From: an uncultured Clostridia bacterium
GTDB taxonomy: Bacteria > Bacillota > Clostridia > Peptostreptococcales > Anaerovoracaceae
Assembly: GCA_937915045.1 (NCBI GenBank)
Contig: CALDNM010000001.1
Location: 1 to 35,398 of the forward strand
Direction of reading: 5' to 3'
Length of the DNA stretch: 35,398 bases
Shown here: positions 1 through 35,398 of the stretch, one piece after another
Layout of the letters: the number at the start of each line of letters is the position of its first letter
How positions within the stretch are numbered: position 1 is the first letter of the stretch
The notes under the pieces: generated by a model
Told to the model about the DNA's origin: nothing
The model's input: the letters and a program-made list of their open reading frames with translations, nothing else
The model's database searches: none
Position numbers and translations under genes: made by a program

Positions 1-7
1 TATTAAA

Positions 8-844
8 TTGGCAAAGCGAGCCCTTGAAATCTGTCGCACTTATAAAAAGAAAATCGATCGGCTGCTTCCCATGCTCGGGGAAGGAACACTTGAGCGCTGG
101 TCATCTAGTGGCGTCAAACGACATTACTGCAATATCACTCGCGATGGGAAACGGACTCGGATCTCTATTGACCCAGCTTGTGAAGGCTCAAACAAACTTA
201 TAGAAAACCTCACGAACAAAGCTATCCTGAAAAAGGCTGATAAAATCGTAACGGAAGATATTATCGCGCTGGAACGTTTTTTGAAGCACTTCAAAATTTG
301 TGATCCTGTCTCACTGAGGCGGACACTTAGCCAAGCATATGATTCTGACGATGTGGATATTTCCAAGTCTTTTATGAGCATCGATATCGACCCGAATGCC
401 TGGCGACATGCGTCGTATGAAAAAAATACTGCATTTGGCGAGAACCTGAAACATCATACCAGTACGCATGAAAAAGTGCGGTCAAAGTCTGAAGCCATGA
501 TATATGAAGCACTCATTGACCGCGATGTGGATTTTCGATATGAGTGTAAGCTGGTCCTTGAATCGAAGAACTCCTGTGGACAGATCGTATCGCGGCGTAC
601 TGTTTTTCCTGATTTTACTATACTGCGGACGTCGGACAGGCGTGAACTTATCTACGAGCATTTTGGAAGAATGGACGATCCCACATACATGCGTAAAGCG
701 CTTACAAAAATCGATGATTATATAAAGGCAGGGTATTACCCGGGGATCAATTTTATCATGACATGGGAAACAGCTGACCAGCCGTTCACATCAGCAAATG
801 CCGCAGAAGTCCTCGATTATTATTTGGGTAAAAAGGTGAAATAA
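8..844 (+). CDS. PD-(D/E)XK nuclease-fold protein, TnsA-N-terminal-like; possibly 5' partial
   Basis: 837-nt ORF. The listed start is TTG and the frame stays open back to position 2, so the true N-terminus may lie upstream of the window. The pattern RSKSEAMIYEAL ... FPDFTIL ... ELIYEHFG ... FIMTWE resembles the E/D/E core of restriction-endonuclease-like (TnsA_N type) proteins. No search run. Confidence 0.5.
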   Translation: MAKRALEICRTYKKKIDRLLPMLGEGTLERWSSSGVKRHYCNITRDGKRTRISIDPACEGSNKLIENLTNKAILKKADKIVTEDIIALERFLKHFKICDPVSLRRTLSQAYDSDDVDISKSFMSIDIDPNAWRHASYEKNTAFGENLKHHTSTHEKVRSKSEAMIYEALIDRDVDFRYECKLVLESKNSCGQIVSRRTVFPDFTILRTSDRRELIYEHFGRMDDPTYMRKALTKIDDYIKAGYYPGINFIMTWETADQPFTSANAAEVLDYYLGKKVK

Positions 845-880
845 ATCCGCATTCGTTTTAATACAGTAACATATGTACAT

Positions 881-940
881 ATACCGGATCAATTTGCGAT
901 ATACCGGATCCTTTTGTGCTATATCTGATCCTTTTGCTGC
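881..940. repeat. Three imperfect 20-bp tandem repeats (ATACCGGATCAATTTGCGAT / ATACCGGATCCTTTTGTGCT / ATATCTGATCCTTTTGCTGC)
   Basis: Read directly. The period is exactly 20 bp, beginning 37 bp after the stop of the nuclease-like gene. It is preceded by the palindrome ATGTACAT. Confidence 0.85.
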
Positions 941-1368
941 GACGTTTTTCTTCTTACTTTTATATGTCACAGGATCCAATGGGTTCCTTGAATCTGCAGA
1001 AAATTCACTGCGGCGTTTTCCCTTATCAGCGAAAAGTGTCACAGGGATTCCAAGGCTTGAAGGGCTCAGCCTCCCGAAAGAAAGGGAAATAACGCTTATC
1101 GAGTCGAAAAACATGATCACAATTGCTCCAAAAGGCATCCGAGTCGCAAACTTTTGTGACTTTCTTCGGCATTCCTATAAACGTCGCACCTGATGCGCAT
1201 TGGCAGAGCAACTTCGCCATTACAACTGTGTCTTTATAAATACGCCAGCACAATGCAAGCATTATAAGTATGACATCACAGCCGCAGTACTATTAATAAG
1301 CATGAGCACGAACTGGATGTTGCTTTATGCCGCTTCGCTTCTATTCTTCGTGTCAAAAGCGATCGATA

Positions 1369-2247
1369 TCATAAAAAGGTCTCGTTCGCTTTTCTGATGT
1401 CTTTTAAAGGTGCGAACATCTCTTCGATTTTTTCCGCGAAAGTTGGCGGAAGGATCCTCGCGCCGTTCGGGCAGACCGCCGCGCATGCCATGCACTGGAT
1501 ACATTTCTTTTTATCTGTCACTATCGTGCCCATCGCCGTGATGGCGGCCCCGGTCGGACAGATCTTTCTGCACTCTCCGCATTTGACGCAGGCCGCCGTA
1601 GAGAGAGGCACTGCACTGACCGGCGTCCTCTCTTTATAAGGGCGATTCCCCGGGACTTTGACCTGGCCACAGTCCGCATTCCCAGAGTCTTCGGCGCTTC
1701 CAAAGCTTCGCGCGTTCCCAGAGTCTACGGCGCTTCCAAAGCTTCGCGCGTCACCAGAGCCGCCAGTCTCTCCGAAGTCTCCAGCATCTCCGGCGTCTCC
1801 GAGCTTTTTCAGGATATCTTCCGCGAATTTTTGTATTTCCGTAAGGTCCTCTTCATCCGGTCTTCCTGCCGCTATATCCGGCGCCATGGAATGCTGCGCG
1901 ATGAACGCTCCGGACGCTGTCACAGAAAAGCCAAGTCCCGAAAGCGTATCGTTTAGCTCGAGCAGAGCGTCCTCATATGCTCTGTTGCCATAAACAACGA
2001 GCGAGACCGCTTTCCTGCCATTGCCGCTGAGGTCCGCGATACGTTCCGATACGAGCGCCGGGATCCGACCGCCAAATACAGGAGCCGCGACAACTATGAC
2101 GTCATCTCCCGGATCATTTATCTCAAGGTCCATCTTGCCGAGGTCGATCAGTTCGACTTCTTCAGCGAGTGCGGCAGTTAACGCGCCCGCCACCTTTTTT
2201 GTGCCCCCTGTCGGGCTGAAATAGTAAAGTGATGTTTTTTTCAGCAT
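1369..2247 (-). CDS. EFR1-like flavodoxin-domain / 2x[4Fe-4S] ferredoxin-domain fusion protein
   Basis: ATG at 2247 is preceded by AGGGAGAAG; the longer ORF start at 2286 lacks an RBS. N-terminus is LYYFSPTGGTKKVA (flavodoxin-like). C-terminus has two CxxCxxCxxxCP motifs (CVKCGECRKICP, CIQCMACAAVCP). A G/D/S/A-rich repeat linker sits between the domains. Confidence 0.85.
   Translation of the reverse strand: MLKKTSLYYFSPTGGTKKVAGALTAALAEEVELIDLGKMDLEINDPGDDVIVVAAPVFGGRIPALVSERIADLSGNGRKAVSLVVYGNRAYEDALLELNDTLSGLGFSVTASGAFIAQHSMAPDIAAGRPDEEDLTEIQKFAEDILKKLGDAGDAGDFGETGGSGDARSFGSAVDSGNARSFGSAEDSGNADCGQVKVPGNRPYKERTPVSAVPLSTAACVKCGECRKICPTGAAITAMGTIVTDKKKCIQCMACAAVCPNGARILPPTFAEKIEEMFAPLKDIRKANETFL
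1679..1750. repeat. In-frame 36-bp tandem duplication (2 copies, 1 mismatch) inside the EFR1-like gene linker
   Basis: TTCCCAGAGTCTtCGGCGCTTCCAAAGCTTCGCGCG occurs at 1679-1714 and 1715-1750. It encodes ARSFGSA(V/E)DSGN twice on the minus strand. Confidence 0.9.
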
Positions 2248-2425
2248 GTCTCTTCTCCCTTTTATATGTCCCGTTTTCGCGATCACTGCTATCAGTTTTT
2301 GATCTTTTTCTATCAGCTAGTATATCACGACGTAATGATAACAGCCACGGCCCCTTATCGGGATCGCGGCTGGATCACACGAAACTGGATCGCGCAAAAT
2401 CAGGAATGCCTGTCGCGTCAACTTT

Positions 2426-3678
2426 TCACTCCGTGAACTTGACCTGGTCCACGGCTTTCCCGCCAGGCCTGTACACAGTCACTTTGAGTTCGTCCGCCGA
2501 GACATTATAGATCTCATAAGTGTTTTGATATGTCAGGAACTTCACCGCGTACGAAGGCACCGGGTCGCCTTTTTTGTAGTAATGAGTCGGCTTGTATCCG
2601 GAGTCGGCCATCATGTACGTCACGCCATTGATCGATTTCGTGCGCATGTAAAGATGCTGGTGCCCGCAGAGGGCGAGCTCCACGCCTGAACTCGCGAAAA
2701 CAGGAGACCAGTTCGCCCTGATCCTCTTGTATATCGGATTGCCGTCATCCACCGCGGGATATGCCGGGTGATGCATATAAGCGATCTTCCATTTCGCGTC
2801 CGTGCCATTAAGATCTTTCTTGAGCCACGCGTTCACAGACTTCACCATCGCGTTCCACTTCTTCCTGCCCATGCGTTCCCTGCGCTTATCCGAAAGCAGA
2901 TTGCTGTTCAGCGAAACAAAATGACAGTCTCCGTAATCAAACGAATATACTTCCTCTTCAATCCCCTTCGGCCCGTTCTCATCATCTTGAGATAGACACT
3001 CGGCACCACCGGCGTCTCATGATTCCCGGACGTCGTCATCATCGGGATCCTCGAAAAGACCGGCATCGCGTTATTGAAAAAAGCGTTCCAGTCTCTGATC
3101 TCCGTGCTGACATTTATGAGATCGCCCGTCATCAGCGAAAATTTGATCCCCGGCTCCCTCTTATAGGCGGCCGCGATATCATCGCCCCAGGCGGCATAAT
3201 CCTCATTCCGATCCACGAACTGCACATCTCCGAGTGACATAAAACTGAAATCTCCGCTTTCGATCCCCGTCGTGAACGTCCTCTTCGCTGTCCATTTGCT
3301 GCCCGCTCCGATAATGTAGTAATACTTCGTGTCCGCGGTGAGTTTTGTTATACGCGCGCTGTATCTGCAGTAATGCCCCTCGAGTGTGGTAGTTTTCTTC
3401 CCCTTCGTGAAGGAAGTCCATTTCCCGTCCTGATCGTAGTTTTTAGCTGCCGCGTACTTCACGTACATCGTGCTTCCGCTGCCTTTCCAGTTCACGTCTT
3501 GTGTAGTCTTCGTATCCCCGGACCAGCTCAGCGTTATCTGCGAAGCCTTCGTCTTCGGCGTCGAGGCCGCGTTCGCCTCGTTCGTGGCAGCATCCGCGCA
3601 GCCCGCTGTGACAAGAGCCGCGCAGATGACCGCCGCGATCATTACTGCCATTTTCAAATGTCTTTTTTCTTTGAACAT
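2426..3678 (-). pseudogene. Purple-acid-phosphatase-like metallophosphoesterase lipoprotein, interrupted by a 1-nt frameshift near 2975-2990
   Basis: Two adjacent ORFs (2908..3762 and 2426..2872) carry N- and C-terminal halves of one enzyme. Signal peptide plus lipobox (LVTAGC) follows the ATG at 3678. Motifs GDVQF, GDLIN and GNHE are in the upstream ORF; GHQH is in the downstream ORF. The downstream frame reads through upstream as ENGPKGIEEEVYSFDYGDCHFVSLNSNLLSDKRRERMGRKKW, so the frames switch around YLKMM/ENGP. Confidence 0.75.
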
Positions 3679-3694
3679 GATCTCGCCCTGTTTT

Positions 3695-5980
3695 TTATAT
3701 CCCGCTGAAACGCATAAGCCTGCTGCTGAATTTGAATTCGCCGACCCACAGATAATTCCCATCGTACGCGAGGAATGTCGGCACCGAAAGCGACCCGGCT
3801 CCCGCGATCTCTATGACATCCTTCCTTTCAGGATTGCTTCCCGGGATATCCGATGAATCGTAATAATCGCTGCCGTGTCCGAGATAGCACGAAACTTCTT
3901 TGCCCGCGACCGCGTCGTCGATGCTGTCCCACATAAGGACATAATAGTTGCTCGCGTCCGCGACCATAAGCCGGCCATCGCTTGTAATAACACATTCCGT
4001 CGCGTTGTTGAAGCTGCTGAACTCACCGCCTATCGTGTATCCATCGATAGTCCGCTTCGTGATATTCGAAAGATCACTGATATCGTATACGCCCACATGT
4101 TTGCACATACCTCCGTCCTCGCCTGTCCTCGCGACTGTCAGCACCTTGCCGCTGCTTGCGAGCGTGCCGCTGATACCATTGATCACAGCGACAGGCTTCG
4201 TGGTCTTGCCCGGTATCTTGCTGTAGATATACACCTTGTTCGTATTGCTGTCAGAAATGAAGAAATGATCGTCATCCATCGCGATGCCGTTTATCCCTTT
4301 CATTACTACTGACCCTATCTTGCCGCTGACAAGCGTGTTCCATTTCCTGCCTGTAGTCGGCAGCTTGTTCCAGATCATCAGACTGTGGTCAGTGGACACG
4401 ATAAGCTTCTGCCCTCTCAGGATCACGTCTGTCGGTGTCATGAGCGGATCCATGCTGTAGACAACGTCGGCCTTGACCGCCGAGGAGTCCGGGATATTCT
4501 TCCAGATCGAAAGAGTCAGATCGAACTCAGACACTGCCACCAGGCTCTTGCCGTCTGTCGCGACATTCGGGTTCTGGATCAGACCGTTCGTCAGAAGCGA
4601 ATTATTATTGATCGTCCCGCTCAGAGCGAACGAAGGATGTGCTGTTTTCTTCGTCGGCATACCCTTGAACGCTACTATTTTGTTGGCGTTATAGAGCGCC
4701 GCGTAAAGTCTCCCTTTCGCGTATAAGCACTGATTGAAGTCGCCTGTCGCGAAGTAGTAATATTTATTTTCCCCATTGTGCGATATCCCGTTTCCTATCG
4801 TAAGTTTCGGTTTTCTCAGAGCCGAAGCCGATTTCGGAAGCGATTTATATATGTAGAGCCGTCCTGAATGCATGAGCACAAGTTTGCCGTTCACTATGCA
4901 CCCGCCCGGCTGATCTCCGTCCATGGCGCACTGAAAATCCTGCGTATCGCTGCTGCTCTTCGGGAACGATGTCCAGACGCGGCAGCCTGTTCCGACAGAC
5001 ATATTGTGATCGCCTACCAGCAGATACTTTCCGTCAGACACGATCGTACGCGGTGTCCCGCCGGTCTCGATGACGAAATCAGCGCGCTGATCCGAGCTTT
5101 CCGGCATCGTATTCCACACTATCAGCTGCCCGGATCTCGTGTTTGTCACGACAAGTTTTTCTCCATTCGTCCATACCGCCCACGGCCACATTACGCAGTC
5201 ATCGCTGCCATCTCCGTACATCGAGATGGCGAAATCCGCTGCCTGCCCGCTGCTCGTCGGGATGGTGTTCCATACGAGTATCCTGTTATTGTGCGTATCC
5301 GCCACGTAGAGTCTGCCCTTCGCGGTCGCGACTCCGACAGGCCAGTTCATCTGCGAAAGGCCGTAACCCGCATTACTGCTTTTGAACCCCGTCTGTCCAA
5401 GGACTACCGACGGCGCTGCTGATTTGCTCGTCGGGATCTTATCGTAGATCAGGACGCGGTTGTTCCAGCTGTCGCACACAAAGAATCTCGTCCCGTCCGT
5501 GGCGATGCCGTTTGGATGATTGTAAGTAGTCGCGTTTTTCGCTTTGTTGATCCCGAAGCTGGAAAGCGCCAGATCGGCGTTCTGCCCGTTCGTGAAAGAA
5601 GACGTCACGTTTCCGGGCGCCACAGGGTAAGAGTTATTTTTATTTACAGTAACGGTGTATTTTGTATAGTCCTTCACGTGGACGTTACACGTGTATGTCT
5701 TCCCGCTCAGTTTCGCGCGGACTTTGGCCGTCCCGGCTCCGACAGCTGAGACAAGGCCTTTTTGGGTAACTGCAGCCACATTTTTATTCGATGATGACCA
5801 CTTCGGAGTCCTGCTCGTCCCTTCGAGTTCAAGCGGCTGACTGCCGCCGACATAGAGGTTTATTTTACTCGCGAGTGAAATAGACGCAGCGCTGACATTC
5901 GTACCGGCCGCGCAGGTGAAAACCAACGTCATGCATAACGCTAATATAGCAAATGCACTCATCTTCAGGATCTTTTTCAT
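3695..5980 (-). CDS. Secreted Big_2 (Ig-like) domain + NHL-repeat beta-propeller protein
   Basis: ATG at 5980 is preceded by GGGAGGA. The signal peptide ends in SAAS. There is a Big_2-like segment (KWSSSNKNVAAVTQKGLVSAVGAGTAKVRA). Repeated NHL-type motifs are present (CDSWNNRVLIYD, VADTHNNRILVWN, ISDSNTNKVYIYS). Confidence 0.8.
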   Translation of the reverse strand: MKKILKMSAFAILALCMTLVFTCAAGTNVSAASISLASKINLYVGGSQPLELEGTSRTPKWSSSNKNVAAVTQKGLVSAVGAGTAKVRAKLSGKTYTCNVHVKDYTKYTVTVNKNNSYPVAPGNVTSSFTNGQNADLALSSFGINKAKNATTYNHPNGIATDGTRFFVCDSWNNRVLIYDKIPTSKSAAPSVVLGQTGFKSSNAGYGLSQMNWPVGVATAKGRLYVADTHNNRILVWNTIPTSSGQAADFAISMYGDGSDDCVMWPWAVWTNGEKLVVTNTRSGQLIVWNTMPESSDQRADFVIETGGTPRTIVSDGKYLLVGDHNMSVGTGCRVWTSFPKSSSDTQDFQCAMDGDQPGGCIVNGKLVLMHSGRLYIYKSLPKSASALRKPKLTIGNGISHNGENKYYYFATGDFNQCLYAKGRLYAALYNANKIVAFKGMPTKKTAHPSFALSGTINNNSLLTNGLIQNPNVATDGKSLVAVSEFDLTLSIWKNIPDSSAVKADVVYSMDPLMTPTDVILRGQKLIVSTDHSLMIWNKLPTTGRKWNTLVSGKIGSVVMKGINGIAMDDDHFFISDSNTNKVYIYSKIPGKTTKPVAVINGISGTLASSGKVLTVARTGEDGGMCKHVGVYDISDLSNITKRTIDGYTIGGEFSSFNNATECVITSDGRLMVADASNYYVLMWDSIDDAVAGKEVSCYLGHGSDYYDSSDIPGSNPERKDVIEIAGAGSLSVPTFLAYDGNYLWVGEFKFSSRLMRFSGI

Positions 5981-6139
5981 CTCGATTCCTCCCAACAATG
6001 AATAAGAGAATGCTCCTGTGCCTCATACAAATATGGATGTGTGATTTGCTATATTGTACTATATTAACTGAATTTTCGCAATATTATTCAGCCCCGCGCC
6101 GCGAGGGCACAGGGCTTGCTGATTTCTGCTCTGTTTCAT

Positions 6140-6898
6140 CTATCTACTAGGATTTTTTATATAGAGCTCGCCCTCCGAATCATATCCGCTGAGCGTGTAA
6201 AGGATGCAGAGCTCGGATCTCTCATATGTAAAATCCGCCGTTACCGTTTTATCCGACATGCTCTCCGGCTCCTGGAAGCTGTATGTGAGCGTCCGTGTTT
6301 CGCCCGGGGAGAAGCCGTCCTCATTCGCGTAGCACGAGATCTTCTGCGGATCATGCGCGCTCGTATCTGAAATAAACGATCCCGAACCCGTAGTCACTAT
6401 AGTTTTCGTGCACTTATTATACAGCGTGAACGCGATTGAAGACTGCGCAGCCGCGTCAGCATTCAGCACGAACTTCGCTTCATAATACAAAGCGCTCGTA
6501 GCCTTAGCGTGGTCACTGATGCCTGCATAACTCCAGATAGTCTTTCCTCCGGAATATTTATATGCCTTCATTTTATAGTAATATGTTTTTCCGGCCGTCA
6601 GTTTTGTGCTTTTCCAGGAAGTCGTGCTTCCCTTTGTTATCGTTTTGACTTTCTTGTATGTCCCATTTTTCTTGGTCGCTCGATAGATCCTGTAACCCTT
6701 CGCCTTGGATACTTTCTTCCATTTGACCACTATCGAACTATTTGAATTCGCCAAAGCTGTCACGACAGGTGCCGCCGGTCTGCTTGCCGCCGATACATCT
6801 TTCGCGAGAAGCGGTGTCCACAGCATCGCCAGCGACACAACGACCGCCAGCATTACTGCACTGCCTGATCTTAGCCTTCTTCCCATTTTCTCGTTCAT
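6140..6898 (-). CDS. Secreted fibronectin-type-III domain protein
   Basis: ATG at 6898 with GAGGTGAGG RBS and a signal peptide. FN3-like segment: IVVKWKKVSKAKGYRIYRATKKNGTYKKV...GKTYYYKMKAY. Confidence 0.75.
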   Translation of the reverse strand: MNEKMGRRLRSGSAVMLAVVVSLAMLWTPLLAKDVSAASRPAAPVVTALANSNSSIVVKWKKVSKAKGYRIYRATKKNGTYKKVKTITKGSTTSWKSTKLTAGKTYYYKMKAYKYSGGKTIWSYAGISDHAKATSALYYEAKFVLNADAAAQSSIAFTLYNKCTKTIVTTGSGSFISDTSAHDPQKISCYANEDGFSPGETRTLTYSFQEPESMSDKTVTADFTYERSELCILYTLSGYDSEGELYIKNPSR

Positions 6899-7030
6899 AT
6901 CCTCACCTCATCTTCCGCGCTTTGCTAAATGATTTAGAGTAAGTATATCACGCGTCATCCCGGCATCATACACTCTTTCGTGTAGGCCGGCCCGAACAAC
7001 ACTAGCAATGGCACAAACTGCTTTTCCCCT

Positions 7031-7840
7031 TCAGCCCTCGTGCTGCTTGTTTCTCATTTCCTGCAGCGACTCTCTCAGATGCGCCCCGACTCTGATCACG
7101 CGGCGGCCCGATCTGTCCTCCGGAAATTTTCTGATGCATCTGGCGATATGCCGCTGGCGTCCGTTCAGATCCGCGGCCAGAGCGTCCGCGCGCTCGCGCA
7201 GTTCATCCTCGATCCCATTTAGTTTTGTCTCGAGCTGCTGAGGTTTATTGCTGATATTCTCATACGCCGCCTCTCCGCGCTCAGTGAATTCTTTTTCACT
7301 GTTTTCGATTTTCTGCAGTAATGCCGAAAGGCTCGCTTCGGTCAGTGCCATGTCCGCGCCGAGCATCCCTATGAACGCGAGCGCGACCGCCTCAAAGACC
7401 AGCGGAGGGACCTGCGACTGCACCCCAGACAGGACGGGGATCATCCAGCGAACGAGCGCGATACCGACAAGTCCGAAACAAACCGTTACTGGCAGGCAGA
7501 TACGGCCATTTATATTCAGCGGCATCTTGCTGTAATCCCACCACCTCGCGTGGAATCTCTTTTCGAGATAATACGACGTCCCGTACTCGGCGAACGCGCT
7601 GCCAACGGCGCAGATCAGGAACAGCTCCCACAGCGGCATGGACGCGGCAGTCAGCCAGTCCACACGCGTGAACAGAAACATCCCCACCACAACGCTGGCT
7701 CCGTAGATCGGGCAGATCGGCCCGAACAGGAAATCCCTGTTGGAAAAGTGTTTCTCCTTCGCCGTGCAATATATGGTTTCCCAGATCCAGCCCAGGAAAC
7801 TGAAGATTATAAAAAATGTTACGTACTGTGAAATAATCAT
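7031..7840 (-). CDS. CmpB-like ('putative ABC-transporter type IV', PF06541-like) membrane protein with coiled-coil C-terminal extension
   Basis: N-terminus FFIIFSFLGWIWETIYC...GPICPIYG is typical of that family. There are several TM segments. No SD, but a TATAAT lies 7 nt upstream of the ATG. Confidence 0.65.
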   Translation of the reverse strand: MIISQYVTFFIIFSFLGWIWETIYCTAKEKHFSNRDFLFGPICPIYGASVVVGMFLFTRVDWLTAASMPLWELFLICAVGSAFAEYGTSYYLEKRFHARWWDYSKMPLNINGRICLPVTVCFGLVGIALVRWMIPVLSGVQSQVPPLVFEAVALAFIGMLGADMALTEASLSALLQKIENSEKEFTERGEAAYENISNKPQQLETKLNGIEDELRERADALAADLNGRQRHIARCIRKFPEDRSGRRVIRVGAHLRESLQEMRNKQHEG

Positions 7841-7916
7841 GCGACCATTATACTATACTACTGCCATCCGCGTCATCCGCTGTTTGCCATTTATTGTTCG
7901 ATCTTTGACATGATCG

Positions 7917-8060
7917 TTACTTTTTCTTCTCGGCCACACGAACTACAGCCACAAGTATCACGCCAAGCAGAAGGCCAAGAGCGCACCAAAACAAAAGGCT
8001 CTTCCAGCCTATCACCATCAGCGCGAACAGGATGAATACTATTATAAAAAACCATTTCAT
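7917..8060 (-). CDS. Small (47 aa) two-TM membrane protein
   Basis: ATG at 8060 with GGAGGGG RBS. The peptide is hydrophobic: MKWFFIIVFILFALMVIGW...VAVVRVAEKKK. Confidence 0.45.
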   Translation of the reverse strand: MKWFFIIVFILFALMVIGWKSLLFWCALGLLLGVILVAVVRVAEKKK

Positions 8061-8112
8061 AGTGCCCCTCCGAAATACCTTAATACCTTGCGAACAAGAG
8101 ATCACTGCCCGG

Positions 8113-8170
8113 TCATAATTTTCTGATCCAAGAAATCATAATTCCCTGATCCATGAAGTCATAATTCCCT
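8113..8170. repeat. 23-bp tandem repeat, about 2.5 copies (TCATAATTyyCTGATCCAwGAAr)
   Basis: Copies at 8113-8135 and 8136-8158, plus a partial copy at 8159-8170. Read directly. Confidence 0.85.
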
Positions 8171-8191
8171 TAGCGTCTTTATTTTATTATA

Positions 8192-8399
8192 TAGTAATGG
8201 AGAAAATAGTGGGGCCTGGTTTTTACGCGCTCTTTCCGTGCCGCTGCCAGGAGAAAGTGTCTGAATGTCACAATGATTTCAACGTTTTCCATTTTGTAGT
8301 AATGGTGAAATAGTGGGCCTGGTTTTTACGCGCTCTTTCTGTGCCGCTGTCAGGAGAAAGTGTCTGAATGTCACAATGATTTCAACGTTTTCCATTTTA
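8192..8399. repeat. Tandem duplication of a ~104-bp unit (105 + 103 nt)
   Basis: Units 8192-8296 and 8297-8399 align with a few mismatches or indels (TAGTAATGG..GGCCTGGTTTTTACGCGCTCTTTC..GAATGTCACAATGATTTCAACGTTTTCCATTTT). Confidence 0.9.
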
Positions 8400-8463
8400 T
8401 TCCATTTTTCTCGTGCCATTCGCCATTGTTTCGGCCCTTTTGTCAGCTTATTTTCAACGTTTC
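8367..8463. repeat. 97-nt dispersed direct repeat, copy A (overlaps the end of the 104-bp tandem)
   Basis: 92/97 identical, by hand alignment, to 12083-12179 in the same orientation. Confidence 0.9.
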
Positions 8464-8568
8464 TAGGGCCTCGCTTTCAAAATACCGGTAAAAACGCCTG
8501 AAAACAGCCATGATACGGAATTTCAAAGGATCAAATCGCGCAAACTCGTTGAATTGACTGACATTACT

Positions 8569-8725
8569 GCCGACTTCCGCCTCAGTGTCAACGATCCTGC
8601 CCATGCCGTAAAGCAGTTACAGCAATTCACGACTTGACGCCGACTTCTGCCGACTTCACACCGACTTCACACCGACTTGACGCCAACTTGACGCCGACTT
8701 CCGCCTCAGTGTCAACGATCCTGCC
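8569..8725. repeat. Seven tandem ~11-bp units (8630-8705; CGACTT[C/G]AC[A/G]C) bracketed by identical 33-nt direct repeats (8569-8601 and 8693-8725)
   Basis: Units: cgacttgacgc, cgacttctgc, cgacttcacac, cgacttcacac, cgacttgacgc, caacttgacgc, cgacttccgcc. The 33-mer GCCGACTTCCGCCTCAGTGTCAACGATCCTGCC occurs twice. Confidence 0.9.
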
Positions 8726-8794
8726 TGCAACGGAAATCAGCGCATATCGCAATATAAGAAGCGCCATGTATATCAGAATATTCTGTGAACTGCA

Positions 8795-8823
8795 TTGACA
8801 CTGAAAATCACTTACTGTAAGAT
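8795..8823 (+). promoter_or_regulatory. Sigma-70-type promoter for the ammonia-lyase / CoA-transferase operon
   Basis: TTGACA (8795-8800), a 17-nt spacer, then TAAGAT (8818-8823). It lies about 60 nt upstream of the ATG at 8884. Confidence 0.55.
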
Positions 8824-8883
8824 GAATTTGATGGATGGCCGCACTGGTCAAAAACATTGGAATACACACGAAAGGAGCGAAAA

Positions 8884-9276
8884 ATGGATAAGAAGATCAC
8901 ATCGATGATAAGAGTCAGGATGTCGGCGAAGGACGCGCATTACGGCGGCGGTTTAGTTGACGGAGCTCACGTGGTGCACCTTTTCGGAGATGTCGCTACG
9001 GAGCTTCTCATAAAAATGGACGGCGACGAAGGGCTGTTCTGCGCGTATGACAATATTGAGTTCACCGCGCCGGTGCATGCCGGTGATTTTATCGAAGCGA
9101 CCGGAGAGATAGTCGAAGTCGGCAACACCTCCAGAAAAATGGTATTCGAAGCGAAAAAAGTCATCTGCCCGAGGCCGGACGTCAACGAGTCCGCGGCTGA
9201 TTTTCTTGATGAGCCGGTGGTAGTCTGCAGAGCCAGCGGCACATGTGTCGTTCCGAAGGAATTCAAAAGAAAATAG
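8884..9276 (+). CDS. Hotdog-fold aminoacyl-CoA ammonia-lyase family protein (3-aminobutyryl-CoA / beta-alanyl-CoA ammonia-lyase-like)
   Basis: ATG at 8884 with [27 protein letters not shown]...FGDVATEL...[27 protein letters not shown]...GNTSRKM.FEAKKV matches my recollection of Kal/Acl proteins. No search run. Confidence 0.65.
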
Positions 9277-9327
9277 CAGCAGAAACCAGATCCGGATATA
9301 TAAAAAAATGAGAGGAGACAGATCGAT

Positions 9328-11862
9328 ATGAAGGCACTGGATGGAATTAAAGTACTGGACTTCACCCACGCGCACGGCGGTCCGCTCGCCACGATGTACC
9401 TCGCCGACTACGGAGCAGAGGTGGTCAAGGTCGAGCCTCCGGGAGGCGAAGACGGCAGATCGCTGCCTCCGATGAAAAATGGCGGAAGCGGATATTTCGC
9501 GTATCTGAACAGGGGCAAAAAAAGCGTCTGCGCCGATCTCGATTCCGAGGCGGATCGGGCGTTCATTCTCGAACTCGTGAAAGAGGCGGATGTCGTCTGT
9601 GAGAATTTCAGTTATGCAGTAATGGAACGGCACGGCCTCGGTTACGACGATCTGAAGAAGATCTCTCCCGGCATCATTTACGCGTCACTGTCCGGCCCCG
9701 GGAGGAGCGGAAGCAAAAAAGAAATGAAGCAGATGGACGAGCAGATCTCCGCGCTTTCCGGAATGCTTGAGCGAACGGGCTACCCGGACAGTCCGCCTGT
9801 GGAACTCGGCATACAGCTCAGCTGTCAGACCGGCGCTGTCTATCTCGTCATGGCGATCATGCTCGCGCTGATCCACCGCAGGGAAACCGGCGAAGGTCAG
9901 ATGATAGATATTTCAATGGTCGATTCGATGGTCTCGATCATCGAGGGCACATGCGTCACCTACGCGCTCACCGGAGAGATCTATCCGAGGAGCGGGAATT
10001 CGCAGTTCTCGATCTCGCCTTACGATACCTTCAATATGAAGAACGGCGACGCCGCGGTGGCTGTCTGCACCGACGCGCAGTGGCAGAAATTCCTCGGCGG
10101 TCTTAAGATAGATGACATCGCCGCGAACGAAAAATATGCCAGCAATGAGCAGCGCGGTCTCGAGTACGACAACGGCCTGCGGGCAGAGCTTGCGGATCGG
10201 ATAAAGGATCTCGATCTTGACAGTTTCATGACGTCGATGCACGACAACGGCATCGCCTCAAGTCAGGTCTGCAGCGTTTACGACACGATGCGATCGGAGC
10301 AGATAAAAGAGCGCCGCATGCTGACCGAAGTCGATGATAAAAATGTCGGCAAAGTAGTAATGCCTAGCCGCGCGATCAAGTTCGGATCGGACACTGTCGG
10401 CAAGCCTTCGGGTTCAGGTCAGGATACCGAGCTATCGGGCTCAAGTCAGAGCACCGGACTTTCCAGTTCACCCGCGCTCGGGCAGGACACGGAATACTTC
10501 AGGAATATGATGCACACGCCGGAGCATATGGAGATGGCGGCCAGGATGGAGAGTGACGCAGCGAGCAAAAACGCGCAGGTATCAGGCGGCCCTGGCTCGA
10601 GCGGCGGTGGCGCTTCAGCATCCACTGGCGACGGCGCTTCGACAGGCACTGGCAGCGGCGATCCCGTGACATCCGGCAATCGAAAGATACTCGATGGCAT
10701 GACGGTCATCGATTTCACGCAGGCTTACAGCGGACCTTTTTCCACTATGCAGCTTGCGGATTTTGGCGCGAAGGTCATCAAGCTCGAACGATGCGGCACC
10801 GGCGATCAGTCACGCGAATGGTCACCGTTCCGCAAAGGTTACAGCGGTTACTACGCGGCGATAAACAGAAATAAACTCGGCATGACGCTCGACCTCAAAT
10901 CGAAGGAAGGTCTCGAGATCGCGAAAAAACTCATCGCGAAAGCAGACGTCATTACTGAGAATTTCAAGGTCGGAACGATGGAAAAGCTGGGGCTCGGTTA
11001 CGACGAAGTGAAGAAGATCAACCCATCGATAATCTACGCGTCGATCTCCGGATTCGGCCAGAGCGGGCCGCTGAAGGACCGGCCGGCTTACGATAATGTG
11101 ATCCAGGCGATGTCGGGGATCCAGGACATGACCGGGTTCCCGGATGAGCAGGCGGTGAGGTGCGGTTCGTCGATCGGCGACAATTACACCGGGCTCGTCT
11201 CGTCGATGGCGATCCTCATGGCTTACTGGAAAAAGCTGAACACCGGCGAAGGCGAACGCGTCGACGTCGCGATGCTCGACGCGCTGTTCGCGATGATGGA
11301 ATATCACATAATCAGCAAGACGCTGCTCGGCGAAGAGCACGTCAGAAGCGGCAACAGCGAAAAGGATTTCCTCGTCCCGTATGATCTTTACGAGTGCGCG
11401 GACGGATATTTCTCGGTCGGCGTTCGCGGCGATGAGCAGTGGAAAGCGTTTTGTGACGCTGTTGGTCTGGACTCGCTCCGTGACCCGCGTTTTGGCAGTA
11501 ACGATTCCCGCCGCGAAAATTTCGATGATCTCACTTCGATCATTTCGGGGTGGATAAAGAGTCGGAAGAAGGCCGAACTCACGGACCTCTTCACCGGCGC
11601 GGGCATCCCGAGCTCCCCTCTCTACGATGTAATGGATATCATGGATGACGAGCACACGAGGGAACGCGGCATGATAGTCACGATCGATGACCCGGGTCTC
11701 GGCCCTTACGAAGCCATCGCCAATCCGATGAAACTCGAAAAAGCCGGCGCCTCGTATTCCAAAGGCGCGCCGCTCCTCGGCGAAGACAACGAAAAGATCC
11801 TCAAGGAACTCGGCTGCATCGCCGATGAGATCACTGATCTCGCGCGCCGCGGGGTGATCTAA
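9328..11862 (+). CDS. Tandem fusion of two family-III (CaiB/BaiF-type) CoA-transferase modules joined by a low-complexity linker
   Basis: GAGGAG RBS. Module 1 begins LDGIKVLDFTHAHGGPLATMYLADYGAEVVKVEPP. Module 2 begins LDGMTVIDFTQAYSGPFSTMQLADFGAKVIKLER. Module 2 has the canonical Asp motif AYDNVIQAMSG; module 1 has MDEQISALSG. An S/G/T/D-rich linker is encoded at about 10390-10690. Confidence 0.85.
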   Translation: MKALDGIKVLDFTHAHGGPLATMYLADYGAEVVKVEPPGGEDGRSLPPMKNGGSGYFAYLNRGKKSVCADLDSEADRAFILELVKEADVVCENFSYAVMERHGLGYDDLKKISPGIIYASLSGPGRSGSKKEMKQMDEQISALSGMLERTGYPDSPPVELGIQLSCQTGAVYLVMAIMLALIHRRETGEGQMIDISMVDSMVSIIEGTCVTYALTGEIYPRSGNSQFSISPYDTFNMKNGDAAVAVCTDAQWQKFLGGLKIDDIAANEKYASNEQRGLEYDNGLRAELADRIKDLDLDSFMTSMHDNGIASSQVCSVYDTMRSEQIKERRMLTEVDDKNVGKVVMPSRAIKFGSDTVGKPSGSGQDTELSGSSQSTGLSSSPALGQDTEYFRNMMHTPEHMEMAARMESDAASKNAQVSGGPGSSGGGASASTGDGASTGTGSGDPVTSGNRKILDGMTVIDFTQAYSGPFSTMQLADFGAKVIKLERCGTGDQSREWSPFRKGYSGYYAAINRNKLGMTLDLKSKEGLEIAKKLIAKADVITENFKVGTMEKLGLGYDEVKKINPSIIYASISGFGQSGPLKDRPAYDNVIQAMSGIQDMTGFPDEQAVRCGSSIGDNYTGLVSSMAILMAYWKKLNTGEGERVDVAMLDALFAMMEYHIISKTLLGEEHVRSGNSEKDFLVPYDLYECADGYFSVGVRGDEQWKAFCDAVGLDSLRDPRFGSNDSRRENFDDLTSIISGWIKSRKKAELTDLFTGAGIPSSPLYDVMDIMDDEHTRERGMIVTIDDPGLGPYEAIANPMKLEKAGASYSKGAPLLGEDNEKILKELGCIADEITDLARRGVI

Positions 11863-11947
11863 AAGCAATTTTTCTGCTGTACACTGCAGATATTGGATCT
11901 CTTTTGATCAGAACAGCCTAAGAAAAGCAAATTACTTTCAGCAAGAT

Positions 11948-12037
11948 AATGCCCCGTGCCAACTTAGGCGCGGGTGGGAATCACCGGAACAACGGCGAAA
12001 GAAGCGGCAATGCCCCGTGCCAACTTAGGCGCGGGGC
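11948..12037 (+). repeat. Two copies of a 27-nt hairpin-forming repeat (AATGCCCCGTGCCAACTTAGGCGCGGG)
   Basis: Copies at 11948-11974 and 12009-12035. Each folds as GCCCCGUGCC/GGCGCGGGGC with one G-U pair on the plus-strand RNA. There is no U-tract immediately after either. Confidence 0.8.
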
Positions 12038-12082
12038 TATCTAGTGGCAATTTTTCGTGCCGTTCAATTTATCCTCCAAAAT

Positions 12083-12179
12083 AATGTCACAATGATTTCA
12101 ACGTTTTCCATTTTATTCCATTTTTCTCGTTCCATTCACCATTGTTTCGTCCTTTTTGTCAGCTTTTTTTCAACGTTTC
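12083..12179. repeat. 97-nt dispersed direct repeat, copy B
   Basis: 92/97 identical to 8367-8463 in the same orientation. Confidence 0.9.
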
Positions 12180-12338
12180 CGGACTTGCGAGATCGAAATC
12201 AACGTAAAATGACCCAAATTTGATCAAAAACATGCTCTGCGAAAAAGCAAAACGCTGTAAGTCGCATTTTTTTGTGACAATATTTGCTGCGCGAATATAA
12301 ATGGCACAAAACATGTCACGCCTTTCTTTTGGCCGGTG

Positions 12339-12962
12339 TCAGATATCCTGCTCCGCGGCCTCGATGCTTTCATATCCATAAAATCGAACTGTCACAGTCT
12401 GCTGCTTTATGAGCATATCATGATCGGCCAGCATGTCCCCAAGCAGTAATGCTATGGTCTCTCCCGAATATGTTTTGTATTCGCCGAGGCTGTAAGTACT
12501 GAGCGATGTTTCTCCATTTTCGTTATCCTTGACCGGCCGCATCCTCGATGCAAGTTTAGGGTATTCCCTGGCGAACGCTTCGTTCTGCTTACGCTCCATA
12601 TCTATGATCTTTTGGATGTTTCCCATCTTCTCCGCATTGGCACGCGGCAGTTTCGGCTCCAGGACATCATAATAATAAGCCGGGTCGGAATACTCCATCA
12701 TGTACGCGTATTTCTCCATCAGAAGATTACGCTCTTCCCTATCCGCTTCCTGAAGATCCGCAAGATACGATCTGTTCGTCCTTTCGCTTCGCGCGCAGAA
12801 ATTACTGTATCTCATGATATAAAATGTGCGCGCGTCATCCTGACAGAATGCGCGCCCGTCGATACCTTTGACATTGTCGAACATTGTCCATTCAATATCT
12901 ATGATCTTGTTGATGACCTTATCATTGCTCGTTTTATTTTGAATAAGATCTTTGATCTCCAT
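12339..12962 (-). CDS. DUF4125-like protein
   Basis: AAGGAG RBS. The sequence (IEWTMFDNVKG..GRA.CQDD..TF.IMR..) and its position directly after a DUF4037-like gene match the arrangement I recall for this family. No search run. Confidence 0.6.
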   Translation of the reverse strand: MEIKDLIQNKTSNDKVINKIIDIEWTMFDNVKGIDGRAFCQDDARTFYIMRYSNFCARSERTNRSYLADLQEADREERNLLMEKYAYMMEYSDPAYYYDVLEPKLPRANAEKMGNIQKIIDMERKQNEAFAREYPKLASRMRPVKDNENGETSLSTYSLGEYKTYSGETIALLLGDMLADHDMLIKQQTVTVRFYGYESIEAAEQDI

Positions 12963-12989
12963 TTTATTCTCCTTCCCCCATCTGAAAAA

Positions 12990-13925
12990 CTAATCGATAT
13001 CATATATAGCCGGAAGTCCTGCCAGCTGCGGATCTTTGATCCCCGCCATGATGTCCGGACAGTAGGCCTGCATGAACTGGTCATGCGTCTCGGCGAAACC
13101 CTGACGTACTATTTCTCTTTCGATACTTACGCAGATGTCCTCGATCATTTCAGTCATCCACGCTCCATCCTCAGATACGCTCATATCCACGAGCTTCATC
13201 AGTGAAGTCACAGTATCCTGTAATATAGTCAACTCACCTGCACGGCGAAATATCCATTTATAGAAGGGCGCGTACTCACGGTTCAGCAGAAAGATCGCCG
13301 ACAGCGCGGCTTTTACGAATTCATGCAGCGCCATCCACGCGGCCTCTTTTTCTCCGCGCTTAAGAGATCTTGGGAAATTGTACTGCCCGGACTGAGCCAT
13401 TACTGCCGCACGCGCCGCCAGTTTTTTGCGGAGCACATCCTCCGGATAAAATCCAAGAAGAGTTTCTCTGATTTCTGTGAACGTCCCTTCGGGATCGCGA
13501 AAAACTTTCCCGCTCGTGACGATCGCGAGATAGCGCTCCGGTATGCGGAACCAGTCCAGGACATTGCTCGGAGCACCCGGGCAGCCTATATATTTCCGGT
13601 AAAAGTCCTCTATCGTGATGACTCCAACGCGGGCCGCGCCTTCAGGTGTCTCGATCCGGGTCACGCCGCCATACTCAGCCGGCAGCCCGCGATAAGCTTC
13701 CTGCAGCTTTCCCCCGATATCACGCGCCGTTTTTTCAGTGATCCAGAAGCAGAATCCCGGCCCGAAATCATGATCTCTTGAGATCTCGTCATCGTACCCG
13801 AAGCACTCCGATCCCTCGCCCGCCAGACCCGCGGCAATGAGCGGCGCGTATTCACTGAACTCGCCGCGGAGCAGCGGTTCGCCGTATTCTTTATAATAGC
13901 CCTCTGCCAGTTCCATCCCATTCAT
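12990..13925 (-). CDS. DUF4037-like protein with pol-beta nucleotidyltransferase-type motif
   Basis: ATGA overlap with the upstream TPR gene. GLAGEGSECFGYDDEISRDHDFGPGF fits G-S-x(n)-D-x-D. Confidence 0.6.
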   Translation of the reverse strand: MNGMELAEGYYKEYGEPLLRGEFSEYAPLIAAGLAGEGSECFGYDDEISRDHDFGPGFCFWITEKTARDIGGKLQEAYRGLPAEYGGVTRIETPEGAARVGVITIEDFYRKYIGCPGAPSNVLDWFRIPERYLAIVTSGKVFRDPEGTFTEIRETLLGFYPEDVLRKKLAARAAVMAQSGQYNFPRSLKRGEKEAAWMALHEFVKAALSAIFLLNREYAPFYKWIFRRAGELTILQDTVTSLMKLVDMSVSEDGAWMTEMIEDICVSIEREIVRQGFAETHDQFMQAYCPDIMAGIKDPQLAGLPAIYDID

Positions 13926-14743
13926 GATTTTGCCTCTCCTGATTTTGCCTCCCGGACGATCTTCAGATTATTTTCGAGCATGTCGTAATATGGCGACCTG
14001 CCGAAATCTCTTTCGACAAGCTCCATTGCCTTTTGGTAATAAACGATCGAACCGTCCCAGTTTCCCCGGTAATACTCAAGCACGCCAAACGCGGCAGCCG
14101 CGTAAGCGTAATGGATATCCTTGTCGGCGAACTCCGTTTCGTATATCTTCATCGCCTCGCCGAGGCTGCTCTCCGCTTCGTCATACCGCCCCATATCGAT
14201 CTGGACTTCTCCCAGATTTATAAGGCTCGTCGCTTCTTCTCTTCTCGCGCCGGGGATCGTCCTGATGATCCTGAGCGACCGGAGCGCCGCGGCTTCAGCC
14301 TTTTCAAGCTCCCCACGGCTTCGATAAGCGGAACTGATATTGTCCTGTACCGCCGCCATATCATAACCGTTATCCTCGCCGAGATCCTCCAGCAATTTCT
14401 CACTTGTTCTGTACATTTTCAGAGCGGCCTCGAGGTCGTTGCAGGCCAGGTGTCCGTTAGCTGCGTTGAGCAGTGTGATCGCGTAATTATGCGTATCCTT
14501 TTGTCCTGTCTCTTCCAGTTTTTGCAGCGCTTCTTCATAAAGAGGAAGTCCCTGCTCATGCCTTCCGGCCGACCGGAAATGCGAAGCCAGCTCATTATCG
14601 ACCGCGATGATCATTGCCGTATCGTCCTCTTCGACCGCGGTATCACGCGCCCCCCGCATATACGCTTCGACTTTTCCGATGCGTTCCTTAGCGTACAATT
14701 CATCCAGCCCCTGATAAAATTCGCTGACGCTCATCTTTCCCAT
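13922..14743 (-). CDS. Tetratricopeptide-repeat protein
   Basis: ATG at 14743 with AAGGAGG RBS. It has repeated A..Y..AL...E..G 34-residue-like units (e.g. YAITLLNAANGHLACNDLEAALKMYRTSEKLLE). Confidence 0.7.
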   Translation of the reverse strand: MGKMSVSEFYQGLDELYAKERIGKVEAYMRGARDTAVEEDDTAMIIAVDNELASHFRSAGRHEQGLPLYEEALQKLEETGQKDTHNYAITLLNAANGHLACNDLEAALKMYRTSEKLLEDLGEDNGYDMAAVQDNISSAYRSRGELEKAEAAALRSLRIIRTIPGARREEATSLINLGEVQIDMGRYDEAESSLGEAMKIYETEFADKDIHYAYAAAAFGVLEYYRGNWDGSIVYYQKAMELVERDFGRSPYYDMLENNLKIVREAKSGEAKS

Positions 14744-14770
14744 ACCTGCCTCCTTGATCACGATTTGTTC

Positions 14771-16825
14771 TTACTCTCGTTCTATCCCGGCGAGTTCCTC
14801 GACGAGCTCGCACGCCCGGCTGATGCCGCTGATCGCGTTTTTGACTTTCACCGAGTCGCCGATGTTGTACACGCGCACGCCCTTCGCCGTGAGCTCATTG
14901 TACAGCGAATCGTTCGGTCTCGCGCCGACTGCCATTACTACAGTATCGCACGGTGCAGTAACGGTCTCTTTTATCTCGCCGTTTTCTTTCTCGCGGACGT
15001 CCAGCACTGCCTCGCCATTTTTGATCTCGCGCACTCCCGTGAACGGGTATTTTTTCACGCCCATGCGTCTGAGCGCCGCCATCACGGGCCACGCGGTGCC
15101 GGCCTCGAAGCCCTTCCCGATCTCGAGGATGTCGACGATCGTTATATTGCGCCTGCATGTATTCATCAGTTCTTTGATTTTTTCCGGAGACTCGTAACCG
15201 TACTGCATCATGTGGAAGACCTGCTCCGGCGACACCGCAGCTTCATCAGCGATGTATTCGGCTGTCTCGCATCCGACCGATCCGCCGCCGACCACGACGA
15301 CATTTTTGCCGGTCATGACGCGCTTGAGAAGTACGTCCTCCGCTTTGTAAACAGGGATGCCTTCTTCGATATCTAGTTTTATATTCGGCGCGGCGCCTCT
15401 TCCCGTCGCTGTCACGACGTAGTCGAATCCGCTTTTTTCGATCTCTTCCGCGTCCGCTTCTTTTCCGAGCACGACGTCCACGTTGTGTTTTTTGAGGATG
15501 TTTTCGTAGTAACTTATGATGGTCCTGAATTCTTCTTTATGCGGCGGGAGCGACGCGATGTATATCTGCCCGCCGAGTCTGTCCGCCTTTTCCCACAAGG
15601 TCACATCGTGTCCGAGCTCGGCTGATCTGAACGCGAACTCGCATCCTGACACACCGCCCCCGACGACGAGGATCTTGTTCTTCTTTTGTCTCAGCTTCAG
15701 GTCCTCTATATCTTTCACCTGGTACTCGCGGCCGACTCGCGCGTTCACGAGGCATTCGACCGGTTTGTTGAAGAACGCGCGGGCCAGGCAGCCCTGGTTG
15801 CAGGCCACGCATCTTCTTATGGTTTCCGGCTCGCCCTCTTCGGCTTTTTTGCACCAGCAAGGGTCGGCGATGTTCGGCCTTCCGAGGCTGACTATATCGC
15901 AGACTCCCGTCGCGAGCATCCTTTCAGCGACATCAGGGTCGTTGATCCTGTTGCTCGCCGCCACCGGTATGCTGACCGCGTTCCTGACTCTCTCCGCGAA
16001 TATATCGAATCCGCCTCTCGGGAGTTCACCGGTTATCTGCGGCACTTTCGACTCATGCCAGCCACCCGTCACGTTGATCATAGAGACACCCGAACGCTCC
16101 ATCTCGGCCGCGAACATTACTGCGTCATCATCTGTACACGAACCCGGCACGAGATCGTTCCCGGCGATCCTTATACTTAACGGATAATCGTCACCGACAG
16201 CGCCACGCACTGCCTTCATTAATGCTTTCGGGAATCTCACGCGATTTTCGAACGAGCCGCCATACTGATCAGTACGCGTATTCGTGAACGGCGACAGAAA
16301 CTCACAGATGAGATATCCCGCCGACGCGCTGATCTCCACCATATCAAACCCGCACTTTTTCGCGCGCGCGGCAGCGGCCGCCCATTTTTCGATGACGGTC
16401 TTTATCTCTTCTTCGGTCATTTCTTTCGGAGTCGCCCTCGAGTAACCGCTGTATATCGGTGACGGCGCGAGCGGCTGCCGGCCGTCGTTGCACTCGGGGT
16501 TCGCGTACCTTCCGCCGTGGAATATCTGCACCGCGACTTTGGCTCCGCGCTCATGCATCCCTTCGGTAAATTCTTTGTAACCCTCTATGACGCTGTCGTC
16601 CGCCATGCTCATCATGCTGTAAGTCGATCCATACTCGTCGAAATACGCGCCGCCTGTCACTGCAAGACCGATGCCTCCTTCGGCACGCGCCCAGAAGTAG
16701 TTATTGAAGCGCTCGTTCGCTTTTCCGTCGGGATTGTACAGAGTGTTCATCGCCGACATGAATACTCTGTTTTTAACTTCCATATTTCCGATCTTTATCG
16801 GAGAAAATAAGTGTTCGTAATTCAT
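14771..16825 (-). CDS. OYE-like FMN domain + FAD/NAD(P)-binding domain oxidoreductase (2,4-dienoyl-CoA reductase / enoate reductase family)
   Basis: ATG at 16825 with GGAGAG RBS; the ORF-track start at 16906 overlaps the upstream gene and lacks an RBS. MNYEHLFSPIKIGNMEVKNRV is a typical N-terminus. It has the Fe-S motif CVACNQGC and two Rossmann motifs (VVGGGVSGCE, VVGGGSVGCE). Confidence 0.85.
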   Translation of the reverse strand: MNYEHLFSPIKIGNMEVKNRVFMSAMNTLYNPDGKANERFNNYFWARAEGGIGLAVTGGAYFDEYGSTYSMMSMADDSVIEGYKEFTEGMHERGAKVAVQIFHGGRYANPECNDGRQPLAPSPIYSGYSRATPKEMTEEEIKTVIEKWAAAAARAKKCGFDMVEISASAGYLICEFLSPFTNTRTDQYGGSFENRVRFPKALMKAVRGAVGDDYPLSIRIAGNDLVPGSCTDDDAVMFAAEMERSGVSMINVTGGWHESKVPQITGELPRGGFDIFAERVRNAVSIPVAASNRINDPDVAERMLATGVCDIVSLGRPNIADPCWCKKAEEGEPETIRRCVACNQGCLARAFFNKPVECLVNARVGREYQVKDIEDLKLRQKKNKILVVGGGVSGCEFAFRSAELGHDVTLWEKADRLGGQIYIASLPPHKEEFRTIISYYENILKKHNVDVVLGKEADAEEIEKSGFDYVVTATGRGAAPNIKLDIEEGIPVYKAEDVLLKRVMTGKNVVVVGGGSVGCETAEYIADEAAVSPEQVFHMMQYGYESPEKIKELMNTCRRNITIVDILEIGKGFEAGTAWPVMAALRRMGVKKYPFTGVREIKNGEAVLDVREKENGEIKETVTAPCDTVVMAVGARPNDSLYNELTAKGVRVYNIGDSVKVKNAISGISRACELVEELAGIERE

Positions 16826-16886
16826 TTGACTCTCCATAACATCATCTAACAATGAAAATGCCGCCTGTGGGTTATTCAGCCGTAGT

Positions 16887-17156
16887 TTATTTATCTTTCC
16901 GCTCATCGATACGACTCCTTACTCTGTCAAATACTTCCGTCTCAAAAAACCGCGTATCATCAAATGAAGCCGCTTTATCCGCTTCATCCAATTTGATCTC
17001 AATATCACCCGTAAGTTCCGAATACTGTTCCAGACTTAGTACTACCATCGATCCATATCCATTCTTTGTTAAATATACAGGACTGCCTTCTTTTACTGTT
17101 GTCTCTATCTCCGAGAACTTATTCCTTAGATCAGAAACAGGTCTTATATTTATCAT
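16887..17156 (-). CDS. Phd/YefM-family type II antitoxin (no cognate toxin gene present)
   Basis: ATG at 17156 lies 9 nt after AAGGAG. MINIRPVSDLRNKFSEIETTVKEGSPVYLTKNGYGSMVVLSLEQY is a typical Phd/YefM N-domain. Confidence 0.7.
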   Translation of the reverse strand: MINIRPVSDLRNKFSEIETTVKEGSPVYLTKNGYGSMVVLSLEQYSELTGDIEIKLDEADKAASFDDTRFFETEVFDRVRSRIDERKDK

Positions 17157-17278
17157 AACCATCATCTCCTTCAAGAATATTATCTTTGGCGTTATTTTAT
17201 CATAATTAAGCCACTTCATCAAAAAGAAAAGATCGCCGGCGGACCGACGATCTCATTCATAGCTCTTGTTCTTTCCTC

Positions 17279-17662
17279 CTAGCTCAGCTGTCCGTGTTTT
17301 TCGTAGGATGCTGTGCGGACGATATGGTTGTCGTCGTCCACGAATACGACCTTCGGCCGCAGTCCCGCGGCTTCTTCGCTGTCCACGGAGCAGTAACACA
17401 TGATGATCACGTGGTCTCCCGTCTGGACTTTCCTCGCGGCCGCGCCGTTCAGACAGATCATCCCGCTGCCGGCGTCGCCCGCGATGGTGTATGTTTCGAA
17501 TCTTTCGCCGTTCTCGACATCGACGATCTGGACCTTTTCATATTCCAGTATCCCGGCCGCGTCCATCAGATCTGTGTCGATGGTGATGCTGCCGACATAA
17601 TCGAGTTCGGCCTGCTTGACCACGGCCCTGTGTATCTTTCCTTTGAGCATTGTAAGTTCCAT
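17279..17662 (-). CDS. panD: Aspartate 1-decarboxylase
   Basis: MLKGKIHRA..., the self-processing site YVGSITID, and CLNGAAAR. Confidence 0.93.
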
Positions 17663-17722
17663 GATTTTCCTTCTTTATACTTTCTTGTCGCGCTTTATTA
17701 TTAAATTTCCTGATCGCGCTTT

Positions 17723-18580
17723 TTATTCGCTGATGAAATTGTCGATCAGTCTTGTCTTCCCGATATATACCGCGACCGCGCAGAGGAGCGGACCGTCCGC
17801 TGTTTCTATCGGCTCGAGCCCCGGCCAGCTTACTGCTTCCACGTAGTCGATCTTCGCGAGAGGTTCGCTCTCGATGACTTTGCGGATCGTTGCAGTAATG
17901 GCATCAGCAGTAACAGGGCTGCCCGAAGTGACCGCGCTGCCGAGCATCGCGCGGCCTTCACCAAGCGCCTTTGACAGTATCGTCGCGGCCGCGCGTTCAT
18001 TGGCACTGAGATAAGTATTGCGCGAGCTTTTAGCCAGGCCATCCGCTTCACGGATGCTCGGGCAGCCGATGATCTCAGTATCAAAATTAAGATCGCTGAC
18101 CATATGCATTATTACCGCGAGCTGCTGCGCGTCCTTCTGTCCGAAATACGCGCGGTCCGGCGTCGTGATGTTCAGCAGCTTGGTGATGACCGTGCAGACG
18201 CCGCGGAAATGTATCGGGCGAGTCCTGCCGCAAAGCCCTCCTGTGAGAGTCGTCATATCCACAAAAGATGAAAAATCATCATTGTACATTTCTGACGGCG
18301 CAGGATGGAATATCACATCCGCTCCCGCGCTCTCGCAGAGCTTCTCATCCTGATCGAGATCCCGCGGATAGCTTCCCAGATCCTCCGACGGGCCGAACTG
18401 CATCGGGTTCACGAAATCACTTACGATCACCCTGTCGTTACTGCTGACGGCGCGCTCGATGAGCGACTTGTGTCCCTCGTGCAGGAATCCCATCGTCGGG
18501 ACGAGTCCTACTGAAAGACCGGCCGCTCTCCATTCGCTGACTATGTTTCTTATTTCATCTATTTTTTCTGTGATCTTCAT
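17723..18580 (-). CDS. panC: Pantoate--beta-alanine ligase
   Basis: VPTMGFLHEGHKSLI (HxGH motif), 285 aa, located in a pan operon. Confidence 0.93.
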   Translation of the reverse strand: MKITEKIDEIRNIVSEWRAAGLSVGLVPTMGFLHEGHKSLIERAVSSNDRVIVSDFVNPMQFGPSEDLGSYPRDLDQDEKLCESAGADVIFHPAPSEMYNDDFSSFVDMTTLTGGLCGRTRPIHFRGVCTVITKLLNITTPDRAYFGQKDAQQLAVIMHMVSDLNFDTEIIGCPSIREADGLAKSSRNTYLSANERAAATILSKALGEGRAMLGSAVTSGSPVTADAITATIRKVIESEPLAKIDYVEAVSWPGLEPIETADGPLLCAVAVYIGKTRLIDNFISE

Positions 18581-18617
18581 TTTACGCCTTCTTTGTGTTT
18601 AGTATAATTTTTGTTCT

Positions 18618-19445
18618 TTAATATAATTTGCTCAGGACGCTCTCGTCCATCGCGAATGTGTGCTCTTCCGCCGGGAACGTGCCCGCCTTCACTTCGTCGA
18701 TATAATCCTTGAAGCCCTGCTTCATCACCTTGCCCGCGTCCGCGAAGCTCTTGACGAATTTCGGGCAGTAATCCGAGAACATCCCCAGCATGTCCGCGTA
18801 GACGAGTATCTGTCCGTCGCAGCCTGCTCCCGCGCCGATGCCGATCGTCGGTATGTCGAGTTTCGCGGTAATGAGTGCCGCCAGTGGTGCCGGGACGCAC
18901 TCGAGTGTGAGGCCGAACGCGCCGGCTTCCTGCACTGCCATCGCTTCTTCGAGGAGCTGCTTCGCCGCCTCTTCCGATTTTCCCTGCACCTTGTAACCGC
19001 CGAACGCGTTGATCGACTGCGGTGTGAGACCGAGGTGCGCCATGACCGGGATCTCCGCGTCAGTGATCGCCCTGATCTGCGGGCACACCCTCGTGCCGCC
19101 TTCGAGCTTGACCGCGTTCGCGCCGCCCTCCTTCATCAGGCGTCCCGCGTTGACTACCGCGTCGTACACCGATGCCTGATATGACATGAACGGCATATCA
19201 ACTACGATGAGCGTGTTCTTCGCGCCGCGGGCGACCGCCGCGCCGTGGTGGATCATATCCTCGACCGTTACTTGTATAGTGTCCTCATATCCCAGGACTA
19301 CATTGCCGAGCGAGTCGCCTACCAGGATGCCGTCGATACCGGCTTCATCTTCGAGCTTCGCTGTGGAATAATCATATGCTGTGAGCATGGTGAGTTTCTC
19401 ACCGTCTTCTTTCGCCTTGCGAAATGTTGAGACTGTCTTTTTCAT
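18618..19445 (-). CDS. panB: 3-methyl-2-oxobutanoate hydroxymethyltransferase
   Basis: LTAYDY....[17 protein letters not shown], 275 aa. ATGA overlap with the upstream gene. Confidence 0.93.
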
Positions 19446-20290
19446 AGTTCCTCCATTTGTGTGTAATCTCTGTCCGGGTTTTTCTGCCTGGCCAGTTCAA
19501 CGAGTTTAGATTTGATGTCCTTGTAGATGGCGAGCTCCGCCTCGGTGCCCGCGCTCCGGCTGAGGTCCGCGATATGCGACGCCACTGTCTGGATGTCGTT
19601 CCGTTCCACGGGTCCTGTGAGTGACTCAGCGCACCCGCGGCTGAATACAGAATCGACATTGTTCTTCGTCAGCGGGCCGATGATGCTGTAAGCGTCCTCG
19701 TCGCTGAAACCGCACGAGTTCAGAAGGTCCACGGATGACCGCAAAAGGCCGACTACCATGTTGCTGGCAAAGACCGTCGCGGCGTGGTACCTCGTCTTTT
19801 CGGACGATGCCACAGTCATGACCTTGTTGCCGCAGCCCTCAAAAAGCGCGCGCAGCAAAATTACTGCCTCGGGATCGCCCTCAGCTGTGATGCGTGCCGT
19901 ATCGAATTTTTTGTATGATGAGAATCTGTCCGAAAACGCGTAGATCGGATGGAATGAGCACCCATGTGCTCCGGTCGATCTGATATCGGAAAATACTTCA
20001 GATGATAATGAGCCACTGAAATGACATACGATCTTTCCCCTGATGTCATATTTAGCGATGCGATCCCAGGCTCTTTTTATCTCACCGTCCGGTGTAGTGA
20101 TAAAAATGGTATCACTCGCGCTGATCAGATCTTCCTGCTCGTCAAAGCAGGTCGTATCTGTGAACTCTGCCGCGTCCGCGGCGCTTTGTCTTGTCTTGCT
20201 GCAGAAACCGGAGACCTCGGCGCCGTTCTCCCTGAGATACTTTCCCAGTGAAGTGCCGACCTTGCCCGCTCCGATGATGCCTATCTTCAT
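19442..20290 (-). CDS. Rossmann + DUF2520-type oxidoreductase, probable PanG-type ketopantoate reductase
   Basis: ATG at 20290 with AGAGGTGG RBS and [12 protein letters not shown]. It is the first gene of the pan operon and translationally coupled to panB. The family assignment is from memory (COG5495/PanG). Confidence 0.6.
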
Positions 20291-20376
20291 GCGACCACCT
20301 CTTTCCGTATAAGGTGGCACATCATCATCTGATGCAGTTTCCTTTCAGAATACCGCTCATTTTTTCAGCCGCGGAA

Positions 20377-20405
20377 ATCATATCATAAATCGCCGCTCCG
20401 TTCAA
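20377..20405 (-). promoter_or_regulatory. Promoter of the pan operon
   Basis: On the minus strand: TTGAAC (20405-20400), a 17-nt spacer, then TATGAT (20382-20377). Confidence 0.5.
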
Positions 20406-20413
20406 GGAAAATC

Positions 20414-20446
20414 AAAAAGCCCCGCGAAGCGTAACTGCCGCGGGGC
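20414..20446 (-). terminator. Rho-independent terminator after the Fe-ADH gene
   Basis: The minus-strand RNA is GCCCCGCG-loop-CGCGGGGC followed by UUUUUGAUUUU. Confidence 0.8.
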
Positions 20447-20458
20447 CGCTGATCACTG

Positions 20459-21622
20459 TTATTTGTAAGCGTTTTTGTAAATCGTCAGATAGTCCTCATC
20501 CGAGAGCGTGATCGGGTCTGCAGTAATGTCCCCTCCCAGCACTTCGCGGAGTTTCGCGGGATACAGTTCAAGTTCTTCCGCGGTAATGCCTTCGTCGCTC
20601 ATTTTGAGATCGGCGCAGCCGGCATCTTCTATGAGTTTGTCGAGCGCGCTCACGAAATCCTTCCCGCTCTTCGGCTCTTTCACACCCATAGCTTTTGCCA
20701 TCTTCATCATCTGCTCTTCGCACGCTTTTCTCTCAGCCAGGAAATCGTAATACGCGTGCGATGTCTCTATGAGCCCCGCTCCGTGTACGAGCTCAGGATG
20801 GAAGCTCCCCATAGTATGCTCGATCCTGTGACCGGAAGTGCACATCATATAATACGCGGCGAATGTATTGGCGAGCGCCATGTACGCGCGCGCTTCTTTA
20901 TCGCTCCCGTCCTTCACCGCGTGCGGCAGATATTTCGCGACATATTCGATCGTCTTGAGCGCGAACATCTCCGCCATCGGATGGACGTTCTTGTTTATGA
21001 CCGTTTCCGACGCGTGGAAAAACGCGTCCATGCCCTGATACGCGGTGAGCCGCGGCGGCACTGTCATCATGAGGTCGCTGTCGACAACTGAGATCGTCGG
21101 GAACATCGACGGGAAAAAGATCGCTGTTTTTTCATTCATTACATCATCCGAAATGACAGCCCCCGCGTCAGCCTCGCTCCCGGTGCCGGCCGATGTGGTG
21201 ATCGCGACGATCGGAAGCGCGTCATTTTCCGCCCGCTTCTTTCCGCCCTTCGCGCTGAAGGAATAATCCCAGAGATCACCATCGTTCGCCGCCATGAGCG
21301 CGATGCATTTGCTGCAGTCCATGACCGACCCGCCGCCAAGCGCGACGATAAAGTCACAATCATTTTCACGCATCATCGCGGCACCGTCCATTACATTATC
21401 CCTCGTCGGGTTCGGCCTTACTTCATCGAATAGAAGATGATCCACCCCCGCCTGATCGAGCTCTTTCTCGACCCTCTCGAGGTAACCGTATTTTTTCGTC
21501 GAGCTCCCGTTCGAAGTCGCGATCAGCGCCTTCCTGCCAGGCAGTTTTTTCTTATGAAGCTCATTTAATTTGCCCGGGCCGAAGAGTATCTTCGTCGGCA
21601 TATCAAAATCAAAATAGTACAT
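20459..21622 (-). CDS. Iron-containing (group III) alcohol dehydrogenase
   Basis: ATG at 21622 with AAGGAG RBS. GGGSVMDCSK motif and conserved His-rich C-terminal half. Confidence 0.88.
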   Translation of the reverse strand: MYYFDFDMPTKILFGPGKLNELHKKKLPGRKALIATSNGSSTKKYGYLERVEKELDQAGVDHLLFDEVRPNPTRDNVMDGAAMMRENDCDFIVALGGGSVMDCSKCIALMAANDGDLWDYSFSAKGGKKRAENDALPIVAITTSAGTGSEADAGAVISDDVMNEKTAIFFPSMFPTISVVDSDLMMTVPPRLTAYQGMDAFFHASETVINKNVHPMAEMFALKTIEYVAKYLPHAVKDGSDKEARAYMALANTFAAYYMMCTSGHRIEHTMGSFHPELVHGAGLIETSHAYYDFLAERKACEEQMMKMAKAMGVKEPKSGKDFVSALDKLIEDAGCADLKMSDEGITAEELELYPAKLREVLGGDITADPITLSDEDYLTIYKNAYK

Positions 21623-21654
21623 GTTCAACACTCCTTTTCGTTTTGTCTTATAAG

Positions 21655-22215
21655 TTAAAGGCTCTGAAGATCCACCTTCCATTTTTTGAGCAGATCTCCG
21701 CCTATTACTGCAGTCATGAACTCGCGCATTTCTTCGATATCGACCATGCCGCCGTATACCATAAAATCAAAGATGCCGCCCGGCTCGCTCGTCACGATCG
21801 GCGCGTAATCGAATCCGTTCTTCTTGTAAAAAGCCGCCCTTCTTTTTCGATTTTCGATATCGCGTACAGGCTCCCTGGTCGTCTCTATCTGCAGTGATAT
21901 CTTGTGCTCCGGATATTCTTCCGCCAGATGTCCAAGTATCCTGCTGCCGTACCCATGTCCTCTCACGCTCTTCGAAATCGCGAGGAAAAGCGCCATGACG
22001 TTCACGTCGTCATTTACGATATATATCGAGCCCACAAAACGGTCTTCGCCGTCTATAGTATCCTCGTAAACCAGCGCTGAACCGCGGCCTTCTCTTACGA
22101 GCGCCGCGAGATCTTCCTCCGGGAAACATTCCGCGGGCGGGAACGCCTCATGATATATATCTATCATCTCGCTGTAATACTTATGCCTTCTGCTGTCTAC
22201 CTCTAACTGACGCAT
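21655..22215 (-). CDS. GNAT-family N-acetyltransferase
   Basis: AAGGAGAAGG RBS. VRGHGYGSRIL (R/Q-x-x-G-x-G/A acetyl-CoA motif) and FYKKNGF. Confidence 0.8.
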   Translation of the reverse strand: MRQLEVDSRRHKYYSEMIDIYHEAFPPAECFPEEDLAALVREGRGSALVYEDTIDGEDRFVGSIYIVNDDVNVMALFLAISKSVRGHGYGSRILGHLAEEYPEHKISLQIETTREPVRDIENRKRRAAFYKKNGFDYAPIVTSEPGGIFDFMVYGGMVDIEEMREFMTAVIGGDLLKKWKVDLQSL

Positions 22216-22273
22216 GACCTTCTCCTTGTTGTTTTCTCTGATATCACGAATGTATCCGCATAGTATATCATAT

Positions 22274-23629
22274 TTACTTCTTTCTCTCGAACATTATCGG
22301 CGAGACAGCCGTTTCAAACGGGACATCGAATTTCGAAATGCTTCCGTCATAAGGATCTGTGTAGAATGTGGCAGGCGCGTCGACCACCATAGTGTCCATC
22401 TTTATATGACGCATTTTAAAAATGTCGTAATGGTAGTGAGTCATCGGCTGCTCCATGCCGCGGAATTTTGCTTTCAGTCCGTCGCCGTCTTTTTCTATGA
22501 CGATCTTCCCGTATCCCGGATTCCAGTACTCGCCTGTATAAGCGTCGAGCTCGTGCGACAGCTTAGTGCCCGGCACTGGAGCGTCCGGCAGCAGATCGAT
22601 CATTTCATCACCGTAGAATCCTCCCCATTTACCGATCTGACCTTTGAAAAACTCCGACCAGTCCCTGGTCTTTTCCACCCCGAGCACATTGTCGAGTATA
22701 GTGAACAGGATCGACTGCTCCATCAGCTCAGCCGAATTGTGATTGTTGATCATGATCATGACGCCCGTATTCTTTTTCGGCAGGAAGCACATCATCGAGC
22801 AGTAACCCTCGACTTGTCCGATGTGATATACGAGGTCGTTCCCTCTGTAATGGTCTTCCATCCATCCCATGCTGTAACCCTGAGTCGGTGCCGTCTCATC
22901 GAGCTGCACGCTCAGTACAGGGAATGGGACTGCCCATCTGTGCATCTCTTCCATCTGCTCTTTCGAGATCAGCTGCTTCCCGTTCCATTCGCCCATGTTC
23001 AGATGGAACTGCAGCCACTTCAGCATATCGTCGACGCATGAATTGATGGCCGCGCACGGCTCTCCCGGACTCACGCACCAATTCTTTATCTTGCAGATAG
23101 TGCCGTCCTCCATACGCCAGTGCGGCTCCGCGATATCGCTGCTCGCGCGAAGTTCAGGGATAGTCGTGTTGCTGTTCGTCATTCCGAGCGGCGAGAATAT
23201 CCATTCCCTGATGAGATCGTCCCACTTCTTTCCCGAGACACGTTCCGCGATATATCCGATCATCGTGTAGATCACATTGTTGTACTGGGTCTCCGTACGC
23301 ATAGGCACGTTCGGCTCTATATACCGCAGCCTCCTGAACAGCTCCGCGCGGTCGATCTCGTCGGTATAAAGCGCGTCATGCCCGGGAACGCCGGTGCGGT
23401 GGTTCAGCATATCGCGTATCGTGCATGCCCTGGTAGTGTATTCATCGTACATCCTGAAATCCGGCAGATACTCTACTATCGGTGTGTCGTATTCCATTTT
23501 CCCCTGGTCCACCAGCATCGCGATGATCGCCGCGGTAAATGATTTTGTGCACGAGGCGATGCCGAACAGTGACTGCGAGTCGAGCTTTGTTTTTTTCTCG
23601 ACGTCAGCCAGACCGTATCCCGCGTTCAA
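22274..23629 (-). CDS. Serine hydrolase, beta-lactamase/PBP4*-family (5' end apparently frameshifted)
   Basis: SCTKSF (SxxK) and YNN (YxN) motifs. The listed start is an internal TTG. The frame is open upstream (SGGTSYGKSKYYFNGFDYAPIVVIKDGETL) with no start codon, while an ATG at 23703 with an AGGAGG RBS is out of frame. Confidence 0.75.
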   Translation of the reverse strand: MNAGYGLADVEKKTKLDSQSLFGIASCTKSFTAAIIAMLVDQGKMEYDTPIVEYLPDFRMYDEYTTRACTIRDMLNHRTGVPGHDALYTDEIDRAELFRRLRYIEPNVPMRTETQYNNVIYTMIGYIAERVSGKKWDDLIREWIFSPLGMTNSNTTIPELRASSDIAEPHWRMEDGTICKIKNWCVSPGEPCAAINSCVDDMLKWLQFHLNMGEWNGKQLISKEQMEEMHRWAVPFPVLSVQLDETAPTQGYSMGWMEDHYRGNDLVYHIGQVEGYCSMMCFLPKKNTGVMIMINNHNSAELMEQSILFTILDNVLGVEKTRDWSEFFKGQIGKWGGFYGDEMIDLLPDAPVPGTKLSHELDAYTGEYWNPGYGKIVIEKDGDGLKAKFRGMEQPMTHYHYDIFKMRHIKMDTMVVDAPATFYTDPYDGSISKFDVPFETAVSPIMFERKK

Positions 23630-23724
23630 AAGTGTTTCCCCGTCTTTGATGACTACGATCGGCGCGTAATCGAATCCGTTGAAATAATACTTTGATTTTC
23701 CATAAGACGTACCTCCTGATCACT

Positions 23725-23733
23725 ATTATATCA
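23725..23733 (-). promoter_or_regulatory. Candidate extended -10 promoter (TGaTATAAT) for the serine-hydrolase operon
   Basis: Read on the minus strand, about 20 nt upstream of the ATG at 23703. No good -35. Confidence 0.35.
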
Positions 23734-23928
23734 AACATAATATATCATATCCTTAAATATAGCACGAGATCCTTGATCCGGGAGCGCACCACTAAAATCA
23801 TGGCTGCCGTGAGCTTATTACTTGATCAAATGTTTCTTTTCGATTATCCGCCATTCTTCCAATGCTTTTGCTCATTCTTGTTTTTGAAAAACTCTCTAAT
23901 GGACAAATGAAGGTATTTTGAAATCTTC

Positions 23929-24046
23929 CATTGAATCGAGTGGGTTTGCGGGGTCGGGCAGCCGGGATCAGGTGAAAATGACCCGATCTGCCCCTCAAAA
24001 ACTCATTTGAAAGAGTGTCAAACCCGCAACCCCACTCGATCCAATG
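23929..24046. repeat. 118-nt imperfect inverted repeat / structured element
   Basis: The 24-nt arms 23929-23952 and 24023-24046 are 22/24 complementary. An inner hairpin GGGCAG-c-CGGG ... CCCG-at-CTGCCC lies at about 23956-23993. Confidence 0.7.
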
Positions 24047-24147
24047 TAGAATTTTCATATATGCCAATTGTTCCATTGCAAACTAGAATCGCAGTATATT
24101 TTTAAGAGGCAGGCCCGCGCTGATATGTATTGAATTGACACACTTTT

Positions 24148-24204
24148 AAATACAGCACGATCCCGAGAAGCATATGAGCTCCCCGGGATCCTTTTGCTGT
24201 ATTT
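24148..24204 (-). terminator. Long hairpin after the surface-protein gene (possible terminator)
   Basis: The minus RNA is AAAUACAGCAaaagGAUCCCG ... CGGGAUCgUGCUGUAUUU. The U-tract is only the UUU within the stem end. Confidence 0.4.
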
Positions 24205-24218
24205 GAATCATTTATCGG

Positions 24219-25082
24219 TTATCTTTTTGTCTTTGCGTACACCGCTTTTGATTTAGCAGTGCCCGCCTTGTTGACAGTTTTCACTTTGAACCAGTATTTC
24301 TTGTTGGCACTTAGTTTCTTCACTGTCTTCGAGGTACCTTTCACTGTCCCCGCGTATTTATACTTGCCGGCTTTCTTAGTTGCTTTGTACACCTTGTATG
24401 ATGTCGCGCCGGTCGATTTTGTCCAGCTTATTTTTATCGAATGTTTTCCTGTGGCTTTTGCCTTGACCTTTCCCGGCACTGCCGGTTTGTTCAGTTTCCA
24501 TTTCGCGTAATATGTCTTGCTGCCAGTGTCAGTCTTGCTTATCGCCGTAACTGCGCTGCCCGTGAGTTTCGCGTTGTCATACCACCCGGCGAAGGTGTAT
24601 CCATCCTTCGTCCAGTCAGTCGGAAGCGTCGCTCCGGTCCCCTCAGTATAAGTAGTTATATTTGTCCCGGCCTTTCCGCCGTTACCGTTAAGCGTGACGC
24701 TGTAGGTGCTTGCCGGGACAGCCGCAGCAATAAATGTCTTTGGCAGCCAGGCGCTTCCATCATAATTGGCCACTTTGACCGTATACGTTGAGCCCTGATC
24801 CAGCGAAAGATCATTGAAACTCACATAATACGACTTATCGGTCTGCACGGCCGCGCTTTGAGTCCGGAGTATCGTTGATCCGTCCTTATCATATAGTACA
24901 GCTACAACTGCCAGAGATCCGGTATCTGCAGCCTTTCCTTTAACTGTCACTGCAGCAGTTGTCCCTGACGCGTATACGCTCTGCGGCATTGGCGAAGCAG
25001 CCGCAAATACATTACCGCTGGTGCCTATGCAGATAGTGAAAGTAAATACAAGGGTAACTACTAAACATAATATTTTCTTCAT
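24219..25082 (-). CDS. Secreted surface protein: Ig-like region + Listeria-Bacteroides repeat (Flg_new-type) + FN3 domain
   Basis: AGGAGGTG RBS and a signal peptide. TLNGNGG...GYTFAGWYDN...YAKW is the Flg_new-type repeat. The C-terminal part is FN3-like (IKISWTKSTGATSYKVYKATKKAGKY). Confidence 0.75.
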   Translation of the reverse strand: MKKILCLVVTLVFTFTICIGTSGNVFAAASPMPQSVYASGTTAAVTVKGKAADTGSLAVVAVLYDKDGSTILRTQSAAVQTDKSYYVSFNDLSLDQGSTYTVKVANYDGSAWLPKTFIAAAVPASTYSVTLNGNGGKAGTNITTYTEGTGATLPTDWTKDGYTFAGWYDNAKLTGSAVTAISKTDTGSKTYYAKWKLNKPAVPGKVKAKATGKHSIKISWTKSTGATSYKVYKATKKAGKYKYAGTVKGTSKTVKKLSANKKYWFKVKTVNKAGTAKSKAVYAKTKR

Positions 25083-25095
25083 GATACTTCACCTC

Positions 25096-26502
25096 CTATT
25101 GTGCTGTCCATGTGACGCCGGCACCGGAGCCTAATGTCGCTCCGCCGAATTCAGTTGCTCCAAAAGCGCCCGCTTTAACAGCGATGATCGACACCTTGAC
25201 AGGCTTGTTTGCTTTAGATCCTTTATATACAAGGAAATCATCTTTGTCGGTAAAACCATCTTTTGCAGCTGTAAGAGTACTTGTCTCTAACACTTTTGTC
25301 TCAAGAGAACCATTGGCATATGTCATTGTGCAGTACAGATCTATATTATCATTCTGCGATTTAGCAGCAGGCCAATAGTATGTCGCGTATATTACACAAT
25401 CGTCATTGCCCCAAGTAATAAGTATCCCGGGCTGTGTCCCATGATTGGTATTTGTTTGTCCGTTGCTGTACTCCTGGATATCTATCCCCACACGCTTTAT
25501 AACTACATATCCTGTTTTCTGCTGCCCATTCTCAGTGTATGTGATCGTAAGAGGAACAGAATCATAGTAACCTGAGTTAAAGGTTACGGTATCGGTTCCA
25601 GTTATAGTGACCGCTCCATTCGGCAGATCACAACTTATTCCATCGATAGTCGCTCCATTCAGCCCACCGATAGTGAGCGAATTATATCCGAAAAATGTCT
25701 CTAGCACAAATGGATCACTGCTTGTAGTATTAGTAAATGCCATAAACGGGGTATTTCCAAAATCCCACTTATCTGCCCGCAGAGTCGTCCCGGAACACGT
25801 TGCCATTGCGCCTTCAAAATCAGGCTTATAAACAAATAAATTGAATTGTGAGTCGTCTGCTCTGATCACTTGAAGAGACACGCAGTAATCAGTACTTCCT
25901 GTTATATTGCAGACCTTTGTACCGCCAATATCGATATTTTTGGTATCACGGTCATACTTATCATAGTCTATAGTACAAGTCACATCCGGATAAGTATTCG
26001 GGACATCGTTATTATCCCTTGTCCCTAAGGTTATTAAATAATACTTCGCGGTGCCACTTTTTGTTGCCTTTATAAGGATCTGCTCGGCCTTTTCCATTTT
26101 ATAAATGTATCCCACCGCCGTAGTATTATCCCCTAATACAACTGAAACTTTATAACAATCAAGATCAACAGTACTGCCATCATCCTTTGTTACATTAAGC
26201 TTGGAATTATTATTCGAAACCGTCGTTGCTGCTGTAACAGCAGTTTCATCCGCAAAAGTGCCTTGGAATTCATGATTAACAATATCCCACAATTGAGTAG
26301 CAAATTGCGTTTTAAGTTCGCTCTTAATTGTTTCCTCGGTCGCATTTTCTGTTGCTGCATACGCAAATACTTTTCCTCCAATACGCTTCGATAATCCCGC
26401 ATAATCAGTGCCATCAGCAAACACTGCCGTCGGCATTGTCGGTGCCATAAATAGCAGCATACATAACACTGCCACAAAAGCTGTTATTCGTTTCTTAAGC
26501 AT
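25096..26502 (-). CDS. Secreted protein of unknown function (468 aa)
   Basis: ATG at 26502 with AAGGAGAGG RBS. Signal peptide MLKKRITAFVAVLCMLLFMAPTMPTAVFA. I recognise no domain. It is more AT-rich than the flanking core genes. Confidence 0.7.
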   Translation of the reverse strand: MLKKRITAFVAVLCMLLFMAPTMPTAVFADGTDYAGLSKRIGGKVFAYAATENATEETIKSELKTQFATQLWDIVNHEFQGTFADETAVTAATTVSNNNSKLNVTKDDGSTVDLDCYKVSVVLGDNTTAVGYIYKMEKAEQILIKATKSGTAKYYLITLGTRDNNDVPNTYPDVTCTIDYDKYDRDTKNIDIGGTKVCNITGSTDYCVSLQVIRADDSQFNLFVYKPDFEGAMATCSGTTLRADKWDFGNTPFMAFTNTTSSDPFVLETFFGYNSLTIGGLNGATIDGISCDLPNGAVTITGTDTVTFNSGYYDSVPLTITYTENGQQKTGYVVIKRVGIDIQEYSNGQTNTNHGTQPGILITWGNDDCVIYATYYWPAAKSQNDNIDLYCTMTYANGSLETKVLETSTLTAAKDGFTDKDDFLVYKGSKANKPVKVSIIAVKAGAFGATEFGGATLGSGAGVTWTAQ

Positions 26503-26648
26503 ATTATCCTCTCCTTTCATGTCCTCCCCATTTCCCCCAAACAGTGAAGAATAATACATCATATAAATATTGGAATTTGTAAGTTATGTAAATTTTCATA
26601 TTAAATGTAGCTTTACTATACTATAAATTTAGTCTAATTGTGATTATT

Positions 26649-26661
26649 TGACAAATTGTCA
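26649..26661. promoter_or_regulatory. 13-bp palindrome TGACAAaTTGTCA in a divergent promoter region, with a related direct repeat nearby
   Basis: Read directly. AATTGTCATTGAC and AATTGTACTTTGAC follow within 40 bp. Confidence 0.45.
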
Positions 26662-26683
26662 TTGACTCCCCGGTAATTGTACT

Positions 26684-26710
26684 TTGACTTTAAAAATGCT
26701 ATTCTATAAT
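26684..26710 (+). promoter_or_regulatory. Candidate promoter of the 577-aa HTH gene
   Basis: TTGACT (26684-26689) and TATAAT (26705-26710), but the spacer is only 15 nt. Confidence 0.35.
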
Positions 26711-26762
26711 CAAATTAGATTTTTCTCGATTTCTAAAATAAATATCAGGAAAGGGTGATGAA

Positions 26763-28496
26763 ATGGACTTTGCGCTGATACTGAACCAGTACATCGAGCA
26801 GCTTGACTGCTCGGCAAAAAACCTTGCTGCCGCCTCGGGTCTTTCGAGCGCGGTCATCAGCCGTTACCGGTCAGGCGAACGGCAGCCGGAACTAAACAGC
26901 ACGCAGGTAGAAAAACTGGTCACGGGGATCACATCACTTGCTCGTGAAAAAGACATTACTGCCATCACTCGTGAAACTGTTTTATCATCATTCGCGCTGG
27001 TCTTAGACAGCACGCAGTATGATTATCCGACGCTGGTGGCCAACCTCAATACCGCCATATCCGTTTTGGGGATCAACACGACGGAGCTCTCACGGGCGCT
27101 GAATTTCGACGCTTCATTTTTGTCACGGATCCGTTCCGGGCAGAGACGCCCTGCGGATACCGCTGCGTTCATAAAAGGAGTATGCGAATTTATTGTTCGA
27201 CGCTGCACGAAGGAAAAAGATCTGAGCATCATCGCCGATCTGACTGAGACCGATATAAGCGAGATCACGATAAACACAGTCCGGCTGCAAAAATTGTCAC
27301 AGTGGTTATCCTCCGGCATTACTGAGCCGCAGGACTATCTGGGTGATTTTCTGAAAGCGCTGGATGATTTCGATCTGGACGAATATATCCGCAGTATCCA
27401 TTTCGATGAACTGAAGGTGCCGACTATGCCGTTCCAGCTCCCGACCACAAAACGGTATTATGGCATCGAGGAAATGAAGCAGGGCGAACTTGATTTTTTC
27501 AAATCGACAGTACTGTCAAAATCAACGGAGCCGGTTTTCATGTGCAGCGATATGCCTATGGAAGATATGGCGGAAGACCTGGAGTTCGGAAAGAAATGGA
27601 TGTTTGCCATCGCTATGACTCTCAAGAAAGGACTGCATCTCAATATAATACACAACCTGGACCGTCCGCTTAAGGAAATGATGCTGGGGCTTCAAAGCTG
27701 GATCCCTATCTACATGACCGGGCAGGTCTCACCTTATTACCTCAAGGGAGTCCAAAACAATGTTTACTGCCACTTCAACTATGTATCGGGCACAGCAGCT
27801 CTTACCGGTGAATGCATCAACGGTTTTCACAACGACGGGAAATATTATCTGACCAATAACAAAGATGAAGTCGCTTACTACAAGAAAAAGACAGCAGGGC
27901 TTTTGTCTAAAGCCACGCCGCTGATTGGTATATACCGCAAAAATAATGAGACCGCCTTTAACGCTTTTTTAAATACCGACGCGATGACCAGCGGAGATCG
28001 TCACAATATTTTATCTTCGCTGCCGCTTTATACCATATCCGATAAGATACTCTCCGATATTTTAAAGCGTCATTTTCTGTTTGATATCGATGGAGAACGG
28101 ATACTTGCAGCGGTCAAAAAACAAAAAGAATGTACTGAAATACTTTTACAGGAGAATACTCTACTCGATGAGATCCCGGAATTATCAAAAGAAGAATTCA
28201 AGAAACATCCTATGATAGTATCACTTTCAAGTATTTTTTACGATAATGAGCTCGCTTACACTTATGATGAATATCTGGAGCATCTCGATCTCACGCGCAA
28301 GTATGCTGAAAGTCATGAAAATTATAATATACAGCTTGATAAAGAAATAGCTTTTCGAAATATCCAGATCACGATGCATAATAATAAATGGGTGATGCTC
28401 TCGAAGAATAAAGCTCCGGTCATCCACTTTGTCATACATCATCCGAAGATGATCGAAGCCTTCAATAATTTTTCAGCTCCAATAATCGAGTTATGA
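26763..28496 (+). CDS. Dual XRE-type HTH protein with large uncharacterised C-terminal domain
   Basis: Two HTH-like segments (SAKNLAAASGLSSAVISRYRSGERQP and NTTELSRALNFDASFLSRIRSGQRRP) are followed by about 430 aa that I cannot assign. Confidence 0.75.
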   Translation: MDFALILNQYIEQLDCSAKNLAAASGLSSAVISRYRSGERQPELNSTQVEKLVTGITSLAREKDITAITRETVLSSFALVLDSTQYDYPTLVANLNTAISVLGINTTELSRALNFDASFLSRIRSGQRRPADTAAFIKGVCEFIVRRCTKEKDLSIIADLTETDISEITINTVRLQKLSQWLSSGITEPQDYLGDFLKALDDFDLDEYIRSIHFDELKVPTMPFQLPTTKRYYGIEEMKQGELDFFKSTVLSKSTEPVFMCSDMPMEDMAEDLEFGKKWMFAIAMTLKKGLHLNIIHNLDRPLKEMMLGLQSWIPIYMTGQVSPYYLKGVQNNVYCHFNYVSGTAALTGECINGFHNDGKYYLTNNKDEVAYYKKKTAGLLSKATPLIGIYRKNNETAFNAFLNTDAMTSGDRHNILSSLPLYTISDKILSDILKRHFLFDIDGERILAAVKKQKECTEILLQENTLLDEIPELSKEEFKKHPMIVSLSSIFYDNELAYTYDEYLEHLDLTRKYAESHENYNIQLDKEIAFRNIQITMHNNKWVMLSKNKAPVIHFVIHHPKMIEAFNNFSAPIIEL

Positions 28497-28580
28497 TTTT
28501 AACTTTTTTATAGTGCAAAAATAAATGCTTCTATTTCGCGTTATCGGACATCCATACTCCCATAATATTTCTCCTTTCAT

Positions 28581-28620
28581 AAAAAAACAGCGCAAGGACA
28601 TTTTAATAACATCCTTGCGC
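28581..28620 (-). terminator. Rho-independent terminator after the second EFR1-like gene
   Basis: The minus RNA is GCGCAAGGA-loop-UCCUUGCGC followed by UGUUUUUUU. Confidence 0.8.
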
Positions 28621-28712
28621 ACTTATACCTGCGTCGGGTCCGGCCGGATAAGGCCTTACATATTCTTTTGTACATTATCTCACGCAGTCACTGCAATATC
28701 AATATTTTCCAA

Positions 28713-29462
28713 TCATTTCACCGGGCATTTATACCTCGGCTTGCCTTCGCTTATCTTCCCGTATTCGATAGCCTCTTCAGGGCAGTGGCAGATGCATGCC
28801 ATGCAGTGCGTACACTTCCCATTCCAAACAGGCCGCCCGTCCTTCATTGAGATCGACTCCATCGGGCAGAGTTTTTCGCAGAGCCCGCAGCCTGTGCAGC
28901 TGTCCTTCGCGTAGAATTTTTTTGAGTTTACAAGTAATGGATAATACGCGGGGTTTACGATGCTGCTCTTTATTTTGCCGGTGAGTCCGGGACTTGGCGG
29001 TTCGATGATCCCGCCTTCCTTGATGATCTCTATCACTTCATCGATAGCAGGCTCAGCCTGTTTGATGATCTGCCTCGCTTCGTCCTCCTCCGGCGCGTCG
29101 TACATCGCGATGTAGTTCTCAGGCATAAGGATCTCCGCCGTGCCCATGTACTCCATCTTCATCTCCGCGGCGAGGCGTCTGTTGTACTTCGGCGCATTGC
29201 CGATCTCACCGCCGCAGGTCATGACAAAATATATTATATTACTTCCGGAAAGCCTGGCCTGTTTCAGCCAGTCTCTTAAAAGATGCGGAAGCTGCCAGCC
29301 ATAAGTAGGTGCGCACACGATCCACGGATCATCCGACTTGATCTCCGAGCAGTCCTTATCTCTGATCCGCTCCATTAAAGGGCGGACCTCTTGACCTGTT
29401 CCTCTGCCGACGCGGTCCGCGACATATTCACTGTTGCCTGTACCTGTAAAATATAGGATCAT
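28713..29462 (-). CDS. EFR1-like flavodoxin-domain / 2x[4Fe-4S] ferredoxin-domain fusion protein (second copy)
   Basis: MILYFTGTGNSEYVA (flavodoxin-like), plus CTGCGLCEKLCP and CTHCMACICHCP. Confidence 0.85.
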   Translation of the reverse strand: MILYFTGTGNSEYVADRVGRGTGQEVRPLMERIRDKDCSEIKSDDPWIVCAPTYGWQLPHLLRDWLKQARLSGSNIIYFVMTCGGEIGNAPKYNRRLAAEMKMEYMGTAEILMPENYIAMYDAPEEDEARQIIKQAEPAIDEVIEIIKEGGIIEPPSPGLTGKIKSSIVNPAYYPLLVNSKKFYAKDSCTGCGLCEKLCPMESISMKDGRPVWNGKCTHCMACICHCPEEAIEYGKISEGKPRYKCPVK

Positions 29463-29552
29463 ATTTTAGCACCCTCATCAATTCTTCGTTTTCTTTTATA
29501 TTATACTACACTTCACGTCGAAGCGGACCCTTCCCGGTAACGATCAAATTAT

Positions 29553-30323
29553 TTACAATTTCTTTTTCATGTATTTTATACCGGCTGCGGCGAGCAGCAC
29601 AAACGCGATCGACAGAAGTACAGCGATGATCATGCTCCATCGAAGATCAGCCGGGACTGCCGTACCGTTCAGCAGGTCCATATTTTTCGTCGCGAGAGAC
29701 AGCGGATCGTATTTCCGCGCCGCCGGCGCGAGAGAGATCATATACATGACCGCTGTCACCATGCCAATAACAATGAGGCTGCCGTAGAAGTTTTTAAAAA
29801 ATGAGCTCGCGGCAGTTACCCCTGTCACGACAACCACCCCAAACAGCCACAGACACAGCGCCGCGAAGAAAATATTACTGCATTCACTCTGATCCCAGTA
29901 ATACTCTGTATATCCATATGTGATGAGGAAACAGCACCAATACGCGCCCGTCCACATTGCGAGCGAGACCGTCACCTTGGAAAGCATGATGGTATGCGGC
30001 CTCAGGCCTTTTGTGAGCATGTTCACGAGAGTGCTGTTCGTGTATTCGCTTGAAACGATCCCGGCGAAAAGAAGCACGACTACTATAAGGCCCATCTGAG
30101 GCACATTTTTGTAGAACTGCGTCCATGAATCTATCGCCGCGGGATCCGGGATGCTGACCGCCATCCCGTCCGGCATAAAATTTTCCAAAAGATATGGCAT
30201 GAGTTTGGCTGTCAGCGGATCCATGATCCCTATGATCATAAACACCGCGAACAATATGAGAAGTCTGTAAGTCCTGGTGAACTCCAGCATTTCTTTTTTC
30301 AGAAAGACGGTGTATTGTCTCAT
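29553..30323 (-). CDS. ABC-2-type transporter permease
   Basis: Six predicted TM stretches. ATGA overlap with the upstream ATPase gene. Confidence 0.75.
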   Translation of the reverse strand: MRQYTVFLKKEMLEFTRTYRLLILFAVFMIIGIMDPLTAKLMPYLLENFMPDGMAVSIPDPAAIDSWTQFYKNVPQMGLIVVVLLFAGIVSSEYTNSTLVNMLTKGLRPHTIMLSKVTVSLAMWTGAYWCCFLITYGYTEYYWDQSECSNIFFAALCLWLFGVVVVTGVTAASSFFKNFYGSLIVIGMVTAVMYMISLAPAARKYDPLSLATKNMDLLNGTAVPADLRWSMIIAVLLSIAFVLLAAAGIKYMKKKL

Positions 30324-31219
30324 TTTATCATCTCCATAAAAAGCTTTTCCAGATCCGGCTCCAGCGCGTCCATCCGCAAAGGGACTATCTTTTCGTTATA
30401 AAGGATATCGATGATCGTTTCCCCATTGCCGAGAGCTTTGCTTCCGGCAGCTATGACAGTATTTCTGTCCGCCCTGTACGGGCACCCGGCTTCGGCCAGC
30501 GCGGCAGCAAAGCGTTTCGTTTCATCGGCAGATCCGAATTCGACGGCGATCTCATTCGTGCGATGGCTGTTTTCAAGTTCATCGATCTGTCCGCACATCA
30601 CTATATGCCCATCATGCAGTAACGCGACTCTGTCACAAATTTTTTCAACATCCGACAGTATATGCGTCGAGAAGATAACGGTAGTATCCCCTCCGAGTCC
30701 TCTTATTATATCGAGGATATCTTTCCTGCCCGACGGATCCAGCGCGCTGGTCGGTTCATCGCAGATGAGGATGTCCGGTTTTGTCAGTAATGCCTGAGCT
30801 ATGCCGAGACGCTGCTTCATGCCTCTTGAATAATTCGAAACGCGGGTCTTCGCGTTCTCGATCCCGACGAGCTTCAGCAGTTCATCGATCCGTGGCTTCA
30901 GGATATCCTTGTCGATCCCGCCTATCCCGCCGCAGAGCGTCATATATTCTCTCGCGTTCATGTCCCCGTAAAATGAAGGCACATCCGGCAGATATCCAAC
31001 AGCCGCGCGGCTCCTTGAAGCATCCTCTCCGAAAATTTCTATACTACCGCTGTCCTTTGGCATAAGCCCCAGTATGATCTTCATAGTAGTCGTTTTCCCG
31101 GCCCCGTTCTCGCCGACCAGTCCAAAGACCGACCCGGCGGGCACACTGAGATCCATGTGATCCAGCACGCGATGAGTACCGAAGGTCTTCGTAAGGCCTT
31201 TTATTTCTATGGCATTCAT
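30320..31219 (-). CDS. ABC transporter ATP-binding protein
   Basis: ATG at 31219 overlaps the upstream TGA. Walker A GENGAGKTT, signature YSRGMKQR, Walker B ILICDEP. Confidence 0.9.
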   Translation of the reverse strand: MNAIEIKGLTKTFGTHRVLDHMDLSVPAGSVFGLVGENGAGKTTTMKIILGLMPKDSGSIEIFGEDASRSRAAVGYLPDVPSFYGDMNAREYMTLCGGIGGIDKDILKPRIDELLKLVGIENAKTRVSNYSRGMKQRLGIAQALLTKPDILICDEPTSALDPSGRKDILDIIRGLGGDTTVIFSTHILSDVEKICDRVALLHDGHIVMCGQIDELENSHRTNEIAVEFGSADETKRFAAALAEAGCPYRADRNTVIAAGSKALGNGETIIDILYNEKIVPLRMDALEPDLEKLFMEMIK

Positions 31220-31419
31220 CACTCTTCACCTCTGCCGAAGACAAAATAGATCACCGGGCCGATTATCGAAACACAAAGAACGACGATCACCCATACAACT
31301 TTGTTCCCGAAGCGATAACGCGGATGCCTCAGCACATGTACAAGTGCCGTGACCGCCAGTACAAGCTGAAGGATCAGCAGCGGTATCAGGAATGGAAAAT
31401 ACTCGCTTGAAATACCCAT
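31219..31419 (-). CDS. PLDc_N-domain small membrane protein
   Basis: AGGAGG RBS. Two TM segments with W.I.V......GP..Y...GR, typical of PLD-nuclease-N-terminal-domain proteins. Confidence 0.7.
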   Translation of the reverse strand: MGISSEYFPFLIPLLILQLVLAVTALVHVLRHPRYRFGNKVVWVIVVLCVSIIGPVIYFVFGRGEE

Positions 31420-31421
31420 GA

Positions 31422-32543
31422 TCAGTCCTCCTTTAATTTACTGAGCCTGACTGTGATGTCTTCGAATTCCTTCATCCCTGTCATGCCTGAAAAAGCCGGG
31501 TTCATGATGACGCTGTCAGCCATGCTGTCCTTCACCAGCTTTTCACCTCTCGGCGCGTCGCCTGAAAGATCCAGTGACTGTATCATTTTATCCAGAGTGT
31601 CAAAGTACTCGTTCCCGTGAAGACTGATCGGCCATTTGATATCACAGCAGATGTCTGTATATGTATCAAGCCTCTTCAGCGCGTCTTCCGCATCGCCTTT
31701 CCCTGCCAAATACACAGCCGTCGTAAGGAGATGTATCAGCACAGAGTTGAAATTGAGCGATCTTATTTTAAAAAGATCTATCATCCCGTCTGCCCATCTG
31801 ATATATTCATCCACTCTTTTCTCATCCTCTCCCGGTATGCAGATAAGCATATCGATGTCGTTGATGAAACAAATGAGATCCGTATATATCTCGCCCTGAA
31901 GCGCTTCCTTTGCTTTCTCGTTCTTGCCCAGCGCCGTATACGCTCTCGCGAGATAACTTGTCCTGGAATTCGCGCTGAACGGGTCCGATACATCATCACT
32001 CAGAAGATCGACCACATCCGAAAATCTATTTTCCATCATGTATGTCATCGCGAGAACTGATCCCGCCTGTCTGCTGAGTTTCAGATCATCACTTTCCGCC
32101 ATTATCCTCCTGCACATATCGGCGATATACTTTATGGCCTCCGATGTTTTATCCGGCGTGCCAGCCAAATTGCAGTGATTGAGCAGAAGCAGACTCATCT
32201 GCATGAGCAGCGGGAAACACGAATAATATTTCTTTACTGTCTCATCGATCCGCTTGAACACCACATCGAATTCCTCATCAGCGAATTCATCGCTCAGTTC
32301 TCTGTACAGTTCTCTGATATCCGCTGTCGTCATCTGCGGCGAATAGTTCATGAGATCATCTATGCTGATATTGAAGTAGGCCGCCAGCTGAGGCAGTAAT
32401 GTCACATCGGGATAGCTCATCCCTTTTTCCCATTTGGATACCGCTGCTTTTGACACTCCGACAAAATCCGCCAGATCCTCCTGCGTTACCCCGCGCGACT
32501 TTCTCTCGCGGCTGATGATTTTTCCTATGTTTATTTCATTCAT
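31422..32543 (-). CDS. XRE-family HTH regulator with helical-repeat (TPR-like) C-terminal domain
   Basis: GGAGGTG RBS. RKSRGVTQEDLADFVGVSKAAVSKWEKGMSYPDVTLLPQLAAYFNISIDDL. Confidence 0.85.
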   Translation of the reverse strand: MNEINIGKIISRERKSRGVTQEDLADFVGVSKAAVSKWEKGMSYPDVTLLPQLAAYFNISIDDLMNYSPQMTTADIRELYRELSDEFADEEFDVVFKRIDETVKKYYSCFPLLMQMSLLLLNHCNLAGTPDKTSEAIKYIADMCRRIMAESDDLKLSRQAGSVLAMTYMMENRFSDVVDLLSDDVSDPFSANSRTSYLARAYTALGKNEKAKEALQGEIYTDLICFINDIDMLICIPGEDEKRVDEYIRWADGMIDLFKIRSLNFNSVLIHLLTTAVYLAGKGDAEDALKRLDTYTDICCDIKWPISLHGNEYFDTLDKMIQSLDLSGDAPRGEKLVKDSMADSVIMNPAFSGMTGMKEFEDITVRLSKLKED

Positions 32544-32570
32544 TTCGCACCTCCATAAATCTCTTTTACG

Positions 32571-32604
32571 ATGCCATTATATTGGCATTTTATCTTACTT
32601 ACAA
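32571..32604 (-). promoter_or_regulatory. Promoter (TTGTAA-17-TATAAT) with palindrome ATGCCA-N6-TGGCAT overlapping the -10
   Basis: On the minus strand the -35 is at 32604-32599 and the -10 at 32581-32576. The palindrome spans 32571-32588. Confidence 0.55.
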
Positions 32605-32626
32605 AGGATTGTAACGTGATTTTAGT

Positions 32627-32654
32627 AAAAAAAATCAACCCGAGGTTGATTTTC
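32627..32654 (-). terminator. Bidirectional-looking intrinsic terminator
   Basis: AAAATCAACC-cga-GGTTGATTTT. The minus RNA stem is followed by U8. Confidence 0.65.
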
Positions 32655-32763
32655 TTCTTGTCTTCACTGGCCTTGCTGACCATCTTTTGATTTTTACCAA
32701 GCATATTACCAAGAGCCAAAATAGTCCATATGTATCTCGTAACAACCGGGTCAGGCCAGTGAC

Positions 32764-33195
32764 CTACATCTCTTTGTCAAATTTCGAGCGGTAATAAATC
32801 GCATACCCTTGAACAAACACATAGACAAAAACCAAAATCACTAACGCTGCCATTTCAATTCCCATCAGCGCGAAGGCAATCATCAATGCCAAAAATACAT
32901 AAGTCATGAGGTCATAAGCTTTGGCTTTGGCTTTATTGGAAATCGCTATATTTCTCTCATCGTTTTTTTCAATTTCGACTTGTTTTTCTATGTCGGGATC
33001 TGTATGGATGGCTTTACGCGAAACAACATTCCCCACGCCGTGACCAAAAATAACACATCCTGATCCAATGCATATATATGGCAGTATTTTTATAAAGCCT
33101 TGAGGATCACTAATGTTTTTCACAAAATATAGTCCTGCTCCTAATAATAAAATGCCTATCACAGTAATAGCATAATCTCTTGCCGCTTTGTTCAT
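32764..33195 (-). CDS. Four-TM membrane protein (DUF2178-like), partner of the small XRE regulator
   Basis: ATGA overlap with the upstream HTH gene. Hydrophobic segments flank a charged central loop. Confidence 0.65.
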   Translation of the reverse strand: MNKAARDYAITVIGILLLGAGLYFVKNISDPQGFIKILPYICIGSGCVIFGHGVGNVVSRKAIHTDPDIEKQVEIEKNDERNIAISNKAKAKAYDLMTYVFLALMIAFALMGIEMAALVILVFVYVFVQGYAIYYRSKFDKEM

Positions 33196-33395
33196 TGCTG
33201 CTCCTCCTCATAAATAAAGATCTCATCAATAGTCATTCCAAAATACCTGGCGATCTTAAATGCCAGTATGATCGATGGATTGTATCTCCCGTTTTCAAGC
33301 GAACCTATTGTTTGTCTTGATACTTCAAGCGCGGCTGCTAATTCCTCTTGATTGATACCTTTTGACTTTCGTATTTCTTCCAATCTGTTTTTCAC
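33192..33395 (-). CDS. Small XRE-family HTH transcriptional regulator (67 aa)
   Basis: GTG start lies 9 nt after AGGAGG. IRKSKGINQEELAAALEVSRQTIGSLENGRYNPS. Confidence 0.85.
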   Translation of the reverse strand: MKNRLEEIRKSKGINQEELAAALEVSRQTIGSLENGRYNPSIILAFKIARYFGMTIDEIFIYEEEQQ

Positions 33396-33409
33396 TAATG
33401 ACAGCCTCC

Positions 33410-33435
33410 TTAATGGAAAGCATGCTTTCCATTAA
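33410..33435. promoter_or_regulatory. Perfect 26-bp palindrome TTAATGGAAAGCATGCTTTCCATTAA (candidate operator or 5'-UTR hairpin)
   Basis: Read directly. It lies between the predicted -10 and the RBS of the small XRE gene. An extra half-site AATGGAAAG lies upstream of the -35. Confidence 0.7.
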
Positions 33436-33436
33436 A

Positions 33437-33465
33437 AGCATACTTCACTTACGCATATATGTCAA
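33437..33465 (-). promoter_or_regulatory. Promoter of the XRE/membrane-protein pair
   Basis: On the minus strand: TTGACA (33465-33460), a 17-nt spacer, then TATGCT (33442-33437). Confidence 0.55.
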
Positions 33466-33510
33466 GTATACTTTCCATTTATATTTATTGACGCTTATGC
33501 TATTCCACAT

Positions 33511-33552
33511 AAAAAAACAGCCAGCTGGATCCGTTAATACTGCCTGACTGGC
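33511..33552 (-). terminator. Possible terminator after the nucleotidyltransferase gene
   Basis: A weak stem (GCCAG...CUGGC) is followed by a strong U7 tract on the minus RNA. Confidence 0.35.
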
Positions 33553-33594
33553 CTATACTGCTATTTAACTATATTCTATGTTCTGTTGCCTTTG

Positions 33595-34371
33595 TTAATC
33601 CATGTTGTATATCTTTTTAAGCGCGGCTAGTATATCATCCTTGCCTTCCTTGGTTATATCAAACGATTTGAGTTCAATGTTCTCTTTTTCTATGCGAGCG
33701 AAAAAATCCTCCATATCATTTCTGATACTTGCAGGAAGATCCAGCCTGCTGCTTTTACTGATATATGCATAAAGCCTGAAGATATCATTTTTATGCTTTT
33801 TGATATTTCTGCTATCCACATGCTCTCCATTTGCGCTTCTGTCTAAGAGATCCAACCAAGCCTTTGCTTTGAATGGAATCAGATGCTCGATATCAAGTAT
33901 TGGTATCTCATCAATCACCATTGTTCCACTGCGCATAAAATAATAGTAGTCATCATCAAGCAGAATAGCTGATAGGCTGGCTATTTCATCGTCAACAGGT
34001 ATTGGCGTAATATCGGCATCTTCGTCAAGAGGTATGCTCTCCAATTTTCTTGAAAACAATTCGATCATAAATGGATATGCTTTGCCTTTAGGTTTTGAAA
34101 AGCGGTAATACTGCGGAGTATCTGTACTCTTATTGATATGCTCATAACCTGCTTCTTTGACATATCCCCAAAATCTCTTACCGAATTCAGGTGTTATTGC
34201 TTCAACTATCAATACCATGTCAATATCTTTTGTCGCTCTAAAGTTTCCGCCCCTGCTGCCGATCAGCATATCGCATGCAGTCCCTCCGATAATAATATAT
34301 TGATCCTGATATCCTCTGAACCAATTTGTAAAGCTATCTATTCCTCCTACCAAGTCCACGCCTCCCAGCAA
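33595..34371 (-). CDS. Pol-beta-fold nucleotidyltransferase, AbiEii/AbiGii-toxin-like
   Basis: IIIGGTACDMLIGSRGGNFRATKDIDMVL (GG..x(n)..DxD) and the C-terminal KKHKNDIFRL. The listed start is TTG; a TTG at 34353 sits 7 nt after GGGAGG. It overlaps the stop of the upstream gene. Confidence 0.65.
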   Translation of the reverse strand: MLGGVDLVGGIDSFTNWFRGYQDQYIIIGGTACDMLIGSRGGNFRATKDIDMVLIVEAITPEFGKRFWGYVKEAGYEHINKSTDTPQYYRFSKPKGKAYPFMIELFSRKLESIPLDEDADITPIPVDDEIASLSAILLDDDYYYFMRSGTMVIDEIPILDIEHLIPFKAKAWLDLLDRSANGEHVDSRNIKKHKNDIFRLYAYISKSSRLDLPASIRNDMEDFFARIEKENIELKSFDITKEGKDDILAALKKIYNMD

Positions 34372-35294
34372 TTATTCATCAGATCTTCTTTTGCCTGCTC
34401 AATACGTTCATCTGCATTGTCTTCTAGTGTCAGTACCAGAGAAAGTGGATCAACGATCCTATCACGTTGTAACAACTGCGGATCATATTTCCATATTTCC
34501 ATACGCACCTGGCGACTCGGATCTATCTTTTCATCATGCAAAATATCTTCATCAAATACTCCCGATTTTACCGCAAATGTTTCGAAAGCATCATCCGCCA
34601 GCATCGTCTTTTCAGACAAGGCGGTAAGCCCTGCCCTAATACATTGATTGGTTACATTTTCGCGTTCTGCATAACATATTTTAGCAACCGGATTAATAAG
34701 AAACGGTCTGGCTTTATCAAACAATGTCTTTGAATTATCGTTACGTTCGATTATGACTTTCACTCCATCCTTATGTGTAGTCACTAGTCCAACCTGCACA
34801 AGTTGTTCGACTGCACGGCTTACAGTCATTGCCGAATACGAGAGTCCTCTGCGGAGTTCAGAAAGCATGATCTCCCGCTCTTTATCATACAGCAATTTTA
34901 GAAGAACTACCTGTGTCGACGGCTGCAGTTTCTCATATTGCCTTCTCTTTTTCATTTTGCTCAAATATGTCGCCATAAAAGGCAAGTATATCATTTTGTC
35001 GCCAAGCACAAACGGTATCCTTGCTTTTATCAGCGAATTCTGCCTGTACTCGGATATCTGAACAAGATCAAGCACCACATGTCTTTCGGCCATCTGTTCG
35101 ATAACTGCTATCTGCTTTTTGATTGCCGGCAGTGTTCCAAGTTCAGATGTAGGAGTAAGAAGCAGACATTCGGCCTCGCCGATCACTGCTGCTTCAACCC
35201 TGTACTGCTCTCTTAAATACAAAGGGAGTTCTTCCTCTCCAGGCCATCTGCTAAGTTTTATTTCAAGCCCAAACAGCTCCTTTATCTTATCCAT
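34347..35294 (-). CDS. Winged-HTH protein, AbiEi-antitoxin-like partner of the nucleotidyltransferase
   Basis: ATG at 35294 is preceded by AAGGTGA; the ATG at 35312 is also possible. wHTH segment LSELRRGLSYSAMTVSRAVEQLVQVGLVTTHKDG. It has extra N- and C-terminal domains. Confidence 0.6.
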   Translation of the reverse strand: MDKIKELFGLEIKLSRWPGEEELPLYLREQYRVEAAVIGEAECLLLTPTSELGTLPAIKKQIAVIEQMAERHVVLDLVQISEYRQNSLIKARIPFVLGDKMIYLPFMATYLSKMKKRRQYEKLQPSTQVVLLKLLYDKEREIMLSELRRGLSYSAMTVSRAVEQLVQVGLVTTHKDGVKVIIERNDNSKTLFDKARPFLINPVAKICYAERENVTNQCIRAGLTALSEKTMLADDAFETFAVKSGVFDEDILHDEKIDPSRQVRMEIWKYDPQLLQRDRIVDPLSLVLTLEDNADERIEQAKEDLMNNCWEAWTW

Positions 35295-35321
35295 CTCGTC
35301 ACCTTTTAACATTTTTCTTTA

Positions 35322-35350
35322 ATTTTAACCTTATATATGTTAAAAGTCAA
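35322..35350 (-). promoter_or_regulatory. Strong sigma-70-type promoter of the wHTH/nucleotidyltransferase pair
   Basis: On the minus strand: TTGACT (35350-35345), a 17-nt spacer, then TAAAAT (35327-35322). Confidence 0.6.
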
Positions 35351-35398
35351 TCTCTTTGTTATATTGAGAACAAGGAACTGTATAACGCGAAGGTTTGC

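What the first reader, a model, noticed from the sequence alone, without database searches (positions are those of the whole stretch)
122..32401. Hyper-abundant 9-mer CATTACTGC / GCAGTAATG scattered through genes in every frame and both orientations
The exact 9-mer occurs 15 times. Top-strand CATTACTGC starts at 122, 3640, 5371, 6851, 8562, 13398, 16115 and 26954. Top-strand GCAGTAATG starts at 3367, 7315, 9616, 12443, 17892, 20520 and 32393. A given 9-mer counted on both strands of 35,398 nt is expected about 0.3 times (2 x 35398 / 4^9). The copies are not parts of longer repeats, because the flanking bases show no consensus. They lie in 13 different genes plus one intergenic site (8562). They are translated in all frames: H-Y-C (122, 3367), A-V-M (3640, 6851, 9616, 13398, 16115), x-L-L (7315, 12443, 32393), I-T-A (17892, 20520, 26954) and S-N-A (5371). 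No peptide motif explains this, and codons such as TTA and GTA are recruited to spell the word. Orientation is balanced: 8:7 on the strands and 8:6 relative to transcription. Contiguous 8-of-9 variants also occur: ATTACTGC at 19860, 21704 and 29874; GCAGTAAT at 18765 and 25882; CATTACTG at 10950 and 27317; CAGTAATG at 30785. Thirteen of the 15 exact copies lie in the first 20.5 kb, and the AT-rich accessory segments are nearly devoid of them. This is how DNA uptake sequences (Neisseria DUS, Pasteurellaceae USS) behave. To my knowledge no such signal is established for Clostridia-type Firmicutes. Alternatives are a binding or loading site for a chromosome-organising or repair factor, or a product of a biased repair or gene-conversion process.
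Basis: partly seen in the sequence, partly recalled or inferred. Interest (0 to 1): 0.85.

Follow-up and report, generated by a model that had tools for sequence, protein, structure and literature searches.

The report
Hyper-abundant 9-base word in Clostridia
An uncultured Clostridia bacterium and its sister species carry the 9-base word CATTACTGC about 60 times more often than expected, written into genes on both strands even at the cost of rare codons and changed amino acids, which is how the DNA-uptake tags of Neisseria and Haemophilus behave and has not been described in Gram-positive bacteria.

Summary
CATTACTGC/GCAGTAATG occurs 15 times (8+, 7-) in 35.4 kb. Expected counts are 0.2 from dinucleotide shuffles, 0.76 from synonymous-codon shuffles, and 0.24 per 35.4 kb in 1.33 Mb of other Clostridia. 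It is the top 9-mer and lies in 13 genes, in all five stop-free frames, with no transcription-strand bias. Flanks carry almost no information; only G at -2 stands out weakly.

New evidence:
- A sister species (~94% nt identity) has 11 copies in 31.9 kb, three of them in DNA absent from the window.
- An Aminicella-like bacterium from the same samples has none in 22 kb.
- All five Ala-Val-Met tripeptides are spelled GCA GTA ATG, using rare codons.
- At two sites the word replaces family-consensus residues, and the nearest motif-free homologues carry one-base-off versions.
- About 14 kb of GC-poor (~40%), apparently acquired DNA has no copies.

Best reading (about 0.45): a DUS/USS-like self-DNA tag maintained by biased DNA import and recombination. 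Function, receptor and competence genes are untested because only about 58 kb of the lineage could be recovered. Rivals are a HIP1-like repair product, a Chi-like signal and a protein-binding site. Repeat-element and artefact explanations are excluded.

The parts
122..130 (+). Exact copy CATTACTGC; sense strand of ORF 8/71-844 (+), frame 0, His-Tyr-Cys
3367..3375 (-). Exact copy; sense strand of the frameshifted purple-acid-phosphatase gene (2429-3678, -), His-Tyr-Cys; conserved in the sister species
3640..3648 (+). Exact copy; antisense in the same phosphatase gene, read as GCA GTA ATG = Ala-Val-Met; conserved in the sister species
5371..5379 (+). Exact copy; antisense in the NHL/Big_2 surface-protein gene (3695-5998, -), A GCA GTA ATG CG = Ser-Ser-Asn-Ala where the family consensus is S-N-N-P. 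The 73%-identical motif-free homologue has GCAGTAAGG (Lys). Conserved in the sister species
6851..6859 (+). Exact copy; antisense in the fn3 protein gene (6140-6898, -), Ala-Val-Met; conserved in the sister species
7315..7323 (-). Exact copy; sense in the CmpB-like membrane-protein gene (7031-7840, -), Ala-Leu-Leu-Gln using rare TTA. The sister species has the one-off GCAGCAATG
8562..8570 (+). Exact copy; the only intergenic copy (between 7840 and 8857); conserved in the sister species, where it lies downstream of an EamA gene that the window lacks
9616..9624 (-). Exact copy; antisense in the double CoA-transferase gene (9328-11862, +), Ala-Val-Met where 41 of 57 homologues have Gly at the first residue. 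The 58%-identical motif-free homologue has GGAGTAATG. Conserved in the sister species
12443..12451 (-). Exact copy; sense in the DUF4125 gene (12339-12962, -), Ala-Leu-Leu-Leu. The sister species has the one-off GCAGTAACG
13398..13406 (+). Exact copy; antisense in the DUF4037 gene (12990-13925, -), Ala-Val-Met; conserved in the sister species
16115..16123 (+). Exact copy; antisense in the OYE/pyridine-nucleotide-disulphide oxidoreductase gene (14771-16906, -), Ala-Val-Met; conserved in the sister species
17892..17900 (-). Exact copy; sense in panC (17723-18580, -), Ala-Ile-Thr-Ala using rare ATT, in a segment that varies among 75 PanC homologues
20520..20528 (-). Exact copy; sense in the Fe-alcohol-dehydrogenase gene (20459-21622, -), Asp-Ile-Thr-Ala
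26954..26962 (+). Exact copy; sense in the 577-aa HTH protein gene (26763-28496, +), Asp-Ile-Thr-Ala; lies in an AT-rich segment
32393..32401 (-). Exact copy; sense in the XRE-type HTH_3 regulator gene (31422-32543, -), Thr-Leu-Leu-Pro

Best explanation
CATTACTGC/GCAGTAATG is a lineage-specific 'self-DNA' word of the DNA-uptake-sequence type (like Neisseria DUS and Pasteurellaceae USS). Inferred mechanism: a DNA-import or recombination step in this genus, most plausibly a DNA receptor of the transformation machinery, prefers double-stranded DNA carrying the word. Alleles that gain a better match are therefore imported and recombined between cells more often. The word then spreads by molecular drive through the long-resident genome, in either orientation and in any frame that lacks a stop codon, and decays by point mutation. 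SHOWN: the extreme, codon-independent enrichment; orientation neutrality; rare-codon and amino-acid cost; origin from one-off precursors; sharing by two species; absence from more distant relatives. INFERRED: that the selective agent is DNA uptake or transfer, and that a sequence-specific receptor exists.
For: (1) Density is 15 copies per 35.4 kb in the window and 11 per 31.9 kb in the sister species (about 0.3-0.4 per kb). That is of the same order as, though lower than, 1,471 USS in H. influenzae and 1,892 DUS in N. meningitidis (table in PMC2817400; genome sizes of about 1.8 and 2.2 Mb from my own knowledge). (2) Enrichment is about 60-fold over shuffles and over real Clostridia DNA, and 18-fold over a synonymous-codon null. 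(3) There is no polarity: 8:7 on the two strands, 8:6 relative to transcription, and 11:7 when sister-only sites are pooled, inside a window with monotonic GC skew and hence one replichore. A transcript-level role predicts a transcription-strand bias that is not seen, and a strongly polar signal is made unlikely. (4) All five stop-free frames are used, and the sixth would create TAA. (5) There is a DNA-level cost. All 5 Ala-Val-Met tripeptides in the GC-rich genes (window 71-23629) are spelled GCA GTA ATG although GCA is 13% of Ala codons and GTA 17% of Val codons. The rare codons ATT (9%), TTA (4%) and AGT (10%) are also recruited. AVM occurs about 4 times more often than amino-acid composition predicts (expectation computed by me from the counts). 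Findlay and Redfield report doubling of uptake-sequence tripeptides (PMC2817400). (6) At two sites the word replaces family-consensus residues: Gly to Ala in the CoA-transferase, and N and P to S and A in the NHL protein. The nearest motif-free homologues carry one-off words, GGAGTAATG and GCAGTAAGG. Copies therefore arose by different point changes at different positions, including transversions. (7) In PanC the copy sits in a poorly conserved segment, as reported for USS and DUS (PMC2817400). (8) The phylogenetic pattern fits. The word is shared by a sister species, with copies in DNA absent from the window. It is absent from an Aminicella-like relative in the same samples (0 in 22 kb) and from 80 other Clostridia loci. 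(9) There are no copies in 9.5 kb plus 4.4 kb of about 40% GC DNA, in a strain-specific island, or near the ars cluster, which is 79-81% identical to a cluster in an unrelated 42%-GC MAG. [quoted passage not shown] (10) Two intergenic copies in the sister species form the 5' arm of terminator-like hairpins just after stop codons. From my own knowledge, DUS and USS are often found in such positions.
Against: No functional data exist. The organism is known only from metagenome assemblies. No competence, pilus or receptor gene lies in the roughly 58 kb recovered, so the machinery is unverified. The literature held here describes sequence-specific uptake only for Neisseriaceae and Pasteurellaceae (PMC1939737 abstract), and from my own knowledge Gram-positive transformation is sequence-independent wherever it has been studied. 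Depletion in low-GC DNA is only suggestive (p=0.024, 0.08 and 0.11 at three GC cut-offs), and a 6.4-kb GC-rich stretch (20.6-26.9 kb) has no copy. Conservation between the two species (8 of 10 sites) is not above background (65.5% of all 9-mers; p=0.27). Two of the three sister-only copies are one duplicated module and are not independent. Density is 2-3 times lower than in the classical cases. No inverted motif pairs were seen.
Confidence: 0.45

Rival explanations
1. HIP1-like product of a sequence-specific modification and repair bias. A methyltransferase or nicking/repair enzyme recognises the word or its core. Mismatch correction is biased toward restoring it, so the word accumulates genome-wide without any role in DNA import.
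For: Cyanobacterial HIP words reach similar densities in all frames and are tied to cognate methyltransferases, with a methylation-dependent repair model proposed (PMC4390886). One-off variants here are concentrated at positions 1, 2, 7, 8 and 9, while the inner TTAC almost never varies. This resembles the end-biased deviations reported for HIP1. The commonest variants are transitions: CATTACTAC x5, CGTTACTGC x4, CATTACCGC x3. Like uptake, this mechanism would be orientation-neutral and would spare recently acquired DNA.
Against: The word is not palindromic, whereas every HIP is. From my own knowledge, a contiguous fully specified 9-bp asymmetric methyltransferase site would be unusual. The two inferred creation events are different transversions at different positions (G to C at position 2, and G to T at position 8 of GCAGTAATG), which a single-position VSP-type T:G repair cannot produce. 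No methyltransferase was found in core DNA of the lineage; the only one seen is in a strain-specific island (L102).
Confidence: 0.15
2. Chi-like or other recombination/nuclease-control signal. AddAB/RecBCD or a defence nuclease recognises the word as a mark of self DNA, and it is selected in the core genome.
For: Chi motifs are over-represented, occur about once per 5 kb and are enriched in core rather than acquired genes (PMC8022716). Those properties are also seen here. The pooled orientation of 11:7 leaves room for a weak bias.
Against: Chi is defined by polarity with the leading strand (PMC8022716). Here the split is 8:7 in the window and 11:7 pooled (two-sided p about 0.48 against 50:50). 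By my own binomial calculation, the probability of 11 or fewer of 18 is about 0.05 if 80% were co-oriented and about 0.14 if 75% were, and two of the 18 are one duplication. From my own knowledge, known Firmicute Chi sites are 5-7 nt and G-rich. A 60-fold enrichment with rare codons and amino-acid replacements goes far beyond what Chi shows.
Confidence: 0.1
3. Dense array of binding sites for a chromosome-organising, segregation or nucleoid-associated protein that reads double-stranded DNA without regard to orientation.
For: The signal acts on duplex DNA and shows no bias toward either the transcribed or the replication strand. It is lineage-specific, and the exact word is strongly preferred over its variants.
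Against: From my own knowledge, no known nucleoid or segregation protein (ParB/parS, Noc, SlmA, MatP, RacA, DnaA) uses about one exact non-palindromic 9-mer per 2-3 kb inside coding sequence. Such sites are few, palindromic or degenerate. Selection site by site would have to outweigh protein-level costs at hundreds of loci.
Confidence: 0.12
4. Remnants of a mobile or repeated element (MITE/REP-like, IS ends, integron or intron targets), or an assembly or contamination artefact.
For: Two intergenic copies in the sister species do belong to a locally duplicated module of about 80 nt.
Against: The 18 aligned sites share nothing beyond the 9-mer apart from a weak G at -2. Fourteen of the 15 lie in frame inside unrelated, intact protein-coding genes. 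The copies are reproduced in independent assemblies from several studies, including ENA ERZ922851, ERZ27283060 and ERZ4239753 and Logan ERR13763395, SRR29457779 and SRR8925750.
Confidence: 0.02

Closest known systems
DNA uptake sequence (DUS) of Neisseriaceae (core GCCGTCTGAA; dialects in Frye et al. 2013, PMC3630211)
   Same: A short, non-palindromic, exact word. It occurs at hundreds to thousands of copies per genome by extrapolation, in both orientations, inside genes and at terminators. It is shared by close relatives, absent from outsiders, and scarce in acquired DNA.
   Different: The sequence is unrelated and the phylum is different (Bacillota, Clostridia). Density is about 2-3 times lower. 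No inverted pairs were seen. 14 of 15 copies are in coding sequence, against 34.5% of DUS (PMC2817400). The ComP-type receptor and uptake preference are untested.
Uptake signal sequence (USS) of Pasteurellaceae (9-mer cores AAGTGCGGT and ACAAGCGGT)
   Same: A 9-bp core, mostly within ORFs (65% in H. influenzae; PMC2817400). All usable frames are occupied, the encoded tripeptides are inflated, copies sit at poorly conserved residues, and one-off variants are common.
   Different: No AT-rich flanking segments were detectable (only a weak G at -2). The sequence is unrelated, the host is Gram-positive, and function is untested.
Highly Iterated Palindrome HIP1 (GCGATCGC) of cyanobacteria
   Same: A hyper-abundant word in all frames, lineage-specific, whose origin is debated between repair/methylation and a role in transformation (PMC4390886; bioRxiv 10.1101/2024.09.10.611283).
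   Different: HIPs are palindromes containing methyltransferase sites. This word is asymmetric, and no cognate methyltransferase is known.
Chi and Chi-like sites (RecBCD/AddAB), and KOPS/SRS (FtsK/SpoIIIE)
   Same: Over-represented short words enriched in the core genome.
   Different: Those signals are strongly polarised with replication (PMC8022716; PMC3384302) and far less enriched. This word shows no significant polarity.

Membership tests
DNA uptake sequences (DUS/USS) | Exact short word present at roughly one per 1-3 kb, far above any compositional expectation | tested here: met
   15 in 35.4 kb and 11 in 31.9 kb, against 0.2-0.76 expected. The genome-wide count was not obtainable.
DNA uptake sequences (DUS/USS) | No polarity relative to replication or transcription | tested here: met
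   8:7 on the strands, 8:6 relative to transcription, 11:7 pooled; monotonic GC skew across the window. The sample is small.
DNA uptake sequences (DUS/USS) | Proteome footprint: all permissible frames used, encoded tripeptides inflated, copies at poorly conserved residues | tested here: met
   5 of 5 stop-free frames used; all 5 AVM tripeptides in the GC-rich genes spelled by the word; AVM about 4 times expected; consensus residues replaced at 2 sites; variable segment in PanC.
DNA uptake sequences (DUS/USS) | Shared by close relatives and absent from unrelated taxa | tested here: met
   The sister species carries it. The Aminicella-like relative and 80 Clostridia loci are at background.
DNA uptake sequences (DUS/USS) | Under-representation in recently acquired DNA | tested here: inconclusive
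   0.06 per kb where GC is below 44%, against 0.41 per kb elsewhere (p=0.024). The result weakens at other cut-offs (p=0.08 and 0.11). Not significant within the window alone.
DNA uptake sequences (DUS/USS) | Competent cells preferentially bind and take up DNA carrying the word | not testable with these tools
DNA uptake sequences (DUS/USS) | Genome encodes DNA-uptake machinery with a sequence-specific receptor (ComP minor pilin in Neisseria; ComN proposed in Pasteurellaceae, PMC12616744) | not testable with these tools
   Only about 58 kb of the lineage was retrieved. No com or pil gene is in it.
Chi / Chi-like | Strong co-orientation with the leading strand | tested here: not met
   11:7 pooled, with the leading strand inferred from gene orientation and GC skew. 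By my own binomial calculation P is about 0.05 under 80% polarity. The small sample means weak polarity is not excluded.
Chi / Chi-like | Recognition by RecBCD/AddAB that modulates nuclease activity | not testable with these tools
   No biochemical data are available.
HIP (highly iterated palindromes) | Palindromic word containing the site of a cognate methyltransferase | tested here: not met
   CATTACTGC is not its own reverse complement. No methyltransferase was found in core DNA of the lineage.
KOPS / SRS / AIMS | Skewed orientation pointing toward dif | tested here: not met
   8:7 within a window that lies on one replichore.
Interspersed repeat elements (REP/MITE/IS ends) | Conserved sequence extending beyond the core; mainly intergenic | tested here: not met
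   No flank consensus. 14 of 15 copies are in frame within genes.

The most novel reading that the evidence does not exclude
This is the first DNA uptake sequence in a Gram-positive bacterium (Bacillota, Clostridia; probably near Anaerovoracaceae or Lachnospiraceae). It would be a third, independent origin of sequence-specific DNA import. That implies a sequence-reading receptor, for example a ComG-type minor pilin or a surface DNA-binding protein, that arose recently, since an Aminicella-like relative lacks the word.
Probability: 0.4. Interest if true: 0.9.

Novelty: new variant of a known kind. Interest (0 to 1): 0.78.

Why it matters
Sequence-specific DNA uptake has been established in only two Gram-negative families for decades. 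Its origin, drive versus selection, is still debated. A young, genus-level, DUS-like word in an uncultured Clostridia lineage would show that such signals arise repeatedly and outside type IV pilus/ComP systems. It offers a case where motif-bearing and motif-free relatives co-occur, so the receptor could be sought by comparative genomics. It would also provide a ready k-mer marker for binning this lineage's DNA and for separating core from acquired DNA. If the word is instead repair-driven or a binding site, an asymmetric 9-mer that is forced into coding sequence at the expense of conserved residues would still be an undescribed genome-shaping process.

Tried and rejected
- The GTDB scan with PanB found no close relative. 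None of the 80 loci had the word or any other hyper-abundant 9-mer. That used the only genome-contig scan, so the source MAG could not be fetched.
- Full-text searches for the 9-mer returned only primer sequences.
- The look-up of window:1369-2286 failed because of a wrong start codon. I worked around this with cluster-member ids.
- P0344 was expected to lie on a 16.5-kb contig of the window species but returned only 2-kb contigs.
- P0362, a gamble on a 60.8-kb MAG contig, proved to be an unrelated 42%-GC organism sharing only the ars cluster. This is useful only as evidence of horizontal transfer.
- The conservation test between the two species was not significant (8 of 10 against a 65.5% background). 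The species are too close for this test.
- A search for a motif 'dialect' in the Aminicella-like relative found that its ten one-off words are nearly all different, with one palindromic site counted on both strands.
- Rfam and tRNA scans of the window found nothing.
- I did not run the JGI metagenome scan. Any allowed pattern (at least 14 specified bases, or two copies within 600 nt) would, by my own estimate, give hundreds to thousands of chance hits against a handful of true ones, and the lineage appears in JGI only on 1-2 kb contigs.
- An RNA-level role (for example a MazF-type cleavage site) is unlikely because there is no transcription-strand bias.

Full report
**Observation.** CATTACTGC/GCAGTAATG occurs at exactly the 15 stated positions, 8 on the + strand and 7 on the - strand.
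- Dinucleotide shuffles give 0.20 copies (largest 2).
- Markov models of order 0-4 give 0.2-1.25.
- Shuffling synonymous codons among all genes preserves every protein and the codon usage, including the codons already recruited by the word. That null gives 0.76 copies in CDS (largest 4 in 1000) against 14 observed.
- Family-wise, the most frequent 9-mer of any kind in 200 such shuffles reached 11 at most (mean 5.9), against 14 observed.
- The word is the top 9-mer of the window.
- The one frame never used would read xxG CAG TAA TGx and so contains a stop codon.
- Aligned flanks of 18 sites show no longer repeat. Only G at -2 (11/18) stands out, and it does not survive correction.

Two claims need tempering. 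One-mismatch neighbours (25) exceed shuffles (7.1) but are only about 1.5-2.5 times the rate in real Clostridia DNA. Depletion in AT-rich segments is not significant within the window alone.

**Where the window comes from.** The window is ordinary chromosomal DNA of an uncultured member of the Clostridia.
- It carries the panBCD genes, an OYE-type reductase, a double family-III CoA-transferase, Fe-ADH, surface proteins and XRE regulators.
- There are no RNA genes.
- The same sequence appears in independent assemblies of fermentation and other metagenomes.
- The best named relatives are Lachnospiraceae-like for PanB (79% aa) and Aminicella lysinilytica, family Anaerovoracaceae, for the NHL protein (73% aa). 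The class is secure but the family is not.
- GC skew is monotonic across the window and most genes are on the - strand. The window therefore lies on one replichore, with the - strand as the probable leading strand.

**Evidence from related sequences.** Using cluster-member ids, I rebuilt a 31.9-kb contig of a sister species. It is 94% identical over the 15.3 kb that aligns, or 91-96% block by block.
- The contig carries 11 copies, and the word is again the top 9-mer.
- Eight of the ten alignable window sites are identical in the sister. The other two differ by a single T/C transition, with the window copy perfect. Because 65.5% of all 9-mers are conserved between these genomes, this does not demonstrate constraint (p=0.27).
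- Three copies lie in roughly 6 kb of GC-rich DNA that the window lacks, so the enrichment is not a property of one locus.
- Two of those three are intergenic. They sit 18-19 nt after stop codons and form the 5' arm of terminator-like hairpins. They belong to one locally duplicated module, so they count as one event.
- The last 9.5 kb of the sister contig and a further 4.4 kb (L113), both about 40% GC, have no copy. A strain-specific defence-like island has none.
- The ars cluster next to the window's right end is 79-81% identical to one in an unrelated 42%-GC MAG that has no copies in 20 kb.
- Pooled over 57.7 kb of non-redundant lineage DNA, density is 0.41 per kb where GC is at least 44% and 0.06 per kb below that (p=0.024). 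The contrast weakens at other thresholds.
- An Aminicella-like bacterium present in the same samples, with a 73%-identical NHL protein, has zero copies in 22 kb that include housekeeping genes, and it has no alternative hyper-abundant word.
- None of the 80 GTDB loci has the word above background.

The word is therefore specific to a narrow lineage, roughly genus level.

**The pressure acts on the DNA, not the protein.**
- In the GC-rich genes all five Ala-Val-Met tripeptides are spelled GCA GTA ATG. GCA is only 13% of Ala codons and GTA 17% of Val codons, which gives about 0.02 per tripeptide by chance.
- ATT (9% of Ile codons), TTA (4% of Leu) and AGT (10% of Ser) are likewise recruited.
- AVM itself occurs about four times more often than amino-acid frequencies predict (my calculation).
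- In the CoA-transferase the copy encodes A-V-M where 41 of 57 homologues have Gly at the first residue.
- In the NHL protein it encodes S-S-N-A where the family consensus is S-N-N-P.
- The closest motif-free homologues carry one-off words at these positions: GGAGTAATG (Gly) and GCAGTAAGG (Lys). Single transversions at different positions therefore completed the word and changed the protein.
- In PanC the copy lies in a segment that varies freely among 75 homologues.

These are the signatures Findlay and Redfield described for USS and DUS: doubled tripeptide frequencies, location at poorly conserved residues, and absence from genes without homologues in relatives (PMC2817400).

**Interpretation.**
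- The lack of any transcription-strand bias argues against an RNA-level role.
- The lack of flank conservation, together with in-frame placement in 13 unrelated genes, rules out a repeat element. Reproduction in independent assemblies rules out an artefact.
- A Chi- or KOPS-type signal is defined by polarity with replication (PMC8022716; PMC3384302). Here the split is 8:7, or 11:7 pooled, which is compatible with no bias and only marginally compatible with strong polarity.
- The known class that combines about one exact asymmetric word per 1-3 kb, both orientations, all frames, a proteome cost, sharing among close relatives and scarcity in acquired DNA is the DNA uptake sequence. I therefore take a DUS/USS-like self-DNA tag, maintained by biased import and recombination, as the best explanation, with confidence about 0.45.
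- What is shown is the genomic behaviour. What is inferred is the agent. No competence gene, receptor or uptake datum is available, and from my own knowledge Gram-positive transformation is sequence-independent wherever it has been studied.
- The main rival is a HIP1-like modification/repair drive (PMC4390886). The end-biased, transition-rich one-off variants favour it. The word's asymmetry, and the varied base changes that created copies, count against it.
- A dense array of protein-binding sites cannot be excluded, but it has no known precedent.

**Comparison and novelty.** The word is unrelated in sequence to any DUS dialect or USS type. It lies in a different phylum and is 2-3 times less dense. 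It shows no inverted pairs and no AT-rich flanks. Membership of the uptake-sequence class cannot be claimed because its two defining functional features, preferential uptake and a receptor, were not testable. All the genomic features that could be tested were met, except the core-versus-acquired contrast, which was inconclusive. Searches of the held literature found no report of this word or of any uptake sequence in Firmicutes. I rate it a new variant of a known kind, with high interest: the finding is robust, unexpected for this phylum and directly testable once the full MAGs are examined.

**Limits.** Only about 58 kb of lineage DNA could be assembled from the tools' quotas. The genome-wide count, replichore analysis, the competence and methyltransferase inventory and methylation state remain to be done (see next steps).

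Noticed in passing
window 2429-3678 (- strand): The purple-acid-phosphatase gene is split by a frameshift near 2956-2980. The sister's intact 420-aa protein aligns at 97% in two frames. So ORFs 2908-3678 and 2426-2872 are one pseudogene, or there is an assembly indel.
   Followed up: yes
window 1780-8294 versus 8771-16835: Identity to the sister species is mosaic: 96.3% over the first block and 91-92.5% over the adjacent blocks. This suggests a recent homologous exchange between the two species.
   Followed up: partly
window 7841-8856; L083 1046-1921: The sister species has an EamA-family transporter gene here. The window has about 1 kb of non-coding DNA and no trace of the protein by tblastn, so this is an insertion/deletion difference.
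   Followed up: partly
L100 17299-17345 and 17955-18000: Two intergenic motif copies lie 18-19 nt after stop codons. Each forms the 5' arm of a hairpin followed by a T run (-17.3 and -13 kcal/mol; z-scores -4.05 and -1.60 against shuffles, so only the first is clearly better than chance). Both sit inside a locally duplicated module of about 80 nt (GCAGTAATGGCCGGGG...TTTTCGGCTTCACTTC).
   Followed up: partly
L102 16668-20576: A strain-specific island in one sister-species strain encodes a T5orf172/ResIII helicase-like protein and an Eco57I-type N6 methyltransferase (a type IIG RM or defence module). It replaces the small genes found in other strains and carries no motif copy.
   Followed up: no
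L086 1-2700 (just beyond window position 35398); L119 9928-12026: An ArsR-ArsP-thioredoxin cluster adjoining the window's AT-rich right end is 79-81% identical at nucleotide level to one in an unrelated 42%-GC 'Eubacteriaceae' MAG (GCA_034927505.1). This points to horizontal acquisition of the low-GC segment.
   Followed up: partly
window 16887-17156: A PhdYeFM-type antitoxin gene, with a downstream partner ORF, sits between the reductase gene and panD. The sister-species contigs retrieved (L093-L098) all end within about 0.5 kb of this point, just beyond a 166-aa gene upstream of the reductase. This suggests a variable or repeated junction.
   Followed up: no
L088-L090: An Aminicella-like organism (46% GC) co-occurs in the same two metagenomes as the window organism. 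It carries a 73%-identical NHL/Big_2 surface protein next to a 2,422-aa RHS/YD-repeat protein, and it has no copy of the word.
   Followed up: partly
window 20600-26900: A 6.4-kb stretch has no copy although about half of it is GC-rich (rest of the Fe-ADH gene, an acetyltransferase, a beta-lactamase-family gene). The density of the word is therefore uneven even in apparently resident DNA.
   Followed up: no

Follow-up and report, generated by a model that had tools for sequence, protein, structure and literature searches.

The window, a stretch of 35,398 nt from an uncultured Clostridia bacterium of the family Anaerovoracaceae, carries a plus-strand unit of two genes, kal and a gene for a fused class III CoA-transferase. 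This arrangement raises the question of what the two proteins would achieve together. A preliminary description of this DNA proposed that a β-amino acid is activated and then deaminated to an enoyl-CoA, and this is the best-supported reading of the data. In its specific form, the operon would encode two steps by which a free β-amino acid, most probably 3-aminobutyrate, is converted into crotonyl-CoA, and the chance that this route is the correct one is judged to be about even.

Organisation of the locus

The features of the locus are listed in Table 1. The kal/transferase pair is the sole credible plus-strand unit between about 1.4 kb and 26.5 kb of the window, and over this interval it is indeed the only plus-strand operon in a long minus-strand run, as had been noted. 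The sequence of the putative σ70-like promoter is kept identically in L001, the locus of a relative whose transferase is 92% identical, and the kal ATG is preceded by the ribosome-binding site AGGAG.

Table 1. Positions of the features of the kal/transferase locus in the window.
Feature	Position	Strand	Basis or remark
97-nt direct repeat, upstream copy	8367..8463	.	95% identical to downstream copy
Putative σ70-like promoter (TTGACA-17-TAAGAT)	8795..8823	+	Consensus match, 10/12; about 60 nt 5' of kal
kal, predicted 130-aa hotdog-fold 3-aminobutyryl-CoA ammonia-lyase	8884..9276	+	NF052388, PDB 4mtu
Predicted 844-aa single-chain class III CoA-transferase, fusion of A-type and B-type subunits	9328..11862	+	CoA_transf_3, AF2, tree
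Module 1, residues 1-419	9328..10584	+	Full family III fold, without nucleophile; Cys166 at 9823-9825
Inter-module linker, residues 420-449	10585..10674	+	Flexible, G/S/T/A-rich; pLDDT <50
Module 2 (predicted catalytic), residues 450-844	10675..11859	+	Nucleophile Asp618 at 11179-11181
97-nt direct repeat, downstream copy	12083..12179	.	95% identical to upstream copy

The two copies of the 97-nt direct repeat flank the kal/transferase unit, and the same repeat pair flanks an EamA-kal-transferase arrangement in L001. The EamA gene of L001 is missing from the window, and no transporter adjoins the kal/transferase pair there. No exact match to the 32-nt core of the repeat was present among JGI metagenome contigs, and an Rfam scan of positions 7800-12400 gave no match. 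A specific partnership with EamA was considered and rejected, because the EamA protein of L001 shares only about 20% identity with those of the Syntrophomonas loci.

The preliminary description had also drawn attention to panD and to a gene of the enoate/dienoyl-CoA-reductase family nearby. Both genes are present, but each belongs to its own operon and a functional link was rejected in both cases: panD (17279-17662) is part of a panB-panC-panD biosynthetic operon, and the OYE/Pyr_redox_2 gene (14771-16906) lies on the minus strand in a distinct operon, together with TPR, DUF4037 and DUF4125 genes.

Architecture and origin of the fused CoA-transferase

The transferase ORF encodes 844 aa and includes no in-frame stop. 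Two stretches of the protein match Pfam CoA_transf_3 (PF02515) with a score of 740.4 bits (cutoff 23.3 bits), which is the double match predicted beforehand, and module 2 spans profile positions 1-366 of 366. This full-length match assigns the protein to class III (Frc/CaiB/BaiF). Module 1 aligns nearly end-to-end with YfdE (E=2.5e-61) and module 2 with SUGCT (E=7e-71), and each half also aligns nearly full-length with Frc; the modules share 36% identity with each other. Thus, two complete family III modules are present in one polypeptide, as first proposed, and CoA-transfer activity is predicted from this family assignment.

The whole-chain AF2 model has a pLDDT of 91.8 and a pTM of 0.92, the latter implying a confidently packed two-module body in the model. 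Each module was superimposed on solved family III monomers with target-normalised TM scores of 0.92-0.95. Only residues 359-373 and 420-449 are disordered in the model. The former constitute an S/G-rich loop within module 1 (nt 10402-10446), and residues 374-419, which are modelled confidently, form the C-terminal helices of that module. Hence, what had been taken for a linker of ~90 residues is really a linker of ~30 residues and a 15-residue loop, with helices between them.

Some features of the locus might indicate that a sequencing error merged two genes, or that the cassette is a decaying remnant, dead after loss of its transporter. The linker is of low complexity and includes a 24-nt tandem repeat at 10609-10660 (TRF: period 24, 2.2 copies), the flanks are repeat-rich, and the EamA gene of L001 has been deleted in the window. 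However, an independent contig of 13.4 kb, derived from a fermentation metagenome, encodes an identical 844-aa protein, single-ORF relatives at 92% and 58% identity occur in three other samples, and 844-aa and 853-aa versions differ in the length of the linker with the reading frame kept. The fusion is therefore not an assembly artefact, and the independent copy of the uninterrupted ORF likewise disposes of the concern that a stop was hidden between two separate genes. The GC3 of the linker (0.66) is close to that of the modules (0.70-0.72), the putative promoter and ribosome-binding sites are intact, and AF2 modelled the protein with high confidence. An artefact or a remnant is hardly credible.

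The nucleophilic Asp of family III enzymes forms aspartyl-acyl anhydride and aspartyl-CoA thioester intermediates, and we take its reference positions to be Asp169 in Frc, Asp169 in CaiB and Asp175 in Rv3272. In module 2, D618 (SSIGDNYTG) shares its alignment column with the catalytic Asp residues of YfdE, Frc and SUGCT, where the corresponding motifs are SLAD, AMTD and AMTD, respectively, and when mapped on the coordinates of 1p5h it falls on residue 168 or 169. Module 2 thus keeps the catalytic Asp, as had been claimed, but in SSIGDNYTG and not in AYDNVIQAMSG. At the nucleophile position of module 1 there is Cys166 (QLSCQTG), with no Asp within ±5 residues; D137 of module 1, the other Asp cited earlier, is retained. 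As module 1 is wholly without a nucleophile, the asymmetry of the specialised halves is stronger than initially held.

The same pattern was seen when the nucleophile column was read from a MAFFT alignment of 108 fused proteins, in which Asp is found in 107 of the 108 C-terminal modules and in 3 of the 108 N-terminal ones. This alignment superseded a pairwise phmmer mapping of 120 matches, which was noisy for distant proteins. As a general rule of tandem class III CoA-transferases, the nucleophile is retained in the C-terminal module and, with few exceptions, lost from the N-terminal one; this rule was not found stated in the literature examined. Alcolombri et al. reportedly observed in 2014 that DddD requires only its C-terminal Asp.

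Asp618 would accordingly be the sole nucleophile of the 844-aa protein, and module 1, with Cys166 and a faster divergence, would provide the partner half of an interlocked dimer formed within one chain. If module 1 is a partner half only, the protein would have one competent active site and could be regarded as a single-chain pseudo-heterodimer of the two-subunit class III CoA-transferases of the BbuB/BbuC type. Such a protein is a convenient object for studying what the dead second half contributes, and to our knowledge no structure of any fused class III enzyme has been solved.

The fused architecture is not as rare as had been implied. When the 150 best representatives of 50% clusters were surveyed, 133 proved to be of fused size, giving at least 133 fused 50%-identity clusters, and the heteromeric BbuB/BbuC (PMC8364193) and BbsEF (PDB 9fn0) and the fused DddD (PMC7174347) are known. 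A literature search for fused family III CoA-transferases under that name gave no match.

The nearest GTDB relatives of the fused protein are encoded by adjoining split genes (about 397 and 393-401 aa), and the best match in a scan of genome contigs, at 56% identity, is likewise a split gene pair. In the tree, module 1 groups with the A subunits and module 2 with the B subunits, and the A and B clades are congruent. Hence, as judged from the relatives and the tree, the transferase gene of the window is a fusion of a split A/B pair. The split A/B pairs adjoin BCCT transporters, and the L004 locus includes the bbuA-F gene set with its two transferases fused, the fused relative being 34% identical.

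Identity of the lyase and recurrence of the gene pair

The 130-aa protein encoded by kal scored 193.8 bits against NCBIfam NF052388, the equivalog for 3-aminobutyryl-CoA ammonia-lyase (cutoff 160). In the controls, the lysine-cluster Kal P0130 scored 193.7 and Acl2 (4mtu residues 9-130) 118.2, the latter below the cutoff. The upstream gene, described earlier as Kal/Acl-like, is thus a member of the Kal equivalog as distinct from Acl. The structure of Acl2 (4mtu), which is the only solved homologue of the window lyase, matches it with E=7e-27. Catalysis on 3-aminobutyryl-CoA is predicted from this membership.

The two proteins might follow the same chemical logic with a different β-amino acid as substrate, for instance 3-aminoisobutyrate or β-alanine, the latter yielding acrylyl-CoA. 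In favour of this, Kal is a homologue of Acl, A. propionicum provides a precedent with its Act/Acl2 pair, panD is nearby, and divergent Kal-like hotdog proteins (49-89 bits) that adjoin class III transferases in L016, L018 and L019 suggest substrate diversification of the module. However, the window lyase scores the same as the lysine-cluster Kal and is about 80% identical to lysine-cluster Kals, with Acl2 below the cutoff; furthermore, as panD belongs to a biosynthetic operon, degrading its product would be futile. β-Alanine, the substrate to which the presence of panD had pointed, is unlikely given a lyase that scores as Kal and not as Acl, and the whole group of other substrates is considered quite improbable.

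The pairing of Kal with the fused transferase is retained at 92% and at 58% transferase identity. Kal is also found downstream of a single-module class III transferase in 11 further loci, ten of the Syntrophomonas type and L055. In eight such loci with intact flanks, a gene for a BrnQ-type amino-acid transporter lies between transferase and kal; in a ninth BrnQ locus, L012, the contig ends inside BrnQ, before any kal could appear. Hbd and thiolase genes are often next in these single-module loci. No BKACE/Kce gene was found in any of the ten Syntrophomonas-type loci, and L055 has transferase, Kal and BKACE in one operon.

A role as an accessory to lysine fermentation was also considered. Kal would then use 3-aminobutyryl-CoA made by Kce, and the fused enzyme would replace AtoAD as butyryl-CoA (or acetyl-CoA):acetoacetate CoA-transferase, the two genes serving two non-consecutive steps. 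According to the account of Kreimeyer 2007 given in PMC4619459 and PMC3149608, the 3-aminobutyryl-CoA of the canonical lysine-to-butyrate pathway comes from Kce, and that pathway requires an acetoacetate CoA-transferase (PMC3149608). The window Kal is 76-84% identical to many proteins, some of them called Kal by their sources, and Kals at 80-82% identity, its closest relatives among them, are encoded beside KamA, Kdd and KamD or beside Kce. Being 80-84% identical to lysine-pathway Kals, it could be the lysine-pathway Kal of this organism, which counts against a 3-aminobutyrate route. The operon of L055 and the thiolase genes of the Syntrophomonas operons would also fit.

On the other hand, the lysine-fermentation genes kamA, kamDE, kdd and kce are absent from the 35-kb window, and no kam, kdd or kce gene was found in L001, L003 or L089. 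The ten Syntrophomonas-type transferase and Kal loci are without BKACE, and most have an amino-acid transporter instead. The closest relatives of the transferase are BCCT-linked and BbuBC-like, which suggests cationic or zwitterionic acid substrates, and we know of no class III CoA-transferase that uses acetoacetate. An accessory role in lysine fermentation is therefore regarded as unlikely.

Three observations bear on the 3-aminobutyrate route from the other side and count against it: the lysine pathway likewise needs a CoA-transferase, for butyryl-CoA:acetoacetate; L055 combines transferase, Kal and BKACE; and a transporter adjoining the window pair is missing.

The proposed 3-aminobutyrate route and related systems

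In the preferred 3-aminobutyrate route, the fused enzyme would transfer CoA from a thioester of the cellular pool (acetyl-, butyryl- or crotonyl-CoA) to 3-aminobutyrate. Kal would then remove ammonia from 3-aminobutyryl-CoA to give crotonyl-CoA and NH4+, and with flux in this direction crotonyl-CoA would feed butyrate/acetate fermentation.

Each part and the chemical logic are already known, and it is this combination that has not been described previously. It is tentatively suggested, with slightly less than even confidence, that a class III transferase and Kal form an undescribed, self-contained route by which anaerobes convert free 3-aminobutyrate (β-aminobutyrate) into crotonyl-CoA and which does not depend on lysine fermentation. 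On the same suggestion, the route has been assembled at least twice: Syntrophomonadaceae would have combined a single-module transferase with a BrnQ-type transporter, and the window lineage would have used a fused BbuBC-like transferase. The fused enzyme would then offer, in a single chain, a naturally occurring model of the interlocked dimer in which one site is live and the other dead. If this is true, gut and digester fermentations have a small extra route from a β-amino acid to butyrate. The use of kal as a lysine-pathway marker in metagenome surveys of butyrate producers would also be affected, since a kal beside a class III transferase would not signal lysine fermentation.

A close parallel, in architecture and in the gene context of relatives, is the BbuB/BbuC system. 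In Emergencia timonensis, γ-butyrobetaine is activated by a hetero-oligomer of BbuB and BbuC, neither of which is dispensable, and the enzyme that follows releases the amine and crotonyl-CoA (PMC8364193). In each system the two class III modules have diverged, to 30% identity for BbuB versus BbuC and to 36% for the pair in the window, and the window modules are orthologous to the split A and B subunits described above. In both, as proposed for the window, an ammonium-bearing short-chain acid would be activated and the next enzyme would eliminate the amine to give crotonyl-CoA. In contrast to BbuB/BbuC, the window modules are in one polypeptide, and the place of BbuA, a flavin-dependent enzyme resembling acyl-CoA dehydrogenases, is taken by the hotdog ammonia-lyase Kal. 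The leaving group would be NH3 from C3, as compared with trimethylamine from C4 in the Bbu system. The window lacks genes for a BbuA-like acyl-CoA dehydrogenase, a BCCT transporter, a ferredoxin and a thioesterase, all of which surround the fused relative in L004. BbuB/C do not accept GABA or carnitine (PMC8364193); hence, specificity in this clade is narrow and not to be extrapolated.

DddD, the DMSP CoA-transferase/lyase, is a natural single-chain fusion of two CaiB domains (1-416 and 439-821; PMC7174347), and the window protein shares its two tandem CaiB-like modules. The substrate of DddD is a propionate whose β-substituent is a cationic leaving group. DddD performs the elimination itself, whereas the window has a separate Kal for that step, and its context is a proteobacterial DMSP operon, unlike that of the window. 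The DddD-specific family was absent from the NCBIfam matches, and no ddd-type neighbours were found in the window.

Act, the β-alanine CoA-transferase of Anaerotignum propionicum, and Acl2, its β-alanyl-CoA ammonia-lyase, resemble the window pair in reaction logic: the free β-amino acid is first activated by a CoA-transferase, after which a hotdog lyase of the Kal/Acl family yields an enoyl-CoA with release of ammonia. The window lyase scores as Kal, and the predicted product is crotonyl-CoA and not acrylyl-CoA. A literature search for a β-alanine CoA-transferase of family III found no relevant paper. The window Kal belongs to the same family as the canonical lysine Kal, to which it is about 80% identical and whose equivalog score it equals, but its gene adjoins that of a class III transferase and has neither kam nor kdd nor kce nearby.

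BbsEF (PDB 9fn0/9fol) is likewise a heteromeric A/B pair of paralogous class III subunits. A literature search for its structure paper yielded nothing useful. The BbsEF subunits are separate polypeptides, unlike the window modules, and act on aromatic or dicarboxylate substrates; module 2 superimposes on BbsF-type chains with TM scores of 0.92-0.93.

The fused transferase and its predicted active site

The 844-aa product of the transferase gene gave two Pfam CoA_transf_3 matches (740 bits). Residues 1–368 alone matched E. coli YfdE (E=2.5e-61) and residues 444–844 alone matched human SUGCT (E=7e-71), in each case nearly end to end, and the two modules are 36% identical to each other. Thus, the chain contains two complete family III (class III) modules, as reported in the preliminary description. 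A sequencing error hiding a stop codon between two genes, one of the concerns raised there, is countered by the same protein (100% identical, with the same neighbours) on an independent 13.4-kb fermentation-metagenome contig, and by single-ORF relatives of 853 aa (92% identical, two further samples) and 799 aa (58% identical, another sample), both with a Kal gene directly upstream. The linker varies in length among these versions with the reading frame kept, and its GC3 of 0.66 is close to the values for the modules (0.70 and 0.72). The fusion is real; given the independent contig, the single-ORF relatives and the in-frame linker changes, an artefact or pseudogene is effectively excluded. The kal and transferase genes are separated by 51 nt, and each start codon is preceded by a ribosome-binding site.

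Positions of the two-gene unit and of features around it in the window
Feature	Position (nt)	Strand	Remark
97-nt direct repeat, upstream copy	8367–8463		95% identical to 12083–12179
σ70-like promoter TTGACA-17-TAAGAT	8795–8823	+	predicted, sequence match
kal ORF, 130 aa	8884–9276	+	ATG start; upstream of transferase ORF
Class III CoA-transferase ORF, 844 aa	9328–11862	+	without in-frame interruption
Inter-module linker, ~30 residues (420–449)	10585–10674	+	AlphaFold2 pLDDT
97-nt direct repeat, downstream copy	12083–12179		95% identical to 8367–8463
panD	17279–17662	-	pantothenate operon
panC	17723–18580	-	pantothenate operon
panB	18618–19445	-	pantothenate operon
DUF2520/Rossmann reductase	19442–20320	-	pantothenate operon

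An AlphaFold2 model of the whole chain, with an alignment of 108 fused homologues as input, had a mean pLDDT of 91.8 and a pTM of 0.92. Values of pLDDT <50 were confined to residues 359–373 and 420–449, and residues 374–419 correspond to the usual helices at the C-terminus of module 1, in which 'LGQDTE' is the counterpart of the family LGEHT motif. Hence the linker, previously put at ~90 residues, is shortened to ~30 in the model, and module 1 has an S/G-rich loop of its own, an insertion of ~15 residues. The linker carries a 24-nt tandem repeat. The high pTM fits a compact intramolecular pseudo-dimer, for which we infer threading of the two modules. Among PDB matches found by sequence and by fold, all ≤456 residues, there was no solved fused chain.

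PDB entries in which the catalytic Asp of the family is mutated or trapped, according to their titles, include Frc Asp169, CaiB D169A, Rv3272 D175A and the BbsEF D178-CoA adduct. In residue-level alignments, D618 of module 2 ('SSIGDNYTG') aligns with the Asp of YfdE 'SLAD', Brucella Frc 'AMTD' and SUGCT 'AMTD', and coordinate mapping places it at residue 168 or 169 of O. formigenes Frc (1p5h). The nucleophile is therefore D618 and not the Asp of AYDNVIQAMSG, the context to which it had been assigned; the latter is D589, ~29 residues upstream, with D137 as its module 1 equivalent. Module 1 is indeed divergent, with Cys166 ('QLSCQTG') at the nucleophile position and no Asp nearby.

Among 108 fused proteins aligned with MAFFT, only 3 have Asp in the module 1 nucleophile column (elsewhere Ser, Tyr, Phe, Gln, Cys, Glu or Ala), versus 107 of 108 in module 2. 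Because of this difference, a catalytically dead N-module is predicted to be the rule for the fused architecture, and its near-universal loss of the nucleophile is a further finding. Fused forms themselves are not unusual, contrary to their earlier presentation as the main novelty. The best 120 matches in a 90%-clustered database were almost all double-domain proteins of 759–895 aa (Chloroflexota, Nocardia, Rhodococcus and others), and an exhaustive HMMER search covering 1.84 billion 50%-cluster representatives yielded 10,515 matches at E≤1e-30, with 133 of the best 150 having 701–950 aa. One single-chain protein with two CaiB domains, the DMSP CoA-transferase/lyase DddD, has been characterised (PMC7174347). 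The window's own subfamily is rare, collapsing to one 50% cluster (representative P0003) with the next match 34% identical.

Derivation from split A/B pairs

In a scan of reference genomes, the nearest relatives, none conspecific, were found in Chakrabartyella piscis, Ca. Allocopromorpha excrementavium, an uncultured Firmicutes MAG and a Syntrophomonas MAG (best-segment identity 42–56%). All four have two separate adjacent genes (~397 and 393–401 aa), and the metagenome relative L090 is likewise split. In a tree of halves, the A subunits are the sister group of module 1 from the window protein and its relatives P0002 and P0003, and the corresponding B subunits are the sister group of their module 2. 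P0004, the 34% identical fused protein, has halves that group with a different A and B set (L007, L008, L029), which argues that fusion of an A/B pair occurred at least twice. Module 1 shares 45% identity with the A subunits, and module 2 shares 58% with the B subunits; most split A subunits keep the nucleophile Asp. The faster divergence of module 1 is consistent with relaxed constraint after nucleophile loss.

A BCCT transporter gene follows each split pair in loci L005 (two pairs) and L006. The genes around P0004, in the order acyl-CoA dehydrogenase, fused transferase, BCCT, ferredoxin and thioesterase, make up the bbuA-F gene set. BbuB and BbuC are class III transferases, 30% mutually identical, that co-purify, are both required, and make γ-butyrobetainyl-CoA with acetyl-CoA as the preferred donor; elimination of trimethylamine by BbuA then yields crotonyl-CoA (PMC8364193). 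The best description of the window enzyme is as a single-chain member of this BbuB/BbuC-like heteromeric, ammonio-acid-activating group, differing from the two-subunit BbuB/BbuC in having one chain. In the P0004 cluster (L004 3360–9297), a single 792-aa protein combines the counterparts of BbuB and BbuC and has Glu at the N-module nucleophile position. L005 2097–13081 (Chakrabartyella piscis), in which the tandem A/B pairs with their BCCT genes are preceded by genes for an MR_MLE enolase-superfamily protein and a σ54 activator, looks like a betaine-catabolism island.

The lyase and the proposed reaction

The 130-aa protein matched only 4HBT in Pfam and passes the 3-aminobutyryl-CoA ammonia-lyase equivalog NCBIfam NF052388 (193.8 bits, cutoff 160). 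Its sole solved homologue is the β-alanyl-CoA ammonia-lyase Acl2 (4mtu, E=7e-27), in agreement with the Kal/Acl assignment made previously. As a control, the Kal model gave Acl2 118 bits, short of the cutoff, and gave a Kal from a lysine cluster 193.7, the same as the window protein. Because of these scores, the substrate is very probably 3-aminobutyryl-CoA and not β-alanyl-CoA.

It is proposed with moderate confidence that the pair converts free 3-aminobutyrate to crotonyl-CoA via 3-aminobutyryl-CoA. The pseudo-heterodimer would use its one active site, that of Asp618, to transfer CoA from an acyl-CoA to 3-aminobutyrate, and Kal would convert the product to crotonyl-CoA and NH4+. Thus, the observation that started this work is real and the core of its interpretation survives with corrections: activation of a β-amino acid followed by deamination to an enoyl-CoA is the best reading, with 3-aminobutyrate as the amino acid. 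Action on β-alanine or another β-amino acid is improbable, being disfavoured by the Acl2 control. Nor is there evidence for a tie to panD, once linked to the pair, since panB-panC-panD and the DUF2520 reductase gene form a complete operon (17279–20320, minus strand) for pantothenate biosynthesis. The PanB sequence, ~80% identical to proteins of named MAGs, puts the host among uncultured Lachnospiraceae.

Proteins 76–84% identical to the window Kal are very numerous, and three of them on long contigs have as gene neighbours either lysine 2,3-aminomutase, Kdd and β-lysine mutase or, immediately adjacent, BKACE/Kce. This closeness to lysine-pathway Kals, and the lack of a transporter gene near the pair, would suit an operon for two steps of lysine fermentation, in which the transferase is a non-orthologous replacement of AtoAD acting on acetoacetate (pathway in PMC3149608). 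However, kam, kdd and kce are all absent from the 35 kb, the transferase clade is of ammonio-acid character and Kce is missing from the Syntrophomonas operons, making a lysine role unlikely.

Ten Syntrophomonas-type loci, from GTDB genomes and from metagenomes of digesters or fermentations, have a gene for a Kal homologue (51–61% identical) a short way downstream of a single-module class III transferase gene; L055 (Anaerolineales) is an eleventh locus of this kind. Eight of these loci have a BrnQ-type branched-chain amino-acid transporter gene between transferase and Kal, and in a ninth BrnQ locus, L012, the sequence stops inside BrnQ, before Kal could appear. Genes for a CitMHS transporter, 3-hydroxyacyl-CoA dehydrogenase and thiolase are often next. 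BKACE is absent from every Syntrophomonas-type transferase-Kal locus; L055, with transferase, Kal and BKACE in one operon, is a counter-example. A pathway for free 3-aminobutyrate would be expected to look like the Syntrophomonas layout, with uptake, CoA transfer, deamination to crotonyl-CoA and β-oxidation enzymes. The Syntrophomonas-type transferases are 46–47% identical to module 2, more distant than the BCCT-linked B subunits, which suggests that the partnership with Kal arose independently in the two lineages.

No description of a 3-aminobutyrate CoA-transferase was found in the open-access literature. The combination of a fused BbuBC-like transferase with Kal is new and so, more broadly, is a recurrent class III transferase and Kal module that probably catabolises free 3-aminobutyrate.

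On a fermentation metagenome contig (L104 7308–8652), a single-module class III transferase gene is immediately followed by three Kal genes in tandem. An analogous operon (L016 9490–12408, L019 1655–9169) encodes an SSF transporter, a distant Kal-like hotdog protein (Kal-model score 49 bits), a split A/B transferase with the nucleophile Asp replaced by Gly in subunit A and kept in subunit B, an Fe-alcohol dehydrogenase and a σ54 activator. It may be a further CoA-transfer-then-eliminate module with a dead A subunit.

Surroundings of the two-gene unit

A minus-strand operon (12339–16906) for DUF4125 and DUF4037 proteins, a TPR protein and a 711-aa OYE (Oxidored_FMN) + Pyr_redox_2 flavoenzyme is conserved in relatives, including L001 and L089. 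The flavoenzyme, the enoate-reductase-family neighbour formerly connected with the pair, thus belongs to a separate operon and gives no evidence of a link to it.

The 97-nt repeats bracket the two-gene unit, and 8264–8295 also belongs with them. In L001, a 91% identical relative, the same repeats (759–855 and 5343–5438) bracket EamA-kal-transferase; they may flag either a cassette or a recombination hotspot. JGI metagenome contigs gave no exact match to the 32-nt core. The L001 stretch 1040–2053 carries an EamA-family transporter gene (291 aa), divergent from kal; in the window EamA is missing, with ~120 nt of short repeats at 8648–8770 instead. EamA genes also divergently adjoin Syntrophomonas transferases, with only ~20% identity to that of L001.

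The flanks are dense in local duplications (8212–8295/8315–8398, 8569–8616/8693–8740 and 11948–11974/12009–12035). Upstream of the kal promoter are a near-tandem repeat of 84 nt and a repeat of 48 nt with CCGACTTSA-like short repeats, and a perfect 27-nt repeat holding a GC-rich hairpin lies 3' of the transferase stop codon; such repeats may be operator sites or terminators. Several window ORFs, such as 25096–26562 and 8–844, had no Pfam match. Proteins of surface or secreted type (NHL repeats, Big_2, fn3, Listeria-Bacteroides repeat) are encoded at 1369–7840 and 24219–26562.
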